A stretch of 64,000 nt of DNA, taken from the IMG/VR virus record IMGVR_UViG_2593339199_000003, positions 41,082 through 105,081 of that record; one strand, 5' to 3'. Shown here in pieces: positions 1-64,000 of this stretch. The DNA is from a virus (lineage: Duplodnaviria; Caudoviricetes). The notes under the pieces are model-generated. The model saw only the letters and a program-made list of their open reading frames with translations, was not told the DNA's origin and made no database searches. The translations under genes were made by a program, and so were the position numbers. Numbering within the stretch: position 1 is the stretch's first letter; each line of letters starts with the position of its first letter.

Positions 1-1588
1 GTCGTTTTCGGGTATCGGCTACAGTCTGAATCACCGCCAAGCTGAGCGGCTCGACGCGGTTCTCCTCGGAATAGATGCAGGCTGTGAACCGGTAGAAGTT
101 GTCGTTTGGTCCGCCGTTACTACGGCGCAGACTCAGCGTGTTACCGATCGGCAGGTAGTCTGTGATGACCTGATCCGGCCGGTTTGTCAGCTGCTCCTGC
201 CAGGTGCTGTTCAGCGGGACCGTGCCGTCGAATTTTACATACGTCCGCTCGCGGCGCCACTGGTTGATCCCGCGGAGCAGCAGTGGATTGTGGATCGCAT
301 CGAAGCTCTCAGGCAGCGTGCCGTCTCCGGAATCATTCGCCAGCTTGAAGACTTGCATGCCGTTGATGATCTGGCCGGTCGCCTCGCTCTTGTTGAACTC
401 CACGTACTTCACGCCCCGCATATTGAACTCCACAACCTTGGCGTACTTCGGCGCGCTATCGTCCTGGGAGCTGATCGGATACCAGACAAGCTCGCTGAAA
501 TCCTGCCTATCCTGCATGAGGGCCACGGCGTAATCGATCGAGGTATTGTACGGAATGTCGTGGCTCGCCTTGAGGCTGACCATATTCAGATTCTGCGTCT
601 CGAACACGAATGGATTCGTGATGAGGGTGCCAGATCCCAGGTAACTCTTGCAGTATGCCGAGATGTTCTTGGCCCCGAAGTAATAGTTATAGACGCCAGC
701 TGAATTATCGTCATGCTCTTTCTTCTCATAGACGAATTTGATGGCCCTTACAGTCATCTTCGGAAAACTCCAGACGTCCGAATCTACCACTGTTTTTTGG
801 TTGTTCTTTCCTGGGAGCGGGCTGAATGTCGTGCCGTCCGTAGACGTCTCCACCTGAATCAGAACCGGCTTGCCGTGATGCGCCACATACTCGATCTCGG
901 TCAGCTCTGTGTCGGTCGCCAGCTTCACGACGAGCTCGCCGCGAACCGTGCCCGGGCCGCTGGTCTTCAGTACCTGCCACCACGCCGAATTGATATCATC
1001 GTCAAAGGCATTGTTCGTGGACTCCAGTGCGGCCGACTTCACGTTCGGCGTTAATGGGTTGAATTTCGCCTGCGAGCCGACAAGCAGGATCTTCTCGGTG
1101 TCGCGCTTATTCTCGCTAAGCGTGATCGCTTGGTTTATAACATCCACAAAGACCGAGCTTCTTGTTTTATCGACGCGGCTCATATCCGTGAACTGCTCCA
1201 TCAGCACTTCGCCGCCGGCGCTGTTTACGAGCAGCAGCTGGTCGATTTTCTTGGCAATAGCCATCAGGTCATGATAGATTTTGCTGCGCTCCGTATCGGC
1301 AAATTGAAAGTCGCTCATGACTTTCGTGGTCTGCTCGATCGTTGCTTGATAGGCATCGCTGATATCATCATGAATCAAACGGACGTTCTCATTGTAGCTG
1401 TCGGCATCCGACTTCGATTTACGCAGCACGTGCAGCGGCGTAAAGGAGGGGGCTCCGGGAACATGTTCCCGAAGCCATTGGCTAAAATGATACGTAATAG
1501 TTTGAAGCGTCGGATATCGGCCATGCACCAGATAATAGCGAACGATGCGCTCCATCGTTCTGCCGATTTGACTTTGCCGAATGCCCAC
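1..1588 (-). CDS. Virion structural protein, partial (runs off the left edge, >529 aa); paralog of the 612- and 822-aa proteins
   Basis: Absent from the ORF track. Manually translated open frame from GTG at 1588 with RBS GAGGTG: MGIRQSQIGRTMERIVRYY...GAPSF...ADSYNENVRLIHDDI...NAFDDDINSAWW...YYFGAKNIS...VWYPIS. Same motif order as the 4888-6726 and 6719-9187 proteins. Confidence 0.85.
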   Translation of the reverse strand, partial: MGIRQSQIGRTMERIVRYYLVHGRYPTLQTITYHFSQWLREHVPGAPSFTPLHVLRKSKSDADSYNENVRLIHDDISDAYQATIEQTTKVMSDFQFADTERSKIYHDLMAIAKKIDQLLLVNSAGGEVLMEQFTDMSRVDKTRSSVFVDVINQAITLSENKRDTEKILLVGSQAKFNPLTPNVKSAALESTNNAFDDDINSAWWQVLKTSGPGTVRGELVVKLATDTELTEIEYVAHHGKPVLIQVETSTDGTTFSPLPGKNNQKTVVDSDVWSFPKMTVRAIKFVYEKKEHDDNSAGVYNYYFGAKNISAYCKSYLGSGTLITNPFVFETQNLNMVSLKASHDIPYNTSIDYAVALMQDRQDFSELVWYPISSQDDSAPKYAKVVEFNMRGVKYVEFNKSEATGQIINGMQVFKLANDSGDGTLPESFDAIHNPLLLRGINQWRRERTYVKFDGTVPLNSTWQEQLTNRPDQVITDYLPIGNTLSLRRSNGGPNDNFYRFTACIYSEENRVEPLSLAVIQTVADTRKR

Positions 1589-1600
1589 GGTCGTCACCTC

Positions 1601-4600
1601 TTAAACTGGAGTCAAAGAACCACGTTGTTCTTTCCTTATTGTAATGTCTGACAATGTGGTTTGACCAGGATTTTTCAAATTAATATCGCAGATGATCATA
1701 TACTGCTGCGTCCAGGTTGCCTTATCCAAGGCAATCGTTTTTAGCAACGCACCATTCGCCGCATTGATAATCTCAACCTGCGGATCTTTGTCCAGATCAT
1801 CGATCTGCGCCATGGCGTACCGGTCCACGACGAGCGTAAGCTTGCGACCGACGAAACCGTCAATCGTGATGATCTCGACCTCATTGTCCCAGGCGGTCGC
1901 CGCGGTATGGCTCGTATAGTCGAAGTTCAAGTAAACGGCATCCGCGCCCTCCTGATAGACGTGATATGTCGCGCCACTGATTGTGACCGTTGGCGAGTTG
2001 TAGGCGACATGCTTGGTTACGTCTTTGTCGATAAAGGCATGAAGGTCGAGATCGCAAGCGCCGCTGGCCCGGTAACCCCAGCGCAACCGGAACAGCATGT
2101 CATAACTGTTCTTAATCGTGCCTTCATCCGGGCTTCCCCCATCGGTCGGAGGCGGCGAGCAGTCGATGACATTGATGGCGATCGTAATCGACTTGGTTGT
2201 GCCGTCCGGACTGGTCGCCGTAATGACCAGATCGCCGGAGTTGAGCTCGCCGGCATCGTGAGAAATTTCGCCTGAGATGCTGGCGAGCTGCGAGCCGTAG
2301 TCACCGAGGATATCCACGTACTGGCCGCCGGTCGCGTCCACCAGTGGCTTCAACTGATCCATGACCGACGCATTCGTGGATGCTGTTGGACCGATCACGG
2401 AAATCTTGATGCCGCGGCCTTGGCATGCGCTTGCGACCTCAGCAACCGTATAGGCGCCACCATCGCTTGTGGTATGCACGTGGGCGTCGGTTAGCATGAT
2501 GATGTACTTGGCCGCATTGCTACGGAAGTCGAAGCTGAGCGCCCCGTTCGTGCCGTCCATAATCCCTTCGAGTCCGGACTCCGGTTCATCGCCGCCACCA
2601 CCCACGAGAATGTATTGAAGCTGCGTCTTGAACAGATCCTTGTTCGTCGTATAATCATTCTTGAAGAGCCGCTCCCCGTAGGTCACATCGCCGAACTGAA
2701 CCAGGCCGAGGCGGTAATCTACGCCATCATTGGCAAGCCGTGTGATGAACGCATCCAGGTTATTGGCCACGTTTGTGATGTAGCTCGACATGGATCCGGT
2801 ATAGTCCACAAGGAAGATGATGTCGGCTTTGCCACCAATCGTTGCTCCGCCATCAGTGCCGAATGCAGTCGCCGGGATCGTGAACGCGAAATCCTTATGC
2901 GTCCCGCTCCCCGTTCCCGCATACACCTCCTCGCCGCGGTACGTGGCATTGACCGTCGAAACGCTTGGGTAGATGTCCGCATAGCCGGCAATATTTAGCG
3001 GCTCGTTGTTGCACTGTGTGAGCGAGGTTGGGTCCGCCGATGGAGCCGTCACATGCAGCTCGGGAACCGGGTTCACACCCGTTTCGGGATCGGAGTTATG
3101 CGAGCTGTCGATAGGACACACCTGCGACGTGAAGACATCGTAATGCTTGCTGACCACGAAGTCCCCACTTTTGCCGATGCATGGTGCATTGGCATAGTTG
3201 CCAGTGACCACCTCGGAAATCCATGGCAGATCGCCGATGGCTTTCGGACCACCTTTCATCCACTCCGTATTCTTCGCGCCGGCCGATTTAAAGTTGAGGT
3301 TGGTCGCCCATGCCGTCTGCACGACATCGTAGAAGTCTTTGAACATGACGCCGATTCCCGTCACCTGCAGGTTTGTCTGTCCGGTGCCATTCTTCACCAT
3401 GACGGATACGCCTTTGAAATAATCCGACCAGCCCACGACCACATCAATCGGGCCAGCCTTGGACTGCACCGTGATTTGCTCCGTCACAAGCCAGGACAGC
3501 GGCACGATGACTGTCTCCAGATCATTCGTGATGTCGCTATAATACTGGAACGCCACCTTATCCAGCAGCAAGCAGTTGCGAACCGGATTTTTGGTTGGAT
3601 CATACGGCTCGACCGGTGGCTGCGTCGGATCATTCGGTGTCGTCTGGCCCTCATCCGGATTCAGGAGCTGCTTATTGATTGGACACTGGTTGATGTTCCA
3701 ATTGCCGCCGAATGAGAAGTTCACGTAATCGTTAAGCGATCCAATGCTCGGGCTTGCCGAGTAATCGCCATTGTTTATGATCGGCTTCGTCCAGTTGTCC
3801 GTCGTCTTGGTCGAACCATCGCCAAGCATCAGATCGGCGTTCTTTACCCCGTCCGTCTGCTTAATGATGCTCGCAGCCCATGTTGTCTTGCTCAGGTTCT
3901 TCTCGTCCAGATAATTGATGGCGATGGAGCTGAGCTGGAATCCATAGCCGGTTGTGTTCGTTCCTGCCTTAAACCAGGCGATGATGCCGTTGCTTGATCC
4001 CCAGCCGAAGGTCACCTTCGCGCCGTTGCCATTGTCGATTTCATACGGCAGCCAGTCGGATGGAATGTCGAGGGGGATGATCGCTTGCTGCGTCGCATCG
4101 AAATACTCGATGTGTAGCGAGTCGAACAGCAGGCAGTTACGGGCATTCGGTTCTTCATCGGCCGGCAGCTTAGTCGAGATCACGAAGCTGTCCGAAGCTT
4201 GGCGGCCTTGATCATCGAAACCTTTTACCTCGACAGCAATCGTGTCACCCGCTTCATAGCCATCGGTCGGCAAACTGAAGCGGAAGGACTTCTCATAGCC
4301 CACCGCGGATGTAACCGTTGGCAGACTATAGTCGGTATGGTCCACTTCGGTTCCGTTGACGAACACGACCGCTTTCGTAATCGGATAGGCGCTATCAACT
4401 ACGCCGAGGACCACGATATCCTCACCCTTGGGTACGCTAGTTGGCTTCGGGCTGATCGTAACTTTGATCGGTTTGTCGCCTGGGTGTGGGTCGGTCGGGT
4501 CCGTTGGATCATTAGGATCATTAGGATCATTAGGATCATTCGGGTCATTAGGGTCATTAGGGTCACTCGGATCATTCGGATCATTAGGGTCATTGGGGTC

Positions 4601-4891
4601 ATTGGGGTCATTCGGGTCATTCGGGTCATTCGGGTCTGTGCCCCCTCCTCCATTGCCCGGGTCGTTCCCGTCGCCGCTTCCCGGGTTGGAGCCCCCGCCC
4701 CCGGTATCATCTCCATTTGGATCAGGCGGCGTTGGCGGGAAGTACGGGATATCCGTATCTCCGCCGCCCGTGTCCCCGTCGTCTTGATTATCCGCCGCGC
4801 GCCGTGTCGATGCTTCCATGTCGACTTCATCACCAGCGACATGTGCTTTAATGTTAAAGCTTTTCAGTATAGGGGTTGAAAACTGGTTCAT
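1601..4891 (-). CDS. vWA-domain virion/appendage protein (1096 aa): DPN repeat linker, Ig-like domain, two ~160-aa internal repeats, vWA, C-terminal YfaP/DUF2135-like domain
   Basis: Start moved to ATG 4891 (AGGAGG RBS; ATGA overlap with the upstream stop). vWA motifs DIIFLVDYTGSMS, GGGDEPESGLEG and IMLTDA. Repeats begin NARNCLLFD and NPVRNCLLLD. C-terminus has LRW...DLDLH...E.I.I. Confidence 0.85.
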   Translation of the reverse strand: MNQFSTPILKSFNIKAHVAGDEVDMEASTRRAADNQDDGDTGGGDTDIPYFPPTPPDPNGDDTGGGGSNPGSGDGNDPGNGGGGTDPNDPNDPNDPNDPNDPNDPNDPSDPNDPNDPNDPNDPNDPNDPTDPTDPHPGDKPIKVTISPKPTSVPKGEDIVVLGVVDSAYPITKAVVFVNGTEVDHTDYSLPTVTSAVGYEKSFRFSLPTDGYEAGDTIAVEVKGFDDQGRQASDSFVISTKLPADEEPNARNCLLFDSLHIEYFDATQQAIIPLDIPSDWLPYEIDNGNGAKVTFGWGSSNGIIAWFKAGTNTTGYGFQLSSIAINYLDEKNLSKTTWAASIIKQTDGVKNADLMLGDGSTKTTDNWTKPIINNGDYSASPSIGSLNDYVNFSFGGNWNINQCPINKQLLNPDEGQTTPNDPTQPPVEPYDPTKNPVRNCLLLDKVAFQYYSDITNDLETVIVPLSWLVTEQITVQSKAGPIDVVVGWSDYFKGVSVMVKNGTGQTNLQVTGIGVMFKDFYDVVQTAWATNLNFKSAGAKNTEWMKGGPKAIGDLPWISEVVTGNYANAPCIGKSGDFVVSKHYDVFTSQVCPIDSSHNSDPETGVNPVPELHVTAPSADPTSLTQCNNEPLNIAGYADIYPSVSTVNATYRGEEVYAGTGSGTHKDFAFTIPATAFGTDGGATIGGKADIIFLVDYTGSMSSYITNVANNLDAFITRLANDGVDYRLGLVQFGDVTYGERLFKNDYTTNKDLFKTQLQYILVGGGGDEPESGLEGIMDGTNGALSFDFRSNAAKYIIMLTDAHVHTTSDGGAYTVAEVASACQGRGIKISVIGPTASTNASVMDQLKPLVDATGGQYVDILGDYGSQLASISGEISHDAGELNSGDLVITATSPDGTTKSITIAINVIDCSPPPTDGGSPDEGTIKNSYDMLFRLRWGYRASGACDLDLHAFIDKDVTKHVAYNSPTVTISGATYHVYQEGADAVYLNFDYTSHTAATAWDNEVEIITIDGFVGRKLTLVVDRYAMAQIDDLDKDPQVEIINAANGALLKTIALDKATWTQQYMIICDINLKNPGQTTLSDITIRKEQRGSLTPV
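4484..4636 (-). repeat. 17 tandem 9-bp units encoding (Asp-Pro-Asn/Ser/Thr/His)17
   Basis: Directly visible units such as gggtcattc and ggatcatta, with synonymous variation, in frame within the vWA gene. Confidence 0.95.
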
Positions 4892-6726
4892 GCACTTTCC
4901 TCCTCTGGCCGTTGAAACAAGATTCGGATCCGCAGGCTGTACACCGGATACTCGGATTCCAGATATCCGTCGCTGGCGGTTGCCTGGCTGGACTTTGATA
5001 CTTGCTGTACCGTGTAAATCTTCGGCGGCGCCGGCTCCCCACCGCTTACAAAGGGCTGACGCTCCAGCGGTGTGATCGGATGCCATGTCGAGCCATCATC
5101 GATCGACACAAAGTATTTGATCCACTTGTACTTCTGGGATGGATCGTCGGCATAGAACGGCGCCGGAATATCCTCATCCACGGAGAGCGTGATCTTCTCG
5201 AGCGGCTTGTCGAAGTAGTATGGCTCGGATACAATTTCGGCGGATTGCTCGTATTCGCAGGACCAAATCTCAATGTCCCGCACGCCGATGCAGTAACGCC
5301 AACCTTCAAAGCGTTCGACGCCTACATCGATATTTTCGTTATTGATCGTGCGGGTTAGATTGTAGATGACGTCATCCATGGCGATTTGATCTTGATCGCT
5401 GCCGCGGAGCGGGTAGTTTGCATCCACCGATGCATCGCTAATCTTGACGTTGACGCCGAGATCCTGCAGTCCGATGACCGGTCCATTGATCCGCGGCTGC
5501 TCGGCGGCGTCCGTCTTCTTCGTGAGCGAGTCAAACACATAAGCTGTGCCGTCCTCGACCTGCATCTTCTGCTCGTAGTAGATGTGCCCGATGTCGGTGT
5601 AATACTTCGCCGGCTGCTCGAACAGGATCGAGATGACCTTGGCATTCTGCGGCGTGAAGATGAATGTGGTGTCCTCGTCCTTCTTGCTGGCGCTTAGTAC
5701 CGACTTCGGTGCGTTCTGGCCGTCTGAGATCAACACGTCGCGAATGATCGCCGGCTTGGCGCCGTAGTTCGGCGGGGTGTACAGGTTCACGTTGACCTTA
5801 TTGATCTGCTTGGCTTCCGGAAGCACGACCTGCATATGCAGCCGCAGTACGCCGTCCGCTGGGTCCTTGGCCCAAGAGAGTGTCTGGTTGCCGCTCACTT
5901 GATAGTCGAAGCCGAGGTTCTTAGCCACTTTCTGCTTATCAATATCTCGGATATTCACGAGCTCGTATTCAAACCAGGTGTTCGCGTTGCCGTCGAGCAC
6001 CGCGCCATAATTGGCATGGCTGTTCTTCTGGCCAACGAACGCATACGTGTAATCGGCTTCTGTCAGTGAACTGCCCGGCGATACCGTTACCTCGTGGGTG
6101 TTACCGGGGAAGCCATTGGAGTCGGAGCCGATGATGAACTGGTCATAAGTTTTGTTCCCGATGACAATCGCTACCTGCGCATCTTCGGCCACGTTCGTCG
6201 CGCTTTTTTGCTGGAGTGTGACAGCACCGTTCTCGATGTGCGCCGGCGAGCCAACAATTCGGTCGAAATCGATCTTGTCCTGATTAACAAAATCGTTTCG
6301 ATGAAACGTGATGCGGCCGTTGCTGGCCGCATTGGTTGTCAGCAGTTCCAGATCCTTCAGCTTGTCGGCGATCTGCGTGAACTGATTGTCGAGGATGGAA
6401 TGCTGCACCTGATTGTAGTTGAAGTCGGCATACAGTGCCTTGCTCAAGATGTCCGCTTCCTGGAACATGATCTGCAGATCGCTCTGCAGCTCGTCCATCA
6501 TGTTGTTGTAGTCGTCGCTCCATGGCGGCCCGTCAATCGGAGCCAGCCGGAGCTGCATCAATGGCTGCCCCATGCTGACGAAGAAATCTTGGAAGGATTG
6601 GAATACGCTCTTAATCAGCGAAGTGTCCGTCTTAATTGAGCCGTTCTCGAAGGCGGTCTTCGCTTTGTCGAACTGAGCCACCGCTTGCTGATATAGGAGC
6701 TGGGAGTTGTTTTTGAGATTAGCCAT
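4888..6726 (-). CDS. Virion structural protein (612 aa): N-terminal coiled coil plus discoidin-like beta-sandwich
   Basis: GGAGG RBS; overlaps both neighbours. Motifs SDDYNNMMDELQSDL, AVLDGNANTWF and SIDDGSTWHPITP are shared with its paralogs. Confidence 0.8.
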   Translation of the reverse strand: MANLKNNSQLLYQQAVAQFDKAKTAFENGSIKTDTSLIKSVFQSFQDFFVSMGQPLMQLRLAPIDGPPWSDDYNNMMDELQSDLQIMFQEADILSKALYADFNYNQVQHSILDNQFTQIADKLKDLELLTTNAASNGRITFHRNDFVNQDKIDFDRIVGSPAHIENGAVTLQQKSATNVAEDAQVAIVIGNKTYDQFIIGSDSNGFPGNTHEVTVSPGSSLTEADYTYAFVGQKNSHANYGAVLDGNANTWFEYELVNIRDIDKQKVAKNLGFDYQVSGNQTLSWAKDPADGVLRLHMQVVLPEAKQINKVNVNLYTPPNYGAKPAIIRDVLISDGQNAPKSVLSASKKDEDTTFIFTPQNAKVISILFEQPAKYYTDIGHIYYEQKMQVEDGTAYVFDSLTKKTDAAEQPRINGPVIGLQDLGVNVKISDASVDANYPLRGSDQDQIAMDDVIYNLTRTINNENIDVGVERFEGWRYCIGVRDIEIWSCEYEQSAEIVSEPYYFDKPLEKITLSVDEDIPAPFYADDPSQKYKWIKYFVSIDDGSTWHPITPLERQPFVSGGEPAPPKIYTVQQVSKSSQATASDGYLESEYPVYSLRIRILFQRPEEESA

Positions 6727-9187
6727 TGCGAACCTCCTGATCGTAGGTTTGACAGCGAAGCGAATAGCTGAAGACAGCCGGGGTCACACTTTCGTATCCA
6801 GCGCTGTTACGGCGCAGGATCGCCTTTAGGCGGACGTCCGTGGTCAGGTAATAATAATCGACCGTGATGTTCTTCAGTTCGTCCCCGAATGCTGCTATCG
6901 GGAAGATGATCTGATTGCCGATCTGCGCAAAGACATGTCCTTCATTTTCGATCTGCAGTCGGCTGGTATCGTAAGTACCGCTTGAGTAATCGGTGATGTT
7001 CTTGTACTCCACCCCGTTTACCCGGACGATAACCGGGTAGTACAGGTCTTCGGCCTGCAGCTGCGTATCGTCTTGGTTGTACCGCTCCAGCGTATCGTCA
7101 TAAGCGAATAGCTGATTGCGGAAGACGAAGGGCACATGCTTGATCGTGACGGTGTTGTTGTCATCCACCGCAGCGAACGTTTCCCCTGTCTCACCCTGGT
7201 CATTGATATATTGCATCGGCTGGATTTCCGTCTCGTCGATGCTGACGATGTATGCATCTTCGACCGGCTTATAATCCACCGTGTAAATACTGGAGGCCGA
7301 ATAATATTGGCTGATGATGCCGAGCTTCTTCCCATCAGTCGAGATGACATACTGCGCGCGCGGCACCGGTATGCCGTCGCGTCGGAGGACTACCGTGTCG
7401 GCTGAGATGATCGGGAAGCGGAAGCTAAATTGGATGGTGCCCAACATCTCCGGATAGCTCTCGGTCACGCTGCTGCCAAAGAGGAGTTCGCCTTCGACGT
7501 AATCCTTGTTAGCCGGCAGGATCGGCTTCCATGCGCCCACGTCCGGATTCTTCTTGTAGGCGATGTAATATTCTATGTCTGTTATGCGGACCGCATCGCC
7601 ATTATCCATCGTTACATTGTGGTGCTTCTCGTCCGTCATGAGACTCAGCATCTTCATGTTCCCGTTTATCGGTAACGGCTTCGATACGTAGATCGAACGC
7701 TGCTGGAACTTGCGGCCAGTCAAGCTGATGTTATAGAATCCGTACAAGTAGGACAGCTTCGACACCGCCGTCCATTGCTGGCTTAGGTTATCCGGGATCT
7801 GCTGCGGCTGCCCGGTCGCCGAGATGGACCGCAGCGCGAGCTGCATCGGGTTCTTATAGTTGCCCGTCCGGACGACATCCATGGCTGCCTTCGCCGCATC
7901 CACGACGCTGTTTGCCGCATTGCCAGCCGTGGCCGCCCAGTTCTTGAGCGCCGATAGATACCGGTTCCAGCCTGTGAGCTCGTTTTTCTTGTCGAACTCC
8001 GCGATGGATTCGCCCGGGCTTACTTTATCGGCGATGGCATCGGTGCCGAGTGTCAGCAGTTGATTGTCGTTGACGATCTTCTGCCACAGCTCCGCTTGGT
8101 TGGCTTCATCTATGCTGACGATGTAATTTTCTTTGACGTAATTCTCCTGCCGCATCAAGACGCGAAGCATGGAGATGTCCACCGAAGGGAACTGAAAGCT
8201 GATCAGACCAACTGACTTCTTGCTGCGCTGCGACGGATTATCGTGATCCGGCGTGATAAGGGCGTACATCTTCGCATCCTTGTCGGCCGACTCGTAACCA
8301 TGCACGGCGACGATCTCGAGCGGGTATGCGCAGTACGGATCGAACTGGATTTCGGATACCGTGGTCAGGCCGCTCAGCTTGATCTCGATCTCCGTCATCG
8401 CGCCGTCCTTCGGATAATCCGTATAGTCGTGCGTCCAGATATCGCTGATGTCATGTGTGATCGGCTCATCAGAGAGAACGACTTCAGCCCAGTAGCTTTC
8501 AAGCGAGCCGTCGATCGCATAATCCACCGGATGCTCTGGGTTGGTTGCCATGTCACCGGTGCGGTTGACGACGCGGATGTCAGCCAGCTTGCGGCCGTAG
8601 GGGTTCTTCAACTGATCGATCGTTTCATAGCTGGCCAACTGTAGCCGGTCGGCGACGATTTCGCCCTGGTACTTATCGGCGAGGTATTGACCGTAGCGAT
8701 CTTTGCGAAGCAGTGCGAGCGCTTCACTGTCCGTCTCCGTATACTGCTGGGCCTGGAACTGCTCATGAACGCCTTCGACGAAGCCGTCCGTGTTCTGCAT
8801 GATGAGCTTGTAGCGTTCCACCTGGCTGTCGAGCATTTGCACTTTCTTCTTCAACTCGGCCAGCATCGAGCGGGACAACTGATGATTGTCCGTGATAATC
8901 TGATCGATCTGCCCGGACGCGGAGAAAAGCGTCATAAGGTCGAATGCAATCTCATCGAGACTGCTGTTATAGTCGGCGGAATTAGTCTTGCCGGTTTGGT
9001 GACGAGCTTTGAATGTCGGCACGCCCTTGTATTGATTGAGCTGGGCCATGAGCCGGTCAAGCTCGGCCTTGAGCTCGTAGTCGCTTTTTATGAGCCCTTC
9101 TTGTTGTTTGATCTCCAGCAGCTCCATCAATTTTTTTCGCTGCGTATCAGGCATGGTTAAAAGAAAGTCATCAAGGTACTTCCCCAC
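6719..9187 (-). CDS. Virion structural protein (822 aa), paralog of the 612-aa protein
   Basis: GTG 9187 is properly spaced from GGAGG. Motifs SADYNSSLDEIAFDL, YAIDGSLESYW, YLYGFYNISL, WKPILP. Confidence 0.8.
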   Translation of the reverse strand: MGKYLDDFLLTMPDTQRKKLMELLEIKQQEGLIKSDYELKAELDRLMAQLNQYKGVPTFKARHQTGKTNSADYNSSLDEIAFDLMTLFSASGQIDQIITDNHQLSRSMLAELKKKVQMLDSQVERYKLIMQNTDGFVEGVHEQFQAQQYTETDSEALALLRKDRYGQYLADKYQGEIVADRLQLASYETIDQLKNPYGRKLADIRVVNRTGDMATNPEHPVDYAIDGSLESYWAEVVLSDEPITHDISDIWTHDYTDYPKDGAMTEIEIKLSGLTTVSEIQFDPYCAYPLEIVAVHGYESADKDAKMYALITPDHDNPSQRSKKSVGLISFQFPSVDISMLRVLMRQENYVKENYIVSIDEANQAELWQKIVNDNQLLTLGTDAIADKVSPGESIAEFDKKNELTGWNRYLSALKNWAATAGNAANSVVDAAKAAMDVVRTGNYKNPMQLALRSISATGQPQQIPDNLSQQWTAVSKLSYLYGFYNISLTGRKFQQRSIYVSKPLPINGNMKMLSLMTDEKHHNVTMDNGDAVRITDIEYYIAYKKNPDVGAWKPILPANKDYVEGELLFGSSVTESYPEMLGTIQFSFRFPIISADTVVLRRDGIPVPRAQYVISTDGKKLGIISQYYSASSIYTVDYKPVEDAYIVSIDETEIQPMQYINDQGETGETFAAVDDNNTVTIKHVPFVFRNQLFAYDDTLERYNQDDTQLQAEDLYYPVIVRVNGVEYKNITDYSSGTYDTSRLQIENEGHVFAQIGNQIIFPIAAFGDELKNITVDYYYLTTDVRLKAILRRNSAGYESVTPAVFSYSLRCQTYDQEVRNG

Positions 9188-9205
9188 CTGCTTCACCTCC
9201 TATGT

Positions 9206-9229
9206 ATAAAGGACAGCCTTTCGGCTGCC
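9206..9229 (-). terminator. Hairpin with GAAA tetraloop; weak terminator or mRNA stabiliser
   Basis: Minus strand reads GGCAGCC-GAAA-GGCTGTC followed by CTTTAT, just after the stop at 9236. Confidence 0.5.
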
Positions 9230-9235
9230 GCTTTG

Positions 9236-10288
9236 TTACTTTGCGATGATTCCGTGGTCGCCGTCATACGGCTTCCAGTCGTTGGCGTCCTCGTCCCATT
9301 TCTCCAAAATGAAATGGCTGAGAAGCGGGTGCTCATTGTACGAGAACGTGGCGTGCGCCATGCCATCCTGCACCGTCACCATGAGCCCCTTCGGTGTAAT
9401 AGATTCCGTTACGATCTCCTTCTGATTTCGCATAATGGAGAAATCGGCGGTCCACTCGACACCTTTCATCGCTTCAATGTCCGTCAGCACCCCGGTCAGC
9501 ATCTTCTCGAAGCGCTGCAGCATTTCCATGAGCGGGCTTGTCTTGGACACGACCGTCTCCAGGAGGAAATACAGGAAGTCATCCGGCACATCTTTGAATT
9601 TCATCTGCACGGGGAAGTACAGTCGGACCGGCTGTTTCGGCGCTTCGTCCAAAATGATTTGACCCGTGACGTCGATTGACCCGAGCAGCAATCGGTTACT
9701 GGAAGTCAGGAAGCCTTTTTCGCCATTCTCGTCGAGAACGGTGACTAATCCATCCAGGAAGATGATGCCTTCTTCGGCCGGCACCTGAATGACGGTCTCC
9801 GTCACGTTGTGTGTCAGCTCCAGCTTGTAAGGCATAACAATATCCCGGTTGATGAAATCAAGACTGTCCTGTGCCATCTCTTGAATCCGGCGGAGCCTAA
9901 AGTCCAGCTTTAGGCCGTCATCGACAACCGAATCCACTTCGGCAATGGCGTTATTGACCTCATCCTTAATGTAAGACTCGACTCCAGTACCAGATGCATT
10001 CTCCGCGATCTCCACGACTTGAGCTTTCAAGTCTTCCAGCAGCTTCTTCAACTTCTGCCCCTTCGCTGCCACGACACCAAATGTCGCCGTGTTGAGCTCG
10101 GCCAGCGCATCTTCAGCCTTGACGATCGCTGTAATGGCATTCGTTTTATTGATCGCAACCTGCGGGACCGCGGCCAGAATCGCGCCTTTATTCTGCTGCC
10201 AAGAAGACATCGATGTGCTCAGGTCATTCAGCTTCGCTTCGAGCTGATTCACAAATGGAATCAGCTCATTCGTGTTGCTCACTGGCAT
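9236..10288 (-). CDS. Hypothetical virion protein (350 aa) with N-terminal coiled coil and beta-rich C-terminus
   Basis: ATG 10288 with AAAGGAGG RBS; heptad-like N-terminal half. Confidence 0.75.
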   Translation of the reverse strand: MPVSNTNELIPFVNQLEAKLNDLSTSMSSWQQNKGAILAAVPQVAINKTNAITAIVKAEDALAELNTATFGVVAAKGQKLKKLLEDLKAQVVEIAENASGTGVESYIKDEVNNAIAEVDSVVDDGLKLDFRLRRIQEMAQDSLDFINRDIVMPYKLELTHNVTETVIQVPAEEGIIFLDGLVTVLDENGEKGFLTSSNRLLLGSIDVTGQIILDEAPKQPVRLYFPVQMKFKDVPDDFLYFLLETVVSKTSPLMEMLQRFEKMLTGVLTDIEAMKGVEWTADFSIMRNQKEIVTESITPKGLMVTVQDGMAHATFSYNEHPLLSHFILEKWDEDANDWKPYDGDHGIIAK

Positions 10289-10303
10289 AGGGATTCCTCC
10301 TTT

Positions 10304-10339
10304 AAAAAAGCGGCTGGCGATTATCACCAACCGCTTTTT
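10304..10339 (-). terminator. Intrinsic terminator
   Basis: Minus strand reads GCGGTTGGTGA-TAA-TCGCCAGCCGC-TTTTTT, an 11-bp stem with two G:U pairs followed by U6. Confidence 0.8.
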
Positions 10340-10348
10340 ATTTTAACA

Positions 10349-10362
10349 TGAAAGGCATTACA
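10349..10362. promoter_or_regulatory. Copy of the recurrent palindromic motif (TGAAAGGCATTACA)
   Basis: 12/14 match to TGTAATGCATTACA; intergenic, adjacent to TGnTAAAAT on the minus strand. Confidence 0.55.
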
Positions 10363-10370
10363 ATTTCACT

Positions 10371-13300
10371 CTAAATCTCAATGACTTCTAGGTCTTCGTC
10401 CGTATCCAGCACCGGCGTCATCTTGACATAATCAACGTACATCAGACCCGTAGACTGGTCGATGGTATGATTAACAAGGATGTTCACCTGGTTGGCATCG
10501 GCAGGAAGCTCGACTTCCGCCGTGTAAACCATCCAATCGCCCTGCTCGACAGCCGGAAGCATGATACTTCCGACGAGGCCGGCAGTGCTGAAGATTTGGA
10601 TCTCACCGCATAGGCGCTCCGAGGCGCTTGGATCAAGTCGCGCTTTCACGTCCACTCGGTACTTGGTCTTCGTGAGCTTCGTGCCAGGGAGCGTGATGGC
10701 ATATTCGGCGTCATTGAACAAACTCAATATACTGTCCTCGCCGTTGCCAAGGTCTGTCTCGTCGATGAAGTAGACGCCGCTCGAGAGCTTCTCGTTGTAC
10801 TCGGTGATATGCTTCGCGCCCTTGAACTCGCTGTTGCCGATGATGTTTAAGTCTTCCTCCTCCGGATCCACGTATTCGATGATCGGCAGGTTGCCGTATG
10901 CTTTGTACTTGGCCACGGCCGCCTGGATCTCTGACTCGTGGAAGCCATCTGGATTGTTTGGCGATCGCAGGATGGACCGTGGCAGCCGGATGATGAACAC
11001 GCCGTTCTCCTGATAGGCTTCACCGTCGAAGTAGCCGATGTCCCAGTTGTACAGCGACTCCTGATTGACGCTCTTGATGATCGCTTTGGAGAGCGCCTCA
11101 TCGAGTCCGCCGCCGCGGCTCCGTGTATCCAGGATGATCATGTCCTTCTTGGCCGTGCTGTTCGGCTGCACCGTGAACTTGCCGATGCGCAGCATGGACG
11201 GATCGTAATAATAATCCTCCGGATCGAACCAGAAATCCTCGTCCGTATGGAAGATGCCCGTTGTCCTGCTCGTGCCTTCGATCAGCGTAAGCTCCGTCCC
11301 CTGCCGCACCCAGATGGATGTCGGCCGCAGGTAGATGTGCATCTGGCGGACGAGCAGCTCGTTGCTGACATGCTCCTCGACCGTGTAGTCGCCAGCCACC
11401 ATATCCCCCGGCACCCAGCGGCGTAGGCCGCGCATTGCCATCGTGAACTTGTGCCCCGGGCTTGGATTCAGATCCAAGTGGAAGAAATCGGTCTTCCCTG
11501 TCGTTTCGTTCTTGCGCTCGAAGCCGCGGTACGTATACCAGTCTTCTTCATAAGCGTATTGTACGATTACTTCATCCTGATCCCGGATCTTGTCATGCAG
11601 GTAAATGATACCCTTCTTGGCGTCCACGTCGGCCACACGGAGCTTCCGGGAATTGTTGATCCGCAGCGCCTCGACTTCCAGATAGCTGATGCCGACGTCC
11701 GACGACAGTACGATCGGCGTGAAGCGGGTCTGAATTGTCTTCTCGTTTAGGATGATCGGCGTCTCCCGCTCCACCAGCATGACCGGCCGTTTGTAGAACG
11801 ACTGGTTCGTGTATTCGGGAATCGTGTAATCCATGACAATCTCCGTGGTCAGCTCCGCACTGCGCGGCGCATAGGAGATCAGCTCGGGATACGACATGTA
11901 GATCTGCGGCACCTTCTCCGCAGCCTCGAAGTACGGCAGCTGCAGTCGGCGCTTCACGCGCCCGTTCTTGACGCGCACGTACCAGTTCTGCGTCTCCATC
12001 TCGCTCATGGCGACCTTCGGCTTCTCGACTTCAATCTTGCGATTGTCGTCCAGCTTGATGGCCAGGATTGGCACTGCCTCGAGCTCCTCGAAGTTAGTCC
12101 ATGCCGCCAGATCGACGACCAGGCCATCCAGCAGATCGGAGGAGCCCGGCTTCAGGACGTTCTTCAAGCGCATGCGGTTCACACCGGCGTAAGCCTGATC
12201 AACCTCGAATTTTTCCATGCTGCCCAGCGTATAGCGCCAGCGGTAATTGACGCGGAACTCCTTGTTGCGGCCACTGATGTCGCCGCGCTCGATTCGAAGC
12301 AATACCTGATCCTTCGGCACATCGCTCGGGATACCGAGTTTGCTATAGATGCCCTCCTCCGCAAACAGTGCGCCAAGCGACTTCACGTCCTCGTGCTTGT
12401 AGATCATGTCTGCCGTCTGCGGCCAGGTGATGGGCGTACCGACCGGCACAATCGGCGGCACATTTGCCTGCGCATTGACCTCATTAGACGGACCTATGGA
12501 GAGACTCACAGTGTCGCCGCCGGTGATCCAGATGCGGTTCCAGGAGAAGTTTTCGACATCGGCCGGGATCGCCGCCTTGGATAAGGTCGCCGGCGAGAGC
12601 GTGTAGCTCATGGAGCCGTCCGCCATGAGGTAGGCTTTTCCCGTTCCCTTAATGTTGATCGCATGCTCCGACGTCTTCCACGGCGTGATCTCCGTGCCGC
12701 CTGCCGTATAGTTGTTCGTTTGCGCATACGGATAGCCGTCTTTGATCCGTACATTCAAGTCGGCCGGATTCTTCTCGAACTGGACCGCGGCGGATGGATA
12801 CGGCTGATAGGCAAACAGCGTGCCGTAGGTGGCCTTGATATAATCCTCGACCTTCCCTTTCAGGATATCTTCCGGCTTATCGTCCATCATCTTCACTTCG
12901 CCATTGCTGGTCAGATTGACGTCCACCCAGTCCGTGTATTCACGATGCAGGTTCAGTTCCTGGAACGTCATTTTAGACCATGCACAGCCGGCCTGCGAGA
13001 TGTTGCAGAGTCCATAGCCGCCCGAAGCGTAATCATTGTCAATTGCTTCAGCCACGAGCGTGCCGAGTGCTGCATCGCTAATATCGCGGCTGATGTAAAC
13101 CTTCATCTGGTTGCCTTGGCAGATGACCGTGATCTTGACCGTTTCATTGGCATTCCAGCCTTGGTTGGATGCCGTCGTCGGGTTCGTGATGTCCGTGAAG
13201 GAGTTGCCCGAGTTGTCGGATTTGTACTGGCAGTTTGGCGCGGCGAGATCACTGTATGGCGGCAGCGAGCTCGGTGACGCTTTGAAGATCCGTGTCTTCT

Positions 13301-15566
13301 TGTTGCCAAAGCCGGTGTTGTTCAGGTACTGGGTCATGTCGTAGACCGCATCGTAATTCGGATCCGGTACGCCCGGCAGCGTCTGCTGGTAGGCCGTATA
13401 ATACTGGGCTGCAGAGACGCCGCGATTGCTGAGCAGGATGCGGCCGACGCCATTGCCGTCCGGTGCAGTAGCCTGCCACATTTGCTGGCGCTCCCAGGTG
13501 AACATATAATAGTGGTGCTCGTCTCTGACGCGGAACAAGAAGCCGATCACGTCATCGTCGTTGGAATCCTGGATCGAGACGACCGCCGAGAACTTGTAAT
13601 CCGTCTTGCTAACATGCTCCCGGTTCCAATAGCCACTGACTTCTACCGCGTTCGTCACGAGTTTCAGCACATCGGACGAATTGTTATAGAACCATTTGTT
13701 CTTCGTGGCGCTGGTACCGATGAAGTCCCAGCCAGTAAAGACGTCGAAGACCTTCGTTTGATTCTGCAAGGCAATCGAGTAATCCTGGAAGCAGCGGAAC
13801 TGGCCGTGGTAGCTGAGCGTACTGGATATCTGACCTTCTCCGCTTGCTTCCCAGTTGAAGCTGAGCTCTGTCTTCTGCTTCTCGGGAATAATCGTGCATT
13901 GATGTGAGATCGGATTGTTCTTAATACGCACGTTTGGCTGCGCAGCTTCGCTCCAGTCGTCCGTCGTCAGGTTGCTCTTGGCCTGCGGCGCCTCGCTGCC
14001 GCTTGGGCCTACCTTCGTATCGACGCTGCCGTTATCCGGGCTCGACGTTACCGTGTAGAGGATGTTGCCGTCTGCGTCTTCAATGGCGAAGGTGGCGTCG
14101 GCCGGCAACGACGGCATGTCCATCGGCAGGACCGTATTGATTAGGCTGCGCGCGCTCAGGAAGCCGGCGCCGGTGCGCATGCCGATCGACTTCCAGGCCT
14201 CCGAGTAATCCAGCGCCTCGTGCGCCAGAAGCGCTTCCGGATTGATTACCCAATCCGTGACATAGCCGAACGTGAGCCGGCGGGTGCTGCCCTCGTCATC
14301 TTGGAAGCTGGCTGTCAGTTTATAGTTAAAGATCTTCTTTACGCGCGGGTCGTATTCGGACTTCTGTGGCACTGTGATTTTATAGCCATCCTTGTCCGGG
14401 TACTCCTCAATCATGTAGACTTCTTCGGTGTCATCTGCTGCTGCCAGCTGCTCCGAAGAGACTTCCTGATAGGCGCTTATGCCGTTGATGACTCGCAGCT
14501 TGCCTCCCTCGACATACACCTTTCCGTCCTTGACGTTGATGGTATTGTCGTAAAGCTCCACGGCCTTGTTCACGCTTTTGAGCACTTCGTCCGAGACAAC
14601 CTTATCTACATGATTGTAGCGGACCTTGTAGGTCTGCTCCTCGTCGGTGTTGAGCTGCAGATAAATCTTCGCCCAGTAGATTTTCGGATTGCCTTCCATC
14701 GCGCGGACATAGATCAGCGACTTGATGCTGTCACCAAGCACGTTGCCATTCTCGTCCGTGATCTGAATCTGATTGCCGCGGTACCGAGTCACCTTGCCCG
14801 GTTCCCCCGGATCGCTATCGTAATGATACAGCAGCTCGAACTTGTAATAGAGTGCGGAGCTGATGCTCGCTTCATTGCGCAGAAAGCGCCGTGTGATGTT
14901 AACCTGGTTCGAGGGGAACCGATCATACGGCGGACGCTTCACGATCGGCTGATCATCGGATATGATGTCGGCATACGAAAGGACGCCATTTTCGTCCGGC
15001 ACAACCAGGCTTTCGATTTGCTCCATCGGTATAACGTTCTCATTGACGTAAGCCGTGTCGATGAATGAGACGTTTTCACTGCTGTTAATGCGCGGTGTAT
15101 GCACGAAGGCCAGATTCACATCGCCCTCGGGCACCTGTTCTCCGACACGAAGCGCGAACGTGTTGTTCGGCAGCTTGCTGATGTACTCGTAGAGCTCGAG
15201 ACCGTAACCAAGATTCATATCGGGATGATAGTAAGCGATCGCCGTGCAGGCATCCGAGGTCGTTTCAAGCTTATGCTCGGCGCCGTCCCAGAAGGAGACA
15301 ACGATATCCGGGCTGCCGGAGGAAGCCAAGTATTTGGTTACCTGAACATCTTCCCGCTGCAGGCCGTAGCTGCTTGCGTATTCCTGTATCAGCGGCTCGA
15401 ACAGGTCGTGCATCGTTTTATTTTCAGCCACAGTCTTGCTGGCTGTTGGGCGATTGAAGGTTTCATTGATGGAAAAGTTATCGGCCTCGTAATGAAAAGC
15501 ATGCGCGAGAATTTCTTTAGATGGAACCGCAACGACGCAGCTGATGCGGTATGAAAACTGAATCAT
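10371..15566 (-). CDS. Large virion appendage/baseplate protein (1731 aa) with a thrombospondin-C-like lectin domain and a C-terminal CBM-like jelly roll
   Basis: ATG 15566 with AAGGAGG RBS. DDDVIGFLFRVRDEHHYYMFTWE motif; C-terminal NIIGNSEF...W..Y...MYVDYVKM pattern. Confidence 0.8.
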   Translation of the reverse strand: MIQFSYRISCVVAVPSKEILAHAFHYEADNFSINETFNRPTASKTVAENKTMHDLFEPLIQEYASSYGLQREDVQVTKYLASSGSPDIVVSFWDGAEHKLETTSDACTAIAYYHPDMNLGYGLELYEYISKLPNNTFALRVGEQVPEGDVNLAFVHTPRINSSENVSFIDTAYVNENVIPMEQIESLVVPDENGVLSYADIISDDQPIVKRPPYDRFPSNQVNITRRFLRNEASISSALYYKFELLYHYDSDPGEPGKVTRYRGNQIQITDENGNVLGDSIKSLIYVRAMEGNPKIYWAKIYLQLNTDEEQTYKVRYNHVDKVVSDEVLKSVNKAVELYDNTINVKDGKVYVEGGKLRVINGISAYQEVSSEQLAAADDTEEVYMIEEYPDKDGYKITVPQKSEYDPRVKKIFNYKLTASFQDDEGSTRRLTFGYVTDWVINPEALLAHEALDYSEAWKSIGMRTGAGFLSARSLINTVLPMDMPSLPADATFAIEDADGNILYTVTSSPDNGSVDTKVGPSGSEAPQAKSNLTTDDWSEAAQPNVRIKNNPISHQCTIIPEKQKTELSFNWEASGEGQISSTLSYHGQFRCFQDYSIALQNQTKVFDVFTGWDFIGTSATKNKWFYNNSSDVLKLVTNAVEVSGYWNREHVSKTDYKFSAVVSIQDSNDDDVIGFLFRVRDEHHYYMFTWERQQMWQATAPDGNGVGRILLSNRGVSAAQYYTAYQQTLPGVPDPNYDAVYDMTQYLNNTGFGNKKTRIFKASPSSLPPYSDLAAPNCQYKSDNSGNSFTDITNPTTASNQGWNANETVKITVICQGNQMKVYISRDISDAALGTLVAEAIDNDYASGGYGLCNISQAGCAWSKMTFQELNLHREYTDWVDVNLTSNGEVKMMDDKPEDILKGKVEDYIKATYGTLFAYQPYPSAAVQFEKNPADLNVRIKDGYPYAQTNNYTAGGTEITPWKTSEHAINIKGTGKAYLMADGSMSYTLSPATLSKAAIPADVENFSWNRIWITGGDTVSLSIGPSNEVNAQANVPPIVPVGTPITWPQTADMIYKHEDVKSLGALFAEEGIYSKLGIPSDVPKDQVLLRIERGDISGRNKEFRVNYRWRYTLGSMEKFEVDQAYAGVNRMRLKNVLKPGSSDLLDGLVVDLAAWTNFEELEAVPILAIKLDDNRKIEVEKPKVAMSEMETQNWYVRVKNGRVKRRLQLPYFEAAEKVPQIYMSYPELISYAPRSAELTTEIVMDYTIPEYTNQSFYKRPVMLVERETPIILNEKTIQTRFTPIVLSSDVGISYLEVEALRINNSRKLRVADVDAKKGIIYLHDKIRDQDEVIVQYAYEEDWYTYRGFERKNETTGKTDFFHLDLNPSPGHKFTMAMRGLRRWVPGDMVAGDYTVEEHVSNELLVRQMHIYLRPTSIWVRQGTELTLIEGTSRTTGIFHTDEDFWFDPEDYYYDPSMLRIGKFTVQPNSTAKKDMIILDTRSRGGGLDEALSKAIIKSVNQESLYNWDIGYFDGEAYQENGVFIIRLPRSILRSPNNPDGFHESEIQAAVAKYKAYGNLPIIEYVDPEEEDLNIIGNSEFKGAKHITEYNEKLSSGVYFIDETDLGNGEDSILSLFNDAEYAITLPGTKLTKTKYRVDVKARLDPSASERLCGEIQIFSTAGLVGSIMLPAVEQGDWMVYTAEVELPADANQVNILVNHTIDQSTGLMYVDYVKMTPVLDTDEDLEVIEI

Positions 15567-15614
15567 AATGGATCCTCCTTTTGGGCCAATATGTAAAGAA
15601 AGCAATAGGGGGTG

Positions 15615-18600
15615 TTACGCCCCTATCACTTTTAGAAAGATAAAGTTACTCGATTCTTCCGCGCCCACAGTGCATGTTGCCGTTACCGCGAACACCCCTT
15701 GCTCTTGCGAGAGCCCCGAAATTGTAATCGAGGTCTGACCATAATCATCCGTCGTGGGAACGAAAGATCTTGTAACACCCTTCGTATCCTTATAAGCAAC
15801 CCGAATTTGTTTGCCCGTCAGCACACCCCAGTTTTCATCCCGAAGCGTAATCGTGATGGTTGCCTCGTCATTCTGGCCGGCTAGCAGTACGGCTTTGCTG
15901 GTCTTCATTTCGAGGTAAACTCGATTCGCCACGTTTGGCGCGTAGAAGCTCAGCTGCTCCATATTACTCAGATCAGCGCAGACGATCTGGTAGTTGGTGA
16001 TATTGTCGCTCGGCATTATTGGCTGATCGTACAGATAGACTTCGCCGGCCCGGTTCGTCTTGCCGGAGAACATCAGCTCGCCGTCGCGGTAGATGTCCAC
16101 TTCCTTGTTCTGAATCGGGTTGTTGTATTTGTCGAGCGCTCGGCCTGTCACCAGAACCTTGCCCGTGCTGCCAGCTGGCAGCGACTTCGGCGAGATGCTG
16201 ATCTCCAGCACCTTGGGATCCTGATCCACCTTATTGGTCAGGCACAGGAAGCCGCGATGATTATGATTCAGGATTGGGTTAAACGAGACTTCCTCCGCCC
16301 GGTAGAACGGCGTGTCCTTCGCACCCTCATAGATAATCTCCATATCCTGCATCATGGTTGGATCGTAATTGTTGTGCAATACAATCCGTGCCACATCATT
16401 CTCTACATCATAGTTGTAATCGACATAGAAACTATACAGCAGCTTATACCTGAACTCCATTATATCATCAAATCCCAAATTGTTCATGAACTCAATCGAA
16501 GAATTTTTAGGATTGAAGATATATTGTGTTGAACTGATTGTAATGCCATTCAATGTGACAACCAGCGTGTCTGGATCGATAGCCTTGTACTGCAGGTAGT
16601 ATTTCGCGTACCCGTTGCCGCTCATGGATTCGATGTTCTCGAGTGTCTGATTCACCCCGGTCAGCAAGCCTGCTGCGTTTCGGACCTCCTCGAAGAAGGC
16701 GACCTTACGTAGATTATTACCCTCGTTGTCCCGGACGATGAATGCGGCGCCTTGCTGAGGCCGAGGGCTGATCAGGATCTGCTGATCCACCGGCGTCTTG
16801 ACGAGTCGGATCTTCTCGGCGAACAGGTACTGCTCCTTCTCTTGGAAGTAGTAATAGCCGTTATGCAGCATCGGATTCCACGGCAGTGGAGCGGCACTGC
16901 GAACCTGCGCATTGATGGCGTAGCCGAGGAACGGCGCAAGCCGGCTGGATGGCACGATTTCCTTGGTTCCGCCTGGCTGCGTCCACTCCAGCTTCACCAT
17001 TGCGCTTCCCGTGTTCTCGTAGTACGTTGCGCTGATTTCGTACCAGCGGCCGCCTTCGAGATTGATCGAGCCCGAGTTTGTGTCCGGCTCATCACGCCAT
17101 GCGTCGATGACCTGCACCCTGTTCACCCAGAGCCTGAATCCATCGTCTGACGTCGAATGGAATTGATAGAGACCGGCAGTCGGCGCATAGATGTTGCCCC
17201 GCCAGCTGATGGCAAACCCATCGCTTGGTGATCCGGACGCCGGCACCTGGATCGGTGCGATATATGGCTCCGGCAGATCCGGCGTATACACGTCGAGCGG
17301 CGCGTTCGGATCCAGGTACGTCCGCGGAAGATGGCGATAATCGCTCCAGTCCGGTGCGTCCGGCGCGCTGGCCGGCTTCGTCGTGATCTCGGCGACAACC
17401 CTGCTCGTGCCGTCAATCGTCAGCGTGCCATGTGCGGCCGCCTTGTCGAAGCTGGTCTTTGTGATGCTGGCATCATTCATAATCTTGAACGAGCACGAGA
17501 TGTCCGCTTCCGTCATCCCCGGATGTGCGGCAAGGAAATTGTTGATTTCCTGCAGGAACTCGTCATGGATGCTGATGTCCTTTACGATGACGGTCAGTGT
17601 CTTCGGCGAGTCCGTAATTGGCCGATCCACTTGTGCCGAAATCGTATGACGCTGGCCTGGGCTTTGCACGAACGTGTTCAGCAGCATCCGCGATGCCTTG
17701 AAGTCCCAGAAGTACGTTTTCGGTTGCGACGCGGTGACCGGCCCCCATGCTCCTTTCAGGATGGCATCCGGTGCGCTGTCGACGATGCTGAACTTCTCGG
17801 TGCCGTTCACCCAAACCGTAATCGAGCGGCCGACCAGCTTAACCTTGATTTCGTTTGTCTCGTCCGCGCCGAACGTCCATCCCTCATCGAGATGCGCCAA
17901 CATAACTTTGGTGTACTGCAACTTGGCCACGCCGTACTGCGACGGGTTGAGGCAGATGTTGCGGTAGATGCCCATGCCCTTGGCGTCGGTTCCGCCGACC
18001 ATATTGCGCGACCAGTATGCGTCCATCTCGAACGAGTAGAAGTTCAGTGTGCCCGGGTCGAATCGGAAGATGGCGCCGTACATGTCGTCATCCCCGGAGG
18101 CTACTTCCTGCACCTTGAAGCTAAAGGTATAATCGGTGAAGTCCCGATGGTTCGGATTGAAGAACCCCGAACGGTAGCTTTGGTTGGCCAGGTTTGTCAC
18201 CTTGCTGTATCCATCTTCCGGAGGTCCATGCCAATCCCCCACGTCCGCGCCAACATTTTCATCGAACTTGATCCATTCCCCGGTGAAGTTCGAGATGTCG
18301 ATCACTTCATCGGACGGATAGCTAATGTCCAGATCGACGTTCAGATTAAAGGACATCTGGTCTAGGATCACCGATTGGCTCGTGAAGGCTGCGGCATTTG
18401 TGCCGACCGGCTCCGTACTGACGAATGGCGATTGGCTGCCCCAGTTGAAATCGATGCGAGCATCGACGCGAGAGAACTGAACATCGCCCAGGTAATTCGC
18501 CTTGCTCGGATCGAAGCTTCCCGTGACCTCATAGGATTGAACATGAATCCAGTCCTTCGGATTCAGCATGCTGCGGTCCACGACAAGCGTGCGGCCGCTC

Positions 18601-21600
18601 AGGCTGTACTTGCTCGGATCGAGCTTCACGCCGTTCAGGTAAACCGTGACTCCAAGGCCCGGATCCTGCGTCAACTCGAACAGGTTGGTGATGCTGCCCG
18701 TCGCATAACGCACCTTCACGTCCCCTGGCGTCACATACGAGCCATGCAGCTGGAACTGCTGGCCATCAACCGTGTAGCCTTCCGTCGAGCTCTGCGGGAT
18801 CTCAACGCCATTGCGCTGCACGGATAGAATCGTGAATGGCTGCAGGTCGTTGAAGCTGAACGTGCTCTGCATCGGTAGCTCGTCGATCTGATAGCCGCCA
18901 GCGGTGTAGTTGATATCCAGCAGGTCGGTCTTCAGCAATACCGGCCCAAGCGTAATCCGCTTGTCATCAACCACGAAGTCCGTGATGGAAATGCCGTTCA
19001 CTTTGATCTGCACATTCCATGGGTCTGCGGCAAAGTCCGTATAAAACTGCTGCTGCACGGTATTGCCGATGTTGCTTGTGATCGCGTAATCGGTATCCGT
19101 GATCCCTTGGTTATAGACCTCCACCATCCAAGAGCCTTCGATTGGCCGCGTAAACGTCATGAGCTCATACACATCCGCGCCGCCGCTGTAGTCGTACTTG
19201 GAGGCAGCCGTGATTAAGTTGCCGTTCTCGAAGATCGTCTTGCTGATGGCTGTCTGCGCCCAGGTGCCGTTATTGGCGGTGATGCCAAATGTCTCGCCGT
19301 TTGGCGCATGCACGATCATGTCCGGGAACGTGTCTCCCGTATTCTGCATGAAGGACGTCAGAATCTTGAGCGAGCTCTCCCCTGCCGGCACGTAGATCGT
19401 GTGTGCGGTCTTCTGCTCCGTCGCTGCTGCGCGCCCACGGACTGCGGCCTGGCCTGCCAGGAATACTTCGCGCGCCGGCTCGCCGTCTTCTCTGTGAGCT
19501 GCGACTGCCTCCTGCACGGTGAATAGCTGCTCCTTTACATGGTAGTCGCCGCCGACGACGAATGATTCCTTGAGGATCTTCGTCTGAAGCGGGTACCGGT
19601 AATAGGTGCCGAGCAGGCCGCTGGTGTCGCCATCCTGCTTGTCGAGCCACACCGAAACAAATGGATTCGAGCTGATCGCTTCGATCTTCTCGATAAAGAC
19701 GTTCTCATCATAATTCGGGTCGAGCATCGGGTTAATTGAGATCGTGTCGCCGATCGTTGTAACCGACTCATTGTCCGCGTAGAAGCTGCGCGGGTCTTCC
19801 ACCCAGTCGGTGTACCAGTCGGTATACCATACGTAAGCATCCTGGTAATCGGACATGAAGTTCACGGTCTTCTTGAAGGTGTCATATTCAATGGTGACGT
19901 TCTCGTTATCCGTCTCGATGAACGGCCCCTCAATGTGGGTCAGGTTCGGCGGCAGGAATACGGTGTCCGTTGGGACATCTACCATATTCGCTTTGCCGGC
20001 GCCGGAGCTGAAGAACGGACGCTTGCCGTTGACCTTGCCCTGCCCGATATACTTACCGCTGATCCAAGGTACATACCGCGGATCCGCATCACATTTGATG
20101 ACGACGCGATCGTTCTGCCGATCGGTGAACAGCAGCGGTTCGCTTGTAATCACGTTTACCGACGAGCTTGTGTTGCGTGTGGTCTGTCCCGGCTTCGATT
20201 CCCAATACATCCAGAGGAAGCTGAGCTTGCCGACCGGATACTTATGCAGCACGTAATGCACGTTGGCGTAGACGGCCGGCATTGGCGCTCCGGTATACGG
20301 ATCGACATAATGCTCATGGTTTGGCGGTACGTCCACGTATGTGGGCTCGTCACTGTTGGCCACGCCTTCGTTCTTGATGTCGGCCGGGAACGTGCCTTGG
20401 TACCATTCGGTCGTCTTCAGCATGAGCACATCGGTCGGATCGTGATGCGTCGTCACCGTGCCAGCCTTCGCCCATTTCCATGCATGATGCGCCGGGTCGA
20501 TAGTATATTCTCCGGAGTCCTGGAGCGTCAACGTGTACGTCGCCCACTTACCGCCGACGAACTCTTTCAGGTCACGAGCAGCCACCCAGCCGTCATACGC
20601 ATAGACCGAATACTCGTAGGTCTTCTCCGTGATGACGTGTTCCGGATCGCCGTGCCAGAAGATCAGCTTCTTATTGTTCTCGAAGGCGAACTCCGTATCG
20701 CTCGATGCTGGCTTCACGATCGTGTAGGTTGCCGTAATGGCATCCGGACTCAGATCGGCATGGCTTGCCAGGAAGTTGCTTTTCTCGGCCCGGAAGAAGT
20801 CATCGATATCCTCGAAGACGACCGCGCCGCTCGTGTTATCGATGTTGTCCGGCGTCACCTCGAAGGTGCCTTTCTTGGTATAGGTGAACGACTGCGTGGT
20901 CCCGGCGTTCGGGCTGTTGAACGTCTTCACCGTGACTGGCTGACCGACGCCCGCGAATGCCGCACCCGCCGTGGAATCTTTCACCTCTGCCGAGATGCTG
21001 CCGATCGTATACGCCTTGCCGGTCACGCCCAGTTGCGCCATGCGTGCAAGCAGGTTGACCTTGATGTAGTCGGACGAGCTTGGATTAATCGTCTTTGGCG
21101 AAGGCGTAATCTCGTCGAACTGTGCCCAGCCCGTTTGTGGTTCACGGCCGGTGAACTTGATCCAGTGCTTGACGCGGATCCCGTGGAACTCGACGGCTTG
21201 GGACCAGTTGCATGCGCCGAAAGCTCCGTTTTCCCAATCCGTATCAAACTCGAAGACCTTGGCGTATTCCTCAGTCAGGCTGTGTCGGACGAAAATTTCT
21301 GCATGCTTCCCCGTACAACGTACTTTCATAGACTCCATCGTTTGGTAATCCCATCCGTTGCCGCCGCCCAGGTCGGTCGCGTTGACCTTGTACATCTTGC
21401 CATCCGTGACTTTGTAGATGCGGCGGTGCTGCGTCTTCCAGCCGGTGCCGGTTTGATACGCACTCCAGAGCGAATCAGAGCTCAGGTAGTTTCGTGAGTA
21501 CGCCATGTGATTGCCGTCATTCCAGACCGTCTCGTCGGCCGTGAAGATGTTCGTACCATCGATGTTTGCGCCGATCCGATTCGAGCCTTTCACGCGATAG

Positions 21601-24152
21601 TCGGATTCCCAAATCATCATGTAGAAGTTGCGCTTATCCTTGGCCTTGAAGATGATACCGATGACGTCATCGTCCTGTGGGCCGACAGTTGGATCCGGGT
21701 TGCCTTCTCCGATCGTCTTGAAATCGAACTCAACTTCGTAGCTATCCCACCCATAATACTCGCCGCCGGCCCCCTTGGCGATGATGCCGCTGAAACACAT
21801 ACGGTTCGAGTTGTCATAGATGTATTTGCCGTCGCTGCTTTTCTTCCAAACGTCGCTGCTGCCGTAGCCAACATAATCACCTGCAGACGAGGTGAACAGA
21901 TCCTTCACGTCGCCCTGGTCCTGCACTTCGTAGAAGGCCTCGTAATTGACCGCCCATTCCAGCGTCTTCTTGCCGACCGCGCCAGCGATCTCCATGTTGA
22001 TCTCGTATTCTTTCTGGATAGGAAGCATCCGGTCTTCCTTAATCGTGAAGCCAAACTTCTTCGGCGGGTAGGCATCGATGCCAATTTTGTAAGGCGATTC
22101 ATTGTAGGTTACATAGAGGTCGCCTTTGTACCAGATGCTGTACTGGAAGTTCAACTCTGGATAAATCAGGATCTGATGCTTACGTTTCCCCCGGAGCCGC
22201 GCGGCATATTGGAATGACTGAACGGCCACTTCATGTTGCGGCTTCTTAACCATGAGATCATCATGATCGCCGATACCGGACTTGATCGCATGCGCCATAT
22301 CGACGCTGCCGTGGGAGCGGCCGTACAGTGTGGTGCTGAAGCCTTTACCATCCACGTAGTTCGATTCAAATTTCGGATCGCTCCACTGTTCATCCGTGTC
22401 CTCTGCAGGGAAGTAGGTCTGCTCGGAAGAGCCATCGGCTGGGAGCGGGTCCGGTGTAGCCATTATGCTGATCATCTCTTCGCTGACCGTGACCACGACT
22501 TGCTTAGCCAGCGATCCGGCCTTGGCCATGATGGTAGCGGAGCCGTTGACGACACCCTCAAGGGTTAAGGCGCTTTCGGTTTGCTTGTTGATCTGAACGA
22601 TGCCATTGTCCTGCACTTCCCATGTTACCGGAGCAGCGTCCCCATTTAGCACTTGTGCAAAGAAAGTCAGTGACTGCCCGGGTGCGATATGCGCGCTTGC
22701 CGGCGTGACATTCAGGATGGGCTGCATTTGACCCTGCGCCGTGATCGTCGTGATCGACTGGCTGCCGTAAGCGGTGGCTCGGACTTGAATGTCCCCGGCG
22801 CTCAGTGCCTTGATGGTGACACCTTTCCCGCTCCGGCTACTGATGCTTGCGATCTCCTCACCCTGCACGATGTCCCAAGTAATCGCAGAATCCACATGAC
22901 CCATGTCCTCGAACATGACATCATAGAAGGCCGTAACTGTCAGCTCCTGACCCACGACAAGCGTGGATGTCTCCGGCAGCGTATGGAACCGGTAGAGCTG
23001 CTTGTTCCATACCGGTACTTTGACCGTTGCCGCTACTTCCTCTCCCCTATCGGAGCGGACGAGAAGATCAAACGAAAGGATATCGGAAGCCTGCGGCGTG
23101 ATCTTGTAATCCGTCTCGCTGACTTTCTCGACAAATGCATTGCCATTGGTCAGCGTGAGTGTCGAGAGCTGGATAGCGAAACGATCGCCATTCTCATACT
23201 CCGCAGCGACATGTAGTGCCACCGTGTCGCCGACAAATGCACGCTCCTGGGAGCGGGAGATGGTGAGGCGTCCTTTCGGATCAACTACTGTGATCGCAAT
23301 CGGCTTCGCATAAAAGTCATCGTAACGAAGCATTAGATTCGTCGTGCCGGGCGCGATGCCCTCGAGCATCACCTGGCTGCCGTCGAAGCTGATAACCCTG
23401 GCTACTTTCTGTTCATCGAATTTCCATCCGAGAGCTTCAGAGGCTACACCGCCGGCACCCTTCGTTTCCATATCCACGCGGATCGCCTGCTGCAAGCCCA
23501 CTACGAGCTGCAGGCTTGTCGTCTCCGGCGTAATGTCGAGTACAAGATGATCACTGATGTCGAGGCCATAGGCATAAAGCTTATCGCTGTACGTCAGAAC
23601 AATCTTGTCATTGCTGCTGGTGGCTTCGAGCTGGATGACCGTATAGTCGGCCGGCATCGGCGTCAGACTGTTGCGGCTGATCAGCGGCTTAATGTCCATG
23701 CCAGATACCGGCAGCTGTGTCTCCGGACTGCCCGCAGTCAACGTATCGATCTGCGGACCGTTAATCCAATCCGTCTCTACGTTCACATCTTCCTGCGGCA
23801 GCGCATTGGTCCATGCGTAAGGGCTGTCGAGTCCATCCGGCAAGCACACGATCGAGACGCGAGTGTCCGGGCTCCAGACATAATAAGCCTCCACGAGAAG
23901 ATCCGGATCGGTCGCTTGGAGCTCTGCGAGCGTAGCCGCACCGAGCATAGCGGTACTCAGGTCTGTCAGCTTCTTGCCAGCCGCGAGACTGTCATTCCAA
24001 TTCGTGATGATGGCTGTGTCCCTATAAAGGCAGACGTCCTGCTGGCTGCCGTCTCCGTGCTTCACCGTCGCAATGACTTCATAGTGGAATGAGAGCGAGA
24101 TGATTGGGCGGATCACGGCTTGCAGTTTATAATCGAAATTTAAGATTGCCAT
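15615..24152 (-). CDS. Giant adhesin-like virion protein (2845 aa): Big_2 Ig-like repeats, two TSP-C-like lectin domains, PA14 domain, C-terminal Ig-like domains
   Basis: ATG 24152 with GGGAGG RBS. Ig motifs (ITWDIVQGEEIASI; VTWEVQDNGIV...GSATIMAKAG), DDDVIG and DDDMYG, and PA14 SDDGFRLWVN...YYENTG...LEWTQPG. Confidence 0.85.
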   Translation of the reverse strand: MAILNFDYKLQAVIRPIISLSFHYEVIATVKHGDGSQQDVCLYRDTAIITNWNDSLAAGKKLTDLSTAMLGAATLAELQATDPDLLVEAYYVWSPDTRVSIVCLPDGLDSPYAWTNALPQEDVNVETDWINGPQIDTLTAGSPETQLPVSGMDIKPLISRNSLTPMPADYTVIQLEATSSNDKIVLTYSDKLYAYGLDISDHLVLDITPETTSLQLVVGLQQAIRVDMETKGAGGVASEALGWKFDEQKVARVISFDGSQVMLEGIAPGTTNLMLRYDDFYAKPIAITVVDPKGRLTISRSQERAFVGDTVALHVAAEYENGDRFAIQLSTLTLTNGNAFVEKVSETDYKITPQASDILSFDLLVRSDRGEEVAATVKVPVWNKQLYRFHTLPETSTLVVGQELTVTAFYDVMFEDMGHVDSAITWDIVQGEEIASISSRSGKGVTIKALSAGDIQVRATAYGSQSITTITAQGQMQPILNVTPASAHIAPGQSLTFFAQVLNGDAAPVTWEVQDNGIVQINKQTESALTLEGVVNGSATIMAKAGSLAKQVVVTVSEEMISIMATPDPLPADGSSEQTYFPAEDTDEQWSDPKFESNYVDGKGFSTTLYGRSHGSVDMAHAIKSGIGDHDDLMVKKPQHEVAVQSFQYAARLRGKRKHQILIYPELNFQYSIWYKGDLYVTYNESPYKIGIDAYPPKKFGFTIKEDRMLPIQKEYEINMEIAGAVGKKTLEWAVNYEAFYEVQDQGDVKDLFTSSAGDYVGYGSSDVWKKSSDGKYIYDNSNRMCFSGIIAKGAGGEYYGWDSYEVEFDFKTIGEGNPDPTVGPQDDDVIGIIFKAKDKRNFYMMIWESDYRVKGSNRIGANIDGTNIFTADETVWNDGNHMAYSRNYLSSDSLWSAYQTGTGWKTQHRRIYKVTDGKMYKVNATDLGGGNGWDYQTMESMKVRCTGKHAEIFVRHSLTEEYAKVFEFDTDWENGAFGACNWSQAVEFHGIRVKHWIKFTGREPQTGWAQFDEITPSPKTINPSSSDYIKVNLLARMAQLGVTGKAYTIGSISAEVKDSTAGAAFAGVGQPVTVKTFNSPNAGTTQSFTYTKKGTFEVTPDNIDNTSGAVVFEDIDDFFRAEKSNFLASHADLSPDAITATYTIVKPASSDTEFAFENNKKLIFWHGDPEHVITEKTYEYSVYAYDGWVAARDLKEFVGGKWATYTLTLQDSGEYTIDPAHHAWKWAKAGTVTTHHDPTDVLMLKTTEWYQGTFPADIKNEGVANSDEPTYVDVPPNHEHYVDPYTGAPMPAVYANVHYVLHKYPVGKLSFLWMYWESKPGQTTRNTSSSVNVITSEPLLFTDRQNDRVVIKCDADPRYVPWISGKYIGQGKVNGKRPFFSSGAGKANMVDVPTDTVFLPPNLTHIEGPFIETDNENVTIEYDTFKKTVNFMSDYQDAYVWYTDWYTDWVEDPRSFYADNESVTTIGDTISINPMLDPNYDENVFIEKIEAISSNPFVSVWLDKQDGDTSGLLGTYYRYPLQTKILKESFVVGGDYHVKEQLFTVQEAVAAHREDGEPAREVFLAGQAAVRGRAAATEQKTAHTIYVPAGESSLKILTSFMQNTGDTFPDMIVHAPNGETFGITANNGTWAQTAISKTIFENGNLITAASKYDYSGGADVYELMTFTRPIEGSWMVEVYNQGITDTDYAITSNIGNTVQQQFYTDFAADPWNVQIKVNGISITDFVVDDKRITLGPVLLKTDLLDINYTAGGYQIDELPMQSTFSFNDLQPFTILSVQRNGVEIPQSSTEGYTVDGQQFQLHGSYVTPGDVKVRYATGSITNLFELTQDPGLGVTVYLNGVKLDPSKYSLSGRTLVVDRSMLNPKDWIHVQSYEVTGSFDPSKANYLGDVQFSRVDARIDFNWGSQSPFVSTEPVGTNAAAFTSQSVILDQMSFNLNVDLDISYPSDEVIDISNFTGEWIKFDENVGADVGDWHGPPEDGYSKVTNLANQSYRSGFFNPNHRDFTDYTFSFKVQEVASGDDDMYGAIFRFDPGTLNFYSFEMDAYWSRNMVGGTDAKGMGIYRNICLNPSQYGVAKLQYTKVMLAHLDEGWTFGADETNEIKVKLVGRSITVWVNGTEKFSIVDSAPDAILKGAWGPVTASQPKTYFWDFKASRMLLNTFVQSPGQRHTISAQVDRPITDSPKTLTVIVKDISIHDEFLQEINNFLAAHPGMTEADISCSFKIMNDASITKTSFDKAAAHGTLTIDGTSRVVAEITTKPASAPDAPDWSDYRHLPRTYLDPNAPLDVYTPDLPEPYIAPIQVPASGSPSDGFAISWRGNIYAPTAGLYQFHSTSDDGFRLWVNRVQVIDAWRDEPDTNSGSINLEGGRWYEISATYYENTGSAMVKLEWTQPGGTKEIVPSSRLAPFLGYAINAQVRSAAPLPWNPMLHNGYYYFQEKEQYLFAEKIRLVKTPVDQQILISPRPQQGAAFIVRDNEGNNLRKVAFFEEVRNAAGLLTGVNQTLENIESMSGNGYAKYYLQYKAIDPDTLVVTLNGITISSTQYIFNPKNSSIEFMNNLGFDDIMEFRYKLLYSFYVDYNYDVENDVARIVLHNNYDPTMMQDMEIIYEGAKDTPFYRAEEVSFNPILNHNHRGFLCLTNKVDQDPKVLEISISPKSLPAGSTGKVLVTGRALDKYNNPIQNKEVDIYRDGELMFSGKTNRAGEVYLYDQPIMPSDNITNYQIVCADLSNMEQLSFYAPNVANRVYLEMKTSKAVLLAGQNDEATITITLRDENWGVLTGKQIRVAYKDTKGVTRSFVPTTDDYGQTSITISGLSQEQGVFAVTATCTVGAEESSNFIFLKVIGA

Positions 24153-25588
24153 ACGTTTGAGCCCTCCCACCGTTTCGGGTTAAAGGTATAGTCCTTCCAG
24201 TTGTCGATGCTTGAATCCCAGATGTTCGGCAGATATCCGAGGCCGGTCAGATCTTTGCTGATCGTATCCCAGTAGCCTTCATCCCAATTGAAGCGGCCCC
24301 ACATGATCGGCGCCACCGTATTGATATAGTTCACCCAGCGCTTGAGTGTCTCAGATGCTTGCCCGTCATCCTGGAACATGATGCGGTACAGCTCCTCGTC
24401 GCTCTTTTGATACAACTCATGCTTCTCGACGTCCTTAATGAAAGAGACGGTTCGCGTCCGGCCGGAGCTCTGCGCTTGAATCAGGATATAGCCGAACTCG
24501 TCTATAGCATAATCCAGTGGCTCAAGCGGCTGCCCATCAATGCGAATCGTATAGGGCTCGACACCCTTCCCTTTCAAGTACAAGTTTTTGTTGTCGTCCT
24601 GCCAGGTTACGCGGCGAATCAGATTTAACTCACGTGCGATCGCGAAGGTAAGCCCTTGGTCACTGCTGTTGCCGGGATATCGGAACACGTCCTTGATGCG
24701 CTCGCGATATTCGGCATTCTTCTCTCGGTGCAGCCGCGGCGTCCCCGTGAGCAGCCCAAACTCATCGAACGCGTTCCAGATTTGATGCGGCAGCGCGGTC
24801 ACTGTGAAGCTGCTCCGCCGGTCAATGTTCTGGATTTCCCCGCGGAATGCGCCGTATTCTTTGCGTGTGTACATCCGCCGATTATCGAAGTCAATGATAC
24901 CGCCGCCGTCGAGCTTGTTGAAAAAGAAATCCCGCAGCGAATCGATTATGGGGATAGGTTCCTCATCATCATAGAAGGCAAGCTGGTCGGATGTCCGGAT
25001 GTCCGGCAGATCATAGACCCACACCCAATCAAGTATCTGCGGATCAAGAAGATCGATGAACTTCTGGCTTTTGAGCTCGTCGTATTCATCCTCGACCGTT
25101 TCCAGCATCATGGCGTACCAGTTGAAGAAGCGCTGACCGTTGGACTCCCGCGACTGCCGAATCCAAGTCCAAAGCGGATATTCATTGGCGATGCGCTGCG
25201 TAATCTCCGAATACCAGTAATCGTTAAGAAAGATACCGTAAATACCTGTTGCATCGCCTGTTGCCGTGAGCGTCTTTTCGCCTTCATCGAGGCTTGTGTC
25301 GAGCACGCGCCACATACTGATGCCATCATAGCGAACGATACGGCAATACTTCGCTTCCGTATTGGTCAGCTTGTTGGCATAGGGGATTGTGATGACCAGC
25401 TGCTGTTCTGGTAAGTCCGATAAGATTTCAAATTGCATCGCGGTCGGAATGTATCGCAAGTAAGTTTGGTCATCCACAAAGACCGTCTGCCCCTGAATGT
25501 CCGGGTCCAGTTTACGCGCGCAGGTCACCGGATACGAACTGGAGATCGTAATCTCGTCATTCGTGTATAAGTATCGGGTGTCAGCCAC
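24140..25588 (-). CDS. Baseplate wedge protein, P2 gpI/T4 gp7-like (482 aa)
   Basis: GTG 25588 with AAGGAGGTG RBS. Motif FDEFGLLTGTPRLHREKNAEYRERI...GLTFAI is typical of gpI/gp7-type wedge subunits. Confidence 0.65.
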   Translation of the reverse strand: MADTRYLYTNDEITISSSYPVTCARKLDPDIQGQTVFVDDQTYLRYIPTAMQFEILSDLPEQQLVITIPYANKLTNTEAKYCRIVRYDGISMWRVLDTSLDEGEKTLTATGDATGIYGIFLNDYWYSEITQRIANEYPLWTWIRQSRESNGQRFFNWYAMMLETVEDEYDELKSQKFIDLLDPQILDWVWVYDLPDIRTSDQLAFYDDEEPIPIIDSLRDFFFNKLDGGGIIDFDNRRMYTRKEYGAFRGEIQNIDRRSSFTVTALPHQIWNAFDEFGLLTGTPRLHREKNAEYRERIKDVFRYPGNSSDQGLTFAIARELNLIRRVTWQDDNKNLYLKGKGVEPYTIRIDGQPLEPLDYAIDEFGYILIQAQSSGRTRTVSFIKDVEKHELYQKSDEELYRIMFQDDGQASETLKRWVNYINTVAPIMWGRFNWDEGYWDTISKDLTGLGYLPNIWDSSIDNWKDYTFNPKRWEGSNVWQS

Positions 25589-25608
25589 CTTGTCGCACCT
25601 CCTTTTAT

Positions 25609-25638
25609 TGCAAGGCATTACATTTTTCTATTATATCA
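25609..25638 (-). promoter_or_regulatory. Extended -10 promoter (TGaTATAAT) followed by a palindromic operator-like motif
   Basis: TGATATAAT at 25638-25630; TGTAATGCCTTGCA at 25622-25609; RBS immediately downstream. Confidence 0.65.
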
Positions 25639-25650
25639 GAACCCGAACAT

Positions 25651-25693
25651 AAAGAAAGAACATTTCCGCACGGGGCAGAAATGTTCTTTCTTT
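25651..25693. terminator. Inverted repeat, probable (bidirectional) terminator downstream of the FN3 gene
   Basis: Perfect 16-bp arms AAAGAAAGAACATTTC and GAAATGTTCTTTCTTT around an 11-nt loop. Confidence 0.75.
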
Positions 25694-25702
25694 GGGACTG
25701 GA

Positions 25703-26341
25703 TTACAGCGAGTTATCAATCGCCGAAACCACGTAGCTATACTCGCTGCCGTTGACAACCGTAATGTCGTCGTACAGCGTTACGTCGCCGGCCACTTGTG
25801 CCAGGAACGCATGCGCACTTTGATCCGAAGACAGTTTACGGTATACGCGGTAGCCGCCCAGGTTCTCATTGAGCTTGGCGTCCTCGGCGTCCGTAACCGT
25901 GTTCCAAGTGATGCGAACCGTCGCGTCGCCGGAAGTCGTTTGCAGGTTTTGAGGAACCGATGGGATCGTCTTCACGGCAAGGTCGTCGGACTGCGCGCCT
26001 TCGTTCGGCGTAACTTCGTCGTCATATGCGGAAACCGCATAGATGTAGGAAGCACCGTCGAGCATCGTTGCGTCCTCGAACGTCGTTACCTGTGCATCAA
26101 CAGATGCCGGTACGTTCGATACGAGGGCGAATGAATCTCCAGCGCTGGCTTTGCGGTAAACGCGGTAGCCGGCCAGATCGGTCAGTGCCGAGGCGTCAGC
26201 ATCTGTGGTAACCGGATCCCAATTCAGGGTTACCTTGCCTTGGGAAACCGCGAAATTGAGGTTCAGCACTTTTGCAGGCGCAAGCGTGTCGCCTGCCATC
26301 GCAGTCACGGGGGACGATAAATTCGACTCTAAAACAGCCAT
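25703..26341 (-). CDS. Tandem fibronectin type III domain protein (212 aa)
   Basis: Two repeats of V.L.W...GYRVYRK...F/Y.D...G..Y.Y.VSA.D. ATG 26341 with AAGGAG RBS; no signal peptide. Confidence 0.85.
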   Translation of the reverse strand: MAVLESNLSSPVTAMAGDTLAPAKVLNLNFAVSQGKVTLNWDPVTTDADASALTDLAGYRVYRKASAGDSFALVSNVPASVDAQVTTFEDATMLDGASYIYAVSAYDDEVTPNEGAQSDDLAVKTIPSVPQNLQTTSGDATVRITWNTVTDAEDAKLNENLGGYRVYRKLSSDQSAHAFLAQVAGDVTLYDDITVVNGSEYSYVVSAIDNSL

Positions 26342-26412
26342 GTCTATCACTCCTTATGAATCTATTTATGCCAAGGCAATGCCCTAACAATAGGAAAAAC
26401 TTGCCTTTTTAC

Positions 26413-26465
26413 ATCATAGCGGGAAGCTCCATATAGTTCAAGCGCCCTAATTGTAGCGCATTACA
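26413..26465 (-). promoter_or_regulatory. SigA-like promoter with an upstream palindromic motif
   Basis: TTGAAC (26441-26436), 17-nt spacer, TATGAT (26418-26413); TGTAATGCGCTACA at 26465-26452. Confidence 0.6.
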
Positions 26466-26907
26466 CTCTTCCGATGATATTCTTCTTTTTCTGGATATAA
26501 TCCGCGCGATTAGCCAGAATTGCTTTTGCATTCTCGCTTGCATATCCGAGATAATCGAACAGCCAATTGGCCTTTAACGTTTGTCCATTCGTGATCTCGT
26601 GCGTCCCCATAACTGTCTTAATGCCGGCAAGCACTTCCTCGTCTTCCGCGGTTAAGCTCATACCGTCCAGCCTCTTCATAACGACTCGCATGAAGGAGAA
26701 CAGCGTGAACTCCAGGATCGATGCACTGACCGCTGGGTTCACCTTCTCAGCCGCGATGTCGAATAGGATCTTATTGACCAGCTCCTGCTCGTCGGCCGGC
26801 AGCACCGCATAAGATTCTGCGTTTAACTCGCCGCTTTCGATTTTACTGCGAAGCGTCGCTTCTGTTTTTACTTCTTCAGGTACAAGGCTGATACGTTCTC
26901 TTGCCAT
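26461..26907 (-). CDS. Hypothetical helical protein (148 aa), possible fibre assembly factor
   Basis: AAGGAG RBS; last gene of the receptor-binding cassette. The function is a positional guess. Confidence 0.65.
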   Translation of the reverse strand: MARERISLVPEEVKTEATLRSKIESGELNAESYAVLPADEQELVNKILFDIAAEKVNPAVSASILEFTLFSFMRVVMKRLDGMSLTAEDEEVLAGIKTVMGTHEITNGQTLKANWLFDYLGYASENAKAILANRADYIQKKKNIIGRV

Positions 26908-26920
26908 GACAATCTCTCCT

Positions 26921-27535
26921 TTAGGACCATGTGAGTCCGTAATTTAATAGCTGTGCATTGGCAGGCAACACTGCTTTGAGTCGAAGTTTCTTATCCTGCG
27001 GTGACTTAGCGGTAAAGTAGAATAAGGATTCGGGTGAGATCGTTTCCCATGTGACGCCATCGTCGCGAGAAATGGAATACGTGCCGGCAATAGTTGGACT
27101 TTCGTTTTCTTCAACCACCAAGATTGCCTTTTCTGGTACAACATCGGCAAGCTCCTGTGTGGTGACAATCGTATAGCTCCCGCTCCCGCTTGCTTTCACA
27201 AGGCCATTCGTTGTATCCAGTGTATAGCTGGAGCTTTTCCCCGCATCGATCCCGCTTGCATCCAGAAAATCCTCAAAGATCATATTCTGATGCTTGTAAC
27301 GTATCGTCTTGGCAACCACGTTGAGCTTGGCATTCGCCTTCATAATGTTGATCGCATCATTAATGATCAGCTCGTTAGCTTTCGCCACCGCATTCTGAAT
27401 ACCCGCCTCTAGGGCATCGATCCGGTCTTTGGCGTGCGGATAAGCTCCCGTCACGCCAGTCCCCAAGATATTATTCCTCGTGTTCTTTTCGTCTTTCGCA
27501 GCCTTGTTGGCCACGCCGTAAGCGATAATATCCAT
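26921..27535 (-). CDS. Fibre/adaptor subunit (204 aa)
   Basis: Shares its N-terminus (MDII...DRIDALE), the AIN.MK...EDF.D..GID module and the SRDDGVTW...LKA.L...W C-terminus with its neighbours. Confidence 0.75.
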   Translation of the reverse strand: MDIIAYGVANKAAKDEKNTRNNILGTGVTGAYPHAKDRIDALEAGIQNAVAKANELIINDAINIMKANAKLNVVAKTIRYKHQNMIFEDFLDASGIDAGKSSSYTLDTTNGLVKASGSGSYTIVTTQELADVVPEKAILVVEENESPTIAGTYSISRDDGVTWETISPESLFYFTAKSPQDKKLRLKAVLPANAQLLNYGLTWS

Positions 27536-27548
27536 GTCCTTTCACTCC

Positions 27549-29849
27549 TTACACCCAAGAATACGAGACACCTTGAAGCTCTTGTCCAGTGCTCAGAATC
27601 GCTTTGACCCGAAGCGATTTACCGGCTGGCAAGTTGCTCAAGTAGGCTAATTGATCCGGCTGCACTTGCTTCCATGTCACGCCGTCATCGCGGGATACGT
27701 AAAGCTCAGGCATTAACGGCATCAACACATTGAAAACCACGGACAAATCACTCACAGACGGTGACAGGGTGTAGATTTTGTTGTTGACTTGCAGTTGATC
27801 AATCTTAGCGGTGTCCGTGCTCGACGATTGCTCCAAGTAATAAGCAAGCCGGAGCTTGCCGCCATTTACAATGCTGGCCCATTCGGATGCAGTGAGTGCA
27901 TTGATCTGATCCGGCGTCATTCTGTTCGCTTTCACACTGACTAGATCCGATATATCGATGGACTGCCACGCGCCCGATGCATGAGACATCCAGGTTACTC
28001 CGCCGTCTCCACTCGCAAGCACGCCAATCGCGCCCGCGCCGGTGACCGTCGCTGAGAGGCTGAGCGAGACGATGTTCTTCACAATTAGATCATCTTTTGG
28101 CATGAGCAGCCTGCCCGGCGGCACGGCCGTTATGACCATAAATCGCGACGCGTCATCTTCATCAGTCCAAACCAGCAGCTCCGGCGCTGCAAGCTTCCGA
28201 ATGGCCGCGTCATCGACAAGAAAAAGGCTGTCCATCCCGTTAGCATCAAACATCGCTTTGGTTACAGGAGCGGCTCCGATGGTGGACCAACCTTGAGATG
28301 CCGGCTCTATCAGCTCCAGTTCGCCAATGGCTACATGACCAGTCGAAGAATACGTGGCCGTAATATAGATTCGATAATAGCGATATGCTGCTGGCGTGGC
28401 AGAAAAGTCATACAAGGTTCGGCGATTGGCCGTCTGGTCTGCACCGGTGATGCTATGAAGATTATCCCAGACCAGTGCATCGTTGCTACCTTGAAACACC
28501 CAGTTCTTTGGCGACTGCGGGAACGACCCGTTGTTTCGAGTCGTGATCGCGTACTTGCCGATTCGCTTTTGGTTGCCTGCTCCAAAATCAACTTGAAGCC
28601 ACTGCTTTCCCGTGTCGGTATTGTTGGAATGCCAGCAGTCATCGGTGTCAACGTTCGTATTATTAAACGCCTTCCAGCAATCGTTATTCGGAATATAAAC
28701 CGACGATGCCGAAAGTGATATCGGACTTGGCGCAGTATTGGACGTCATCTTAGGCACGGCATCGGTTAATCCGTCAGATGCCCTGAAATACATTTTTATG
28801 TCATTGCCGTCCTGGAATAAGAACTTGTTCATGTATACGGTGGCCATGGCTGACATGAATGTTCCCGCTCCCCCGATGCCACCATCTCCGGATTCTGCCC
28901 CACGGGTACCAATCCCGCGCGCGCCGCCGACGACAGAAGTGGTGCCGATTTTAGTCGGTGTGACTTCTGTCGTCACTTCAATATGGCCACCTCCGCTACC
29001 TCCACCACCAGCACGATACGCGTTGCCACCTGCAGATCCATTGGAAGCTAACGTGCCATTGTTGATGATGTCTTTGGCGTGCACAATCAGTAGGCCGCCG
29101 GTTCCGTCCGCTCCAGGCTGGCCATCCCCCCGGTTGCCGGCCGCTCCTGCACCTCCTGGATTACCGGCTCCACCGCCAGAGCTGTTGGAGAATGACGAGG
29201 TTGAATAGCCATAACCGCCTGCTCCTCCATTAGCCGCGGCGTTGCCGCCCGCCCCATTGTTGCCGCCACCGCCGCCCGATCCGCCTGAATAGGATGTTGC
29301 AGCAGCACCGGATCCACTGGCGCCGCCGCGGCCAGCACCTGGAGCACCGCCGCCGAGCTGCCGGCCCGCACCTGCGATACCCGACAATGCCGATGTATGG
29401 CCTGACGTCTCGCTGCCCTGACTAGCTTGAGCAAGTCCCGCCGCTCCAGCCGCCGGCACAAAGCATAGGTTTCCATTCAAGTCCTTATACATATAGACAT
29501 TCTGACCTGCCGCTGCGGCACCACGGGCCGTCATGGAAATCGTACCGTTGTTGGCCAGTATGCCATTGACGAAGATCATCATCCCCCGCTTCCGTACTTG
29601 TGGCGTAATGGTTACGCCGCTGTTAATGGTCAAGCTGCCGTGATATTTAAGGATCAGCATGCGTTGATCAGCAGTCGTGTTGCCGAGGACCGGCGTTGCC
29701 GCATACACCGTGTCACCATAGATGTTGACGAACTCAACTTGGAGATCAACTATTTCACTATTTGCGGTTGTCTGGAAGATGTGATCTCCATCCGGGATAC
29801 TCATCATGATATATTCATACAAGGTTGCCTTGCCCGTATAAGTTGCCAT
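27549..29849 (-). CDS. Receptor-binding/fibre protein (766 aa): glycine-rich region plus discoidin (F5/8-C)-like domain
   Basis: ATG 29849, one base after the upstream stop. Long Gly/Ala-rich tract; WLQVDFG...PKNWVFQGSND..W...YRYYRI...IGELEL. Confidence 0.8.
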   Translation of the reverse strand: MATYTGKATLYEYIMMSIPDGDHIFQTTANSEIVDLQVEFVNIYGDTVYAATPVLGNTTADQRMLILKYHGSLTINSGVTITPQVRKRGMMIFVNGILANNGTISMTARGAAAAGQNVYMYKDLNGNLCFVPAAGAAGLAQASQGSETSGHTSALSGIAGAGRQLGGGAPGAGRGGASGSGAAATSYSGGSGGGGGNNGAGGNAAANGGAGGYGYSTSSFSNSSGGGAGNPGGAGAAGNRGDGQPGADGTGGLLIVHAKDIINNGTLASNGSAGGNAYRAGGGGSGGGHIEVTTEVTPTKIGTTSVVGGARGIGTRGAESGDGGIGGAGTFMSAMATVYMNKFLFQDGNDIKMYFRASDGLTDAVPKMTSNTAPSPISLSASSVYIPNNDCWKAFNNTNVDTDDCWHSNNTDTGKQWLQVDFGAGNQKRIGKYAITTRNNGSFPQSPKNWVFQGSNDALVWDNLHSITGADQTANRRTLYDFSATPAAYRYYRIYITATYSSTGHVAIGELELIEPASQGWSTIGAAPVTKAMFDANGMDSLFLVDDAAIRKLAAPELLVWTDEDDASRFMVITAVPPGRLLMPKDDLIVKNIVSLSLSATVTGAGAIGVLASGDGGVTWMSHASGAWQSIDISDLVSVKANRMTPDQINALTASEWASIVNGGKLRLAYYLEQSSSTDTAKIDQLQVNNKIYTLSPSVSDLSVVFNVLMPLMPELYVSRDDGVTWKQVQPDQLAYLSNLPAGKSLRVKAILSTGQELQGVSYSWV

Positions 29850-29850
29850 T

Positions 29851-31335
29851 CTACTCCACCCCGATCCTTTCAATCACTTTAAATGCGCTCTTGTCGATGA
29901 CCTTTCTTAGCACCGTTCCACCTTCCACATAATCAGCATCTGCTGTCATTGCATCCTTATACAACGTCCGAAGATATGCGGACCCATCGAGAACGACGCG
30001 ATTATCGTCTTGAAATTGTACTGACTCTCCGGCAGTAAAATCATTCAAGATGCTGTTTTGTATTACAGATCCGGCAACCATATCCACTTTCATTTTGATG
30101 TAACGGCCAGCTGGCGAAGCAATTGTGCCATCTGAGTTAATCGGCATGAAGTCAGAAAATACGCCTCCGTCAGATGAGGTAGCCGTTGAAATCGTCATCG
30201 CTGTTCCCGCTGGAACTACCACCGATTTCCCAACATTGACAAATGACTTATAGTTACTTCCCAAGTCAATGACGGGCGTTTCATAAGACCCAGATGGAGC
30301 ATAAAAATACTGAACACCGCTCTCCATTAACTCCATTTGGCCGATCATGACGCTGCCTGAAGAAGGCACGGTTATATTAATCCTGTAGTAGCGGTACTTG
30401 GACGTGTTTGATATTGGATACATACGCTTCTGACCGTAAGTTGTCCATGACTCGTTCACTCTTGTATCAAGCACGGTCCAGTTAGCATTATCCGCACTTC
30501 CCTCAAACGTCCATGATTTAGGCATCGTATTGTAAGAAAGCGAGCTGTTAAGATTCCTCGTTTGCAGCGTATACTGCGCAATAGCCTTTTCATTTCCTGC
30601 GCCAAAGTCAACCATTAACCATCTGGCAACAGTGGTTGTTTCCCAGCAATAGTCCGACCCTAATGGTACATTATCACTGAATGCTCTCCATGCCGCATGA
30701 GTGGTCGTGTTATATTCGCCTGATGCCGAAATTTTGATCTGCGGATCGTTCAAGTTACCCGTGAGCGCAGGCACTACGTCGCTTGTATATCCGAATACTT
30801 GCGATCCTGTCACATGTAACTGAATTTGTCCATTCATAACATCCACATTTGTCTTTACGCCGCCAACCAGATCAGCATCTTGGCTGTCCGTCTTCTGCTC
30901 ATTCGTGGCCAACGATACGACGACTGCAATTGGGTCCGCGGAGAGAGACTCTGCCGTAGTGACAACCGTCGCTTGCGCCTGGCCGGCTCCAATCACGACC
31001 TTTTTGCCAGCGGCATCATACTGGTAACCGTTGGATTTTGCTGCGTCGATACCGGTAGAATCGCCAAAGTCATCCAAGATCAGATCGGTTAAACTGAAAC
31101 GATTTTGGTTCACAATAGTGTTCATGCGCAGACTATGTTTATTCATGTTTGCCGCGGTAACCGCTTCAAGGTCAGATACTAATTCGATTGCATTAGGAAT
31201 CTTGTGGGATTCCAGTTCAACAAGCCGATCATCCATATCAGCAAAGACATCTTGAACGCCAGAGCCAAGACGATCTGAAACGCCCTTCATTTTATTTTTT
31301 GCCTTCATCGCTTTAGAAAGCGAAATAATGTCCAT
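29851..31335 (-). CDS. Fibre/adaptor protein with a discoidin-like domain (494 aa)
   Basis: MDIISLSKA start; WLMVDFG...PKSWTFEGSAD..W...YRYYRI. Confidence 0.8.
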   Translation of the reverse strand: MDIISLSKAMKAKNKMKGVSDRLGSGVQDVFADMDDRLVELESHKIPNAIELVSDLEAVTAANMNKHSLRMNTIVNQNRFSLTDLILDDFGDSTGIDAAKSNGYQYDAAGKKVVIGAGQAQATVVTTAESLSADPIAVVVSLATNEQKTDSQDADLVGGVKTNVDVMNGQIQLHVTGSQVFGYTSDVVPALTGNLNDPQIKISASGEYNTTTHAAWRAFSDNVPLGSDYCWETTTVARWLMVDFGAGNEKAIAQYTLQTRNLNSSLSYNTMPKSWTFEGSADNANWTVLDTRVNESWTTYGQKRMYPISNTSKYRYYRINITVPSSGSVMIGQMELMESGVQYFYAPSGSYETPVIDLGSNYKSFVNVGKSVVVPAGTAMTISTATSSDGGVFSDFMPINSDGTIASPAGRYIKMKVDMVAGSVIQNSILNDFTAGESVQFQDDNRVVLDGSAYLRTLYKDAMTADADYVEGGTVLRKVIDKSAFKVIERIGVE

Positions 31336-31385
31336 CACGTCTCACCTCTTTCATGAAGTAAGGAAAAGCGGGAGTAGGTTTTCCC

Positions 31386-33734
31386 CTACGCCCACGAGCA
31401 TGCAATGCCGGTCAGACTCGATGCGACTGCAGGAAGAGTCGCTTTCACCATGAGGTCATTTCCTGTCACTGTGCGAATGTCAGTCACGGTGCTTGCCGCG
31501 ATCGTCTGCCACGTTGCACCATCATCCAGGGAGAAGTGCAAAACAACATCTGTGCTGCCGTCCAGCACAACAAGAAGTGATTTGCGGCCATCCTGCAGAG
31601 GTCCTGCAGCCATGACCACATCGCCGGCGCCATTATACCTTTTGTTAATTGTATCATAGGTCGCCGTTGTGGCCGAACTGTCAACGCCATCGCTGGTGTC
31701 GAATGTATCAACGACCATCTCGTATAAGCTGTATTTTGCTGATGCGAGCAGCGCATTGCTCTTAAAATTGAGCTTTGCCATATTGATTGCGTTGATCTGC
31801 TCCAGATCTTTCAGTCTTCCAGCCAATGTCACTTCATCGAATGTAATGCCTACCGATTCAATTACCGGTGTTTCATTAGCGACATCGCTTGGTTGAATTG
31901 TAATTTGATCCGCATAAGCAACATCCCCACTGTTCGATTGTTCAAGATAATAAGCGAACCGAATTTTTCCAGTCTCTCCGATCAGCTGTTGCCATTGGCT
32001 AACGGGTACCGCATTAAATACGGCCGGCGTCATACCATTTGCTTTTGCTGAAGCAGCGTCTGCTGCAGATGCTGTCCAGGTGGACCCATCCCACGTCATC
32101 CAAGTTGTGCCGCCATCAATGCTTGCCAGGATCTTTAGCTCCCCTGCTCCCGATAATCCGGCAGCAAGTTGCAGACTTTTGAAGCCTTGCGGCGGAAGAG
32201 TGATGTCGTCCGTTGGTAGAATGACGCGACCAAACGGAACAGCTGTCATGGAGGAAGAAACGGTAGACGCATTGGTCGAGGCAAGAACTTTGGGCTGATC
32301 GGATACAAGGGATTGGATGGTTTTATCGTTTATGAGCTCCAAATCAACCATGCCATCGGTATCAAACATGGATTGCGTGACAGGCGCGTCGCCAACCTTC
32401 ACCCATGTTGCGACCAATGTTGTTCCAGGCAAAATGCGAACCTCTGATAGCTGCATCCAGTTAAAATTATTGAATAAATCCACCTTGTAATACCTGTAGG
32501 CTGTATCGTTAGAGAAGCTGAATGACCGTTTTTCATATAACGCCCCCGTGAATCCACAACTAGGGATGTTAGTGATAAGCGTGTAATTCGCCCCATCATT
32601 GCTTCCGTATAGCGTAAAGCTTGCCGGCACGTCTTGGGCCTTTCCTCCAGTGGTAAGATCCAGGCTTGCAATGGCGAATGCCGATGACAATCTGAATACC
32701 AGAGATTGGTGTCCACTGCCATTCGACCACCATACTGTGCCTGTGTTTCCATCGATCAAATTGGATGCTGACCCTTGATATGTGCTTGTAGCAGTCACGG
32801 ACTCGATACTAGGCGGCGTCGCTTCAGTAAGAACGCACTTCTTAATATCCGATCCATCTTGAATCAGATAGCTGATTGGGTCAACCAAGCGGGCACTTTC
32901 ATTTACGTCAATCGCATCCAAATTGAAATCTGTGCTGTACGCACCTTGATCAATCTTTGTTACGTCAACGTGATGGAGGCTGTCAGAAAGTCCTGTTTTC
33001 TGATAGACAAGCGTTTGGTTGATGTCACCGCCATTGAGAGTGAAGTATTCCACCGCTCCTCCATCTATGGTAACAGCCACTTTGCCTGAATATCCCGGAT
33101 AGATCGAAGCAATAATTCGGAACTGGGTTCCCATTAATAAGAACCGATAACTGGAGTTGGCGGTTGTGTTCGGCGCCCAGTGACGGCCTCCCCCAGAATA
33201 GGCGCTATTCGGATCGTCTGCCGACCATCCCGCTCCCATATATCTAATGCTCGGGTCGGAATCTTCAATCCGCTTCCAGCCGCTTTCTGGACCAGTGAGT
33301 GCTCCTCCAATTAAAGCGAAGCTTCCTTTAAGATCGATTGCATCAAATTCAAAGATAGAAAAAAGACCGGAGTTACTTGCCGAGATCGTGACGGTGTGAT
33401 TGCCGTCCGTCAGCCCATCCTTCTCGAACAGCAGAATCTGGCTTCCTGCTGCACCCCTCGCAGAATAGCTATAACTTACACCATCGATGACAACCGAGAT
33501 ATTCGCCTGCCGATCCGAATCTCGATACGAAATGATCCGCAGCCCGGAGCCGTTAAATGCAAACGAAACAGAATGCAGGTTTGCACCAAATGTATACTTG
33601 GCAGATCCGCCTGAATAATTCGCACCAGGATTGTCAGCCCAGCTATCGCCAGCAAATACGAAATGTACATCTGTTTGCTCAAATCGTGTCCACCCTGACT
33701 CAGGAGCCAATAGTTGCTGTCCTACTGTAGCCAT
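31386..33734 (-). CDS. Receptor-binding protein (782 aa): two tandem jelly-roll repeats plus a discoidin-like domain
   Basis: Two PESGW.R.E...YSGG...DAID repeats; NLIDGN..T.W...GSNDG...YRYYK. C-terminal half is paralogous to the 766-aa protein. ATG 33734 is best spaced from GAGGTG. Confidence 0.8.
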   Translation of the reverse strand: MATVGQQLLAPESGWTRFEQTDVHFVFAGDSWADNPGANYSGGSAKYTFGANLHSVSFAFNGSGLRIISYRDSDRQANISVVIDGVSYSYSARGAAGSQILLFEKDGLTDGNHTVTISASNSGLFSIFEFDAIDLKGSFALIGGALTGPESGWKRIEDSDPSIRYMGAGWSADDPNSAYSGGGRHWAPNTTANSSYRFLLMGTQFRIIASIYPGYSGKVAVTIDGGAVEYFTLNGGDINQTLVYQKTGLSDSLHHVDVTKIDQGAYSTDFNLDAIDVNESARLVDPISYLIQDGSDIKKCVLTEATPPSIESVTATSTYQGSASNLIDGNTGTVWWSNGSGHQSLVFRLSSAFAIASLDLTTGGKAQDVPASFTLYGSNDGANYTLITNIPSCGFTGALYEKRSFSFSNDTAYRYYKVDLFNNFNWMQLSEVRILPGTTLVATWVKVGDAPVTQSMFDTDGMVDLELINDKTIQSLVSDQPKVLASTNASTVSSSMTAVPFGRVILPTDDITLPPQGFKSLQLAAGLSGAGELKILASIDGGTTWMTWDGSTWTASAADAASAKANGMTPAVFNAVPVSQWQQLIGETGKIRFAYYLEQSNSGDVAYADQITIQPSDVANETPVIESVGITFDEVTLAGRLKDLEQINAINMAKLNFKSNALLASAKYSLYEMVVDTFDTSDGVDSSATTATYDTINKRYNGAGDVVMAAGPLQDGRKSLLVVLDGSTDVVLHFSLDDGATWQTIAASTVTDIRTVTGNDLMVKATLPAVASSLTGIACSWA

Positions 33735-33818
33735 GCTCATTCACCTCTTATTCCTTGTATTCAAAGACAGCACAAAGCCCAATGTCTGCAGCTGCCGAAG
33801 TTTGCAGGAGCTGCCATA

Positions 33819-34496
33819 TTACATCACGCTCACTTTCTCAATGGACTTGAACGTTACCTTGTTCAAGGTGACGGAGAATAAATTGCTTGCTTCAAGCGCC
33901 CCTTCGTTATCGACATCAGGCGCATAGCTCGTTTTTAGATGAAGCGTTCCGTTTGCCTCTGCATACTCGTCGAGCACGAAGGTGTTCTGCGCATCGCCCT
34001 GATTGAAATCCAAGCTGACGGGATCTGTTGGCCCTGCTGGATTCGTAAGCGTTGCCTTGAACTTTACCCATCTTGCTTCAGGCGGGCTATCCAGTTTGAG
34101 TGCTGCGTATTCGGAGAAGGTCTGCCCGTTTGCAGATGTTGCAACTTCCCATGACACGACTGAGCCACTCATACTCACCGCTCCGGTTTCGATCCATCCC
34201 TTTCCAAGATCCGTTACGTTGGACTCCCATGTCCCAGAAGGAAAATATGAGTCCACGCCGAGCTTCTTGAGCTGCAGCTTTCCATTCACCAGCTCGGTAT
34301 TCACGAATGTGCCCTGCTCCAACTGCAACGCTACTGCCGTTGTTTGCTTGATTTGATTCGCCTGGCCCGCCAGCCAATCCAACCGCGCATCGACGGTTGG
34401 AAAGCGGCCTTCAGCTTGCAGGGCGATCACGTTGGTATCCAAGTCGGTAATTTTGTTGACTGCTTGTGTTCCTTTACCAAGGGATATAACGTCCAT
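33819..34496 (-). CDS. Fibre/adaptor subunit (225 aa), insert-less paralog of the 494-aa protein
   Basis: MDVISLGKG...DARLDWL; NGKLQL...PSGTWES...DLG; C-terminal FKSIEKV versus FKVIERI. Confidence 0.75.
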   Translation of the reverse strand: MDVISLGKGTQAVNKITDLDTNVIALQAEGRFPTVDARLDWLAGQANQIKQTTAVALQLEQGTFVNTELVNGKLQLKKLGVDSYFPSGTWESNVTDLGKGWIETGAVSMSGSVVSWEVATSANGQTFSEYAALKLDSPPEARWVKFKATLTNPAGPTDPVSLDFNQGDAQNTFVLDEYAEANGTLHLKTSYAPDVDNEGALEASNLFSVTLNKVTFKSIEKVSVM

Positions 34497-34511
34497 GATG
34501 CTTCACCCGCC

Positions 34512-34961
34512 TTAAACGATAGTCGTTGTCGTATCTACACCAGTAATGTTGCCCGTTACATTGTCATAAGTATAAACCTTATGAACAATCACGGACTGTC
34601 CATTCGCCGTGTATTTCTTGTCAGAGTAATTCAGCGTGCCGGCTACGGGATCTGCATAAACGTAATCGACCGTATAGTTCAAGTCGCCCGCCACCGTCTG
34701 CTTGATGACATTGCCATTTCCATCGTACTGGTAAATCTCGCTAAAGTTACCCTCGTCATTGATCATGACCATCTGCGATTTCAGCGCCGAAATATCGGAC
34801 GTGTTTGTGGCAATGTTCGAGCTGTTGACTGATACGGCTGCTTCAATGCTATCGAGTCGGTCCGGCAGGTTTACCTTCGCTCCTTTGGCATTCTCCAGGT
34901 CCGTGACCAGCTGCTGCAGATCGAATCCAAGGTCGCCCTTCAGAATCTTCGTAAGTGCCAT
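34512..34961 (-). CDS. Small coiled-coil plus beta-sheet virion protein (149 aa)
   Basis: AAGGAGG RBS; trimer-type coiled coil (NIATNTSDISALK) and YD-like strands. Confidence 0.7.
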   Translation of the reverse strand: MALTKILKGDLGFDLQQLVTDLENAKGAKVNLPDRLDSIEAAVSVNSSNIATNTSDISALKSQMVMINDEGNFSEIYQYDGNGNVIKQTVAGDLNYTVDYVYADPVAGTLNYSDKKYTANGQSVIVHKVYTYDNVTGNITGVDTTTTIV

Positions 34962-35005
34962 CGGTTACCCCTCCTTAACTTCGCATACGCTTTCTTGTAG
35001 TTGAC

Positions 35006-35857
35006 TTACAGAATTTCTATATATGTTGGAACAATGAGTTCATCACTAAAGACAGTCTGATTGGTCAGCAGCGCGGGCCCACCGTTCAAGTAAAATTTCA
35101 TCACTGTGAAGTCTACGATCTTGGCATTGGTATCCATTACTTGCTGCACGAGTTCGTTATAGATAAGGCCTTGGCCCATTGTGAACTTGCCGAAGTATTG
35201 ATACAGATTGGTCTTGGCATCAAGGCGTGCCTTGTCTTTGTCGGCTGTCGTGGCCGACTCATGAAATACGAGCTGGATACGCAGCTCCAAGGGGATTTGC
35301 GACGGCAGCACGATAAGCGGTCGGTTGCCGTAAGCCTTCACTTGCTGTACAGCCTGTTCGACGCCCGCGCGGACGGTATCGAAATTGTAGCCGTAAAGCG
35401 GGATGACCACGAAGCTGAAGCTGCCGGTACCCTGCGTGTACTCCGTGCCGATGACATCGGAGACGCCTTCTGTAGCCAAGCAGGCAATGCGCAGTGCTTG
35501 ATAGTTAGCGCTCGCCGCGGTTAGGACGCGCTGCGAGATCTCATACCGGTACGTCTTGGCATCCAGCGGCTTCGTCGTCGTCGCTCCAGTCTTCGGGTCG
35601 TAGGACGTTACATTGCGCCTTGGGTAACTGAACAAGGCACCAATCAGATCCAGATACTCATCAGGTGCCTTGCTGAGGAATCCCATGTTGGCAATTGCTT
35701 CGCCGTAATCGTACAGTTTTGGAAACTCCGGTCCGATGGCTTCGATGATCGAGCGCGCAATGGCGCCGGCCCTGTAGTTCGTAACAGGTGAATACGTTTG
35801 GAGATGCGTCATCGCATCGGCTAGAATATCGCTGACTGAGCGTTTCAATAGGGGCAT
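35006..35857 (-). CDS. Baseplate J/gp6-like wedge protein (283 aa)
   Basis: GAIARSIIEA...YLDLIG....PRR...YRYEI...ACLATEGVSDV...GTGSFSFVV; directly follows the gp25-like gene. Confidence 0.8.
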   Translation of the reverse strand: MPLLKRSVSDILADAMTHLQTYSPVTNYRAGAIARSIIEAIGPEFPKLYDYGEAIANMGFLSKAPDEYLDLIGALFSYPRRNVTSYDPKTGATTTKPLDAKTYRYEISQRVLTAASANYQALRIACLATEGVSDVIGTEYTQGTGSFSFVVIPLYGYNFDTVRAGVEQAVQQVKAYGNRPLIVLPSQIPLELRIQLVFHESATTADKDKARLDAKTNLYQYFGKFTMGQGLIYNELVQQVMDTNAKIVDFTVMKFYLNGGPALLTNQTVFSDELIVPTYIEIL

Positions 35858-35870
35858 GTTTGCACCTCCC

Positions 35871-36278
35871 TTAGAGGTTACTGCCGTTCGTCACAACGAT
35901 CGGCTCGTCTTCGCCGGCATTGAGGAACGTGTAATAATCGATCTGATAAATACTCACGGGTACCGCACGCACCTGAAGATCAGCTGCTCGGAACCGCCCA
36001 TCATACGTCAGCGTGCTCATGATTTGGTTGACGCCTCTGTTAGCCGTCTCCCGCGTGTTAGGCTCACCCTCCAGCAGCTCAAGATCGCCGCCGATGTTCG
36101 GATGGCTTCGCCAATCCTTGGTCTGTGTGCGGATACGGTTCGCGATGTCCTGCTTGGCCGACTCGTAATTATCGGTCAGTCGGAAGTCCGTGGTACCCAC
36201 TGCATCACTCGGTCCGAGATCGAAATCCCCGTCGTGCGCGCCGTAAAAGGCAATGTCCTTCTCATCATACTTAGGCAT
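35871..36278 (-). CDS. gp25/GPW-like baseplate (sheath initiator) protein (135 aa)
   Basis: ESAKQDIANRIRTQ..DW..HPNIGGDL..L.G...L..DGRF pattern; position before baseplate J. Confidence 0.8.
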   Translation of the reverse strand: MPKYDEKDIAFYGAHDGDFDLGPSDAVGTTDFRLTDNYESAKQDIANRIRTQTKDWRSHPNIGGDLELLEGEPNTRETANRGVNQIMSTLTYDGRFRAADLQVRAVPVSIYQIDYYTFLNAGEDEPIVVTNGSNL

Positions 36279-36624
36279 GCTTGTCGCCTCCGATCATATC
36301 CAAAATAGCCTTGTAGTCCTCACTAACCGGATCGAAGCCGGCTTCGCTCGCATTTACCACCTGGAAGTTATTGCAGACGAATTGGATGTTTGGTGCATAG
36401 ACAGAGAACATCATCTTGGACGGATCCATGCGGAAGCCGAGATGATAGTACGCAAACCCCTCGACGACGCCTGTGTCTCTAGCCAAAATGCCCGCTCCGG
36501 ATACGGAGTTGATGAGGCCGATGTCATGCGTCTTCGCCTGTGTCGATTGCTTCAACAAGTCGTCCAGATTCTGCTCGTCCGAGAACATGAGCTCATTCAG
36601 TTGCTCCATCCAATTCGCCATCAT
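36271..36624 (-). CDS. Hypothetical baseplate protein (117 aa), possibly the beta-strand part of the spike
   Basis: GGAGG RBS; short alternating beta-strands (GAGILARDTGVVEGFA...GFRMDP); lies between the spike OB-fold gene and gp25. Confidence 0.65.
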   Translation of the reverse strand: MMANWMEQLNELMFSDEQNLDDLLKQSTQAKTHDIGLINSVSGAGILARDTGVVEGFAYYHLGFRMDPSKMMFSVYAPNIQFVCNNFQVVNASEAGFDPVSEDYKAILDMIGGDKHA

Positions 36625-36730
36625 CTTGTTCCTCCAATTGGCTTTCGGTAGCCATGCAGTCTGGGCAGAAGCTCTCCCGGCAGCAAGGGCATGCTATTAA
36701 AAAGGTTTTACAATCCGGGCATTGCGTCAT
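36593..36730 (-). CDS. Small Cys-rich putative metal-binding protein (45 aa), absent from the ORF track
   Basis: GGAGGA RBS 6 nt upstream; MTQCPDCKTFLIACPCCRESFCPDCMATESQLEEQDDGELDGATE; fills the 118-bp gap between its neighbours. Confidence 0.75.
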   Translation of the reverse strand: MTQCPDCKTFLIACPCCRESFCPDCMATESQLEEQDDGELDGATE

Positions 36731-36742
36731 CATGTTTCCTCC

Positions 36743-37138
36743 TCAGAAGTGGAACAGGCTATGGAAGAACTCACTCACGCCGTACTTCAGGTCATTCCAG
36801 AACATCTCGGCCTGGCTCGGGTCACGGTAGAATGCCGTGACGATCGGCTGCTTTTGGTCCCCGTTAATAAACTGGATCCAAACGCGATCGTTCTCCGAGA
36901 GGCCGTGATCAATGATTCCCTGACTATAGACGAAGCAAGGGACATTGTTGTACTTGGTGACCTGCTGGCCGGTACGTACTTCCACGTCCACGGTATGATT
37001 GATGGCCGGATCATTGAAGTGATTTGGCCCATAGTATTTAGTCACATAGCCGATCAGGCCGGGGGAGCTCAGATCAAGAGCTCCCTCCTTGCCCTGGCCG
37101 GCGATGCGTTTGCTGATTTCGCTTTGCTCATAAGCCAT
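36743..37138 (-). CDS. Baseplate spike OB-fold protein, gp5/gpV N-terminal-like (131 aa)
   Basis: G.V..Y...TVDV...NVPC...NDRVWIQFINGD..QPIV motif; directly follows the hub gene. Confidence 0.7.
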   Translation of the reverse strand: MAYEQSEISKRIAGQGKEGALDLSSPGLIGYVTKYYGPNHFNDPAINHTVDVEVRTGQQVTKYNNVPCFVYSQGIIDHGLSENDRVWIQFINGDQKQPIVTAFYRDPSQAEMFWNDLKYGVSEFFHSLFHF

Positions 37139-37151
37139 GCGCGATCGCTCC

Positions 37152-40100
37152 TTACTTTGTCGGATAATGGAGATGGACGTGATTGTAGTGGTCCGCGCGC
37201 GTGGTGAAGGTGTTCTTCGGATACTTCTTCCGCATCTGATTCAGCAGATCATCGTCCGCATGCAGGATGCCATCGAAGCCTGCCTGGACCGCCAGGTCGA
37301 TTACCATTTCCACCATGTCCCGATCGGCGCTGTTCGTGAAGCGCAGCTTGCCGGCTACCACTTTCATGTCCGGCGTGTCGATATCGACTGCAAAGCCGGT
37401 ATTGTGCCAGCTCAGCGATCCGTCCGGTTTTCGATACGTCGAGGTAACCATGAGCTTCTTGCCGCCGCTTTTCGCCGTGTATACCGCGCCTAGTTGCTGC
37501 AGAAGATCTGCAGATGCTTGGCGGATCAGTGGTGCCTGCATGATCGGCTCATAGAAATTGACACTCGTTACCTTCGTCGTGCTGACCAGCACGCTCTTGG
37601 CTTGCTCAGGCGTCAACGAGTATTGTTTCATCCCGGCCGACCCAGTTGTCGTTGGCACTTCCGCGCTAGTCCCGTTCGTCCCACTCGATGCCTTCGGAGC
37701 GTCCGGAGTCGGCGGCAAAAAATTCGGATCGTGCTTGGCGATCTTGGCCATGATCTGCGCAATCCCGTTGTGCCAGTTCTTGTCGGAGGCATACTTAATG
37801 TTCATGCCAACAAGTGTTGAGCCATTGTAATACTTGCCGCCTGCGGTCAGGTAATTCGTCTTTATCTTATTGGCTGCATAGTAGATGCAATCCTGTGGCG
37901 TCGCAAACGTATAGGCGCCATCATATGGATTGCTATCGACCGCGCCGTAGCCAAAGAGGTTGTTCTTGTCCTTGAAGATCCTGGATGTCCCCCACCCTGT
38001 TTCCCACGCCGCATGCGCTGCGAGGTAAAGTCCGCTCATGACGCGAGCACTTCCCGCTCCGTCCCCTTGTAATGCGAGAGGCGATGGCGCTGAAGGAATG
38101 GAGATCTCAAGTTGCTTAAAGTATTTGCCGAGCCCCGCAAGACCGGTTCCTTCAAAGGCAGCATCGATTGCGTCAGCTGAAATGCCGCTCGGCTGATTGA
38201 GGTCCATTGTGTCAAAGCTGGTGCCGGCAGCGTAGCCAGATCCCCCGCTTGAGTCGCTGCCACCCAATGAGGACGTCAGGTCATCTGAGGTCAGAAGCGT
38301 TCGATCTTCTTCATAGGTTGGCTTCCGATTGAAATCCGCCTCTTGGCGTGCGACTTGTCCCTGCAGCTGCTTGGTCGCTTCGCCGACCTCGAAGTTATAC
38401 ACCTCGGCGGCCTGCGTATCCGCGATCACCTTGTAGCGATGCTTCTCGAAGAAGCTGGACGCAAACTGCGAGAAGTCAACGGAACTGCCGCTGGCCTGCA
38501 TGGAGAGATCGTCATCGGAGGCGATCGGCGCATACTGAGACGTGTCTGCGCCCAGGAATCCGGCGAGAACACCACCGACCACATCGTTAGTCAAGAACCG
38601 CTGCCAGAAGTCTGGAGAGTCGCCGATCACCGAGCCCATATGGCCATTGATGCCTGCAGAGAACTCGATGCCGTCGCGGCGGAGCACCGCAATGATGCAA
38701 GACTTCCGCGTGAACAAGAAGCGCTCGATGAACTCGGATATGCAGGCACAGGCAATCTCGACGACGGCCGTTTCAATCAGATAGGCTGCAATGCCAACCG
38801 GTCCGCCAAAAATAGCGAGCGCACCCGTGGCCATCTCCCATCCTCGCTTCCCCCAGCGGCCGGCCTTGGCCGTAACCTTAAAGCCAGTCGCCATCATTTT
38901 GCTTGCACCTGTCTTGAGTTTCGCGAGTTTGGCAGCGTCTATTTTATTGTAGCCCTTGAAACGCTTGTCGTACAAAGCTTCGTACAAGTTATCAAACAGC
39001 GCCTGAGCGTCTTTTTCGGTGAAATTCTCGATCTTAGACGCCATATCCTTGAGTATTCCGCTTTTTGTCCAGCGATTCTTCATTTCATCTGTAACAGGAT
39101 CGTAACGCCTTACTTCTTTGGTTACAGGATCAATCTCGACACGATAGTTCTTCGTTTCGATCGTTCTTGGTTTCGAAAGTTCCTCTCCTGCCGCCGTGGT
39201 CCATTCCATCAGCTTGGAGCCCACTTTGGTCGCATCGAACTTCCCTTTCATCGCTTCATAGCGCCGCTTGACCACGGACCAGATCGCATTCATGACTGGG
39301 AATGCGCCTTTATAGCCCATGTTCCGGAGGACAGCACGCAGCGTATACGACATAATCATGTAGGCGGCTGTGTGCGTCAGTCCCTGCAGCATCGTCATGA
39401 CATGACGATCGCTGTTGACGACGACGGCATCCGGCTTGATCATCGTGATGTAACCCGTCTCAAAATTCAGCAGATGGTTCACTTCACGAACCTCGATTGG
39501 CCCGCTCATATTATTGAACGTATCGTTGAAATAGCAGATGTCGTAAGGCTTCACGCTTGGATCACCCATGACCGTCAGATAGCCGTCGTACATTTGCTTC
39601 ACGTAATCCCGGAGGCCAGCTGCGGCGATCTTGATGGCCGTCCATTCATCGAAGTACCATTTCGGCAGCTTGTTCAGGAAGTGTCCGATGATCGGGATAT
39701 TCTCGATCAGCCGGATACCCTGCGCATTCAGCTGCGTATCAATCTGCACTGTCCGCTGCATCTCCGGCCAAATGTTCGTGTCTACGTAGATCGCCTGCGT
39801 CGTATCGAGGTTGCCCTCGTTGCTGTAGACGCCGACCGCGACCGTGTACATGTTCTCCGTCGTGGCGATGATCTGATTCTCGACGATGGACGTCCAGCTG
39901 TCATAGATGTGATACTGCCGGAATGGCTTCGACACGGCTTGGATATCATAGCTCGCCAGGTTCGTATCCTGCATGCTTTTCCCGCCGGCGACGTCGTAGG
40001 CATACGCAATCGGGAAGTATGGCTTGCCCATGAAAATCGTGTTGCGGAAGTCGTAGGGATGAACCGCGACTATGAAGTCCTCGCCCACCGCAGCGCAAAT

Positions 40101-43100
40101 GTTCAGCACGTCCCATACCGTCTTGTCGTACAGGCTAATGTTGATACCGTCCTCGTCGCCCTTGCCGATTCCGAAGAAATTGCCGAGCTTGTTCCAGAAG
40201 CTGTTCTCCTGGAAGCGCAGCAGACCGGTCGTCTTGTAAATGTTCTGCGTGATCTCATTGCGCTGCCGATCCTCAAAGGCGCCGTTGAAATTGATCGCAA
40301 GGTGACTGACTGGCGGCCCCGGCATGCCGAAGTGCATGATGCCGAGTGAGTGCTGCTGGTAATCCGCATTGCTGAACTGCGTCTTGAGGTCCCCCCAGAA
40401 GCCGGTGTGGTCCGTCAGGATCTCATCGAGGATCTCAGTCGGTTCCTTCTTGCTGAACACCCAGCCGCGGGTCGTATCGCCCGGAGAGGCTTTCAGTTTG
40501 TGCGTCAACTCGATGCCGTCGTCCTGGCAGACGGCTGTGATTGTTTCGCCGTTGTTTTGCAGCTGCGTGATGACGCCGTTCATCATCGTCGGCATGTTGA
40601 TGGCGTTGGATCCATACCCCATTCGGAAGTGAACGCGGGCGCCGGTGCGCAAATAGATCGAATTGTACCAGTTCGGATTACGACCGCGGCGCGCCTTCTC
40701 TGCTTCACGCGCGAGCGAAGCGGGATTGAACATGAGCTGCACGATATCCCAGCCGTTCGTGTTCGTCAGGTCAAAGCTTTTAGCCGCGTCATCCAGCGAA
40801 CCGAAGACGTTCGACATCTCGAGCACCAGCGTGCTGGAGGCTGTCTTTCGGCTGTTCGTATACATGATATCCATGACAGCCCGGTAATTGAAGTAGTTGT
40901 CGGACATCTTGGTCGCCGCTACGAATTGCCCCTCATCAATGAAGAACAGCAGGAACGTCGGGAACGCCCTCACCAGCCGGCCGCGGCGGTCGTACTTGCG
41001 CATATCATGAAAGCTCTCGCGGAAGGTCACGTCCATATCGGCGTAATCTTCCTCCGTCAGGTTGCTCTCCTGGAACTGCGCTGTGTCACTCGTGGCGCTT
41101 GCCGTTTTGTAGTCGGCCACCGGCAGCGTACTGTATTTCTCCGTGAGCTGCGCTTCGGTCCACCTGCCGATCTTGTCCACCTTGCTGAGCACTGTCTTGA
41201 TCAGATTGACGATCAAGTACGGCATCTTCTTGTTGCTGTTCAGCAGTAGATTGTATTCCCGCTCGTAGCCGAGATACATGGCGATCGCGCCGACCCAGAT
41301 AGCCTTTTGCTTCTGTGTGCTCGTCAGGCCGAACGTCGTATAGATGTTGTCTCCGACCAGATTGACGCCGGCGACAATATCCAGGTAATGCTGCATCAGT
41401 TTACATCCTTGCTCAACGTTGTACTCGATGTTGCGTGCAAGGCTGTTCGGATCCCCCATGAGCGGGCTGACGCGCATGACGCCGATGAATGATGCCTCCC
41501 GGATGAAGTTCTCATCCTTGAAGTAGCGCAGGTCATGCATCTGTAGGATCGGCACAGACGCTGTGGTCACTTCGATATTGCCGAGCTCTTTATTCGCTCC
41601 GGGCCCGACCGTGTAGAACTGGCGCATCTGCGGATCAAACGTTTTGGCCAGCGCCAGCATCAGCACTTGATCCACGCGAGAGACGGTATTGTCGGACTGC
41701 GCGTTGGCCACGTCCTGCGATTTCTTTCGAATCAGCGTCTCGATGTCTTGAACGGACAAGTTTACGGTATCGACTGAGCTCGGTGTTTGCGTGGACGCGA
41801 CGGGCGACGGCGTGGTCTGCTGCTTCGCTGCAATGTCATCCGTGACTACTTGGCCAGGCTCGACGCTTCCCGGCACGACCGAGGCCGATCCATTCATGGA
41901 GTCCCGCCACTCCGATGGCGTCGTCGAGTTGGCGTTCATGTACTGATCGAGTTCTTCCCCATAATCGATCGGGTCATTGTAGATCAGGAAGAAGTCAGGA
42001 TCGACGTAGACGCCATTGTTTAGATTCGGGATTACGAAGCCGGCATCCGCCACCTCTTTGTACGTCGGCAATTCGAGGTCTGGATAGAGCTCGACATTCT
42101 TCATGAGTTCCTTGACCTTTGATTCGTAGATCGCCCGCTTCTGGAAGTCTTGGTCGCTCGTCCAGTCGGCGAGGCCGGCAAACTGCAGCCAGTCCCGTGA
42201 AGCAGGATCATCAAACGGATTCCACCAGGCGTAGTTACTGAGCTCGAACGGGATCGTCTTGTTATTCGCCGAATCGTAAAGCATCTGCGTTTCTTCCAGG
42301 CGCTTGGCTGCCCGGTTGAAAGCGGAGAGCGTCAGCGTGATTTCATGCACGCCGGGCTGCCCTTCAACCGTGCTGGACACCATGTCTTCAATGACGACAT
42401 ACGTACAGCCAAACAATCGGGTAAGCTGATGGTCGAACTCGATAAAGCCATTCGACAGCACCGAATGATATTCCCGATTCAGATACGTAGAACGGCGAAC
42501 CAGATTCTCCAAGCTTCCAAGGGCTTCTGGATCATCGGCTTTGAAACGCGCAACATATACGGCATCTTGCGATCCTAAGTATTGATGGGTTGGCGATTCA
42601 TGCATCTGAATCTGGGTCGGCGTGATGATATTCTGGTAGCCGACGCTCAGCTCCTGCAGGTACAGGCCGGGGATATCCCAATTGTCCATTCGAAACTCAT
42701 TCGTCTGCAGCAACTTATAAATATCATCGCCGTACATCTTGTCGATCTCGCTGTCAAACATGACCTGCTTGGCTTCATCATAGAAGCCGTGTGGCACGCC
42801 ATCCTCATCCTTGCCTAATGGCTTTGGCACTGGGAAGATACCGCCGATCCAGGTCCAGTCTTCTTCATCGAAGCCGGCCTTGTCGGTTTTGTCATCCATC
42901 CATAGCTTGATCAGCTTGTCGCGCTTGTCCTTCCAGTCCTTCATCGCTTCCAGGTCTTCTTCTGCGGCAATACGAAACATGTATTCATTATGCAGGTCGA
43001 TCTGCAGTGGCTCATAGAAGACAAGGTTTCGTTTTGGATTCGGCTCCAAGCTGCGACGATAATGCCAGCGAAACAGCGGCCAGTTGAACATCTCCTCGTA

Positions 43101-43550
43101 GCTGCGCTCCGACTGGTCGAAGATGTAGGAGAACGGATTGAACGCGTACATCTGAACCTGCGCCATGAGGCAACCGGGGAAGCCATCAACCGTCTGCACA
43201 GAGATCGATGAGATTGTGACAGCCTCTACCTGATACGTGTCGTTCAGGAGCATGTTCGTGACAGGCAGGAATGGACACTTGCGGACCTGTGCCAGAAGCG
43301 GACGCAGCTCATTGTTGATGCTCTGCAGGCCCGGGAAGAACAGATTCAGTTCAATAATATGGTCAAAGTGCCCGGCCGATTTCACCATACTGCTACGGCT
43401 GCGGAGCACATTGACCTTTTCGTTTTTCATTCGCTTGGTTACGGTGATTGCGGTCGGGGGCACATAATACTGTGAATCCCCGATGCGCAAATGATGATCC
43501 CGTAACGCCCCATAAAGGGCGTCACGGTCATCCACTCCGATCGTAGACAT
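37152..43550 (-). CDS. Baseplate hub/tail-associated lysin (2132 aa): degenerate SLT fold, gp27/gpD-like hub, GH73 glucosaminidase, M15 peptidase
   Basis: Hub motifs GARVHFRMGYG...NGVI...CQDDG and VMGDPSVKPYD...VREVNH. GH73 AAWETGWG...NNLFG...YASD..W. M15 VTSTYR...SWH..GFAVDI...HVH. Confidence 0.85.
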   Translation of the reverse strand: MSTIGVDDRDALYGALRDHHLRIGDSQYYVPPTAITVTKRMKNEKVNVLRSRSSMVKSAGHFDHIIELNLFFPGLQSINNELRPLLAQVRKCPFLPVTNMLLNDTYQVEAVTISSISVQTVDGFPGCLMAQVQMYAFNPFSYIFDQSERSYEEMFNWPLFRWHYRRSLEPNPKRNLVFYEPLQIDLHNEYMFRIAAEEDLEAMKDWKDKRDKLIKLWMDDKTDKAGFDEEDWTWIGGIFPVPKPLGKDEDGVPHGFYDEAKQVMFDSEIDKMYGDDIYKLLQTNEFRMDNWDIPGLYLQELSVGYQNIITPTQIQMHESPTHQYLGSQDAVYVARFKADDPEALGSLENLVRRSTYLNREYHSVLSNGFIEFDHQLTRLFGCTYVVIEDMVSSTVEGQPGVHEITLTLSAFNRAAKRLEETQMLYDSANNKTIPFELSNYAWWNPFDDPASRDWLQFAGLADWTSDQDFQKRAIYESKVKELMKNVELYPDLELPTYKEVADAGFVIPNLNNGVYVDPDFFLIYNDPIDYGEELDQYMNANSTTPSEWRDSMNGSASVVPGSVEPGQVVTDDIAAKQQTTPSPVASTQTPSSVDTVNLSVQDIETLIRKKSQDVANAQSDNTVSRVDQVLMLALAKTFDPQMRQFYTVGPGANKELGNIEVTTASVPILQMHDLRYFKDENFIREASFIGVMRVSPLMGDPNSLARNIEYNVEQGCKLMQHYLDIVAGVNLVGDNIYTTFGLTSTQKQKAIWVGAIAMYLGYEREYNLLLNSNKKMPYLIVNLIKTVLSKVDKIGRWTEAQLTEKYSTLPVADYKTASATSDTAQFQESNLTEEDYADMDVTFRESFHDMRKYDRRGRLVRAFPTFLLFFIDEGQFVAATKMSDNYFNYRAVMDIMYTNSRKTASSTLVLEMSNVFGSLDDAAKSFDLTNTNGWDIVQLMFNPASLAREAEKARRGRNPNWYNSIYLRTGARVHFRMGYGSNAINMPTMMNGVITQLQNNGETITAVCQDDGIELTHKLKASPGDTTRGWVFSKKEPTEILDEILTDHTGFWGDLKTQFSNADYQQHSLGIMHFGMPGPPVSHLAINFNGAFEDRQRNEITQNIYKTTGLLRFQENSFWNKLGNFFGIGKGDEDGINISLYDKTVWDVLNICAAVGEDFIVAVHPYDFRNTIFMGKPYFPIAYAYDVAGGKSMQDTNLASYDIQAVSKPFRQYHIYDSWTSIVENQIIATTENMYTVAVGVYSNEGNLDTTQAIYVDTNIWPEMQRTVQIDTQLNAQGIRLIENIPIIGHFLNKLPKWYFDEWTAIKIAAAGLRDYVKQMYDGYLTVMGDPSVKPYDICYFNDTFNNMSGPIEVREVNHLLNFETGYITMIKPDAVVVNSDRHVMTMLQGLTHTAAYMIMSYTLRAVLRNMGYKGAFPVMNAIWSVVKRRYEAMKGKFDATKVGSKLMEWTTAAGEELSKPRTIETKNYRVEIDPVTKEVRRYDPVTDEMKNRWTKSGILKDMASKIENFTEKDAQALFDNLYEALYDKRFKGYNKIDAAKLAKLKTGASKMMATGFKVTAKAGRWGKRGWEMATGALAIFGGPVGIAAYLIETAVVEIACACISEFIERFLFTRKSCIIAVLRRDGIEFSAGINGHMGSVIGDSPDFWQRFLTNDVVGGVLAGFLGADTSQYAPIASDDDLSMQASGSSVDFSQFASSFFEKHRYKVIADTQAAEVYNFEVGEATKQLQGQVARQEADFNRKPTYEEDRTLLTSDDLTSSLGGSDSSGGSGYAAGTSFDTMDLNQPSGISADAIDAAFEGTGLAGLGKYFKQLEISIPSAPSPLALQGDGAGSARVMSGLYLAAHAAWETGWGTSRIFKDKNNLFGYGAVDSNPYDGAYTFATPQDCIYYAANKIKTNYLTAGGKYYNGSTLVGMNIKYASDKNWHNGIAQIMAKIAKHDPNFLPPTPDAPKASSGTNGTSAEVPTTTGSAGMKQYSLTPEQAKSVLVSTTKVTSVNFYEPIMQAPLIRQASADLLQQLGAVYTAKSGGKKLMVTSTYRKPDGSLSWHNTGFAVDIDTPDMKVVAGKLRFTNSADRDMVEMVIDLAVQAGFDGILHADDDLLNQMRKKYPKNTFTTRADHYNHVHLHYPTK

Positions 43551-43563
43551 AGGCTCTCATCTC

Positions 43564-46500
43564 CTACGAGTATTGCTGGACTTTATCTCGATACCAGATA
43601 CGATTCAGCCTGTTGGCGTTATCGGATTGGTTCACGGACATGTTAATCTTCCCGCCGTTATACCCGGATCGCTGCATAGCTTGTCCGAGCATCGGGCCAA
43701 AGTTCTGCGACCCGCTCCCCTGCGCGGAAATCTTAATATTAGCGCCGGAGTTGCCGGCATCAATCGGGGCCATTGCGGGAGCTGGTGTTCCGCCATATAG
43801 GGCTGCTGCATCTGCTCTCGCTTCAGTTTCAGACTCGGGATTGTAAGGCATTACAGGATCTTTATCATTAAATGTATTGTACCCCATTATACCTGCAAGC
43901 GCTAGACCTCCGATGAGCGCCGCCTTTTTATTTCTGGGCCCGTTCTTACCGTTAAAGAACTTGTCCATCGCCCCCGAAATCTTCTCGTAGGCCTTCGGGC
44001 CGAGCATCCCGCCGGTGCCGTCTTCGATCATCTCGGCAATGGTGCCGGCCGGTCCCTCAAGACGCTTGGTCATCGGCGAGGAGCTAAATGGCTCCAGCGG
44101 ATTCACCTTGCGGTATTCGGGCGTCAGGCTCGGTTGTTGCGGCCTGTCGATCGTCATTCCGCCTTCGCTACGCAGGATGTCTTGCAACGGATTCAGGAAT
44201 GGATTCGCCGTCGTGGCGTTCGGGTTGCGCCCCATAATCGTGTCTACGATTTCCTCCAGGCTGTGATCGCCCAGTCTCATGCCTTGGCTCGTGCCGGCCC
44301 GCAGCTCCGGATTGTCCATCCCCTTCTTCATAACATCGAGCGCGCGGGTTAGGTGCCCCATCGCCAGTTTCAGGTTGTCTCCGAATTGACCATTGAAGTA
44401 TTTGTTGTCCACCTCGATGGCCTGCTTCGTATTTCCTCGCTCAATGGCACTCAATAGATCGGCAGCGCCTGACTTCGTAAATAACCCCTGGCCGGTGCCG
44501 TGCTTGGAGGAGATCGTTAAGTCTTGCTCCAGGCCTTGCCCCAGTTTATAGATCTGCCCTTTGACTTCGGGGCTATCGGCGTAGAAGGTGTCCGCAACCT
44601 GACGCATCCGATAGTTGAGGTCCGATGCGCGGCCGATGAACTCCTTACCGGATTTCGCCATGATCTCCGGCAGCTGATTGGCCTCAAACCGATCCACGGA
44701 CTCAAGGCCTTTCTCTTTTCCGCTTCGGACATTGTAATCCTCGAAGATGCTTTTCAACGAGAACTCTCGAGAGCTATCAAGCTTGAGTTCGCCCTCGTTA
44801 AGCGCCTGCTCATACGTCATCGAGTTATTAAGCGCATTCTGGTAAGCCTGCTCGTGACGGGCCGCTCTTACCTCCCGCTGCTCAGCATGATTACGGGCCA
44901 GCTCCTCTTGCACGCCCTGATCGTGAATTGCGACGATGTGGTTGTAGTCACCGTCTGAGTCTTCCTTCAGCAAGGATGCAAGCAAAGACGTCGTATTATG
45001 GAAGCCGGCAGGCACTGATGGATCCATCTTAATTTTGACAGACTGGATGGCGTTCTCCGTAAAGGTTGGAAAGCGCAGGTCCGGCGCATAGAAATCTTTC
45101 TGAAGCGCTGGATTATGAAGTGCGCCTTCATTGCCGCCGAGCAGGTGCTCATAAATCCCCATCGTCTTCGCTTCGTTCGGGTTAATGAAGACCGTTTCAC
45201 CATCGAGCCGCATCGATTCTTCGATCGGCATGACCTTTGCAAGGCCGCTGGAGGATGTCGGCATATTCACCTTCAGTACGCTGTTACCCGTTTGATCACT
45301 GGATGCCGTCACGGCAGATACGGTTCCTGCGAAGTATTTGCCCAGGCTTCGATTCAAGCCCTGCATGGCCTTCACTTGCGCTGATTCGCCGTCCGCCTTG
45401 GTTACCGCCTCGGCGCGCCGATAGATGTCTGCAATGTGGCGCCGCATATCACGCAGCCAGATTTCTTCCCCTTTGCCGTCCGTCTTCGTGAACGGGATGA
45501 AGACCCGATCCATTTTACGGCCTTCCACTTCCGGCAGTATGGCTTCTTTCTGCCCGTTCACATGAATGTTCGGGAGCTCCATCCAGAAGCCATGGTAGTC
45601 ATTTTCACCGACCAGCTTCCGGACGTGTTCGTCATCCAGAATCGTGCGTGAGATCGTCGTGAGGTTCGTGTCCAACGTCGGCAGCGCATGGAAGTCGTGG
45701 AGGCGCAGCGTCCGGTTTTCGAAGTCAGGATCGAATCCTGGCCCTTCAACAGCACCGCGCAAAGCATTGACCATGCCGATCGCTTCCTGCAGCCGGCCGG
45801 TTTCTTTCGACTGATCGACAAGGTAACGGAACATGTGCTCCCTGGTCTTGTCGAGCCCTTTGACTTGCAGCATGCCTAGTTCACGGAAGCCGTACTTGAC
45901 GCCCTTCACATCGCCGCCTTCTTTATAGGCCACGTCGATCAAATTGCCGTTGTCATCCACATTGTACTTAAGGACGGCTCGGCGCTGCTCATCAACGACG
46001 GTCGAATAGTTTTGCACCTGCGCGATCCGCATAGCCTGCACACCTGTGATGTAGCCGGCGCTATTGGATTCGGCAAGCCCAAGCCCGAATCGATCGTTCA
46101 ACTTTCCGTAGAGCCGACCGAAGTTTCGGTAGTCCATACGCTTGTATTTCGCACTCACGTCATCGAACAGCAGCTCGCCATTCTTGTACGATGCATTCAC
46201 GCCGATCCGGCCCTGGTTGATCATCCGCATCGCTTCTTGGATATCTGCCTCATTAAGCACGTTCTCTTTTATCGCGTTCTGCATGGTGTACATCAGCTTG
46301 TTGGCCTGACCGCGCAGCGCGCCACCAAGGTCACCGTGCTTGCCGATATTCGGGTTGTAGACGACACCGACGTTTTCTTCGCCGAACAGCTCCTTCAAGA
46401 ACTCGGATCCGTAGCCGTATTGGCCGTTGTGCATGTTGCCGCCGATCGTGCCCTTCTCGATATCGAGGTAGACCTTGTTGGCCTGCTCGGTATATTCAAT

Positions 46501-49500
46501 GGCAAAGGCGTTGTCGGTTGATCTTGCCGATGCGATCCGGCCGGCATACTTCTGATCATAGAATACGGACTGCCGTTGCCCGTCAACGATGCGGGTACCC
46601 AACCGGTCTCCCGGGCTGATCACCATGTCTCGCCGGAGCTGCCCGTCAGCATCCAGGTACTTGCCATCCCACTTGATCTCATCGCCTCGGTAATACTTGT
46701 AGTTCTTCGTCTGCAGGCGATTAACGAGATCCTTGTTAAAGATCATCTGCTGTTCGTAGACGTTCGGCTTCCGGAGTACATTAACGCTTCCGTCCGCCCG
46801 TAGTATCCCTTCTTCTGTCAAGATACGACGTATGTTATCGTCGCCCTGCGCCTGCGCGATCAAGTCATCTACCCGGCGGGTAACATCTGCCTGGTTGGCC
46901 ATGACAGTATTCACGTAGACCTCCGGCTTGTACGGATAGAGCTTACTGTGCTGCCGCTGAACAGCCGTTGATACCATGTGGTTGGTCGAAGCCACGCCTT
47001 CTGCCTCTTTCAAGGAAGCTTCCAAGTCCTTGTCGATCCGGTAGCTGTTCATCGCCTGAACGGAGTTGTCTCGATTCTGTACCGTGAAATGGCCGTAGGC
47101 GAATAGATTTCGAGCATCTATGGAGCCGATGCCGCCCCTTGCTACGACGTCTGCTTTAGCCGAGGAGTAGAAGCCCCGTCCGAAGCCGTTCTTCTCCAGC
47201 CACTCCGGCATGTCGCGACGGATCATAAACTTGGCTTCGTCATGCAGGTCATCCAGTTTGACGAATGGAATCAACTGTTTCTTGCCGGCATTCAGAATCA
47301 CGTCCGTATTTCGGAAGCTCCGGTCGGTCAACGTGCCGTCTTCATAATACTGCTGAATCATCGCGGCTGCCGGATACTTGAGGCCCTGCTTGAGCAAGTC
47401 GGCTTCTGTATTCGTGACGAGCAGGTTCTCGTTAAAGTCCCGCTTCACGCCGGAGAGCTCGCTGACAAAGTTGTTCATGAGTCGGCGGGCCGAGGCCGTG
47501 GCCTCCGATAGCTCCCCATCCTTCAGCTGCTGCGCCATCGTATTGATGTTCCATTCCGATCTGTGATCGAGCAGGCGCGGATCCGCCAGCATATGCCCCA
47601 TCTTCTCCACGGTGGAAATCTCACTATTCACGCCGTTGACGCGGATGATATCGCGTGTGGCATTGAAATGTCGGTTGCCGTAGACCAGCGTGCCCTGCTG
47701 ATTAATCAGCGGTACCGTGAACTCGAACGCTTTCGGATGCGCCTCCGATGCGCCGCCGGCCATATGGCGAAGCACGCTTGCACTGTCATCTGGATGGAAC
47801 ATTGTGATGAAGGCTTGGGTCGCCTCCGGATTCATCGAGAGCGCCATGTTCAAGCTTGGATTCATCTTCTTCAACGTGCCCATCATACCTTCGATGGCCT
47901 GGCGATTATTCGGATTCATCCCCGTGAACTTGTGCTGACGATCCAGCTTAGCGAACATATCGCCGATATCTGTCCCTGGCCCCGGGATAAAGCCGTTATT
48001 TAAGAGGTAGCCGCGCATACCTTGCGTCTGCTTGATGGCCGATTTCACCAGTTGCTGGCCCGCTTGTTTGGAAATCCTCTCCACGGATTCCCGGCGCCCC
48101 AGCGACTCCTCTGTAATGCGGCGAATCGTCAAGTGCTGTTGCTCCATCAGATCAAGTGCCAGCTGCTCAATCGATGCCGGGATCGTCAGCTTGCGATCAT
48201 GAATCCCGGTGATAGCGCCCTGCACATAATCGTCGTCGATGATGCCAGATCCCTTCAGCGAGGAAAGCAGGATCTTAAAGCGCTCGGCCCGCTCCACAGC
48301 TTTCTCTGTCTCTGCCAAGTCTCCTGTCCCTTTGAAAACATAGCTTCGGAATGAATTGATGGCATTGTTGGCATTCTGTAGCGACACGCTGACGCTCTTG
48401 CCGGTTAGGCGGTCACGGAACTGGAAGCCATTCTGCTCGTAAGGAAGCGAGGCACGAACGGTTTTATGCTGGCCGGCCGATTCATTCACGCGCTCATGAA
48501 AGAGTGACCAGGCAATGTTTTTCTGCTCGGCTTCCATGCCGGAAGCGTCGATGGCCTCGATGGCGCCTTGGTACAGCGAGTGCTCGGACATGAGGCGCGG
48601 GAGCATCTTCCAGAATGCCTTCTCCTCGTCCGGATTGTAGACGAAGGACTTGCTCGTGCCATCCCATAGGGAATTGAAGTTCATCATGCCCTTCATTTCA
48701 TCGCGGCTGATACGCTGCTTGAGCAGGCGGCCGATGATCTTTTCGCGTGCCTGATCGTATTGCTCTGGCGTCCAGGAGCGCATGAACTGCCCGTTCTTCA
48801 TCGTCAGCTCGTCCAGCTTGCGGGAGGCCTCTGCCTCGATTGCGCTCCAGCGGCCGGAAGTAAACTTATTGTAGACTGCGGCATTGGCGTACATCCGCTT
48901 AGCGGCATCGAAGCCGGCGGTCGATTTCTTGTCGAGACTGAACAAGCTTTCGTACCGGCGGCGCCCGAGGTCAGACTCACGCAAGTGCTGGATCTGCTTG
49001 CGCATCTTCTTACTAATGTTGCTCATCGGCGTGAAGCTGCGATGATAGAAGTCGGCAATCTCATAGGCGGCATTCTCGCCCTCACGGACAACAAACGAAC
49101 GGAGCTGCGGATTGTCCTGGTTCACGAACTCAATCGCCCATTTCGGGACACCACCAGAAGACAAATCGCGAACGCCAGCCACCCGGTAGAAGGACTCGGC
49201 ATTGATGACGTTCTGGTTAAAGCCCGGACGGAAGATCTTATAGGAGCCGTCTTCCGTAAGCTCCGCTTGATAATCCAGCTGGCTGCCCTTGTAGTTGCGC
49301 ACGCCGCGCGTGGCAAACAGCAGATCGCTCGTCGTGAGCGGCTTATTGCTGTGCATGAGATAAGGCGTTCTCTGCCCCAGCTGCCTTGGCTTGTAGTCGG
49401 CCTTGACCTCCGTGGATCCAAGCAGATCGTCAACGTAATTCCAGGTGTTCGCGACAAGTCCGCCGACCCCATTCATGCCGGTATCGAAGCTTGCGGAGTG

Positions 49501-50613
49501 GGAGCCTGCTGTGCTCATGCCGAGCGTGCGCCGCCATTCGGCAAGCGACCATGGGCCCTCCTCGAACGGAAGCGACGATGGACGGCCGTGCTGCTCGTGA
49601 AGTTTGATCGGATTACGCGCCACAGACTGCATCACGCGGTAATAGTCCATGTGATTCTGCGGCAACACCATTTCCTTTCCGGTGATGGATGAGAACCGGC
49701 GCATCCGCTCCAAGTCGAAGCTGTCGCCATTCATCGTGACGAAGTAGCTGTTCTTGTGCTTGCCGACGAACGCATTATACTCATCAATGGCACTCGCATA
49801 ATCTGCACCGTGCTTCACCAGATTCTTAATTCCATCTCGCATATGACGCAGATACTGCGTCTGGTTGCGCGTGATCTCATCGGTCAGAATGGTTTTGCCG
49901 CTCAAAACGGAGTTGATAGCCGAGTTATGCATCACTTCAGCCCCAAACGTAGCAGCACTGATTCCGTTACCGCCGATCGAGGAATACCGTATCAAGTCGA
50001 CGACTGTCCGCTGTTCGCTTGGATTCAGCAGTGCAAATTGCCCTATCTGCACCTTACGGATCAGCTTGTTAAGCTCACCTTGCATGTGTTTGTTTGGAGC
50101 AACCAGCTTATTGAATCGATGCGTCTTGGATTCGCCCGTGTATTGACCCCCGCGGTAATTAATGCCATTGGCTGAGATCTCTGAGATGAAGAAGTTCTTC
50201 GAGTCCGTATCTCCGAGCGTCTCGATGTCGAGGCCGAAGAACCGGCCAGGACCACCGCCTCCCCCCTTGGCGCGTCGTGCAAAATCGCGAAACGACTCGA
50301 TATGACGCTGCGCATCAATCGCGAACCCGCTATAAGGGTCAGCGCTGCCGACCGGGTTCAGGAAGCTCCAGATGTTGGTGCCGCCCATATTGATTACGCC
50401 GCTCTGGGTAGGCAGCGCTGGCATCTTATTGATGGCATCATTCAGCCGGATCAGAGATGGGTTGACGCCAGACCGCTCCGTGGCGGGCCGGGTTATCGGG
50501 TTGTATGCCGACAGCATGACCCGCTTATGGCGATCGGCCGGCACATATTCCAGGCCGGCTCCGATCCCCGCGTTAACATTTGAATAGAGTTGATCGTAAT
50601 TTGTTGTCGCCAT
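43564..50613 (-). CDS. Putative virion-associated single-chain two-barrel RNA polymerase with an N-terminal DEDDh exonuclease (2349 aa), in the tape-measure position
   Basis: DEDDh residues D129/E131/D300/H372/D377. Beta-like motifs YEQQMIFN, LDADG..PGDRLG, NK..EKGT, VVYNP, GVKYGFRE. Beta'-like RFPT..AIQ and DSDGD (1885-1889). C-terminal hydrophobic segment. Confidence 0.8.
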   Translation of the reverse strand: MATTNYDQLYSNVNAGIGAGLEYVPADRHKRVMLSAYNPITRPATERSGVNPSLIRLNDAINKMPALPTQSGVINMGGTNIWSFLNPVGSADPYSGFAIDAQRHIESFRDFARRAKGGGGGPGRFFGLDIETLGDTDSKNFFISEISANGINYRGGQYTGESKTHRFNKLVAPNKHMQGELNKLIRKVQIGQFALLNPSEQRTVVDLIRYSSIGGNGISAATFGAEVMHNSAINSVLSGKTILTDEITRNQTQYLRHMRDGIKNLVKHGADYASAIDEYNAFVGKHKNSYFVTMNGDSFDLERMRRFSSITGKEMVLPQNHMDYYRVMQSVARNPIKLHEQHGRPSSLPFEEGPWSLAEWRRTLGMSTAGSHSASFDTGMNGVGGLVANTWNYVDDLLGSTEVKADYKPRQLGQRTPYLMHSNKPLTTSDLLFATRGVRNYKGSQLDYQAELTEDGSYKIFRPGFNQNVINAESFYRVAGVRDLSSGGVPKWAIEFVNQDNPQLRSFVVREGENAAYEIADFYHRSFTPMSNISKKMRKQIQHLRESDLGRRRYESLFSLDKKSTAGFDAAKRMYANAAVYNKFTSGRWSAIEAEASRKLDELTMKNGQFMRSWTPEQYDQAREKIIGRLLKQRISRDEMKGMMNFNSLWDGTSKSFVYNPDEEKAFWKMLPRLMSEHSLYQGAIEAIDASGMEAEQKNIAWSLFHERVNESAGQHKTVRASLPYEQNGFQFRDRLTGKSVSVSLQNANNAINSFRSYVFKGTGDLAETEKAVERAERFKILLSSLKGSGIIDDDYVQGAITGIHDRKLTIPASIEQLALDLMEQQHLTIRRITEESLGRRESVERISKQAGQQLVKSAIKQTQGMRGYLLNNGFIPGPGTDIGDMFAKLDRQHKFTGMNPNNRQAIEGMMGTLKKMNPSLNMALSMNPEATQAFITMFHPDDSASVLRHMAGGASEAHPKAFEFTVPLINQQGTLVYGNRHFNATRDIIRVNGVNSEISTVEKMGHMLADPRLLDHRSEWNINTMAQQLKDGELSEATASARRLMNNFVSELSGVKRDFNENLLVTNTEADLLKQGLKYPAAAMIQQYYEDGTLTDRSFRNTDVILNAGKKQLIPFVKLDDLHDEAKFMIRRDMPEWLEKNGFGRGFYSSAKADVVARGGIGSIDARNLFAYGHFTVQNRDNSVQAMNSYRIDKDLEASLKEAEGVASTNHMVSTAVQRQHSKLYPYKPEVYVNTVMANQADVTRRVDDLIAQAQGDDNIRRILTEEGILRADGSVNVLRKPNVYEQQMIFNKDLVNRLQTKNYKYYRGDEIKWDGKYLDADGQLRRDMVISPGDRLGTRIVDGQRQSVFYDQKYAGRIASARSTDNAFAIEYTEQANKVYLDIEKGTIGGNMHNGQYGYGSEFLKELFGEENVGVVYNPNIGKHGDLGGALRGQANKLMYTMQNAIKENVLNEADIQEAMRMINQGRIGVNASYKNGELLFDDVSAKYKRMDYRNFGRLYGKLNDRFGLGLAESNSAGYITGVQAMRIAQVQNYSTVVDEQRRAVLKYNVDDNGNLIDVAYKEGGDVKGVKYGFRELGMLQVKGLDKTREHMFRYLVDQSKETGRLQEAIGMVNALRGAVEGPGFDPDFENRTLRLHDFHALPTLDTNLTTISRTILDDEHVRKLVGENDYHGFWMELPNIHVNGQKEAILPEVEGRKMDRVFIPFTKTDGKGEEIWLRDMRRHIADIYRRAEAVTKADGESAQVKAMQGLNRSLGKYFAGTVSAVTASSDQTGNSVLKVNMPTSSSGLAKVMPIEESMRLDGETVFINPNEAKTMGIYEHLLGGNEGALHNPALQKDFYAPDLRFPTFTENAIQSVKIKMDPSVPAGFHNTTSLLASLLKEDSDGDYNHIVAIHDQGVQEELARNHAEQREVRAARHEQAYQNALNNSMTYEQALNEGELKLDSSREFSLKSIFEDYNVRSGKEKGLESVDRFEANQLPEIMAKSGKEFIGRASDLNYRMRQVADTFYADSPEVKGQIYKLGQGLEQDLTISSKHGTGQGLFTKSGAADLLSAIERGNTKQAIEVDNKYFNGQFGDNLKLAMGHLTRALDVMKKGMDNPELRAGTSQGMRLGDHSLEEIVDTIMGRNPNATTANPFLNPLQDILRSEGGMTIDRPQQPSLTPEYRKVNPLEPFSSSPMTKRLEGPAGTIAEMIEDGTGGMLGPKAYEKISGAMDKFFNGKNGPRNKKAALIGGLALAGIMGYNTFNDKDPVMPYNPESETEARADAAALYGGTPAPAMAPIDAGNSGANIKISAQGSGSQNFGPMLGQAMQRSGYNGGKINMSVNQSDNANRLNRIWYRDKVQQYS
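43842..43855. promoter_or_regulatory. Intragenic copy of the recurrent palindromic motif (TGTAAGGCATTACA)
   Basis: 13/14 match to TGTAATGCATTACA; in an AT-rich patch with a minus-strand TATAAT at 43891-43886, about 290 bp upstream of the hub gene. Confidence 0.55.
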
Positions 50614-50628
50614 AGTTCACACCCTCGC

Positions 50629-53600
50629 TTACATCAAAGATCCCATATTGTTGCGCAGATAGTTATCAATTTCGCCGCTGCGATCTTGCTCGTACTGCAC
50701 GCCAACTCGTGTCGCAGCCCCGCTTGAAGGCGTCACGGTCACGTTGACGTTCTTCAGTCCTTGTCCTTGGAGCACGTCTTGGATATTGCGCTCCATTCGC
50801 TTGTAGCTGAAATCCGATTGCTGGTACATATTGTTGCCCTGGTTCGTCAGGTTCGGAGTCATGCGCGAGGCTTCCACGTCGTCCGGCCAGAAATTGAAGT
50901 CACTCAGATCCAGTTTCTGATTCTGCACGACCTTGAGCTTGATGCTCTCAAGATCGAAGTCCGGCCGCCAACCGGCCCAGTTTGCATCCGGCAGCGCGTA
51001 TTTCTGGAAGTAGTCTTCAAGTGGCGGCACGTATTCGTCCCCATAATCCCAAAGTGCTTTATAGATGCGCCTTTCATTTTCAGGCACAAGCTGCAGGATA
51101 CGTTCCCGGTCCCGCTCCGGTGCATTCACGAAGTCATCGAAGAACCACTTATCCTTGGTCGGAAATGCTCGGGCCACCTTCATCCGATCGTCGTATGGAT
51201 CGATCGCATATAAGGTTTCTTCACTTTGCTCTTTATATTGTAATGCCTGACGTACAATATCGGGAAGCATTATTTCGTCCCAGCCGCCCTCTTGCATGTC
51301 ATTCAGTTCTTGATTGATTGCTTTGCGGCGATCGACCCATCCATCCGGCTGTTTTAAATAAAGCTGTCGCTTTTCTTCGTTAAGCTGTTGGCGCCGCTCC
51401 TTTGTGTTCGCCTGCTTCTGCTCGATGTCATTGATGAAACCATCGACATCGTAGCCCGACGCTTCAGCTTCCCGCTTTGTCGCTTCATAGAGTCCGGAGT
51501 ATTTCATATACTTCAAGAGGTCGAAGTATTCATTGATCTCGTTCTCTTTGCGCCGGCGCTCCGGGATCCACGTCTCGCCGTTATGCGTGTATTCATAATG
51601 CCTTGCATACCCGTGGCCAAGGCCGCCAACCAGCGCGCCTATAATGGCGCCCGCTGCGACCCGCTTGCTGCCGCCGCCCCCGAGTACGCCCATAATGACC
51701 CCGCCGGTGATTCCGCCGCGCATCATCGATTCCAGTGTGTCGTGCCGGAAGGCCGACTGAAAGCCTGGAATTAGATAGTCGCTCGTCAGGAAGTTGCGCC
51801 AGGTCGCCCAGTCCTTGCCGTAAACTTGATCCCGCTCGTATTCTTCGAGTGCAGTGCGCACCTGCAGGAACTTCGTATTAAGCGGCGATTCGTAGTGGGC
51901 GATCGACTCCCACCGTGTGCCCTCTGCAATCTCGTCCGGCGTGAAGCGGGCGAAGACTGATGGTGCGGAGAAGTCCGTCAGGTTCTCCTTCATGAGGCCA
52001 CGGCGCAGGATGTCCTGGTTGATATTCTTGAGTCCATCGAAGACAACAGCGCGCATCGTGCCGTACTGGTCATCGGAGATCCGCTGGCTCTGGTCCGCAT
52101 TGATCCCCACCGTTACCTTATCCCCTACCCCGATGTACGAGTCGAGCACCCCGTGTGCTGCCGGCTTGTAATCCATACCGGCCAGCCGGATCGGCGTATC
52201 GCCGTATTCCTTTGTAAGGAAGGTGTAGTCGTCGAGCATCTTGGTGACCGTCACTTGCTCTTTTTCCAGTTCGGCGTATTTAAAGCGATACTCCGTGAAG
52301 TCGTATTTCTGTTTTCGCTTGGCCACCTGACGCTTGATCTCAGCGGCCTGCTTTCGGACCTCCGGATCTGTTTCATTGTCGACCACATAGTCCCGCCAAA
52401 ACTTGTACTCGTCGCTCCACGGCGCCACGTCGGCCAAGATCTTGAACTTGTCGAAGCTGCCGTAGCGTCCGGTCTGATCGGGATGAAGCGGGTTCAGCTT
52501 CTCATAGGCATCGCCAGGCAGCCGGTAATCCCCGTGGGCCACTTTTGTATAGGGATCGCCTACCTGGAAGTTGATGAAATAATCGCCCCCCGGCAACCAG
52601 TCCGGCATCGTGTTGCGAATCGGGTTGTATTCGTCCAGCTGGCCATCATCTGCGCGAATGAAACGACGCCCGATCTCGGAGATCGGTCCGCCAACAGATC
52701 CGAGGTTCATGCCCCAAAACCGGTTCGACAGGTTGTTCGCGGCATCCGCCTTCTGGATGACCATGTTACCGGTGTACGGGTCGTCGCCGGCCACTTCATC
52801 AGCAATCCACTTGTAGACGCCGAGCGGCTCCGCCCAGTTCTGCGCGGATTCCTGCAGCCGCCAGTTGATGCTGCTCGGATCCTTCATCTCCCGCAGCTTA
52901 CGGTTTCGAACTTCATTTCTGTAGGCGTACTCCTCCGCATGCATTGCGCGCGGCTTTGTCTCGACCATAGGCTCGTCGGTTCCGGCCATAGCAAACATCC
53001 GATCCATGCTGTAGCCTTCTTTGGCGATGTTGGCTGGCACGTACATGGCCTGGCCAGAGGTAATGTCCTGCGCCACGTAGGCGCCCGTTTGATTGCCCTG
53101 CTCATCCAGCTCGCTCGAGACGAAATACTTCACCGGTGCGGCAACGGCACCCGGATTCACATCACCGGTTCCGGCCCATTTGCCGCTATATGGCGCGCCG
53201 TAGCTGGTTGGCCCTGCATAGACGACATCCTCGGTCCGGCCTGCCGGCGACACCCGTGTGACGACCGGTTCAGTCGGACGATTGCCGAGCCCTTCATTCT
53301 CCTGCTCGATGAGTACCGGATCACCCCAGTAATCCGGATGCATGCGGCGGCTTGGTTTCACGAGCTGCCCGATTGTTGCATTGCCGATATCGCCAAAGAA
53401 CATTGTGTTCGGATTGAACAAGGAGCCGGTCATCATGTAAGGCCGGTCATAGTAATGCTTCTGCTCCCAATAGTATTCATTTCCGTCCAGCATGCGCTTG
53501 AATATCCCGAGTGGATTCTCGAAGGTCGGAAGGATATTCATCTCACCATAACGTTCTTCGCCGGTGAGGCTTGTATTGGAATACTCCCAGTCGCTCATCG

Positions 53601-56478
53601 CCAGGCGCCAGTCGTTCGGCCTGAACTCGGAAATGCGGTCGCCACGGAAAGCTGTCTTGGATCCCCATAGCCACCAACGACCTTTGCGCACTTCCTCAAC
53701 GCCATTTTGCAGGTAGTTCTGATATTCCTCGCCAGTGAAGGTGTCTTTCTCGTCAATCGGCGTGCCCGGTGCGAACAAGGCGCCTAAGACGTGGCCGGGC
53801 CCAAATTCCCCGACGCCGGGCAGATACCAATCCGGCATGGCGGCGAAGTGCTCAATGCCCGGATGCAGCATTTGGCGGTGCGCCAGCCCCTCGTTCGTGC
53901 CCATGGCATCACGTGTGAAGGCTGCCGAGAGATCACTGCGAGCCCGCATGTTCTGCCAGCGCGCCGTGATGCCCATGCCCGTATGCTTGTCCACCTCGTA
54001 GTCTGCATACTGGTAGCCTTCGTACGCCCCGTAGAGCGGCAGGAACCGTTTCAGGAACAAAGAGGACACCATCTTCAGCGGACTCGATAGGGAGTCATCT
54101 GAGAAGCCTAAGCCCCAGTCCCCGAGCGCATCCTGTAGACGGAACCATGGGTACTGACCGCCGAAGATCGAGAGCGTCGTCACATCTTCCATATTGCGAC
54201 GGCCGGTCGTCCAGCTGAGCTGCTTGGCGATGTCCTTAATCGTGCCAATGCCTTCCCAGCCATTGATCGCTTTGTTTACGTAGAGGAACTCGTCGTTGAC
54301 CGTGTTAGGCGGCTTCTGTCCGGTGAACTTTTCATAGATCGGGTTGTTGCGCTTCACGGCTTTCATGACGTCGCTTCGGAACTGCGATGAGAAGGCGCCC
54401 TGGCCAAGAATCATGTGATTGACTTCATCGACGGCAGCGGTTGGGTTTCCATAGGCATCTCCACCCGCCTCCCGAAGGAAGTGATAGTTCAGCAGAAAGT
54501 TGGCATTCTCCGCTTCATCGGTATGAATGTGCCGGCCTTCATACAGGTCATTGAAGACCTTGCGAAGGTTCAAGTTGCGCGGGCTTGTGCTGTTCGGCGC
54601 CGTGATCTGCCTGATAAGTTCCATGCTGACATCTCGCTTGATCTTATCCTGTCCGGTTTGAATGCGGGTGTGTTCACCAAGAATCAGGTTACTTTCACCG
54701 ATCGGACGCTTGGCGGCCAGGAATGAATCTGGGTCGCGGCTATAATTGCGCCACGTCCGCTTGATCGCGGTGTCACCTGGAATGTCAGTGGCTTCACCCA
54801 TGAACCTGAACAGCTTCATAATGTGCTCCTCATTCGAGAAGCTGATCTCGTTGTCATCCAGAAACTGCTGAATGTTGCCTGGCAAGTACGTGCGGATCCG
54901 ATTCAGTACGCGCGGGGAGAGCTCTTGCGTATACTTGTCGAAGTAGCCGCGCATCGAACGCAAGCTCTCCTCATCCACACCTCGGTTCATTGCCTCGGTC
55001 ATGATATTGCGTTCCCACTCTGGGCTCCAGAGCTTGGTTACCTGACTTAGCAGTTTGGGCCCGACAGCATCCTTATCCTGCTTGCCGATGTCGAACAGTT
55101 TTCGGATCGCGCCGCGCTTATCCTCCTGCGTTGTCATGAGACCGCCGGTGCTGCGGTGAAGCTTGGCGATCGTGCCGAAGCGGGAGGACGTCGCAAACAT
55201 CTTACGCTTCTGGTTGAGAACGGTCAGCTCCTTGAGCGGATCGTTAATAGCCGCCACATCATACAGTGGCACGAAGTCGCCATTGATATAGACGAGGTTC
55301 TGGTCCAGCGTCGAGTTGATATCCTGCCCCATCTGAGCCTGCAAGCTCTGGTGCCGAGTGCCGCGGCGGACAACGCGGAAGCTGCCGATCTCACGCGCCT
55401 CCCGGATGTTCAACTGGTCACGTAGGTGCATGAGGCCACCCGGGACGGTGTTGGCTGCCTTTTTCTTGAGCCCATGCATCATCTCGTCGAATACTTTATA
55501 GTCGGTGTAATCGACGATGTTGCCGGCAGCATCTTCTTTAACAAACAGATTCGAGTCGAAGATTTGCTTGCGGAAGTCGCTACTGCGTTTGATCATGTGC
55601 TCGAGGTCGACTCGCGTGGCATCATCCAGATTGATCCGGCCAGAACTGTGCATGGCAAGCACGTCCTCAACGGTCGCCTGACGCTGGCCGCGGATGTATT
55701 TCTTATGAGCCCATTCTTTTCGCACGACGCCGCCGGCATTCTCTGCAGCCTTTGTCGTGAGTTTATCCTGCATGCGTGATACGGCTGCCTTGTACTCACT
55801 AGAGTCTTTGTAAACCGTATTGCGGTGAACGCCGCGGGCTTGCTCGGCGAGCTGAATCAGGTTGTCTTCGATGCCCTGCTGCCGCAGGAGTCCACGGAAC
55901 TGTTCGTCGGAAAAGTTATGAAGAAAGTCCATGTCATCCAGGTTGCCAACCTTGAACGCTTCACGGACGCGGTGCGCATCTTCCCGGCCGGCCAATTGGC
56001 CGAGCTCCAGCATGACGTCCCGATGCCGCAGTTCGCTCTGGATGCCATAAGGCACAAGCTCTTTGACGTTCTGATTGACCTGACGGATATACCGCTGCAG
56101 GTCGTACTCGCGCGCGCTCGAGAAGTCATTCAGCCGCTGCTTGCGATCATCGACGATCCGGCGACGCCGGTCCAAAAAACTGCGCCGCATCCGGTCGAGC
56201 CGCGTGCTGCTCAGATCCTGCAGGAGCGTACCTTCATGATCGAGCGTCTCGCGGAGCGCCATGAGCGAGCCCTTTCCTTCTGTCCCGATGAAACGGGCAG
56301 CTTGCCTGAGCGCACCGGTTCGGTGCAAGACAGCAGCAGCGCCAATGCCGATAGCCGCTTTGACGAGCAAAGATCGGGCCGGCGATGTATCTTCATTATC
56401 CGATAAGAAACGAGTGAAGGGACGATCATCCGTCCCGTAGAATTGTGCATATTTGGATTGTCCGTTTTCATCGGCCAT
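50629..56478 (-). CDS. Tape-measure/ejection-like protein (1949 aa) with a degenerate SNase-like domain and hydrophobic segments
   Basis: First giant gene after the chaperones; largely helical; Gly-rich hydrophobic hairpin GGITGGVIMGVL...AAGAIIGALVGGLG; IRLAGMD...DQYG...NINQDILRRGL. Confidence 0.7.
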   Translation of the reverse strand: MADENGQSKYAQFYGTDDRPFTRFLSDNEDTSPARSLLVKAAIGIGAAAVLHRTGALRQAARFIGTEGKGSLMALRETLDHEGTLLQDLSSTRLDRMRRSFLDRRRRIVDDRKQRLNDFSSAREYDLQRYIRQVNQNVKELVPYGIQSELRHRDVMLELGQLAGREDAHRVREAFKVGNLDDMDFLHNFSDEQFRGLLRQQGIEDNLIQLAEQARGVHRNTVYKDSSEYKAAVSRMQDKLTTKAAENAGGVVRKEWAHKKYIRGQRQATVEDVLAMHSSGRINLDDATRVDLEHMIKRSSDFRKQIFDSNLFVKEDAAGNIVDYTDYKVFDEMMHGLKKKAANTVPGGLMHLRDQLNIREAREIGSFRVVRRGTRHQSLQAQMGQDINSTLDQNLVYINGDFVPLYDVAAINDPLKELTVLNQKRKMFATSSRFGTIAKLHRSTGGLMTTQEDKRGAIRKLFDIGKQDKDAVGPKLLSQVTKLWSPEWERNIMTEAMNRGVDEESLRSMRGYFDKYTQELSPRVLNRIRTYLPGNIQQFLDDNEISFSNEEHIMKLFRFMGEATDIPGDTAIKRTWRNYSRDPDSFLAAKRPIGESNLILGEHTRIQTGQDKIKRDVSMELIRQITAPNSTSPRNLNLRKVFNDLYEGRHIHTDEAENANFLLNYHFLREAGGDAYGNPTAAVDEVNHMILGQGAFSSQFRSDVMKAVKRNNPIYEKFTGQKPPNTVNDEFLYVNKAINGWEGIGTIKDIAKQLSWTTGRRNMEDVTTLSIFGGQYPWFRLQDALGDWGLGFSDDSLSSPLKMVSSLFLKRFLPLYGAYEGYQYADYEVDKHTGMGITARWQNMRARSDLSAAFTRDAMGTNEGLAHRQMLHPGIEHFAAMPDWYLPGVGEFGPGHVLGALFAPGTPIDEKDTFTGEEYQNYLQNGVEEVRKGRWWLWGSKTAFRGDRISEFRPNDWRLAMSDWEYSNTSLTGEERYGEMNILPTFENPLGIFKRMLDGNEYYWEQKHYYDRPYMMTGSLFNPNTMFFGDIGNATIGQLVKPSRRMHPDYWGDPVLIEQENEGLGNRPTEPVVTRVSPAGRTEDVVYAGPTSYGAPYSGKWAGTGDVNPGAVAAPVKYFVSSELDEQGNQTGAYVAQDITSGQAMYVPANIAKEGYSMDRMFAMAGTDEPMVETKPRAMHAEEYAYRNEVRNRKLREMKDPSSINWRLQESAQNWAEPLGVYKWIADEVAGDDPYTGNMVIQKADAANNLSNRFWGMNLGSVGGPISEIGRRFIRADDGQLDEYNPIRNTMPDWLPGGDYFINFQVGDPYTKVAHGDYRLPGDAYEKLNPLHPDQTGRYGSFDKFKILADVAPWSDEYKFWRDYVVDNETDPEVRKQAAEIKRQVAKRKQKYDFTEYRFKYAELEKEQVTVTKMLDDYTFLTKEYGDTPIRLAGMDYKPAAHGVLDSYIGVGDKVTVGINADQSQRISDDQYGTMRAVVFDGLKNINQDILRRGLMKENLTDFSAPSVFARFTPDEIAEGTRWESIAHYESPLNTKFLQVRTALEEYERDQVYGKDWATWRNFLTSDYLIPGFQSAFRHDTLESMMRGGITGGVIMGVLGGGGSKRVAAGAIIGALVGGLGHGYARHYEYTHNGETWIPERRRKENEINEYFDLLKYMKYSGLYEATKREAEASGYDVDGFINDIEQKQANTKERRQQLNEEKRQLYLKQPDGWVDRRKAINQELNDMQEGGWDEIMLPDIVRQALQYKEQSEETLYAIDPYDDRMKVARAFPTKDKWFFDDFVNAPERDRERILQLVPENERRIYKALWDYGDEYVPPLEDYFQKYALPDANWAGWRPDFDLESIKLKVVQNQKLDLSDFNFWPDDVEASRMTPNLTNQGNNMYQQSDFSYKRMERNIQDVLQGQGLKNVNVTVTPSSGAATRVGVQYEQDRSGEIDNYLRNNMGSLM

Positions 56479-56514
56479 GACCTTCACCTACTCGTCTGCG
56501 TATTTATACCAAAA

Positions 56515-57297
56515 TCAATCATACTCGCCTCTCAGTGATTCTTCGGCTTTAAACCATGCCAATTCTGGGAAGACTTCTTTCATGCTGGTTGGTTGATCGA
56601 GGTTAATGTTTCGCCCCTCTGCCTGAGACAGCATTCGCTCCACATCTTCCTTGGACAGATCGCCTTGCTTCTGCGCCGCCGGCTGACGAGGTACAGGCTG
56701 CTGCGGGTTGGCAAGTGGCGACATCTCCGCGCGCTGCTGCGGTGTGATAAATTGCGGCGGCTCTTGCGGCATAGGCGCCCCCGGCTCATCCATCTCCGCC
56801 ACAGCATGCGCCTGTGCAATCTGATCAATCGGCATGAGCGGCACGCCTTTCAGATTCACAAGCACCCATTCCGCCCTTGCCAGATAGAACATCATCTTTT
56901 TGACGGTCCAATTCTGAATATGCTCGATCGAGAACTCCGGAAACGCCTCGTGAATAATGACGTCCGCCTGATAATCGAAAATCTGCATATCCTGCCGGTA
57001 TTGGTCCAGCAGCCCTTTGGCCTGACCTTCTTGCAAACCGGACGCATCCAGTATGAAATTACTAATCGTCTCTGCAAGTCCGGCCACATTGTCGAGGAAG
57101 TCGTAGTCCGCCGGGTACACGACGGCCGCCTTGCACATCGCCTCCTGAACGTCGCTCAACTGTTCATTCTCGGCCAGGATAGCCTTGTACTCCTCCCGTC
57201 CGATAACACGGAAGACGAATTGCTGCTCCAGCAAGTTTAGCAGGAACACTTCTTCATAGATGGATTTGTAGTGCATTACGAGATCTTCTGTCAGCAC
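56515..57297 (-). CDS. Tail assembly chaperone-like protein 2 (260 aa)
   Basis: Lies between the tubes and the tape measure; N-terminal domain paralogous to the 151-aa neighbour (FRVIGREEYK, VVYP, AGLAETIS..I...SG). Confidence 0.7.
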   Translation of the reverse strand: MLTEDLVMHYKSIYEEVFLLNLLEQQFVFRVIGREEYKAILAENEQLSDVQEAMCKAAVVYPADYDFLDNVAGLAETISNFILDASGLQEGQAKGLLDQYRQDMQIFDYQADVIIHEAFPEFSIEHIQNWTVKKMMFYLARAEWVLVNLKGVPLMPIDQIAQAHAVAEMDEPGAPMPQEPPQFITPQQRAEMSPLANPQQPVPRQPAAQKQGDLSKEDVERMLSQAEGRNINLDQPTSMKEVFPELAWFKAEESLRGEYD

Positions 57298-57315
57298 CCT
57301 GCATCAGTCCTTATA

Positions 57316-57346
57316 TAAAATTCAAGCAGGACTCGGTGGCCCTGCT
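57316..57346 (-). terminator. Possible terminator hairpin between the two chaperone genes
   Basis: Minus strand reads AGCAGGGC-CACCGA-GTCCTGCT followed by TGAATTTTA; the U tract is offset. Confidence 0.45.
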
Positions 57347-57358
57347 GGTTGGCATGTA

Positions 57359-57814
57359 TTAGAGTTTGATCGGCGCGCTTTGTGCTACGAAGCCGGACTT
57401 ATCCATGATCATTTCAGACAAGAGACTCGGTACGCCGGCTTTATCCGTGCGAAGTTTCTCGCGCGTCAGGTTACGCGGATAGAGTACGCACTTGACTGTC
57501 ATTTCTTCTTCCCGGTCCATTGTCGTCAGCTCACGATTATTGATGAAGCCCTTATACTCCTCACGCTCCAACACGCGCCAGATGTAGACTTCGCCATCAA
57601 ATGGCGTGAAGTAAACGCCTTTCGGATGCTTCTCTTTCCATTCTTCAACTTCTCGGCGTGTTGGCCCGAATCCGTCAAAGACCGGTGCATTCCATTCTGC
57701 TTCTGTGTAGCCGTATTCATTCAACGGCTCCTCTGGTTGCTGGTTTGCATCCTCATGCTCATTATCCGGCGCCCCTTCGCCATCCAATGGCAACTGCAGC
57801 TGTTCTTGGCTCAT
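57359..57814 (-). CDS. Tail assembly chaperone-like protein 1 (151 aa)
   Basis: ATG 57814 with GGAAGGGG RBS; EEWKEKH..GVY...YIWRVLEREEYK...KCVLYP...AGVPSLLSEMI, a pattern typical of myophage tail chaperones. Confidence 0.75.
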   Translation of the reverse strand: MSQEQLQLPLDGEGAPDNEHEDANQQPEEPLNEYGYTEAEWNAPVFDGFGPTRREVEEWKEKHPKGVYFTPFDGEVYIWRVLEREEYKGFINNRELTTMDREEEMTVKCVLYPRNLTREKLRTDKAGVPSLLSEMIMDKSGFVAQSAPIKL

Positions 57815-57840
57815 GGTTGATCCCCTTCCCTGGTCTTCAT

Positions 57841-57868
57841 TGTAATGTATTACATTATCTTCATTATA
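57841..57868 (-). promoter_or_regulatory. -10 box (TATAAT) followed by a palindromic operator-like motif
   Basis: TATAAT at 57868-57863; TGTAAT-AC-ATTACA at 57854-57841 with perfect 6-bp arms. Confidence 0.6.
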
Positions 57869-57878
57869 CTTGTTTTCC

Positions 57879-58685
57879 CTATCTGGATAAAGGGCCATTT
57901 ATATCGCGGGCCAGGAATGTATAATACTCCACGATTGGCTGCCCCTGCGCATCGGTCGCGATCCCGTTCTTGGTCATGCCGTTGATCTGCACGCCATTGA
58001 TCGTCTCCACCGTAATGTTTGGCTTCACGTTGAGGCTCGTCGTCGCATAATTCCGCGCATACGGGCTCATCGCCTCGGATACCGCTCCGTAATTGATTTT
58101 GATATCGAATCCAAAAGGGTCGTATCCGAAATAGGTGTTGGCCGGCGAGGACAGCAGATTACTCTCGTCATCCTGGACGCCCCATAGCGCCTTCTCGTAT
58201 TCATCAGCGATCTGATCGAAGCTTTCCTTGCCGTACTTCTTCAGGATTTCATCCAGTTTGTATTTCTTGAAGTCACCCGGCTTGATCACGCCCTCTTGCT
58301 GCGCAGACTGAACCGCGTACTGGACAGCATTAGCGTTGGCCAGAATCTGTTGAAGATAGCCAACATTTTTAAAGTTGATGCCAAAGGTGCCTTGCACCAA
58401 CCGGCGGCCGCGGGCTGCCGTGTCGAACGTGTAGGACGCATAGCCGTAGATCGGCAGCACTTCTTCTTGAATGGAGAAATTCAGCGCGACGGCTTCGTCC
58501 ACCCAGATGTCACCGAAGAACAGATTCACGTCGGCGCCGGAGAAGTAGTCCTCCGAGAACAGCTGATATTCCAGCCGGCTGTCGGGTCTGCGATAGATAT
58601 TCCCCTGTGGCGCTGGAATTGTGTTTCGGAAGACGCCTTGCACATCGCGCTGGGATCGACCTGATGCTCCATATAGATTCGCCAT
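57879..58685 (-). CDS. Tail tube-like protein 3 (268 aa), probably a minor/initiator tube subunit
   Basis: YFSGADV...SIQEEVLPIYGY......ARGRRLVQG aligns by eye with the other two tubes; TAATG overlap with the upstream gene. Confidence 0.75.
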   Translation of the reverse strand: MANLYGASGRSQRDVQGVFRNTIPAPQGNIYRRPDSRLEYQLFSEDYFSGADVNLFFGDIWVDEAVALNFSIQEEVLPIYGYASYTFDTAARGRRLVQGTFGINFKNVGYLQQILANANAVQYAVQSAQQEGVIKPGDFKKYKLDEILKKYGKESFDQIADEYEKALWGVQDDESNLLSSPANTYFGYDPFGFDIKINYGAVSEAMSPYARNYATTSLNVKPNITVETINGVQINGMTKNGIATDAQGQPIVEYYTFLARDINGPLSR

Positions 58686-59185
58686 TACATGCTCACCCCT
58701 GGCTCTTTGATTTTGGTCATTGGATCCAGATCGAGTGCATAAAACTCGTAGGTGTTCTCTGTCAGCAGGTTATTGACTGACAGGACTTTACCTTCTGTAT
58801 AGGTCGTGATTCCGTAGATCGTCATCTTGCTCCGCTGCCCGAACTCGTTGGCGAAGCTGATCGTAACGTCGAACATCGGCATCTCGTCCATCAGCATCCG
58901 GTAGCCACGATCGGCGACTTCCTGCATGGCTCGGTACACGATCGTCTCGTCGAATACGGTGAAGCTCAGAATGCCTGTGATCGTTCGCATCCCGCGCGTG
59001 AAGCCTTTCATGGTAACACGTCCGAGCGATCGGACCGGGAATTTCTCACGAAACACAGAATAGGAGATGGTGGACAGCTCGCCGAACACGATCGGTCCGC
59101 TCCCTGGAATATTGAGCGTGGCAACCATATCGGTGCCACCGAAGCTGGCAAAGGTTCTCATGTAATCCGTTGGTGCAATTTTCAT
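58685..59185 (-). CDS. Tail tube-like protein 2 (166 aa)
   Basis: SFGGTD...GELSTISYSV.RE...FTRG.R.I.G.L.FT.FD...ISFANEFGQ is highly similar to the 242-aa tube. Confidence 0.8.
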   Translation of the reverse strand: MKIAPTDYMRTFASFGGTDMVATLNIPGSGPIVFGELSTISYSVFREKFPVRSLGRVTMKGFTRGMRTITGILSFTVFDETIVYRAMQEVADRGYRMLMDEMPMFDVTISFANEFGQRSKMTIYGITTYTEGKVLSVNNLLTENTYEFYALDLDPMTKIKEPGVSM

Positions 59186-59209
59186 CTATCTCACCTCGCT
59201 TTGGTATGT

Positions 59210-59238
59210 AAAAATGGGGCAGCCGCGAAGCTGCCCCA
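59210..59238 (-). terminator. Intrinsic terminator after the major tube gene
   Basis: TGGGGCAGC-TTCGCG-GCTGCCCCA-TTTTT. Confidence 0.85.
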
Positions 59239-59253
59239 CCTGGCCCAATCGCT

Positions 59254-59982
59254 TTAAGCGAACAGGTTTTTGAAGTAGTTGCCGACCGTCCCGTTGTAGG
59301 AGTCGCCACCTTCGCTGCGGAGGTTTTCTTTCGGCGTAACGCCTTTGACCTTCCGTGCAACCCAGGTGTAGGCTTTTGCCGTTACCACGTCGTCAACCGA
59401 GAAGCCGGATCCTTCGTTCAGGATTTGAAGACCGTAAATCTCCATACCTGCACGTTGGCCGAACTCGTTCGCCATCGAGATGGCGATGTTGAATGGCATC
59501 AGCTGGTCCGCGTATTCCGGCGTGTAGAAACCGGTAATGGCGCTGTCATCGAACTCGCCAGCACCCGATACATTGGCATAGCCAAGTTGGGTCATGACAT
59601 CATCCCATGCTTTGACGCCATAGCCGCGCTCGGTGCCCTTCAGTCCGGAGATGATTGCATTCTCGAACTGGCTGGAGTTTGCAACGAACTGTTGGAACGT
59701 CTGCATAACCGGCGCGCCTTGGTATTGCTTTTTCATTTCGTCCATCAGCGCATCGCGATCGAATTGCGTGAAAATCAGCGAGCCGCTGATGCCCCGCTTG
59801 CCGCGGCTGAAGCTTCTTGGATCCGGTGAACCCATCGTGTAGATCGGAGCGACCTCGCGAACAACCGAGTAGCTGATCGCTTGCAGCTCACCAATGAGAC
59901 GGCCGTTGAACGTAGCCACGATGTCCGCTCCCGAGAAGGAGCTGAACGTGCGGGAGTAGCCTTCCATGTTAGGCGCAGTCAT
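59254..59982 (-). CDS. Major tail tube protein (242 aa)
   Basis: Immediately follows the sheath; FSGADIVATFNG..IGELQAISYS..RE..PIY.MGS.....FSRGKRGISGSL; followed by a terminator. Confidence 0.8.
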   Translation of the reverse strand: MTAPNMEGYSRTFSSFSGADIVATFNGRLIGELQAISYSVVREVAPIYTMGSPDPRSFSRGKRGISGSLIFTQFDRDALMDEMKKQYQGAPVMQTFQQFVANSSQFENAIISGLKGTERGYGVKAWDDVMTQLGYANVSGAGEFDDSAITGFYTPEYADQLMPFNIAISMANEFGQRAGMEIYGLQILNEGSGFSVDDVVTAKAYTWVARKVKGVTPKENLRSEGGDSYNGTVGNYFKNLFA

Positions 59983-60007
59983 GATTGTTTCACTCCTTTA
60001 TATTCAT

Positions 60008-60036
60008 TCATGAAGGGGCGCAAGGCCCCCGCATGA
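60008..60036 (-). other. Intergenic hairpin between sheath and tube (possible mRNA stabiliser or processing site)
   Basis: TCATG-CG-GGGGC-CTTGC-GCCCC-TT-CATGA, with no U tract. Confidence 0.4.
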
Positions 60037-60076
60037 TTGATCTTATTAGTTTAGTTTATTGAACCTAACCAAACCT

Positions 60077-62875
60077 TTAGGAAGCTTTCAGAACCACGGA
60101 GGTCATGAACTTCCGAGTCTCGAACTGCGGCACGAGCTCGAGCGTGATGAACGCGTTGCCGAGCACCGCGTCTTGAACGGAGCTGTAGATGGTGAACTTG
60201 AAGCGCTGGATGACGCCGTTCTCCTTCAACTTGTCCAGTCCGGCTTGAATCTCAGCGGAGAGCGCGTTGCGCTGTGCCATTCCGTTCGGCAGGCCGATGA
60301 ACGGATCTGCTTTTTGACGGATCAGCTGAACAGCAGCATGCGTAATCCGCAGCGTGGACAGCCGGCTGTAGTCGGAGATCGAGGATGCCGCCGTCACACC
60401 GTCCTTGACGATGAAGCGTGCAGCTTGCCCTGCAGTGCCGCCGAAGATCTTACGATCGAAGGTGACATAGCGTCCGCCAACCAACTGGTTGTGCTGTGCT
60501 TCCGACAGAATATAACGGAGGCCCGTTACCGAATCCAGCGCCTTGTTCGTCGTTGCGCTCTCAGCGCTCAGCGTCGTGATCAGCGCGCCGTATACTGCCG
60601 CACCACTCGTTACGTAGCTGCCCAGCTTGTCACTCGATTGACCGAGCTCCGGACCGAAGACTACGCTGACGTAGCGGCCAATATCGATTTGCGTCCCTTC
60701 TTCATCCAGGACATAATCGAAGTTCGATTCGTTGAACATGTAGTGGTTGTTCACGTAGTCCAGACGTACGCCGATGCCGGCATAGAGGCCCTTACGTGCG
60801 TCGCTCAGGCTGTCCGCCGTGATCTCGCCGGTCAAGATGTCCACGTACTCTTGGATGGATACCAGGCTGGAGTCAAGTGCCGGGGATACGCCGAGGACAC
60901 CGATCGTTTCCCACGTCTTCGCCGTTACGACTGCGCAGTGCTGCGCCAGCTGCGTGGCAAAGTTCTTGTTCGGAACTTCACTGTCAACTGCCGTGTTTGC
61001 GTAAGCGTCGAGCAGGACGATCACGTCCACCACGTAGTTCTCGAGGTTGGAGTAGATGCCGTTTTGAACGAGCTTCGTCTCCCCTCTCGCGTTCTCCGTG
61101 TAAACGCCGCCGAGCTTCTCGAACATCTTCTTCATGTCCGCTTCCTTCGTGACGTCGAAGATACCGTCTTGGCCGAGCCATGGGTAGCGAGCTGGCGTGT
61201 TCTTCTCAGCTGCAGGATCTTCCTTCAGTTGTCCAGGAGCCTCTTGACCGAGGAATACCGCTTCAGGAATCGCACCATCGCCCGTCTGCAGGAGACCTTT
61301 AGCCGGGACGCTGCCGAACGCATTATCAGCCGAGAGGTTGACGATGTTGTTCATTGGATCAGCATTCACGTATTTGATAAACTCGCGAACCGTGCGGACT
61401 TTGACTTTCGCCAGATCGACCGTCTTGTACACCAGCGATTCATCAGCTGCGAACAGCTTCTTCTCCGCAGGTTTGAAGAACGTGATGATCTTCTCGTTGT
61501 CAGCCGCATGCTGCGGGTCGATCTCGACTTTCACGGATACACCGCGAATGGACTCCGCATCGAAGATGTCCGTCAGGGATCCATACACGGTACCCGGGTA
61601 TTTGCCTTCAACGACGATCTTCGGATCCTGGACTGTGCTCGCGTTGGTTTTGTAGGAAGCATACAGCTGCTTACTTACCGGAGCTGCTCCTGCAAATACG
61701 GTCACATTCTTGTTAAGCGCGCTGTACGTGTAGTCCACGCCTTCAACCAGCTCAACCTTGTTCGCGCCGTCCATGTAGTACACGCTGAAACCGTCCGCCT
61801 GTGGCGTATAGCTCAGATCGTATACGGCATCGACACCAGGAATGCGGTCCGTTACCGATCCCTCGTTGTTCATCGACGTGTACCATGCATACTCCACGAA
61901 GACCTTGACGTTGCTGGTGATGTTCGGGTACGTGCCCTTTGCCACCTCTGCGTCATAAGCTGCCGTGAAGAAGATACCGCCGTCTGCATAATCTGCCGCC
62001 GACCAAGCGTCTTTCAGCGGATCGCCGGAAGCACCCTTACCTACGCGGTAGATGTAGTCGCCGGATGGCGTCAACGATGGAATCGTGAATACCGCGTTGT
62101 TAGTCAAGTCCTTCACGGTGACCGTTGGAATATGTCCGCTTTCCAACTTATCCGACCAGTTGCGGCGGGCCGAATAGAAGTAGTGCGTACGCACCGTATC
62201 GCGCGTCAGCGTGTAGTCCGGATCCGTAAGATCCGGCAGGCCGCCGCCGTCCAACCGTGGAACCAGCATGTAATTGCGGGTTTCGTAGTTGTAGGACACC
62301 TTGATGTCCTCGCCCGGACGCATCTTATCAGCGAAGAAGTATGCTGCTTCTGCGCCAGCCGTGCGGTCCACATAATCGATAGCGTTTGCCACGACCGTCG
62401 CGTTGTTCAGGGCATCGACCGCTTCTACCTTTGTGATATCAACAAACGTGCCGCCTGCTGGCACATTCAGATCGACCGAGAAAGCCTTGTTGCCATCCGC
62501 ATAATCAAGGAATTGCTCCATGCTGCGGGCGATGTCTTTTGCCTTCAGTTCCGTGCGCGCCGAAACGCCATCGACCCGAAGCAAGCGAACGTCTTCGTTG
62601 CCGGCGCGAATTGCTTCGTACATGCCGCGAACCAAGCTTGCTCTAACCGGTTCCTTCGTTACACGGTCAATGAGTCCACCGAAAAGTTTTTCGGCAGATT
62701 TCACGCCAAGATCACGAACCGAGATCGGCTCGCCTACCGGACCGTCCACCGCGCTACCAATGATCAAGATGGATTGCGTGCCGGCTGCCAGGCGCTGATC
62801 ACCTGCATAAAGATTGCCATCTTCATAGGTGACTTTGACACCAGGGAGATTTTGATACTTCTCCGTCGTTGCCAT
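60077..62875 (-). CDS. Contractile tail sheath protein (932 aa) with inserted domains
   Basis: N-terminal LPGVKV...LIIGSAVDGPVGEP...LFG; C-terminal sheath domain (TNK.L...YSRLSTLRI...FIGLPN...LELVPQFE). Confidence 0.9.
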   Translation of the reverse strand: MATTEKYQNLPGVKVTYEDGNLYAGDQRLAAGTQSILIIGSAVDGPVGEPISVRDLGVKSAEKLFGGLIDRVTKEPVRASLVRGMYEAIRAGNEDVRLLRVDGVSARTELKAKDIARSMEQFLDYADGNKAFSVDLNVPAGGTFVDITKVEAVDALNNATVVANAIDYVDRTAGAEAAYFFADKMRPGEDIKVSYNYETRNYMLVPRLDGGGLPDLTDPDYTLTRDTVRTHYFYSARRNWSDKLESGHIPTVTVKDLTNNAVFTIPSLTPSGDYIYRVGKGASGDPLKDAWSAADYADGGIFFTAAYDAEVAKGTYPNITSNVKVFVEYAWYTSMNNEGSVTDRIPGVDAVYDLSYTPQADGFSVYYMDGANKVELVEGVDYTYSALNKNVTVFAGAAPVSKQLYASYKTNASTVQDPKIVVEGKYPGTVYGSLTDIFDAESIRGVSVKVEIDPQHAADNEKIITFFKPAEKKLFAADESLVYKTVDLAKVKVRTVREFIKYVNADPMNNIVNLSADNAFGSVPAKGLLQTGDGAIPEAVFLGQEAPGQLKEDPAAEKNTPARYPWLGQDGIFDVTKEADMKKMFEKLGGVYTENARGETKLVQNGIYSNLENYVVDVIVLLDAYANTAVDSEVPNKNFATQLAQHCAVVTAKTWETIGVLGVSPALDSSLVSIQEYVDILTGEITADSLSDARKGLYAGIGVRLDYVNNHYMFNESNFDYVLDEEGTQIDIGRYVSVVFGPELGQSSDKLGSYVTSGAAVYGALITTLSAESATTNKALDSVTGLRYILSEAQHNQLVGGRYVTFDRKIFGGTAGQAARFIVKDGVTAASSISDYSRLSTLRITHAAVQLIRQKADPFIGLPNGMAQRNALSAEIQAGLDKLKENGVIQRFKFTIYSSVQDAVLGNAFITLELVPQFETRKFMTSVVLKAS

Positions 62876-62894
62876 GTTCAGTCTCCTCCTTTAA

Positions 62895-63503
62895 TTAAGC
62901 TTGGGGCTTTACTGCACTCGCTTGAGCAAGAATCTGCTCAATTTGGTTCAAGAACACAGGGGTAATTTTTTCAAACCGCATTGTATATTGGATCGGCCTA
63001 ACGGCAATTGGGAACCGGTAGTCCGTGATCACCTGATCGGATTCTTGGGCATAGAACAGCATTTCATGAACACCGTTCTTCTTGAACTGGCCCTTATACA
63101 TCTGGATGAAGTCGTCGAGCTCATCCGCGATCAGATCGGCTTCTTCGGCCGATGTCGAAAGCACGGTGAACTGAACCCAGACATCAAAGATCTGCCCGTA
63201 CAGCTGGACGTACTCGTCTGGAACATACGGATGACGGATGGTGGTCCGAAGCCGCGGCTTAATATCCTTGAACTCCTGATTAACCAGGCGCCGCAGAATC
63301 TTGAACGCGACCATTGGAAACTGGGCTTCATCATCAAGTGGGGACTCCCGCTTAATCACGCCGGGCTTGCCGGCCAGCTTCCAGAGCCGATCCAGATCGT
63401 CGATAAAGCTCAGGAACGTCGCCGCTTTCTCCGATCGAAGCCGAGAGTCCAGATACGGATCTTTGGTTGGATCGTAGCCACTTACAAACGTTTCAGCACT
63501 CAT
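62895..63503 (-). CDS. Tail terminator/completion-like protein (202 aa)
   Basis: Lies before the sheath; FPMVAF...VQFTVLSTSAEEADLIADEL...RPIQY pattern. Confidence 0.65.
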   Translation of the reverse strand: MSAETFVSGYDPTKDPYLDSRLRSEKAATFLSFIDDLDRLWKLAGKPGVIKRESPLDDEAQFPMVAFKILRRLVNQEFKDIKPRLRTTIRHPYVPDEYVQLYGQIFDVWVQFTVLSTSAEEADLIADELDDFIQMYKGQFKKNGVHEMLFYAQESDQVITDYRFPIAVRPIQYTMRFEKITPVFLNQIEQILAQASAVKPQA

Positions 63504-64000
63504 TGTCTCACCCTCACTTGGGACGTCGAAGTCATGCGATAGACAGAGAAGATCGGGACGACCTCAATGTCCGTCATCATGTAAGGCCACTCGGACCTCA
63601 CTTCATACGTGCCATATTTGATGCGATTCAGATCGACGTAATCTTGAAGTGTGTCTTCAGCAATGCGTCTGAGATCTTCCAGGACTGGTGCGTAGCCTGT
63701 CCGCCCTACTAGAAGCTCCTGCTGCTCAGCAATCTCTTGTATCAGCCACTGGGCAATCCGGAAGTTGGCAATGTGCTTGTGCGCACTATCTTCCGTGGCC
63801 ACCGCGCAGCTGGAGGTTGCACAGACAACGCCCTTCTTGAGCGTCTTCTTGAAACACACGATGCCTGCAGTATCCAATTCCGTCATCTCGTCGTTGCTGA
63901 ACTCGCTCACCAGCTCTGCATTCAGCGTCTTGTTGACGGGACTGATCTCAGGATCAAGCGATGACAAGACGCCGGCATAGAAGGCGGCCGCCTTGCGATC
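63500..64000 (-). CDS. Second sheath-like protein, C-terminal part (5' end outside the window)
   Basis: Frame is open from 64000: DRKAAAFYAGVLSSLDPEISPVNKTL...ELDTAGIVCF...HIANFRI...LVG...IEVVPIFSV, colinear with the C-terminal domain of the 932-aa sheath. Confidence 0.75.
   Translation of the reverse strand, partial: DRKAAAFYAGVLSSLDPEISPVNKTLNAELVSEFSNDEMTELDTAGIVCFKKTLKKGVVCATSSCAVATEDSAHKHIANFRIAQWLIQEIAEQQELLVGRTGYAPVLEDLRRIAEDTLQDYVDLNRIKYGTYEVRSEWPYMMTDIEVVPIFSVYRMTSTSQVRVRQ

What the first reader, a model, noticed from the sequence alone, without database searches (positions are those of the whole stretch)
37152..56478. Three-gene, ~6400-aa 'breach, cross, transcribe' module in place of a simple tape measure
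Seen: between the chaperones and the spike lie three giant genes. The first is a helical protein with hydrophobic hairpins and a nuclease-like fold (1949 aa), the second an exonuclease-RNAP with a C-terminal hydrophobic helix AALIGGLALAGIMGY (2349 aa), and the third a hub with wall hydrolases and a hydrophobic segment GALAIFGGPVGIAAYLI (2132 aa). The first two both end in a similar N-V/M-x-V strand plus short helix. Inference: the hub digests the wall, the hydrophobic segments form a membrane conduit, and a membrane-tethered RNAP begins host-independent transcription and might pull DNA in, by analogy with transcription-driven entry in T7 and N4. The similar C-termini may be a tube-loading signal.
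Basis: inference. Interest (0 to 1): 0.75.

Follow-up and report, generated by a model that had tools for sequence, protein, structure and literature searches.

The report
Giant exonuclease-RNA polymerase in phage tail
In the tail gene block of a giant Bacillus-type phage, the gene that sits where the tail ruler is expected encodes a very large, previously unlabelled RNA polymerase joined to an exonuclease, which the virus probably injects to start reading its own genes.

Summary
The three giant minus-strand genes exist as described: 1949, 2349 and 2132 aa. They lie between tail chaperone-like genes and baseplate genes of a 0305phi8-36-like jumbo myophage. Gene 1 is the gp145 family, with a staphylococcal-nuclease-like fold and a Gly-rich hydrophobic hairpin. 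Gene 3 is the gp147-type hub, with a glucosaminidase and a weak LAS-peptidase-like end.

Gene 2 is the main result. Pfam, PHROGs and PDB sequence searches do not recognise a polymerase in it. An AlphaFold model of residues 1000-2199 (pLDDT 83, pTM 0.82) is a single-chain beta-like plus beta'-like two-barrel RNA polymerase (Z 15-17 to beta subunits, 10-12 to beta'/Rpb1). R-x-P and DSDGD are invariant in 30 relatives. A DEDDh exonuclease lies at residues ~100-400. The last ~140 aa resemble the C-terminus of the mass-spectrometry-proven virion protein gp146.

The polymerase signature is in the equivalent gene of 40 of 74 related loci, but not in 0305phi8-36 itself.

The closest precedent is the tape-measure-fused virion RNAP of Thermus phage P23-45, so the kind is known. 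This is a new, unannotated variant in contractile-tailed phages. Packaging, membrane tethering and DNA pulling remain inference. The claimed similarity of the two C-termini is not supported.

The parts
57359..57898 (-). tail chaperone-like gene (179 aa), paralogue of the next gene
   Evidence: phrog_29362 5.5e-14; same position as 0305phi8-36 gp143/gp144 'tail chaperonin'
56515..57297 (-). second tail chaperone-like gene (260 aa)
   Evidence: phrog_29368 5.8e-13 and phrog_29362 8.3e-08
50629..56478 (-). gene 1, P0001, 1949 aa: gp145-family giant virion protein
   Evidence: tblastn to Moorella phage MTATph1 (89% coverage, 31% id), Bacillus phages WH1, Edson, KLEB27-3 and 0305phi8-36 ORF145 'virion structural protein, identified by mass spectrometry'; no Pfam or PHROG hit
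56326..56382 (-). gene 1 N-terminal hydrophobic segment (residues 33-51)
   Evidence: Kyte-Doolittle scan, coordinates checked
51940..52278 (-). gene 1 staphylococcal-nuclease-like (SN/OB) fold, residues ~1401-1513
   Evidence: AF2 model mbf1faa9b66ea (pLDDT 74.7); Foldseek PDB SNase 4.9e-4, TM(target) ~0.6; VIA-align Tudor-SN/SNase Z 9.7-10.5, rmsd 2.0-2.8, 85-104 aligned
51568..51744 (-). gene 1 Gly-rich hydrophobic helical hairpin, residues 1579-1637
   Evidence: KD scan; two helices in the model; weak matches to membrane helical hairpins, Z ~5
43564..50613 (-). gene 2, P0002, 2349 aa: exonuclease + single-chain two-barrel RNA polymerase + C-terminal hydrophobic helix and small alpha/beta module
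49414..50316 (-). gene 2 DEDDh (DnaQ-like) 3'-5' exonuclease domain, residues ~100-400
   Evidence: D129, E131, N295, D300, H372, D377 conserved in >=90% of 30 relatives; profile vs PDB: family-B DNA polymerase exo domain 1.6e-5, DEDDh, ExoI, TREX2; Pfam RNase_T in 5 of 14 and RNase_H_2 in 9 of 14 members
45799..47616 (-). gene 2 RNAP beta-like half, residues ~1000-1605
   Evidence: VIA-align to E. coli beta 455-1302: Z 17.3, ~400 aligned, rmsd 3.8-4.7; phiKZ nvRNAP 7ogp_C Z 16.0, AR9 nvRNAP 7s00_C Z 15.5; invariant E1287, K1380, E1386, K1387
44176..45750 (-). gene 2 RNAP beta'-like half, residues ~1622-2146
   Evidence: VIA-align to human Pol I A190 Z 11.8 (392 aligned), Drosophila Rpb1 Z 11.5, Sulfolobus A' Z 11.2, M. 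tuberculosis beta' Z 9.8; Foldseek T. aquaticus beta' 4xln_D 5.5e-6
44947..45075 (-). catalytic signature R1847-F-P1849 ... D1885-S-D-G-D1889
   Evidence: all six residues invariant in 30 sequences; coordinates checked
43879..43923 (-). gene 2 hydrophobic helix AALIGGLALAGIMGY, residues 2231-2245
   Evidence: top 15-residue KD window of the protein, 1.77; conserved as GGLALGG..GYN
43567..43758 (-). gene 2 C-terminal strand-helix-strand-helix module, residues 2286-2349
   Evidence: D2331, N2332 and W2340 invariant in 15 sequences; HMM of the last ~150 aa hits 0305phi8-36 gp146 (4.9e-8) and Moorella CDS0031 (5.3e-9); hhalign Prob 68%, E 4.6e-5
37152..43550 (-). gene 3, P0003, 2132 aa: gp147-type baseplate hub with lytic domains
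   Evidence: phrog_20474, 1200 bits over residues 7-1685; position and annotation of 0305phi8-36 gp147 'baseplate hub protein'
38712..38828 (-). gene 3 hydrophobic stretch, residues 1575-1613
   Evidence: KD 1.83, checked
37740..38030 (-). gene 3 endo-beta-N-acetylglucosaminidase domain, residues 1841-1937
   Evidence: PF01832 9.4e-12; PDB 7pj3 2.8e-19
37155..37673 (-). gene 3 C-terminal possible LAS-type metallopeptidase, residues 1960-2132
   Evidence: only sub-threshold Pfam hits: HH_signal 0.0026, Peptidase_M15_4 0.033, VanY 0.044; no PDB sequence hit

Best explanation
The region is the inner-tail and hub part of the tail module of a 0305phi8-36-like jumbo myophage of Bacillota.

Gene 2 occupies the slot annotated 'hypothetical tape measure protein' in 0305phi8-36. 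It is not a plain ruler. It is a 2349-aa polyprotein-like enzyme made of: an N-terminal DEDDh 3'-5' exonuclease; a poorly understood middle part; a complete single-chain RNA polymerase of the two-barrel class, with a beta-like half followed by a beta'-like half and an R-x-P...DSDGD active site; and a short C-terminal hydrophobic helix plus a small alpha/beta module.

The C-terminal module is the only part shared with the mass-spectrometry-proven virion protein gp146. I read it as the element that places the protein in the tail or virion.

Most likely mechanism, as inference: gene 2 is assembled into the particle with gene 1 and the hub, is expelled at sheath contraction ahead of or with the DNA, refolds, and transcribes the first phage genes independently of the host polymerase. 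This is what P23-45 gp96, N4 vRNAP, crAss gp66 and the phiKZ vRNAP do. Gene 3 opens the wall with its glucosaminidase. Gene 1 (SN-like fold, hydrophobic hairpin) is a co-ejected conduit or DNA-handling protein.

Shown: the genes, their order, the domain folds, the conserved catalytic residues, the family's distribution and the shared C-terminal module. Inferred: packaging, ejection, activity, timing of transcription, and the roles of the exonuclease and the hydrophobic segments.
For: Synteny with sheath, tube, chaperone and hub genes.

The AF2 model of residues 1000-2199 has pLDDT 83.1 and pTM 0.82. Foldseek returned at least 500 PDB hits at E<=1e-3, and the 50 rows shown are all RNA polymerase entries. 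VIA-align gave Z 17.3 to E. coli beta. An independent search of 48,161 chains ranked beta-like subunits at Z 13-16, beta'/Rpb1-like at Z 9.8-11.8, and the single-chain enzymes QDE-1 at 10.5, P74 gp62 at 9.1 and P23-45 gp96 at 8.0.

R1847, P1849, D1885, D1887, G1888 and D1889, together with K1380, K1387 and E1287, are invariant in 30 sequences down to 22% identity.

The C-terminal module is homologous to gp146, which the GenBank note says was found in virions by MS. Bacillus phage WH1 gp095, annotated 'virion structural protein', is a full member: exo 3.7e-19, rnap 1.1e-27, cterm 8.7e-18.

The signature R-x-P-(20-60)-D-x-DGD is in the giant gene after gene 1 in 40 of 74 loci, against 0 of 324 other ORFs of >=300 aa.

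A separate YonO/RdRP-type gene (PF05183) exists in 5 of 10 related records that have an exo-RNAP gene 2, which fits a virion plus non-virion pair.

Experimental precedent: the P23-45 TMP-fused vRNAP (PMC10770324; sections 6, 12, 13 read).
Against: There is no direct evidence that this protein is in particles or is active.

0305phi8-36 gp146, the Paenibacillus plasmid copy, L031 and L032 keep the architecture without any DxDGD motif. The polymerase is therefore dispensable for tail assembly, and a virion role cannot be carried over from gp146 beyond the C-terminal ~140 aa.

A folded ~130-kDa polymerase core cannot sit folded in a tail tube lumen (general knowledge), so packaging would need an unfolded state or a capsid location.

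Sequence-only tests did not see the polymerase. These were Pfam, PHROGs, phmmer and a profile against PDB, and hhalign against two YonO-like proteins. The assignment rests on one predicted model plus motifs.

Own record: no second RNAP was found, but it is only 53% complete. Of 8 complete or near-complete relatives, 4 lack a PF05183 hit.
Confidence: 0.6

Rival explanations
1. The hydrophobic segments of genes 1-3 form a trans-envelope conduit. The RNAP stays tethered to the membrane by its C-terminal helix, and transcription pulls the 200-kb genome in, as in T7 and N4.
For: A conserved hydrophobic helix follows the polymerase. Genes 1 and 3 have hydrophobic hairpins. Chaban et al. propose transcription concomitant with translocation through a TMP pore for P23-45.
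Against: Nothing here tests membrane insertion. The helix is only 15 residues and Gly/Ala-rich. Relatives without a polymerase signature keep the same helix and architecture, so entry does not depend on the polymerase. Hardies et al. [quoted passage not shown]
Confidence: 0.15
2. Gene 2 is mainly a structural tail-lumen protein (ruler or plug). The enzyme domains are passengers with a minor role or a role unrelated to early transcription, for example attacking host nucleic acids, as in 'polyvalent' injected proteins.
For: The slot was assigned to the tape measure in 0305phi8-36 from tail length. Gene 1 and gene 2 lengths co-vary across 55 distinct loci, Spearman 0.71, not corrected for relatedness. 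A BFVD relative of gene 1 is named 'large polyvalent protein associated domain' protein.
Against: At least ~1100 residues fold as a compact polymerase and ~300 as an exonuclease, which leaves little room for an extended ruler. Active-site residues are invariant at 22% overall identity, which indicates selection on catalysis.
Confidence: 0.1
3. Gene 2 is a non-virion polymerase that merely lies in the late tail operon, for example a late-gene or replication-priming enzyme that is never packaged.
For: No packaging data exist for this family. Two-barrel RNAPs of phages are often non-virion, for example YonO and P23-45 gp64.
Against: It is tightly embedded (13-15 nt gaps) between two structural genes whose 0305phi8-36 homologues are structural: gp145 was found in virions by MS and gp147 is annotated as the baseplate hub. 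It shares the C-terminal module with virion protein gp146. An enzyme made late and not packaged would have no obvious template programme.
Confidence: 0.1
4. The polymerase fold is a decayed relic without activity.
For: No sequence library recognises it. Some lineages have lost the motif altogether.
Against: R-x-P, DxDGD and the lysine pair are invariant in 30 of 30 sequences. The signature is kept in much more distant gene 2 forms of 2585-3102 aa.
Confidence: 0.05

Closest known systems
Thermus phage P23-45 gp96, tape-measure-fused virion RNA polymerase (Chaban et al. 2024, PMC10770324)
   Same: It is a two-barrel RNAP with a DxDGD motif inside the giant protein encoded at the tape-measure position. 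A hydrophobic segment lies in the same protein. Some relatives have a second, separate phage RNAP. It is invisible to ordinary sequence searches.
   Different: gp96 belongs to a siphovirus, has the polymerase at the N-terminus of a 5002-aa protein, and is followed by ~3800 aa of TMP with a metallopeptidase. Here the phage has a contractile tail and the polymerase is in the C-terminal half, preceded by a DEDDh exonuclease and followed by only ~200 aa. The structural match to gp96 is weak (Z 8.0, 350 aligned), against Z 15-17 to beta subunits.
Bacillus phage 0305phi8-36 gp145-gp146-gp147 (Thomas 2007; Hardies 2007, PMC2147016)
   Same: Same gene order. Genes 1 and 3 are homologous. Gene 2 is in the same slot and has a homologous C-terminal ~140 aa.
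   Different: gp146 has no DxDGD or DxDxD motif, no exonuclease HMM hit and no detectable similarity outside the C-terminus. It was called a tape measure from tail length.
phiKZ / AR9 non-virion multisubunit RNAPs and cellular beta/beta' subunits
   Same: These are the best structural matches of the two halves. The beta-like half aligns over about 400 residues of E. coli beta 455-1302.
   Different: Those enzymes are split into several subunits. Here both halves are in one chain, beta-like first, and fused to an exonuclease and a tail-associated C-terminus.
YonO / PF05183 RdRP-like single-chain phage RNAPs, QDE-1, crAss-like gp66
   Same: They are single-chain two-barrel polymerases of phages. 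QDE-1 aligns across both halves (Z 10.5, 439 aligned).
   Different: PF05183 does not hit gene 2. Relatives carry a separate PF05183 gene elsewhere. hhalign to two YonO-like proteins was not significant. crAss gp66 did not appear in the 50 rows shown, which excludes nothing.

Membership tests
Two-barrel (double-psi beta-barrel) RNA polymerases | beta'-type barrel carrying R-x-P and the metal-binding DxDGD/DxDxD loop | tested here: met
   R1847, P1849 and D1885-S-D-G-D1889 are invariant in 30 of 30 sequences. The same signature occurs in 40 of 74 loci against 0 of 324 control ORFs. The motif definition comes from PMC2919709 passages.
Two-barrel (double-psi beta-barrel) RNA polymerases | second, beta-type barrel supplying two conserved lysines and an acidic residue | tested here: inconclusive
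   The beta-like fold is matched at Z 15-17. K1380, K1387 and E1287 are invariant. Their residue-by-residue equivalence to Rpb2 K979, K987 and D837 was not checked, because no residue-level structural alignment was available.
Two-barrel (double-psi beta-barrel) RNA polymerases | overall fold similar to solved RNAPs over both halves | tested here: met
   Foldseek returned at least 500 hits at E<=1e-3. The wide VIA search gave beta-like at Z 13-16 and beta'-like at Z 9.8-11.8. The model has pLDDT 83.1.
Two-barrel (double-psi beta-barrel) RNA polymerases | template-dependent RNA synthesis | not testable with these tools
   This needs biochemistry.
Tape-measure-fused virion RNAP (P23-45 gp96 type) | polymerase lies in the protein encoded at the tape-measure slot of the tail module | tested here: met
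   Gene order is sheath, tube, chaperones, gene 1, gene 2, hub. One gene (gene 1) lies between the chaperones and gene 2, as in 0305phi8-36.
Tape-measure-fused virion RNAP (P23-45 gp96 type) | protein present in virions | not testable with these tools
   Support is indirect only: the C-terminal module is shared with MS-proven gp146, and WH1 gp095 is annotated 'virion structural protein' on an unknown basis.
Tape-measure-fused virion RNAP (P23-45 gp96 type) | long TMP portion with metallopeptidase and membrane domains after the polymerase | tested here: not met
   Only ~200 residues follow the polymerase. They hold one 15-residue hydrophobic helix and a ~64-aa module. Pfam finds no peptidase.
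Tape-measure-fused virion RNAP (P23-45 gp96 type) | specific structural kinship to gp96 | tested here: inconclusive
   8h2m_A scored Z 8.0 with 350 aligned and rmsd 4.5, lower than cellular and phiKZ-type subunits.
DEDDh / DnaQ-like 3'-5' exonucleases | Exo I (DxE), Exo II (NGxxFD) and Exo III (Hx4D) motifs on an RNase H-like fold | tested here: met
   D129/E131, N295/D300 and H372/D377 are conserved in >=90% of 30 sequences. The profile hits the family-B polymerase exonuclease domain at 1.6e-5, plus DEDDh, ExoI and TREX2. Pfam RNase_T matched 5 of 14 members, best 9.1e-6. The fold itself was not modelled.
Classical tail tape measure protein | mostly extended alpha-helical protein whose length sets tail length | tested here: not met
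   This was tested for residues 1000-2199 of gene 2, where the model is a compact mixed alpha/beta enzyme with pTM 0.82. Residues 1-999 were not modelled, and tail length is unknown.
Staphylococcal nuclease (SNase, PF00565) for gene 1 residues ~1401-1513 | SN-type OB fold | tested here: met
   Foldseek gave 4.9e-4. VIA gave Z 9.7 to SNase (104 aligned, 21% id) and Z 9.8-10.5 to Tudor-SN domains.
Staphylococcal nuclease (SNase, PF00565) for gene 1 residues ~1401-1513 | catalytic Ca-binding and general-base residues | not tested
   PF00565 does not hit gene 1. By recall only, the positions of the general base and one arginine look substituted. The best matches include non-catalytic Tudor-SN scaffolds.
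gp27-type baseplate hub with tail lysin (0305phi8-36 gp147) | homology to the gp147 family plus a peptidoglycan hydrolase domain | tested here: met
   phrog_20474 scored 1200 bits. Glucosaminidase PF01832 scored 9.4e-12 and PDB 2.8e-19. The T4 gp27-like domain itself was not tested here; it is taken from Hardies 2007.

The most novel reading that the evidence does not exclude
The gene 2 slot of this large clade of jumbo myophages is a cargo-delivery position. A conserved C-terminal helix-plus-module loads an exchangeable giant enzyme body into the tail.

In most lineages that body is a hitherto unrecognised family of single-chain beta-beta' RNA polymerases. In the Bacillota branch it carries its own DEDDh exonuclease. 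That exonuclease would resect the first DNA end to enter the cell and so hand the polymerase a single-stranded template. Transcription would then start during injection, without promoter melting and without host factors.
Probability: 0.2. Interest if true: 0.85.

Novelty: new variant of a known kind. Interest (0 to 1): 0.7.

Why it matters
Virion RNA polymerases are known from N4, crAss-like, phiKZ-like and, fused to a tape measure, P23-45 phages. This finding would add a widespread lineage of contractile-tailed jumbo phages of Bacillota. Family members are seen in Oceanobacillus, Alicyclobacillus and Parageobacillus genomes, in Bacilli MAGs and in cultured Bacillus phage WH1. More distant relatives may include Acinetobacter phage ME3.

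Public databases call the family 'hypothetical protein' or 'DNA polymerase III epsilon-like'. No sequence library recognises the polymerase.

It also questions the long-standing 'tape measure' label of the gene 2 slot in the 0305phi8-36 group. It offers a compact single-chain polymerase whose beta-like half matches multisubunit beta subunits better than any solved single-chain enzyme matches the model. A polymerase-exonuclease fusion is one I have not seen described; this rests on recall plus the search.

A cultured member exists, so the prediction can be tested directly.

Tried and rejected
Sequence routes to the polymerase all failed:
- Pfam and PHROGs on the whole protein.
- phmmer against PDB.
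- The 30-sequence profile against PDB, which found only the exonuclease.
- hhalign against the YonO-like proteins of 0305phi8-36 and of relative G001: E 0.29 and 0.16. The second aligned the DxDGD loops but is not significant.

Other searches with gene 2:
- tblastn of gene 2 against 50,697 phage records found nothing at 1e-5, although WH1 gp095 is a member by HMM.
- BLASTP to gp146 and to Moorella CDS0027 was not significant.
- The word-indexed protein search found only 2 relatives. The exhaustive search found 40.
- Genome-contig scans with gene 2 found nothing (after an alignment too diverse to seed).

Other negative results:
- Shared C-terminal signal of genes 1 and 2: rejected by hhalign.
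- SLT-type lytic domain in gene 3 residues 560-820: no support.
- ESM Atlas for gene 1: only a 0.77 SNase lead, below the tool's own reliability line. The fold was later supported.
- Earlier findings of the scan: none.

P23-45 gp96 and crAss gp66 did not rank among the top matches. The family is not excluded by that.

Literature searches for a description of this family found none. In the P23-45 paper's supplements, '0305phi8', 'Moorella', 'exonuclease' and 'tape measure' had no occurrence, and the passages shown for 'Bacillus' were phiKZ-related phages.
Full report
**Observation**

The window is one strand-coherent block of phage structural genes at 50-58% GC. On the minus strand, reading 5' to 3', it holds:
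- a tail sheath gene (60077-62875; phrog_16991, 5.3e-182);
- three tube-like paralogues;
- two chaperone-like paralogues that share phrog_29362;
- ORFs of 1949 aa (50629-56478), 2349 aa (43564-50613) and 2132 aa (37152-43550);
- small baseplate genes.

The gaps between the three giants are 15 and 13 nt. Each start has a purine-rich Shine-Dalgarno-like motif upstream.

The window is bases 41082-105081 of a 105,081-base virus record that IMG/VR classes as a provirus. CheckV estimates it to be 53% complete. Its other part carries DNA polymerase III alpha, ribonucleotide reductase, DnaB, a primase and a ligase.

**What phage this is**

Gene 1 finds 8 phage records by tblastn:
- Moorella phage MTATph1 (89% coverage, 31% identity);
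- Bacillus phages vB_BceM_WH1, Edson and vB_BauM_KLEB27-3;
- 0305phi8-36 (two records);
- Acinetobacter phage ME3 (two records), over a short stretch.

In 0305phi8-36 the order is sheath gp139, tube gp140-142, chaperonins gp143/144, gp145, gp146 ('hypothetical tape measure protein'), gp147 ('baseplate hub protein') and gp148 (P2 gpV-like). The GenBank notes say gp145 and gp146 were identified in virions by mass spectrometry. The window repeats this order.

Hardies et al. 2007 (PMC2147016, passages read) assigned the tape measure to gp146 mainly from tail length. They noted that only the last 60 residues align with the prophage-like relatives. They also described a separate YonO/RdRP-like polymerase, orf99.

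**Gene 2: sequence searches**

Pfam and PHROGs give nothing for the whole protein. phmmer against PDB also gives nothing. BLASTP to gp146 is not significant, and the only suggestive alignment is at the C-terminus.

A word-indexed search found two relatives. An exhaustive HMMER search with residues 1150-2349 against 1.84 billion representatives found 40 proteins at E<=1e-3. Thirty of these are at E<=1e-30, and almost all are 2160-2730 aa long.

In an alignment of 30 of them (22-59% identical to the window protein), the invariant columns include R1847, P1849, D1885, D1887, G1888, D1889, K1380, E1386, K1387 and E1287. Columns conserved at >=90% include D129, E131, N295, D300, H372 and D377.

The first set is the R-x-P...DxDGD signature of the beta'-type double-psi barrel, plus a lysine pair of the kind the beta-type barrel supplies. 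The definition of the eight universal residues is from PMC2919709 passages. The second set is Exo I/II/III of DEDDh exonucleases.

**Gene 2: structure**

I folded residues 1000-2199 with that alignment. The result has mean pLDDT 83.1 and pTM 0.82.

- Foldseek against PDB returned at least 500 hits at E<=1e-3. The 50 rows shown are all RNA polymerase entries: the second-largest (chain B) subunits of Pol I, II and III, archaeal and vaccinia enzymes, and T. aquaticus beta'.
- VIA-align on Foldseek's list aligned model residues 1-606 to E. coli beta residues ~455-1302 at Z 17.3, with about 400 residues aligned, rmsd 3.8-4.7 and 12-14% identity.
- An independent VIA search of 48,161 representative chains put phiKZ nvRNAP chain C (Z 16.0), AR9 nvRNAP chain C (15.5) and bacterial, Pol I, plastid, Pol IV, ASFV, vaccinia and Pol III beta-like subunits (12.8-15.2) on model residues ~1-600.
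- The same search put human Pol I A190 (11.8, 392 aligned), Drosophila Rpb1 (11.5), Sulfolobus A' (11.2) and M. tuberculosis beta' (9.8) on model residues 623-1147.
- Single-chain enzymes aligned across both halves: QDE-1 Z 10.5, P74 gp62 Z 9.1 and P23-45 gp96 Z 8.0.

So residues ~1000-1605 are beta-like and ~1622-2146 are beta'-like, in one chain.

Against this, the 30-sequence profile searched against PDB sequences sees only the exonuclease. hhalign against two YonO-like proteins is not significant. The polymerase call therefore rests on the predicted fold and the motifs.

**Gene 2: exonuclease and C-terminus**

A 14-sequence profile of residues ~100-400 hits the exonuclease domain of family-B DNA polymerases (1.6e-5), DEDDh proteins, exonuclease I and TREX2. 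Pfam RNase_T matches 5 of 14 members and RNase_H_2 matches 9 of 14. The window's own copy matches none.

The C-terminus holds the protein's most hydrophobic 15-residue window, at 2231-2245. After it come a proline-rich linker and a strand-helix-strand-helix module with invariant D2331, N2332 and W2340.

An HMM of the last ~150 residues hits 0305phi8-36 gp146 (4.9e-8) and Moorella phage CDS0031 (5.3e-9). hhalign of the full family profile against gp146 aligns only this part (Prob 68%, E 4.6e-5).

**Distribution**

A scan of IMG/VR with a gene 1 alignment gave 74 loci with 10 kb of flank.
- The giant ORF after gene 1 has both exonuclease and polymerase HMM hits in 19 loci: L009, L010, L012-L022 and L024-L029. 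Two more loci are cut after the exonuclease.
- The pattern R-x-P-(20-60)-D-x-DGD is in that ORF in 38 of 68 loci where an ORF of >=300 aa starts within -150 to +800 nt of the end of the gene 1 match. That is 33 of 59 distinct sequences.
- Two more loci, L048 and L056, have the pattern in a giant ORF that starts about 900 nt further on. The total is 40 of 74.
- Among the other 324 ORFs of >=300 aa in these loci, none has the pattern.
- These distant forms are 1546-3102 aa long, and the HMM mostly does not see them.

Without any DxDGD are 0305phi8-36 gp146, L031, L032, the Paenibacillus sp. EC2-1 plasmid copy and many of the shorter forms. In Moorella phage the gene is interrupted by an insertion sequence. 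Its first piece has the exonuclease at residues 846-1206 and no polymerase motif.

Cultured Bacillus phage WH1 gp095 (2515 aa, annotated 'virion structural protein') is a full member with RYP...DHDGD.

Sources name family members 'hypothetical protein' (Alicyclobacillus shizuokensis, Parageobacillus galactosidasius, Oceanobacillus profundus, Bacilli MAGs) or 'DNA polymerase III epsilon subunit-like'.

**A second polymerase**

PF05183 finds a separate ~1130-1280-aa ORF in relatives G001, G002, G003, G004 and G008. It finds none in G005, G006, G007, G009 or WH1. That is 5 of 10 records, or 4 of 8 that are complete or at least 97% complete. It finds none in the window's own incomplete record.

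**Gene 1**

There are no Pfam or PHROG hits. I folded residues 750-1949 with 24 sequences: pLDDT 74.7, pTM 0.72.

Foldseek hits staphylococcal nuclease (4.9e-4, TM ~0.6 on the target, 18-21% identity). The wide VIA search gives Tudor-SN and extended-Tudor SN-like domains and SNase itself at Z 9.7-10.5 on model residues 652-764. The Gly-rich hairpin (model residues 830-888) resembles membrane helical hairpins only weakly, at Z ~5.

Model residues 1-650 found no solved match of Z 5 or more, but that part is barely tested. BFVD returns family members and a 'large polyvalent protein associated domain' protein at 2.8e-38. Whether the SN-like domain is catalytic was not tested.

**Gene 3**

phrog_20474 scores 1200 bits over residues 7-1685. 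Glucosaminidase covers residues 1841-1937. There is a hydrophobic stretch at 1575-1613. The C-terminal 173 aa give only sub-threshold LAS-clan hits.

**The shared C-terminal signal**

By eye, both gene 1 and gene 2 end with strand, D-[RN]-[STA], helix. Profile-profile comparison of the two C-terminal alignments shows nothing. I do not accept this part of the observation.

**Mechanism**

The best-supported reading is that gene 2 is a tail-module, virion-delivered RNA polymerase for the first phage transcripts, as shown experimentally for P23-45 gp96. In that system the TMP-fused enzyme transcribes pre-early genes, one of which encodes a second polymerase (PMC10770324; abstract and sections 6, 12 and 13 read).

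For this reading: the position, the conserved active site, the C-terminal module shared with a proven virion protein, and the frequent second polymerase gene.

Against it: there is no direct packaging or activity evidence. Relatives keep the architecture without the polymerase. A folded core would not fit a tube lumen.

Conduit formation, membrane tethering and DNA pulling are untested inference. The co-variation of gene 1 and gene 2 lengths (Spearman 0.71, n=55, not corrected for relatedness and including some broken ORFs) hints that both are constrained by one dimension, such as tail length.

**Novelty**

Six literature searches and passages of the jumbo-phage survey PMC7824862 mention only the YonO-like enzyme for this lineage. 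I found no description of a polymerase in the gene 2 slot.

The kind, a tape-measure-slot virion RNAP, is known. The family, the beta-beta' single chain, the exonuclease fusion and the contractile-tail context are new as far as these searches reach. The bioRxiv supplements are closed. The P23-45 supplements that were searched had no occurrence of '0305phi8', 'Moorella', 'exonuclease' or 'tape measure'.

Noticed in passing
window 10371-24170 (-): Two further giant genes of 1744 and 2851 aa. The larger has PA14, Big_1 and Big_2 domains. A 1161-aa VWA-domain protein lies at 1601-5086. These are probably fibre or adhesin proteins, like the curly-fibre genes of 0305phi8-36.
   Followed up: partly
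window 26921-34496 (-): A run of five genes share N-terminal modules (phrog_31511, phrog_34867). Three of them also carry F5/8 type C (discoidin) domains. They look like a cassette of exchangeable receptor-binding proteins.
   Followed up: no
L001 21721-29077 (Moorella phage MTATph1): The gene 2 equivalent is split by an insertion that carries a transposase and an IstB-like ATPase gene. The C-terminal module survives as a separate 313-aa ORF, and the exonuclease sits at residues 846-1206 of the first piece.
   Followed up: partly
L088-L116 (Acidobacteriaceae and other MAG contigs): A ~110-150-aa piece of gene 1 (residues ~1240-1390, the NTMPDWLPG...GDPY...RLPG region) recurs at 36-51% identity in many Acidobacteriaceae genomes. 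Some contigs hold several copies, sometimes in opposite orientation. What these loci are is unknown.
   Followed up: no
L119 15746-20557 (Acinetobacter phage vB_AbaM_ME3, ME3_36): The 1603-aa 'hypothetical protein' in the gene 2 slot has REP...GGDHDQD and a C-terminal hydrophobic segment. The polymerase-in-tail theme may therefore reach phages of Gram-negative hosts.
   Followed up: partly
window 58685-59982 and 37152-43550; L001: Library labels mislead here. The tube paralogues hit a PHROG called 'major head protein' (phrog_9206), and the hub hits one called 'endolysin'. The Moorella phage record repeats both labels.
   Followed up: no
G000 and relatives: IMG/VR calls the window's record a provirus. 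One relative is a 206-kb Paenibacillus plasmid, another has direct terminal repeats (G002), and the Parageobacillus copy lies on a 1.77-Mb contig. The lifestyle, whether lytic, plasmid-like or integrated, seems to vary.
   Followed up: no

What the first reader, a model, noticed from the sequence alone, without database searches (positions are those of the whole stretch)
44900..46800. Single-chain two-barrel RNA polymerase hidden in a tape-measure-position gene of a contractile tail
Seen: the 2349-aa protein contains, in the correct order, by-eye equivalents of the cellular RNAP catalytic core. Beta-like: NVYEQQMIFNKDLV (E1287; cf. YNFEDSILVS), YLDADGQLRRDMVISPGDRLGTR (cf. KLDESGIV...VTGGDILVGK), ANKVYLDIEKGTIG (K1380/K1387; cf. 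GDKMAGRHGNKGVIS), VGVVYNP (cf. VDIVLNP) and GVKYGFRELG (cf. GQRFGEMEV). Beta'-like: LRFPTFTENAIQ (R1847; cf. NRAPTLHRLGIQ) and KEDSDGDY (nt 44961-44947; cf. NADFDGDQ). Known: these residues form the double-psi-beta-barrel active site. Single-chain relatives include SPbeta YonO and the crAss-like virion RNAPs, and, as I recall, Thermus siphophage P23-45 has a tape-measure-fused virion RNAP. Inference: this is a virion RNAP carried in the tail lumen of a Bacillota myophage and ejected ahead of the DNA. I know of no characterised example in that setting.
Basis: partly seen in the sequence, partly recalled or inferred. Interest (0 to 1): 0.95.

Follow-up and report, generated by a model that had tools for sequence, protein, structure and literature searches.

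The report
Exonuclease-RNA polymerase giant in phage tail operon
A 2349-residue protein encoded among the contractile-tail genes of a large Bacillus/Paenibacillus-type phage-plasmid joins a DNA/RNA-trimming exonuclease to a one-chain version of the cell's RNA polymerase core, so the phage probably brings its own transcription enzyme into the host.

Summary
The ORF at window 43564-50613 (minus strand, 2349 aa) carries every motif at the stated residues.

- **Conservation:** the proposed catalytic residues are kept across 48 full-length relatives. D1885/D1887/D1889 and R1847/P1849 are each kept in 45 of 48, K1387 in 41 and K1380 in 37.
- **Fold:** an AlphaFold2 model of residues 1100-2215 is confident (pLDDT 83.8, pTM 0.79). 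Every listed Foldseek PDB match is a beta-type or beta'-type subunit of a multisubunit RNA polymerase.
- **N-terminus:** residues ~100-400 form an intact DEDDh exonuclease.
- **C-terminus:** the last ~140 residues match the C-terminus of 0305phi8-36 gp146, the virion protein called its tape measure.
- **Gene order:** sheath, tube, chaperones, gp145-like giant, this gene, hub. This order recurs in Bacillus and Paenibacillus phage-plasmids, in Oceanobacillus and in the isolated phages WH1, Edson and KLEB27-3.

Not shown here: presence in particles, ejection, or activity. The protein also shows no helical ruler part.

It is a new variant of the P23-45 kind of tail-gene virion RNA polymerase. My paper searches found no description of it. 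This scan has already flagged the same architecture in at least eight other genomes.

The parts
43564..50613 (-). Whole gene, 2349 aa (P0001). It lies 15 nt after the stop of the upstream giant gene and 13 nt before the start of the hub gene.
49414..50316 (-). DEDDh (DnaQ/TREX-like) 3'-5' exonuclease domain, residues ~100-400. Exo I is D129/E131, Exo II is N295/F299/D300, Exo III is H372/D377.
   Evidence: These residues are invariant in the 26-row alignment A4. In the Foldseek search of the N-terminal model, the best hits are TREX2 (prob 1.00, E 0.018), CRN-4 and ERI1. An Exo I-type motif is present in 44 of 48 relatives.
47314..49413 (-). Residues ~401-1100: confidently folded mixed alpha/beta region of unknown function.
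   Evidence: AF2 pLDDT is mostly 80-95. No PDB match reached E <= 0.001. No Pfam or PHROG hit.
44407..47274 (-). Two-barrel RNA polymerase module, residues 1114-2069 (extent of the conserved profile).
   Evidence: Profile search: 59 relatives at E <= 1e-3. AF2 model pLDDT 83.8. Foldseek gives 358 PDB matches at E <= 1e-3, and every listed row is an RNAP beta- or beta'-type chain.
45874..46764 (-). Beta-like barrel region, residues 1284-1580. It holds E1287, the K1380/K1387 hairpin and R1577/E1578.
   Evidence: Motif positions; conservation. K1380 and K1387 lie on adjacent strands (model 281-284 and 287-291). Best rpoB alignment (not significant).
44929..45273 (-). Beta'-like barrel, residues ~1781-1895, with R1847-x-P1849 and the metal-binding loop.
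   Evidence: The order strand, helix, DSDGD loop, strand in the model matches the best rpoC alignment. Sub-threshold Pfam RNA_pol_Rpb1_2 hits fall at this spot in relatives P0024, P0043 and P0051 (E 0.015, 0.0048, 0.00055).
44947..44961 (-). DSDGD, residues 1885-1889: candidate Mg-binding triad.
44434..44673 (-). Candidate bridge helix and trigger-loop-like helical hairpin, residues ~1981-2060. The conserved SSKH (K2037/H2038) sits beside a short low-confidence stretch. This assignment is an inference.
   Evidence: Model helices 882-911, 916-938 and 944-959 with low pLDDT at 939-943. K2037 is kept in 39 of 48 and H2038 in 34 of 48.
43567..43992 (-). C-terminal module, residues ~2208-2349, shared with 0305phi8-36 gp146. 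It includes the only hydrophobic segment of the protein, AALIGGLALAGIMGY (2231-2245, nt 43879-43923).
   Evidence: hhalign probability 83.8%, E 7.9e-6, end to end with the gp146 C-terminus. The family HMM hits gp146 and Moorella phage CDS0031 only here. Hydropathy.
50629..56487 (-). Upstream giant gene, 1952 aa, a homologue of 0305phi8-36 virion protein gp145.
   Evidence: BLASTP E 5e-109 and 7e-65
37152..43550 (-). Downstream giant gene, 2132 aa: baseplate hub with a glucosaminidase domain (gp147-like).
56515..62875 (-). Two chaperone-position genes (56515-57297 and 57359-57898), a tube paralogue (57879-58685), tail tube genes (58685-59185 and 59254-59982) and the tail sheath (60077-62875).
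   Evidence: PHROG hits, plus synteny with 0305phi8-36, ME3 and WH1

Best explanation
The gene encodes a multi-domain protein of the tail module of a 0305phi8-36-like contractile-tailed jumbo phage or phage-plasmid of Bacillota. Its parts, in order:
- an N-terminal DEDDh 3'-5' exonuclease
- a ~700-residue region of unknown function
- a single-chain two-barrel RNA polymerase, with the beta-like barrel first, then the beta'-like barrel carrying DSDGD, then bridge-helix and trigger-loop-like helices
- a short C-terminal module with one Gly-rich hydrophobic helix, shared with the virion protein gp146 of 0305phi8-36

**Shown here:** the domain identities, the conservation of the catalytic residues, the gene order, and the shared C-terminal module.

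**Inferred:**
- The C-terminal module fixes the protein in the tail or baseplate during assembly.
- The protein leaves the particle at infection, as tape-measure and ejection proteins do.
- Its polymerase then makes the first phage transcripts without the host enzyme, as P23-45 gp96 does.
- The exonuclease trims a nucleic-acid 3' end, either the incoming DNA end or the transcript.

In some relatives a second, YonO-like polymerase could then take over.
For: **Fold**
- AF2 of residues 1100-2215 gives pLDDT 83.8 and pTM 0.79.
- Foldseek against the PDB gives 358 matches at E <= 1e-3. All 47 rows listed in ranks 1-50 are second-largest (beta-type) or largest (beta'-type) subunits of multisubunit RNA polymerases. 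The best are vaccinia 9ex9_B at 3.5e-7 and Taq 4xln_D at 7.9e-7.
- In BFVD the best hits are a 'minor tail protein' (E 9e-22) and a piece of an Acinetobacter phage ME3 protein, followed by giant-virus RNAPs and P23-45 gp64.

**Residues**
- The DxDGD triad, R-x-P and both Lys are kept across 48 relatives.
- Three distant members read ADFDGDQ.
- Pfam RNA_pol_Rpb1_2 matches the site below threshold in 3 of 8 relatives scanned; the target itself gave no such hit.

**Exonuclease**
- All five DEDDh residues are invariant, and the fold matches TREX2 and CRN-4.

**Tail link**
- Tight operon placement between the gp145 homologue and the hub.
- The same three-gene order in Oceanobacillus, B. thuringiensis plasmid pd, and phages WH1 and KLEB27-3. 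The homologues in WH1 and KLEB27-3 (269 and 363 bits) are annotated as structural proteins.
- C-terminal homology to gp146, which its GenBank record says was found in virions by mass spectrometry.

**Second RNAP**
- A PF05183 (YonO-like) gene lies on plasmid pd and on the same Oceanobacillus contig.
Against: - No proteomic, structural or enzymatic data exist for any family member. The 'structural protein' labels of WH1 and KLEB27-3 have no stated basis, and no paper on either phage is held.
- gp146, the one positional equivalent with virion evidence, has no DxDxD and resembles this protein only at the C-terminus.
- The protein is predicted to be globular almost throughout, which is hard to fit folded in a tail-tube lumen and gives no ruler segment.
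- TM-scores to solved RNAPs are low (0.1-0.25), because only the cores align.
- Sequence profiles find no solved structure and no similarity to P23-45 gp96 or gp64 or to YonO-like proteins.
- A YonO-like partner was found in only 2 of the 5 elements carrying the family that were searched. It was not found in WH1, KLEB27-3 or the 105-kb fragment holding this window.
Confidence: 0.6

Rival explanations
1. It is a real, active two-barrel RNA polymerase that is not delivered through the tail. Either it acts inside the cell after late expression, or it is packed in the head like the N4 or crAss-like virion polymerases.
For: - The protein is predicted to be globular with no ruler part.
- The upstream gp145-like giant directly follows the chaperone genes and has Gly-rich hydrophobic segments, so it could be the true tape measure.
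- Virion presence is not shown for any member.
Against: - The gene sits inside the tail operon with 13-15 nt gaps, and this position is kept in every relative examined.
- It shares its C-terminal module with a virion protein in the same slot.
- A polymerase made only with late tail genes has no obvious intracellular task.
Confidence: 0.2
2. The two-barrel module polymerises DNA, or primes replication, rather than transcribing. The fused DEDDh exonuclease would then be its proofreader, in the manner of PolD plus an exonuclease.
For: - Fusion of a DEDDh exonuclease to a polymerase is typical of DNA polymerases.
- The Foldseek list for the N-terminal model includes family-B polymerase exonuclease domains at weak scores.
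Against: - All listed fold matches of the polymerase module are RNA polymerases; no PolD chain appears among the 47 listed rows.
- The R-x-P ... DxDGD signature and the GxxxRE motif are those of beta' and beta.
- The element has its own dnaE, according to an earlier scan note that I did not check.
Confidence: 0.07
3. The polymerase-like and exonuclease-like parts are inactive relics that now serve only as structural mass of a tail or tape-measure protein.
For: - Tail-slot proteins of this lineage swap domains freely. gp146 lacks DxDxD, and ME3_36 reads DHDQD.
- The Moorella phage copy is split by a transposase.
Against: Every catalytic residue tested is kept across relatives that share only about 27-28% mean column identity. 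This is the pattern of an enzyme under selection.
Confidence: 0.05

Closest known systems
Thermus phage P23-45 gp96: tape-measure-fused virion two-barrel RNA polymerase (Chaban et al. 2024, PMC10770324; abstract and sections 6, 11-13 read)
   Same: - A single-chain two-barrel RNAP with a DxDGD loop (DFDGD in gp96), encoded in the tail gene that sits in the tape-measure slot.
- A hydrophobic membrane segment in the same protein.
- A second, separate two-barrel RNAP in the same genome, in some relatives here.
   Different: - gp96 belongs to a non-contractile siphophage. Its RNAP is at the N-terminus, followed by ~3800 residues of ruler with a metallopeptidase.
- Here the RNAP is in the C-terminal half. 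There is no ruler or peptidase, an N-terminal DEDDh exonuclease is added, and the tail is contractile.
- There is no profile similarity (hhalign probability 0.5%).
- The best fold matches here are cellular and poxvirus RNAPs; gp64 appears only at E 3.7e-3.
0305phi8-36 gp146, 'hypothetical tape measure protein', and the unnamed BtI1/BwK1 gene in the same slot (Hardies et al. 2007, PMC2147016; passages read)
   Same: - The same slot between the gp145 homologue and the hub.
- Similar length (2537 aa).
- A homologous C-terminal ~140 residues. This agrees with the paper's remark that only the last 60 residues of gp146 aligned with the BtI1/BwK1 gene.
   Different: - gp146 has no DxDxD, and its only DIETTG-type motif is at residue 1223.
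- No other similarity was found.
- 0305phi8-36 keeps its YonO-like RNAP (orf99) as a separate gene.
YonO of SPbeta and PF05183-type phage RNAPs (0305phi8-36 orf99)
   Same: - A single-chain two-barrel RNAP of Bacillota phages.
- The nearest named clusters by language-model features carry PF05183 (score 0.78, a lead only).
   Different: - No Pfam PF05183 hit in this protein and no hhalign similarity.
- YonO-type genes are ~1200 aa, are not in the tail operon, and co-occur with this family on plasmid pd and in Oceanobacillus.
crAss-like phage phi14:2 gp66 virion RNAP (PDB 6VR4, as cited in PMC10770324)
   Same: A virion-delivered single-chain two-barrel RNAP embedded in a giant multi-domain protein.
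   Different: - gp66 belongs to a podophage and is packed in the head.
- crAss-like entries appear only weakly in the fold search (E 1e-4 to 1e-3).
- gp66 has no exonuclease and is not in a tail operon.
NCgl1702 of Corynebacterium glutamicum: a 2169-aa predicted beta::beta' fusion (Ruprich-Robert and Thuriaux 2010, PMC2919709, passages read; it cites Iyer et al. 2003, which is not held)
   Same: Similar size, the same beta-then-beta' order in one chain, and a suspected phage or mobile-element origin.
   Different: I could not fetch the sequence, so homology is untested. No tail context or exonuclease is mentioned in the passages read.

Membership tests
Two-barrel (double-psi beta-barrel) RNA polymerase superfamily | DxDxD metal-binding loop in the beta'-type barrel (Rpb1 D479/481/483; list of eight invariant residues in PMC2919709) | tested here: met
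   DSDGD at 1885-1889, with each Asp kept in 45 of 48 relatives. It aligns to NADFDGD in the best rpoC alignment (not significant alone).
Two-barrel (double-psi beta-barrel) RNA polymerase superfamily | Invariant Arg and Pro upstream of the loop (Rpb1 R446, P448) | tested here: met
   R1847 and P1849, each kept in 45 of 48, at about the spacing of RAPTLH to NADFDGD (38 versus 35 residues).
Two-barrel (double-psi beta-barrel) RNA polymerase superfamily | Two basic residues in the beta-type barrel (Rpb2 K979, K987) | tested here: inconclusive
   K1380 (37 of 48) and K1387 (41 of 48) lie on a predicted beta-hairpin. Their equivalence to the beta lysines is by eye, and the spacing is 7 rather than 8.
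Two-barrel (double-psi beta-barrel) RNA polymerase superfamily | Fourth acidic residue in the beta-type subunit (Rpb2 D837) | tested here: inconclusive
   E1287 in YEQQ is kept in 41 of 48, but it is Glu rather than Asp and the equivalence is by eye only.
Two-barrel (double-psi beta-barrel) RNA polymerase superfamily | Fold: a beta-type and a beta'-type barrel in one active-site module | tested here: met
   A confident AF2 model. All 47 listed Foldseek PDB rows are RNAP beta-type or beta'-type chains at probability 0.95-1.00. The apposition of the barrels was not inspected, because coordinates and VIA-align were unavailable.
Two-barrel (double-psi beta-barrel) RNA polymerase superfamily | Template-dependent NTP polymerisation | not testable with these tools
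   Needs a purified fragment and an active-site mutant control.
Tape-measure-fused virion RNAP of the P23-45 type | Sequence or profile similarity to gp96 | tested here: not met
   hhalign probability 0.5% to gp96 residues 1-1200 and 0.2% to gp64.
Tape-measure-fused virion RNAP of the P23-45 type | RNAP joined to a long ruler part in the same chain | tested here: not met
   Residues 1-2215 are predicted as compact mixed alpha/beta domains. Only ~140 C-terminal residues remain.
Tape-measure-fused virion RNAP of the P23-45 type | Presence in virions and transcription of the first phage genes | not testable with these tools
   Only gene position and the shared gp146 C-terminal module bear on this.
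Tail tape measure protein | Gene between the tail chaperones and the baseplate hub | tested here: met
   It is the second of two giant genes in that interval. This is the slot assigned to the tape measure in 0305phi8-36.
Tail tape measure protein | Long, mostly helical extended chain whose length sets the tail length | tested here: not met
   The models show many strands and pTM values of 0.74 and 0.79, indicating compact folds. Tail length is unknown.
DEDDh (DnaQ-like) 3'-5' exonucleases | Exo I DxE, Exo II NxxxFD and Exo III HxxxxD motifs, and the RNase H-like fold | tested here: met
   D129, E131, N295, F299, D300, H372 and D377 are invariant in 26 rows. Foldseek matches TREX2 at probability 1.00 with E 0.018, and CRN-4 at 0.99. 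RefSeq names a homologue 'ribonuclease H-like domain-containing protein'.
YonO / PF05183 RdRP-type RNAPs | Match to the Pfam model PF05183 | tested here: not met
   No Pfam hit at E <= 0.1. A six-frame search of the 105-kb record finds none. hhalign to two YonO-like proteins gives probability below 1%.

The most novel reading that the evidence does not exclude
The protein is an all-in-one entry machine of contractile-tailed jumbo phages and phage-plasmids of Bacillota.
- It rides in the tail in place of, or beside, the ruler, held by the gp146-type C-terminal module.
- It is expelled on sheath contraction.
- It inserts its Gly-rich helix in the membrane.
- Its DEDDh exonuclease resects the entering DNA end to expose a single-stranded template.
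- It transcribes the first genes with a sigma-independent one-chain RNA polymerase.
- It then hands over to a YonO-like second polymerase where one is present.

This would make tail-delivered transcription a widespread strategy rather than an oddity of Thermus siphophages. It would also mean that the 'tape measure' of the 0305phi8-36 lineage has been misassigned since 2007.
Probability: 0.3. Interest if true: 0.9.

Novelty: new variant of a known kind. Interest (0 to 1): 0.75.

Why it matters
Only P23-45 and its close relatives are documented to carry an RNA polymerase in a tail gene, and they are siphophages of Thermus.

A second architecture, unrelated in sequence, would show three things:
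- Tail-gene polymerases arose more than once.
- Contractile tails can carry enzymes of more than 250 kDa.
- Large Bacillus/Paenibacillus phage-plasmids may start transcription independently of the host enzyme.

The family spans at least 48 diverged full-length representatives, including three cultured Bacillus phages and several 200-260 kb plasmids.

The exonuclease-polymerase fusion has no described counterpart among RNA polymerases in the papers I could search. It gives a directly testable question, because phages WH1, Edson and KLEB27-3 are in culture.

It also bears on annotation. RefSeq calls these genes 'hypothetical' or 'ribonuclease H-like', and the older literature calls the slot a tape measure.

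Tried and rejected
**Sequence-only searches of the target that gave nothing**
- Pfam gave only one chance-level hit, and PHROGs gave none.
- PDB by phmmer, and by profiles of A2 and A1, gave only chance-level rows.
- tblastn of P0001 against 50,697 phage records gave no match at 1e-5. The later family HMM showed this was a sensitivity miss for WH1, Edson and KLEB27-3.
- The 4-row profile A2 found nothing in the 0305phi8-36, Moorella MTATph1 and ME3 records.

**Comparisons that showed no relation**
- BLASTP to gp146 and to Moorella CDS0027.
- hhalign to P23-45 gp96 and gp64, to ME3_36, and to two YonO-like proteins.
- ME3_36 is linked only by the BFVD fold hit and a DHDQD motif. Its identity with the BFVD entry is my inference from the piece length.

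**Only weak leads**
- The ESM Atlas features search scored 0.78.

**Could not be tested**
- Whether NCgl1702 belongs to this family.
- Whether Supplementary Data 3-4 of Chaban et al. already list this family, because supplements are closed.
- Any residue-level superposition on solved RNAPs.

**Paper searches**
- No paper on WH1 or KLEB27-3 is held.

**Rejected reading**
- A chance DxDxD, rejected on the conservation and the fold.

**Not spent**
- Complex prediction, the look-up of sequencing runs and read laying were not used. None would have settled virion presence.

Full report
**The gene and its motifs.** The window carries, on the minus strand, an unbroken tail operon. The order is sheath (60077-62875), tube genes, two chaperone-position genes, and then three giant genes of 1952, 2349 and 2132 aa, separated by 13-15 nt. 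Baseplate genes follow. The finding concerns the middle giant, 43564-50613 (P0001). DSDGD is the only DxDxD in the protein. About 0.5 would be expected by chance, so the motif alone proves nothing.

**Relatives.**
- Pfam, PHROGs, PDB sequence searches and tblastn against phage records were blank for this protein.
- A word-based search found three relatives of 32-49% identity.
- A profile of the region 1114-2069 (A2), searched against 1.84 billion representatives, found 59 proteins at E <= 1e-3, 45 at <= 1e-10 and 29 at <= 1e-30. Nearly all full-length hits are 2127-2729 aa, with the match at the same relative place.
- I aligned the 48 proteins longer than 1200 aa to the profile; 13 short fragments were left out. 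Counts of kept residues: the three Asp, R1847 and P1849 in 45 of 48 each; E1578 in 45; R1577 in 43; K1387 and E1287 in 41 each; K1380 in 37.
- A DxD[GA]D string stands at the homologous place in 46 of 48 by pattern search. Three distant members read ADFDGDQ.

**Fold.**
- With a 26-row alignment (A3; a 48-row attempt failed), AlphaFold2 modelled residues 1100-2215 at mean pLDDT 83.8 and pTM 0.79.
- Foldseek against the PDB returned 358 matches at E <= 1e-3. All 47 rows shown in ranks 1-50 are chains of multisubunit RNA polymerases. Some are second-largest, beta-type subunits (vaccinia 9ex9_B at 3.5e-7; Pol I). Others are largest, beta'-type subunits (Taq 4xln_D at 7.9e-7).
- TM-scores are low (0.1-0.25), as expected when only the catalytic cores align.
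- In the model, K1380 and K1387 sit on neighbouring strands of a hairpin. DSDGD is a loop between a helix and a strand, as NADFDGD is in beta'.
- Pfam RNA_pol_Rpb1_2 matches the DxDGD region below threshold in 3 of 8 relatives scanned, at E 0.015, 0.0048 and 0.00055.
- I could not inspect coordinates, and the VIA-align libraries were not installed. The mutual position of the barrels therefore rests on the fold matches.

**The rest of the protein.**
- In a second 26-row alignment (A4), D129, E131, N295, F299, D300, H372 and D377 are invariant.
- The model of residues 1-1100 (pLDDT 85.1) is most like TREX2, CRN-4 and ERI1. Probabilities are 0.94-1.00, but E is only 0.018-0.18 for the whole query. 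This is a DEDDh exonuclease.
- Residues ~400-1100 fold confidently but match nothing.
- The only hydrophobic stretch is AALIGGLALAGIMGY at 2231-2245.
- The last ~140 residues align end to end with the C-terminus of 0305phi8-36 gp146 (hhalign probability 83.8%, E 7.9e-6).
- A 25-row family HMM hits gp146 and the Moorella phage fragment CDS0031 only there.

**Context and lineage.**
- The flanking giants are homologues of 0305phi8-36 gp145 (E 5e-109) and of the hub gp147 and the Moorella MTATph1 'endolysin'. The target therefore occupies the slot of gp146.
- The GenBank record calls gp146 a hypothetical tape measure found in virions by mass spectrometry.
- Hardies et al. [quoted passage not shown] They noted that only the last 60 residues aligned with the same-slot gene of BtI1/BwK1 (PMC2147016, passages). 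That is what I see here.
- gp146 itself has no DxDxD.
- The same three-gene order occurs in Oceanobacillus profundus (1950/2267/2060 aa) and on B. thuringiensis plasmid pd, where RefSeq names the gene 'ribonuclease H-like domain-containing protein'.
- It also occurs in phages WH1 (gp095, 269 bits to the family HMM, DHDGD), Edson (94% identical to WH1 gp095) and KLEB27-3 (gp034, 363 bits, DYDGD).
- tblastn finds the protein on 10 plasmid records of 140-260 kb, 8 from Bacillus and 2 from Paenibacillus.
- It was found in 3 of 401 sampled genomes of the class.
- The window's own record is a 105-kb fragment classed as a provirus.

**A second polymerase.** A Pfam PF05183 (YonO-type) gene is present in 0305phi8-36 (orf99), on plasmid pd, and on the same Oceanobacillus contig as the target's homologue. 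It was not found in WH1, KLEB27-3, Moorella MTATph1, ME3 or the window's fragment. Of the five elements that carry the exonuclease-polymerase family, two have both enzymes. This recalls the virion and non-virion pair of P23-45.

**Interpretation.** The enzyme identities are well supported. Delivery through the tail is an inference from operon position, conserved synteny and the gp146-type C-terminal module. The predicted globular build and the lack of a ruler segment argue that this is not a tape measure in the classical sense. The gp145-like protein may be the ruler. It directly follows the chaperone genes and has Gly-rich hydrophobic segments, but I did not test this.

**Comparison with what is known.** The closest documented system is P23-45 gp96 (PMC10770324). 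That protein has its polymerase at the N-terminus of a 5002-residue ruler in a non-contractile phage. No sequence relation to gp96 is detectable. My searches found no paper describing an exonuclease-polymerase fusion in a myophage tail operon. A possible link to the predicted beta::beta' fusion NCgl1702 (PMC2919709) could not be tested, and the supplements of Chaban et al. were closed.

**Earlier notes of this scan.** The notes record the same architecture in at least eight other genomes, and the exonuclease and the three-gene module on this window. I treated them as leads only.

Noticed in passing
window 50629-56487 (-): The 1952-aa gp145 homologue directly follows the chaperone-position genes. 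It has Gly-rich hydrophobic segments at residues 40-54 and 1588-1624. It may be the real tape measure or a membrane-piercing protein.
   Followed up: partly
L001 (Moorella phage MTATph1) 11772-19128: The same-slot gene is split by a transposase gene (CDS0028). CDS0027 (1309 aa) has an LDLETT motif at residue 870, and the 313-aa CDS0031 keeps the C-terminal module (E 4.5e-5 to the family HMM). No DxDxD was found in the pieces.
   Followed up: partly
L002 (0305phi8-36) 11573-19186: gp146, the annotated tape measure, has a DnaQ-type DIETTG motif at residue 1223 and no DxDxD. The slot seems to hold different nucleic-acid enzymes in different lineages.
   Followed up: partly
L006 (Acinetobacter phage ME3) 10473-15284: ME3_36 (1603 aa) lies between a gp145 homologue and the hub and has DHDQD at residue 1217. 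A BFVD entry of ME3, probably this protein, is the third-best fold match (E 5e-11). This hints at a Gram-negative counterpart.
   Followed up: partly
L017 (B. thuringiensis plasmid pd) and G001:C61:85066-85905 (Oceanobacillus): A separate YonO-type (PF05183) RNA polymerase gene of ~1200 aa lies in the same elements that carry the tail-operon polymerase.
   Followed up: partly
window 58685-59982 (-): Two genes match PHROG 9206, which is labelled 'major head protein'. They sit where 0305phi8-36 has its tail tube gp140 and its paralogue, so the PHROG label is probably wrong for them.
   Followed up: no
window 37152-43550 (-): The hub giant has a glucosaminidase domain at residues 1841-1937 and a strongly hydrophobic stretch at 1574-1605.
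   Followed up: no
window 10371-24170 (-): Two further giant ORFs of 1744 and 2851 aa lie downstream of the baseplate genes. I did not examine them.
   Followed up: no

Follow-up and report, generated by a model that had tools for sequence, protein, structure and literature searches.

A giant phage tail-module protein that probably joins a DEDDh exonuclease domain to a virion-type RNA polymerase

A single gene in the window (the whole 64,000-nucleotide stretch of viral DNA that was analysed) encodes a giant tail-module protein in which an active DEDDh exonuclease domain is probably fused to a virion-type RNA polymerase. The gene (43564..50613; like every feature described below, on the minus strand) was taken from the ORF list and its translation; it starts with ATG, is preceded by the SD-like sequence GAGGGTG, and specifies a protein of 2349 aa, designated P0001, that combines an exonuclease, an RNA polymerase core and a putative C-terminal anchor. 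The presence of an exonuclease and an RNA polymerase core in one giant tail-module protein is a combination not described before, and P0001 probably acts on nucleic acids during phage DNA entry. The source phage is a 0305phi8-36-like jumbo myovirus with Bacillus-type hosts.

Re-translation of the gene placed the exonuclease motifs exactly where the original prediction had located them. These are (i) ExoI, FFGLDIETLGD (50209..50241), with D129 and E131; (ii) ExoII, NGDSFD (49714..49731), with N295 and D300; (iii) a conserved Asp past ExoII, D323 in HMDYY (49645..49647); and (iv) ExoIII, HSASFD (49483..49500), whose H372-x4-D377 provides the “h” of DEDDh. A His rather than a Tyr in ExoIII (H-x4-D) is the mark of the DEDDh subgroup. 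To count conservation, 59 giant homologs, of which many are less than 20% identical, were aligned with L-INS-i over their N-terminal 700 aa. The four acidic residues D129, E131, D300 and D377, together with H372, were each invariant (59/59), as they were in the 10-sequence alignment A3, bearing out the claim that all five DEDDh catalytic residues are present. Several other positions were nearly as constant, namely D323 (58/59), N295 and E145 (57/59 each), and F299 (Phe in 53 of the 59 and Tyr in four more); most other alignment columns vary, unlike the five catalytic residues. This strict retention of metal ligands and general base indicates selection for catalysis, and the motifs are no chance resemblance.

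The fold of this domain, which spans residues 100 to 400 approximately (49414..50316), was examined with an AF2 model, Foldseek and VIA. The model of residues 101-400 has mean pLDDT values of 76-97 in ten-residue blocks, mostly ≥87. Its best Foldseek matches were TREX1/2, the DnaQ domain 8h18 and the PolC exonuclease (E 2e-4 to 3e-3, probability 1.0). In VIA it matched whole DEDDh domains with Z scores of 13-15 over 165-194 aligned residues, including E. coli ExoI (Z 14.4, rmsd 3.0, 192 aligned), S. aureus DinG N-domain (Z 14.2), E. coli Pol III epsilon (Z 14.1, rmsd 2.5, 167/176 residues) and 3'hExo (Z 14.1); TREX1/2, ERI and RNase T were also matched, as was the CBASS-associated exonuclease Cap18 (Z 13.1). 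As modelled, the domain thus has an RNase H-like alpha/beta fold that is superposable on solved DEDDh members, and the DnaQ-like fold of the original prediction is indeed predicted. The best structural matches are DNases and RNases alike and do not distinguish a DNA from an RNA substrate. The P0001 domain shares with known DnaQ-like DEDDh exonucleases the DxE of ExoI, the NxxxFD of ExoII and the Hx4D of ExoIII (Z 12.6-14.4), but differs from them in having an RNA polymerase as its fusion partner, in belonging to a phage tail module, and in carrying an insertion between ExoI and ExoII. This family-specific insertion, mostly helical in the model, occupies residues 172 to 288 approximately (49750..50100), is about 100 residues long in P0001, and contains conserved R209-Y210-S211 and H229 (Y210 in 55/59). 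Among the 59 homologs, the distance from ExoI to ExoII is 145-214 residues, with a median of 175.

Direct profile searches did not detect the domain. The search of Pfam with residues 1-404 gave no match at E≤1, and P0001 had no match in direct searches of Pfam, PHROG and PDB sequences; the direct Pfam match is probably disrupted by the long insertion. Because the direct Pfam search was empty, family assignment was made on fold, motifs and transitive matches. Profile A3 matched the ExoI and ExoII regions of archaeal family B DNA polymerase exonuclease domains (E 7.6e-4), in which ExoII reads YNGDxFD. The homolog P0027 (E 5e-62 to A3) exceeded the Pfam cut-offs for RNase_T (33.3 bits, cut-off 24) and Rv2179c-like (27.5, cut-off 27), and 22 short proteins matching A3 included matches to RNase_H_2 (11), RNase_T (6), DNA_pol_B_exo2 (4) and DNA_pol_B_exo1 (4). 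The anticipated profile match was absent from P0001 itself and present, as RNase_T, in P0027 and in the positional counterpart CDS0027 (discussed later).

The original prediction had placed the exonuclease at the N-terminus of a putative RNA polymerase. The domain does lie N-terminal to the polymerase, but not at the extreme N-terminus, as it is preceded by a leader, residues 1-99 (50317..50613), that is poorly conserved and modelled with low confidence (pLDDT <50 for most of 1-97). The leader is longer in some homologs, and the ExoI Asp is found at residue 83-281 across the family. On its other side, the exonuclease domain is separated from the polymerase core by about 730 residues. This middle region, residues 401-1129 (47227..49413), contains blocks conserved within the family and yielded no Pfam or PHROG match and no usable ESM Atlas match.

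Residues 1130-2100 are predicted to form a single-chain two-barrel RNA polymerase core, with a beta-like (second-largest-subunit-like) module, residues 1130-1620 (45754..47226), ahead of a beta'-like module, residues 1622-2100 (44314..45750), that contains the catalytic barrel. The model of the whole region has a pLDDT of 85.3 and a pTM of 0.82. Foldseek returned at least 500 matches at E≤1e-3, of which all those listed were multisubunit RNA polymerase large subunits, and the beta'-like module matched Thermus beta'; in the VIA wide search, the 16 best matches were all RNA polymerases. By VIA, the beta-like module was closest to chain C of the AR9 and phiKZ nvRNAPs (Z 15.8 and 15.2), Pol I A135 (14.5) and bacterial beta (14.4), and the beta'-like module to Pol I A190 (10.9), Rpb1 (10.5), archaeal A' (10.4) and M. 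tuberculosis beta' (9.0). The AR9 and phiKZ nvRNAPs and the cellular beta/beta' enzymes are multisubunit, whereas P0001 has both modules in one chain, fused to other domains.

The catalytic motif of the beta'-like module is DSDGD (D1885-S-D-G-D; 44947-44961). Among the giant homologs, the Asp triad takes the form D.DGD in 52/59 and another DxDxD in 6/59, and is missing only from a 1708-aa protein (1/59). An RxP motif precedes the triad by 25-55 aa in 58/58 homologs; in P0001 it is RFP (R1847-F-P1849; 45067-45075), 38 residues ahead. According to PMC2919709, an RxP some 35-45 residues before the Asp triad is among eight invariant residues of two-barrel RNA polymerases. In two-barrel enzymes, the beta-like barrel contributes two basic residues and one acidic residue. 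Within the beta-like module of P0001, a candidate basic pair, K1380/K1387 (46453-46476), is basic in 58/59 homologs at each position, and a candidate barrel acidic residue, E1287, is acidic in 56/59; from motif likeness, we infer that these three may be the equivalents of beta K1065, K1073 and D814. The suspicion that the exonuclease is carried by an RNA polymerase is thus borne out both by the predicted fold and by the RxP...DSDGD arrangement.

YonO and QDE-1 resemble P0001 in being single chains with the beta-like barrel ahead of the beta'-like barrel, and QDE-1 aligned with the polymerase model over 365 residues (Z 9.9). The Pfam search of P0001 gave no RNA polymerase match and, specifically, no PF05183 match, and P0001 was therefore rejected as a YonO/QDE-1-like member of PF05183. 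A separate YonO-like PF05183 ORF of 1179-1280 aa is found elsewhere in the genome in three of four near-complete related genomes, indicating that the P0001-type protein is a distinct second polymerase. The presence of both fits a division into one virion and one non-virion polymerase.

The giant homologs are 2127-2902 aa long, apart from the one of 1708 aa, and the family falls into at least 56 clusters when grouped at 50% identity. The exonuclease-polymerase fusion is kept in 58 of the 59, which have DxDxD at 76-83% of their length together with N-terminal exonuclease motifs, so that the fusion is a conserved character and not a peculiarity of P0001. A profile search run to ask whether polymerase homologs also occur without the exonuclease returned only two proteins in all. 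While tblastn of P0001 against 50,697 phage records gave no match at E≤0.01, two cultured Bacillus phages contain members of the family. These are gp034 of vB_BauM_KLEB27-3 (2434 aa), annotated as “structural protein”, and GAKEdson_0920 of Edson (2515 aa), annotated as “hypothetical protein”; both occupy the same slot as P0001, have N-terminal exonuclease motifs, and carry, respectively, KADYDGDF and KADHDGDN at about 79% of their length. The former is 99% identical to the homolog P0046, which matches profile A3 (E 3e-15) and is 16% identical to P0001 in the polymerase region (alignment A5), and the N-terminus of the Edson protein matches A3 with an hhalign probability of 97.4%.

P0001 belongs to a tail module marked by a tail sheath gene (60077..62875; phrog_16991, E 5e-182). 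The gene order in the window runs from the sheath through small ORFs to a 1952-aa ORF (50629..56487), P0001 and a baseplate hub. The 1952-aa upstream neighbour is, by BLASTP, a homolog of 0305phi8-36 gp145 and of Moorella CDS0026 (750 aa at 39% identity, E 1e-153 for the latter), and its position is filled in 7/7 related loci. The downstream neighbour (37152..43550) is a 2132-aa baseplate hub/tail lysin with a glucosaminidase domain (PF01832, E 9e-12; phrog_20474, 1200 bits), whose tblastn matches are the hub proteins of MTATph1, Edson, KLEB27-3 and 0305phi8-36 (gp147). The order gp145-like, P0001-type, hub is retained in 7/7 IMG/VR loci and in four cultured relatives. P0001 thus lies past the tail tube/chaperone genes and immediately ahead of the baseplate hub, a tape-measure-type location, and corresponds in position to gp146, the 0305phi8-36 “tape measure”, which likewise has a gp145-like giant protein on one side and the hub on the other. 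At least 1270 of its 2349 residues are globular enzyme domains in the predicted models, and since these make up over half of the chain, P0001 does not obviously look like a helical ruler; its 1952-aa neighbour could instead be the true tape measure.

The C-terminal module, residues 2101-2349 (43567..44313), was compared among homologs in alignment A6, where W-Y-R-D-K is invariant. It includes a hydrophobic segment, KAALIGGLALAGIMGYNT (43873-43926), and a conserved terminal motif, DNANRLNRIWYRDKV (43579-43623). The P0001 C-terminus aligns weakly, but in register, with those of 0305phi8-36 gp146 (BLASTP E 0.56; hhalign probability 8%) and Moorella CDS0031. For 0305phi8-36, the gp145 and gp146 records both note detection in virions by mass spectrometry, and from gene order and these annotations of distant relatives we infer that P0001 is carried in the virion.

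Two more distant proteins lie, as P0001 does, with a gp145-like protein on one side and the hub on the other, namely 0305phi8-36 gp146 (“hypothetical tape measure protein”) and CDS0027 of Moorella phage MTATph1. Both contain ExoI-type motifs, YLDIETTGL in gp146 and VLDLETT in CDS0027. CDS0027 just passes the Pfam RNase_T cut-off (24.2 bits, cut-off 24) and matches A3 with a probability of 60% (E 8e-5), whereas the exonuclease assignment of gp146 is weak (hhalign probability 13%, no Pfam match). Unlike in P0001, the exonuclease motifs are located mid-protein (residue 1223 in gp146 and 870 in CDS0027), and the DxDxD motif is absent from both. Beyond the motifs and the weak C-terminal likeness, no sequence similarity was detected between P0001 and either counterpart. 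The occurrence of exonuclease motifs without DxDxD in these phages argues against a role strictly tied to a polymerase in the same chain.

Virion-delivered RNA polymerases allow phage transcription to start without the host enzyme and, to our knowledge, the only tape-measure-fused example described so far is that of a Thermus siphovirus. This protein, the tape-measure-fused virion RNA polymerase gp96 of phage P23-45 (structure 8h2m), is the closest precedent for P0001: as described in PMC10770324, it is a giant tape-measure-slot protein whose two-barrel RNA polymerase is a single chain with a DxDGD motif, and whose C-terminus has membrane-type segments; P23-45 also has a second, non-virion polymerase. 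A siphovirus protein of 5002 aa, gp96 has its polymerase at the N-terminus and has no exonuclease; the word exonuclease does not occur in the main text of the paper (PMC10770324). P0001, conversely, belongs to a contractile-tailed phage, and its polymerase, at residues 1130-2100, follows a DEDDh exonuclease. Its polymerase fold is also nearer to multisubunit beta and beta' (Z 14-16 and 9-11, respectively) than to gp96 (Z 7.7, 323 residues aligned). The P0001 family thus extends the idea of a tape-measure-fused RNA polymerase to contractile-tailed jumbo phages of Bacillota, adds to it a strictly conserved DEDDh exonuclease, and includes proteins of cultured Bacillus phages labelled “structural” or “hypothetical”.

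We propose that P0001 would be carried in the lumen of the virion tail with its C-terminus anchored at the hub, and would be ejected into the cell before or together with the DNA, as has been proposed for P23-45 gp96 (PMC10770324). Once inside, its polymerase would transcribe pre-early genes, and the predicted exonuclease would hydrolyse its substrate in the 3'-to-5' direction by a two-metal mechanism, H372 being the general base. Our tentative assignment for the exonuclease, and the most likely of its possible roles, is that it trims the 3' strand at the end of the entering phage DNA, or at nicks, exposing single-stranded DNA; the attached polymerase could use the exposed strand as template or promoter, or terminal repeats could anneal through it. 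It is more doubtful, if still conceivable, that P0001 works as an entry machine complete in itself: its C-terminus would hold it in the envelope while the N-terminal exonuclease digests the 3' strand of whichever DNA end enters first, and the single strand made by the exonuclease would be the very template or promoter form used by its own polymerase, such that entry, end processing and pre-early transcription would be coupled. In a bolder variant, the exonuclease may be a proofreader and the two-barrel core may also make DNA, like archaeal PolD, whose two-barrel core makes DNA. We know of no separate proofreading or end-processing nuclease for two-barrel polymerases. If its substrate does prove to be the incoming genome or transcripts, the exonuclease would reveal a previously unrecognised step at the very start of infection, within seconds, and would be a new partner activity for these polymerases. 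In any case, one of the large unexplained tail proteins of the 0305phi8-36 lineage now has a testable function.

The exonuclease might instead work on RNA, removing misincorporated or backtracked 3' ends or trimming transcripts for the attached polymerase; it would then do in cis what Gre/TFIIS-stimulated cleavage or coronavirus nsp14 ExoN does. DEDDh exonucleases are allied to viral RNA synthesis in coronaviruses (nsp14 ExoN with nsp12) and arenaviruses (the NP exonuclease); the polymerases there are right-hand, RNA-dependent enzymes, the proteins are separate after processing, and, unlike P0001, these systems have no tail or two-barrel relation. Retention of both activities in one chain (58/59 giant homologs) is in keeping with such a role, as is the presence of RNA-acting DEDDh enzymes (3'hExo, ERI, RNase T) among the best VIA matches (Z 12.6-14.1). 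We nevertheless consider it unlikely: the two domains lie some 730 residues apart, RNA cleavage by two-barrel polymerases takes place in the polymerase active site itself, and the RNase_T-type domain of the MTATph1 counterpart and the DIETTG of gp146 occur without DxDxD, indicating that the nuclease persists without a same-chain polymerase.

That last observation would suit an injected nuclease that acts independently of the polymerase in counter-defence or host takeover, on targets such as signalling oligonucleotides, defence nucleic acids (e.g., retron or primer-like DNAs) or host DNA and RNA ends, since the domain is found in tail-slot proteins both with and without the polymerase motif. 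Delivery with the first entering material, as the gene position implies, would suit an immediate-early countermeasure, and the structural matches include Cap18 as well as small-oligonucleotide DEDDh enzymes. What is shared with these, however, is the general DEDDh fold, which is common equally to replicative and repair exonucleases, with no specific anti-defence likeness; and for bulk degradation the copy number would seem low, as each virion would hold only one or a few, tethered to a giant protein anchored in the membrane. This role, too, we regard as unlikely. Processing of the entering DNA end stays our preferred, if tentative, role for the exonuclease.

That P0001 is no virion component but an intracellular transcription or replication enzyme whose gene happens to lie in the tail module, the 1952-aa neighbour being the true tape measure, would agree with its mostly globular, enzymatic chain and with a homology to the mass spectrometry-verified gp146 that is weak and confined to the C-terminus, but is improbable given (i) the slot kept in all seven related loci and four cultured relatives, (ii) the virion annotations of gp145 and gp146 and the “structural protein” label of KLEB27-3 gp034, (iii) a C-terminal hydrophobic segment and conserved terminal motif like those of the slot's other occupants, and (iv) the separate YonO-like polymerase available for a non-virion role in related genomes. 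Finally, that the exonuclease-like domain is dead or purely structural (e.g., a DNA-end-binding “pilot” module), or a chance likeness, might be argued from the lack of a curated profile matching P0001 directly and from the unusually large ExoI-ExoII insertion, but is very improbable with five catalytic residues invariant amid otherwise variable columns in such divergent homologs, a match to whole DEDDh domains at Z 13-15, and RNase_T cut-offs passed by both P0027 and CDS0027. P0001 also illustrates that standard profile searches may miss a catalytic domain when a long insertion interrupts it.

The gene for P0001 (2349 aa by the ORF list and its translation) occupies 43564..50613 on the minus strand of the window. 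The window comes from an IMG/VR record of 105 kb that is classified as a provirus, with completeness estimated at 53%. The ATG of the gene lies 13 bases after the stop of the upstream gene and is preceded by a Shine-Dalgarno-like GAGGGTG. The original prediction had proposed a DEDDh exonuclease fused to the N-terminus of a putative virion RNA polymerase, and the motif residues and positions that it named proved correct on re-translation of the exact coordinates, all on the minus strand: ExoI, FFGLDIETLGD (D129, E131), at 50209-50241; ExoII, NGDSFD (D300), at 49714-49731; and ExoIII, HSASFD (H372-x4-D377), at 49483-49500. The same re-translation placed D323 at 49645-49647.

Direct searches were uninformative. 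Neither whole P0001 nor residues 1-404 gave a relevant match in Pfam or PHROGs (Pfam gave DUF5016 alone, at E 0.09), a phmmer search of PDB sequences returned chance-level matches only, tblastn with the N-terminus and with whole P0001 against 50,697 phage records returned no match, and residues 400-1130 had no usable match in the ESM Atlas. A word-index search identified three full-length relatives (N-terminal identities of 63, 46, and 31%), and an IMG/VR scan yielded seven loci (27-58% identity). In an alignment of the N-terminal region, A3 (10 sequences), only 23 columns are invariant, D129, E131, D300, H372, and D377 among them. The A3 profile matched 78 proteins at E<=1e-3 among 1.84 billion representatives, 56 of which are giants with the domain near the N-terminus; these 56, together with P0001 and its homologs P0003 and P0004, formed an accurate alignment of 59 giants. 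Each of the five catalytic residues is present in 59/59, so that the acidic residues to which the original prediction assigned catalysis are indeed conserved across homologs, while D323 is kept in 58/59 and N295 and E145 in 57/59 each. Judged from these alignments, the catalytic residues are under strong selection. In five of the homologs (P0017, P0022, P0025, P0026, and P0029) the ExoI Asp falls at residue 241-281 rather than at ~100-130, so that ~150 further residues precede the domain at their N-termini.

An AlphaFold2 model of the N-terminal region, built from A3 (10 rows, a shallow alignment), gave ten-residue block means of pLDDT between 76 and 97, mostly 87 or more, over residues 101-400, with residues 1-97 unstructured; structural statements on P0001, for this domain and for the polymerase core, refer to predicted models throughout. 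The top Foldseek ranks in the PDB were TREX1, TREX2, the DnaQ domain 8h18, and a PolC exonuclease (E 2e-4 to 3e-3, probability 1.0). VIA-align matched the model to the exonuclease region of the DNA polymerase 9qrn (Z 15.0), E. coli Exonuclease I (Z 14.4, rmsd 3.0, 192 aligned), the S. aureus DinG N-domain (Z 14.2), 3'hExo (Z 14.1), Pol III epsilon (Z 14.1, rmsd 2.5, 167/176 residues, 17% identity), and ERI, TREX, RNase T, Cap18, and others (Z 12.6-13.6). A DnaQ-like fold is predicted for the domain. Profile evidence points to the same family: the best A3 match to archaeal family B polymerases, at their ExoI and ExoII motifs, has E 7.6e-4; the homolog P0027 (E 5e-62 to A3) exceeds Pfam cut-offs for RNase_T (33.3 bits vs 24) and also for Rv2179c-like; and the 22 short A3 matches include RNase_H_2 in 11, RNase_T in six, and DNA_pol_B_exo2 and DNA_pol_B_exo1 in four each. 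An insertion of ~100 residues that separates ExoI from ExoII, with conserved residues of its own (R209, Y210, S211, H229), probably explains why P0001 has no direct Pfam match; the ExoI-to-ExoII spacing across the 59 homologs is 145-214 residues (median 175). As modeled, the N-terminal region forms a DnaQ-like exonuclease domain of the DEDDh type, complete and predicted to be active.

The remainder of the protein bears on the second half of the fusion. D.DGD occurs at 76-83% of the length in 52/59 giants and another DxDxD at the same place in 6/59; only one of the 59, a 1708-aa protein, has no DxDxD motif. An RxP lies 25-55 residues upstream of the Asp motif in 58/58, the P0001 versions being R1847-F-P1849 and D1885-S-D-G-D1889. 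A polymerase-region profile used in the word-index search found two proteins only, the query and P0002. The model of residues 1130-2100, built from a shallow alignment of 21 sequences, reached pLDDT 85.3 and pTM 0.82. Foldseek matched it to at least 500 PDB chains at E<=1e-3, each match listed being the largest or second-largest subunit of a multisubunit RNA polymerase. In a wide VIA search, model residues 1 to ~490 (protein 1130-1620) matched beta-like chains, including chain C of the AR9 non-virion RNAP (Z 15.8), phiKZ nvRNAP chain C (15.2), Pol I A135 (14.5), and bacterial beta (14.4), and residues 1622-2100 matched beta'-like chains, including Pol I A190 (10.9), Rpb1 (10.5), archaeal A' (10.4), and M. 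tuberculosis beta' (9.0). Three single-chain enzymes spanned both halves: QDE-1 (Z 9.9), P74 gp62 (8.7), and P23-45 gp96 (7.7). We provisionally assign K1380 and K1387 (basic in 58/59 each) and E1287 (acidic in 56/59) to the beta-like barrel. A PolD-like DNA polymerase was considered as a possible alternative reading of the core; the 50 VIA matches listed include no PolD chain. The motifs, the model, and the structural matches together therefore argue that P0001 has the core of a single-chain, two-barrel RNA polymerase, in agreement with the original prediction that the carrier is an RNA polymerase. The fusion is conserved as well, the exonuclease residues and a DxDxD-type motif being found in 59/59 and 58/59 giants, respectively.

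The genomic setting suggests a place for P0001 in the tail. The minus-strand order is tail sheath (60077-62875; phrog_16991), five small ORFs, a 1952-aa ORF, P0001, and a hub/lysin of 2132 aa that carries a glucosaminidase domain (PF01832; phrog_20474 at 1200 bits). The closest relatives of this hub come from Moorella phage MTATph1, from Bacillus phages Edson, vB_BceM_WH1, and KLEB27-3, and from phage 0305phi8-36 (gp147). A 968-aa open frame on the plus strand (60059-62965), almost co-extensive with the sheath gene, is probably a non-coding shadow frame. The 1952-aa protein (50629-56487, minus strand), directly upstream of P0001, has no Pfam or PHROG match and is homologous to 0305phi8-36 gp145 and, with 39% identity across the 750 C-terminal aa (E 1e-153), to Moorella CDS0026. 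It may itself serve as the tape measure or be another protein that is ejected. A glycine-rich hydrophobic segment lies within its stretch aligned to CDS0026. Since the order in 0305phi8-36 is sheath, tube, chaperones gp143/144, gp145, gp146, and hub gp147, P0001 occupies the gp146 slot; the giant-giant-hub order is kept in 7/7 related loci. The 0305phi8-36 record labels gp146 a 'hypothetical tape measure protein' and states that mass spectrometry detected it in virions. Hardies et al. (PMC2147016) called orf146 a tape measure mainly from tail length and could align it to counterparts over the last 60 residues only. P0001 behaves similarly, with weak in-register likeness only in the C-terminal hydrophobic segment and terminal motif; with the C-terminal profile, hhalign gave gp146 a probability of 8% and Moorella CDS0031 29%, which weakly suggests an anchor common to the three C-termini. 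P0001 is thus a putative virion protein.

Pairwise BLASTP of P0001 against the slot occupants Moorella CDS0027 and 0305phi8-36 gp146 was not significant, and both of these lack DxDxD; ExoI-type motifs lie mid-protein in each. CDS0027 scores above the cut-off for Pfam RNase_T (24.2 bits) and aligns with A3 from ExoI to ExoII (probability 60%, E 8e-5). For the gp146 mid-region, which has no Pfam match in its exonuclease-like part, hhalign with the exonuclease profile aligned ExoI alone (probability 13%); the translation of residues ~1215-1480 reads YLDIETTGL and, ~215 residues on, GQNVADADW and VLDTL, suggestive of a DnaQ-type domain with a long insertion. As CDS0027 and gp146 have ExoI-type motifs yet no DxDxD, the exonuclease seems to be the more general feature of the tail-slot protein, with the polymerase in one large branch. 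In MTATph1 (11772-19128) the slot gene is apparently split by an inserted transposase gene, CDS0028. CDS0027 holds the exonuclease part, and CDS0031, immediately ahead of the hub gene, carries the conserved anchor motif of the C-terminus.

By analogy with P23-45 gp96 (PMC10770324), P0001 would be packed in the tail and would leave it first. Its C-terminal hydrophobic part would then, as in gp96, anchor it in the envelope and so bring its enzymes to the entering DNA. Tape measure proteins generally have the C-terminus at the tail tip and the N-terminus toward the head, so the exonuclease would adjoin the leading DNA end. For this reason we tentatively favor 3'-strand resection of the entering DNA end, which would expose single-stranded DNA for (i) the polymerase or (ii) terminal-repeat annealing; direct terminal repeats are present in one related genome. 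The computed results do not separate DNA from RNA as the substrate, and proofreading or trimming of RNA 3' ends for the polymerase is possible, if rather unlikely given the polymerase-less relatives and the 730-residue spacer. An injected counter-defense or host-takeover nuclease is about as improbable. That P0001 is not a virion protein seems distinctly doubtful, and an inactive, structural exonuclease-like domain is very unlikely, contradicted by the 59/59 conservation.

One group of Thermus siphoviruses is known to have a virion RNA polymerase fused to the tape measure; the main text of the P23-45 paper (PMC10770324) nowhere uses the word 'exonuclease'. In our literature searches, no publication described an exonuclease linked to a two-barrel RNA polymerase or to a protein of the tape-measure slot, or fused to an RNA polymerase in a tail protein of a phage. 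The survey of viral two-barrel polymerases in Supplementary Data 4 of PMC10770324 may already include these phages as carriers of a polymerase.

The family includes cultured phages. KLEB27-3 gp034 (2434 aa, annotated 'structural protein'), from a phage on which we found no paper, is 99% identical to the exonuclease-profile match P0046 and has KADYDGDF at residue 1933, where there is a sub-threshold Pfam RNA_pol_Rpb1_2 match. Edson GAKEdson_0920 (2515 aa) matches A3 with an hhalign probability of 97.4% and has KADHDGDN at residue 1996. An Oceanobacillus profundus assembly includes one related locus as a contig of 194.7 kb, indicating Bacillota hosts. A separate PF05183 (YonO/QDE-1/RdRP-like) ORF of 1179-1280 aa occurs in three of four near-complete related genomes (L012 of G003, L013 of G004, and L014 of G002; Pfam RdRP 33.8-44.5 bits); G001 and the half-complete record of P0001 itself yielded no such ORF. 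The PF05183 ORFs probably encode a second, non-virion polymerase, and their presence in addition to the giant suggests a two-polymerase scheme; 0305phi8-36 also encodes a PF05183-like protein, orf99 (PMC2147016, PMC7824862).

Elsewhere in the window, G+C falls to 0.50-0.51 at 24001-36000, versus 0.54-0.56 in the rest. Three adjacent minus-strand ORFs in this stretch (27549-29873, 29851-31338, and 31386-33740) have PHROG families in common (phrog_17517 tail protein, 38477, 10667, and 15809) and look like a paralogous, perhaps exchanged, tail-fiber or receptor-binding module. Two further giant proteins are encoded on the minus strand, one of 1744 aa (10371-15605) and one of 2851 aa (15615-24170), the latter probably a fiber or adhesin in view of its PA14, Big_1, Big_2, and PKD-like domains and its match to phrog_21285 (virion structural protein).
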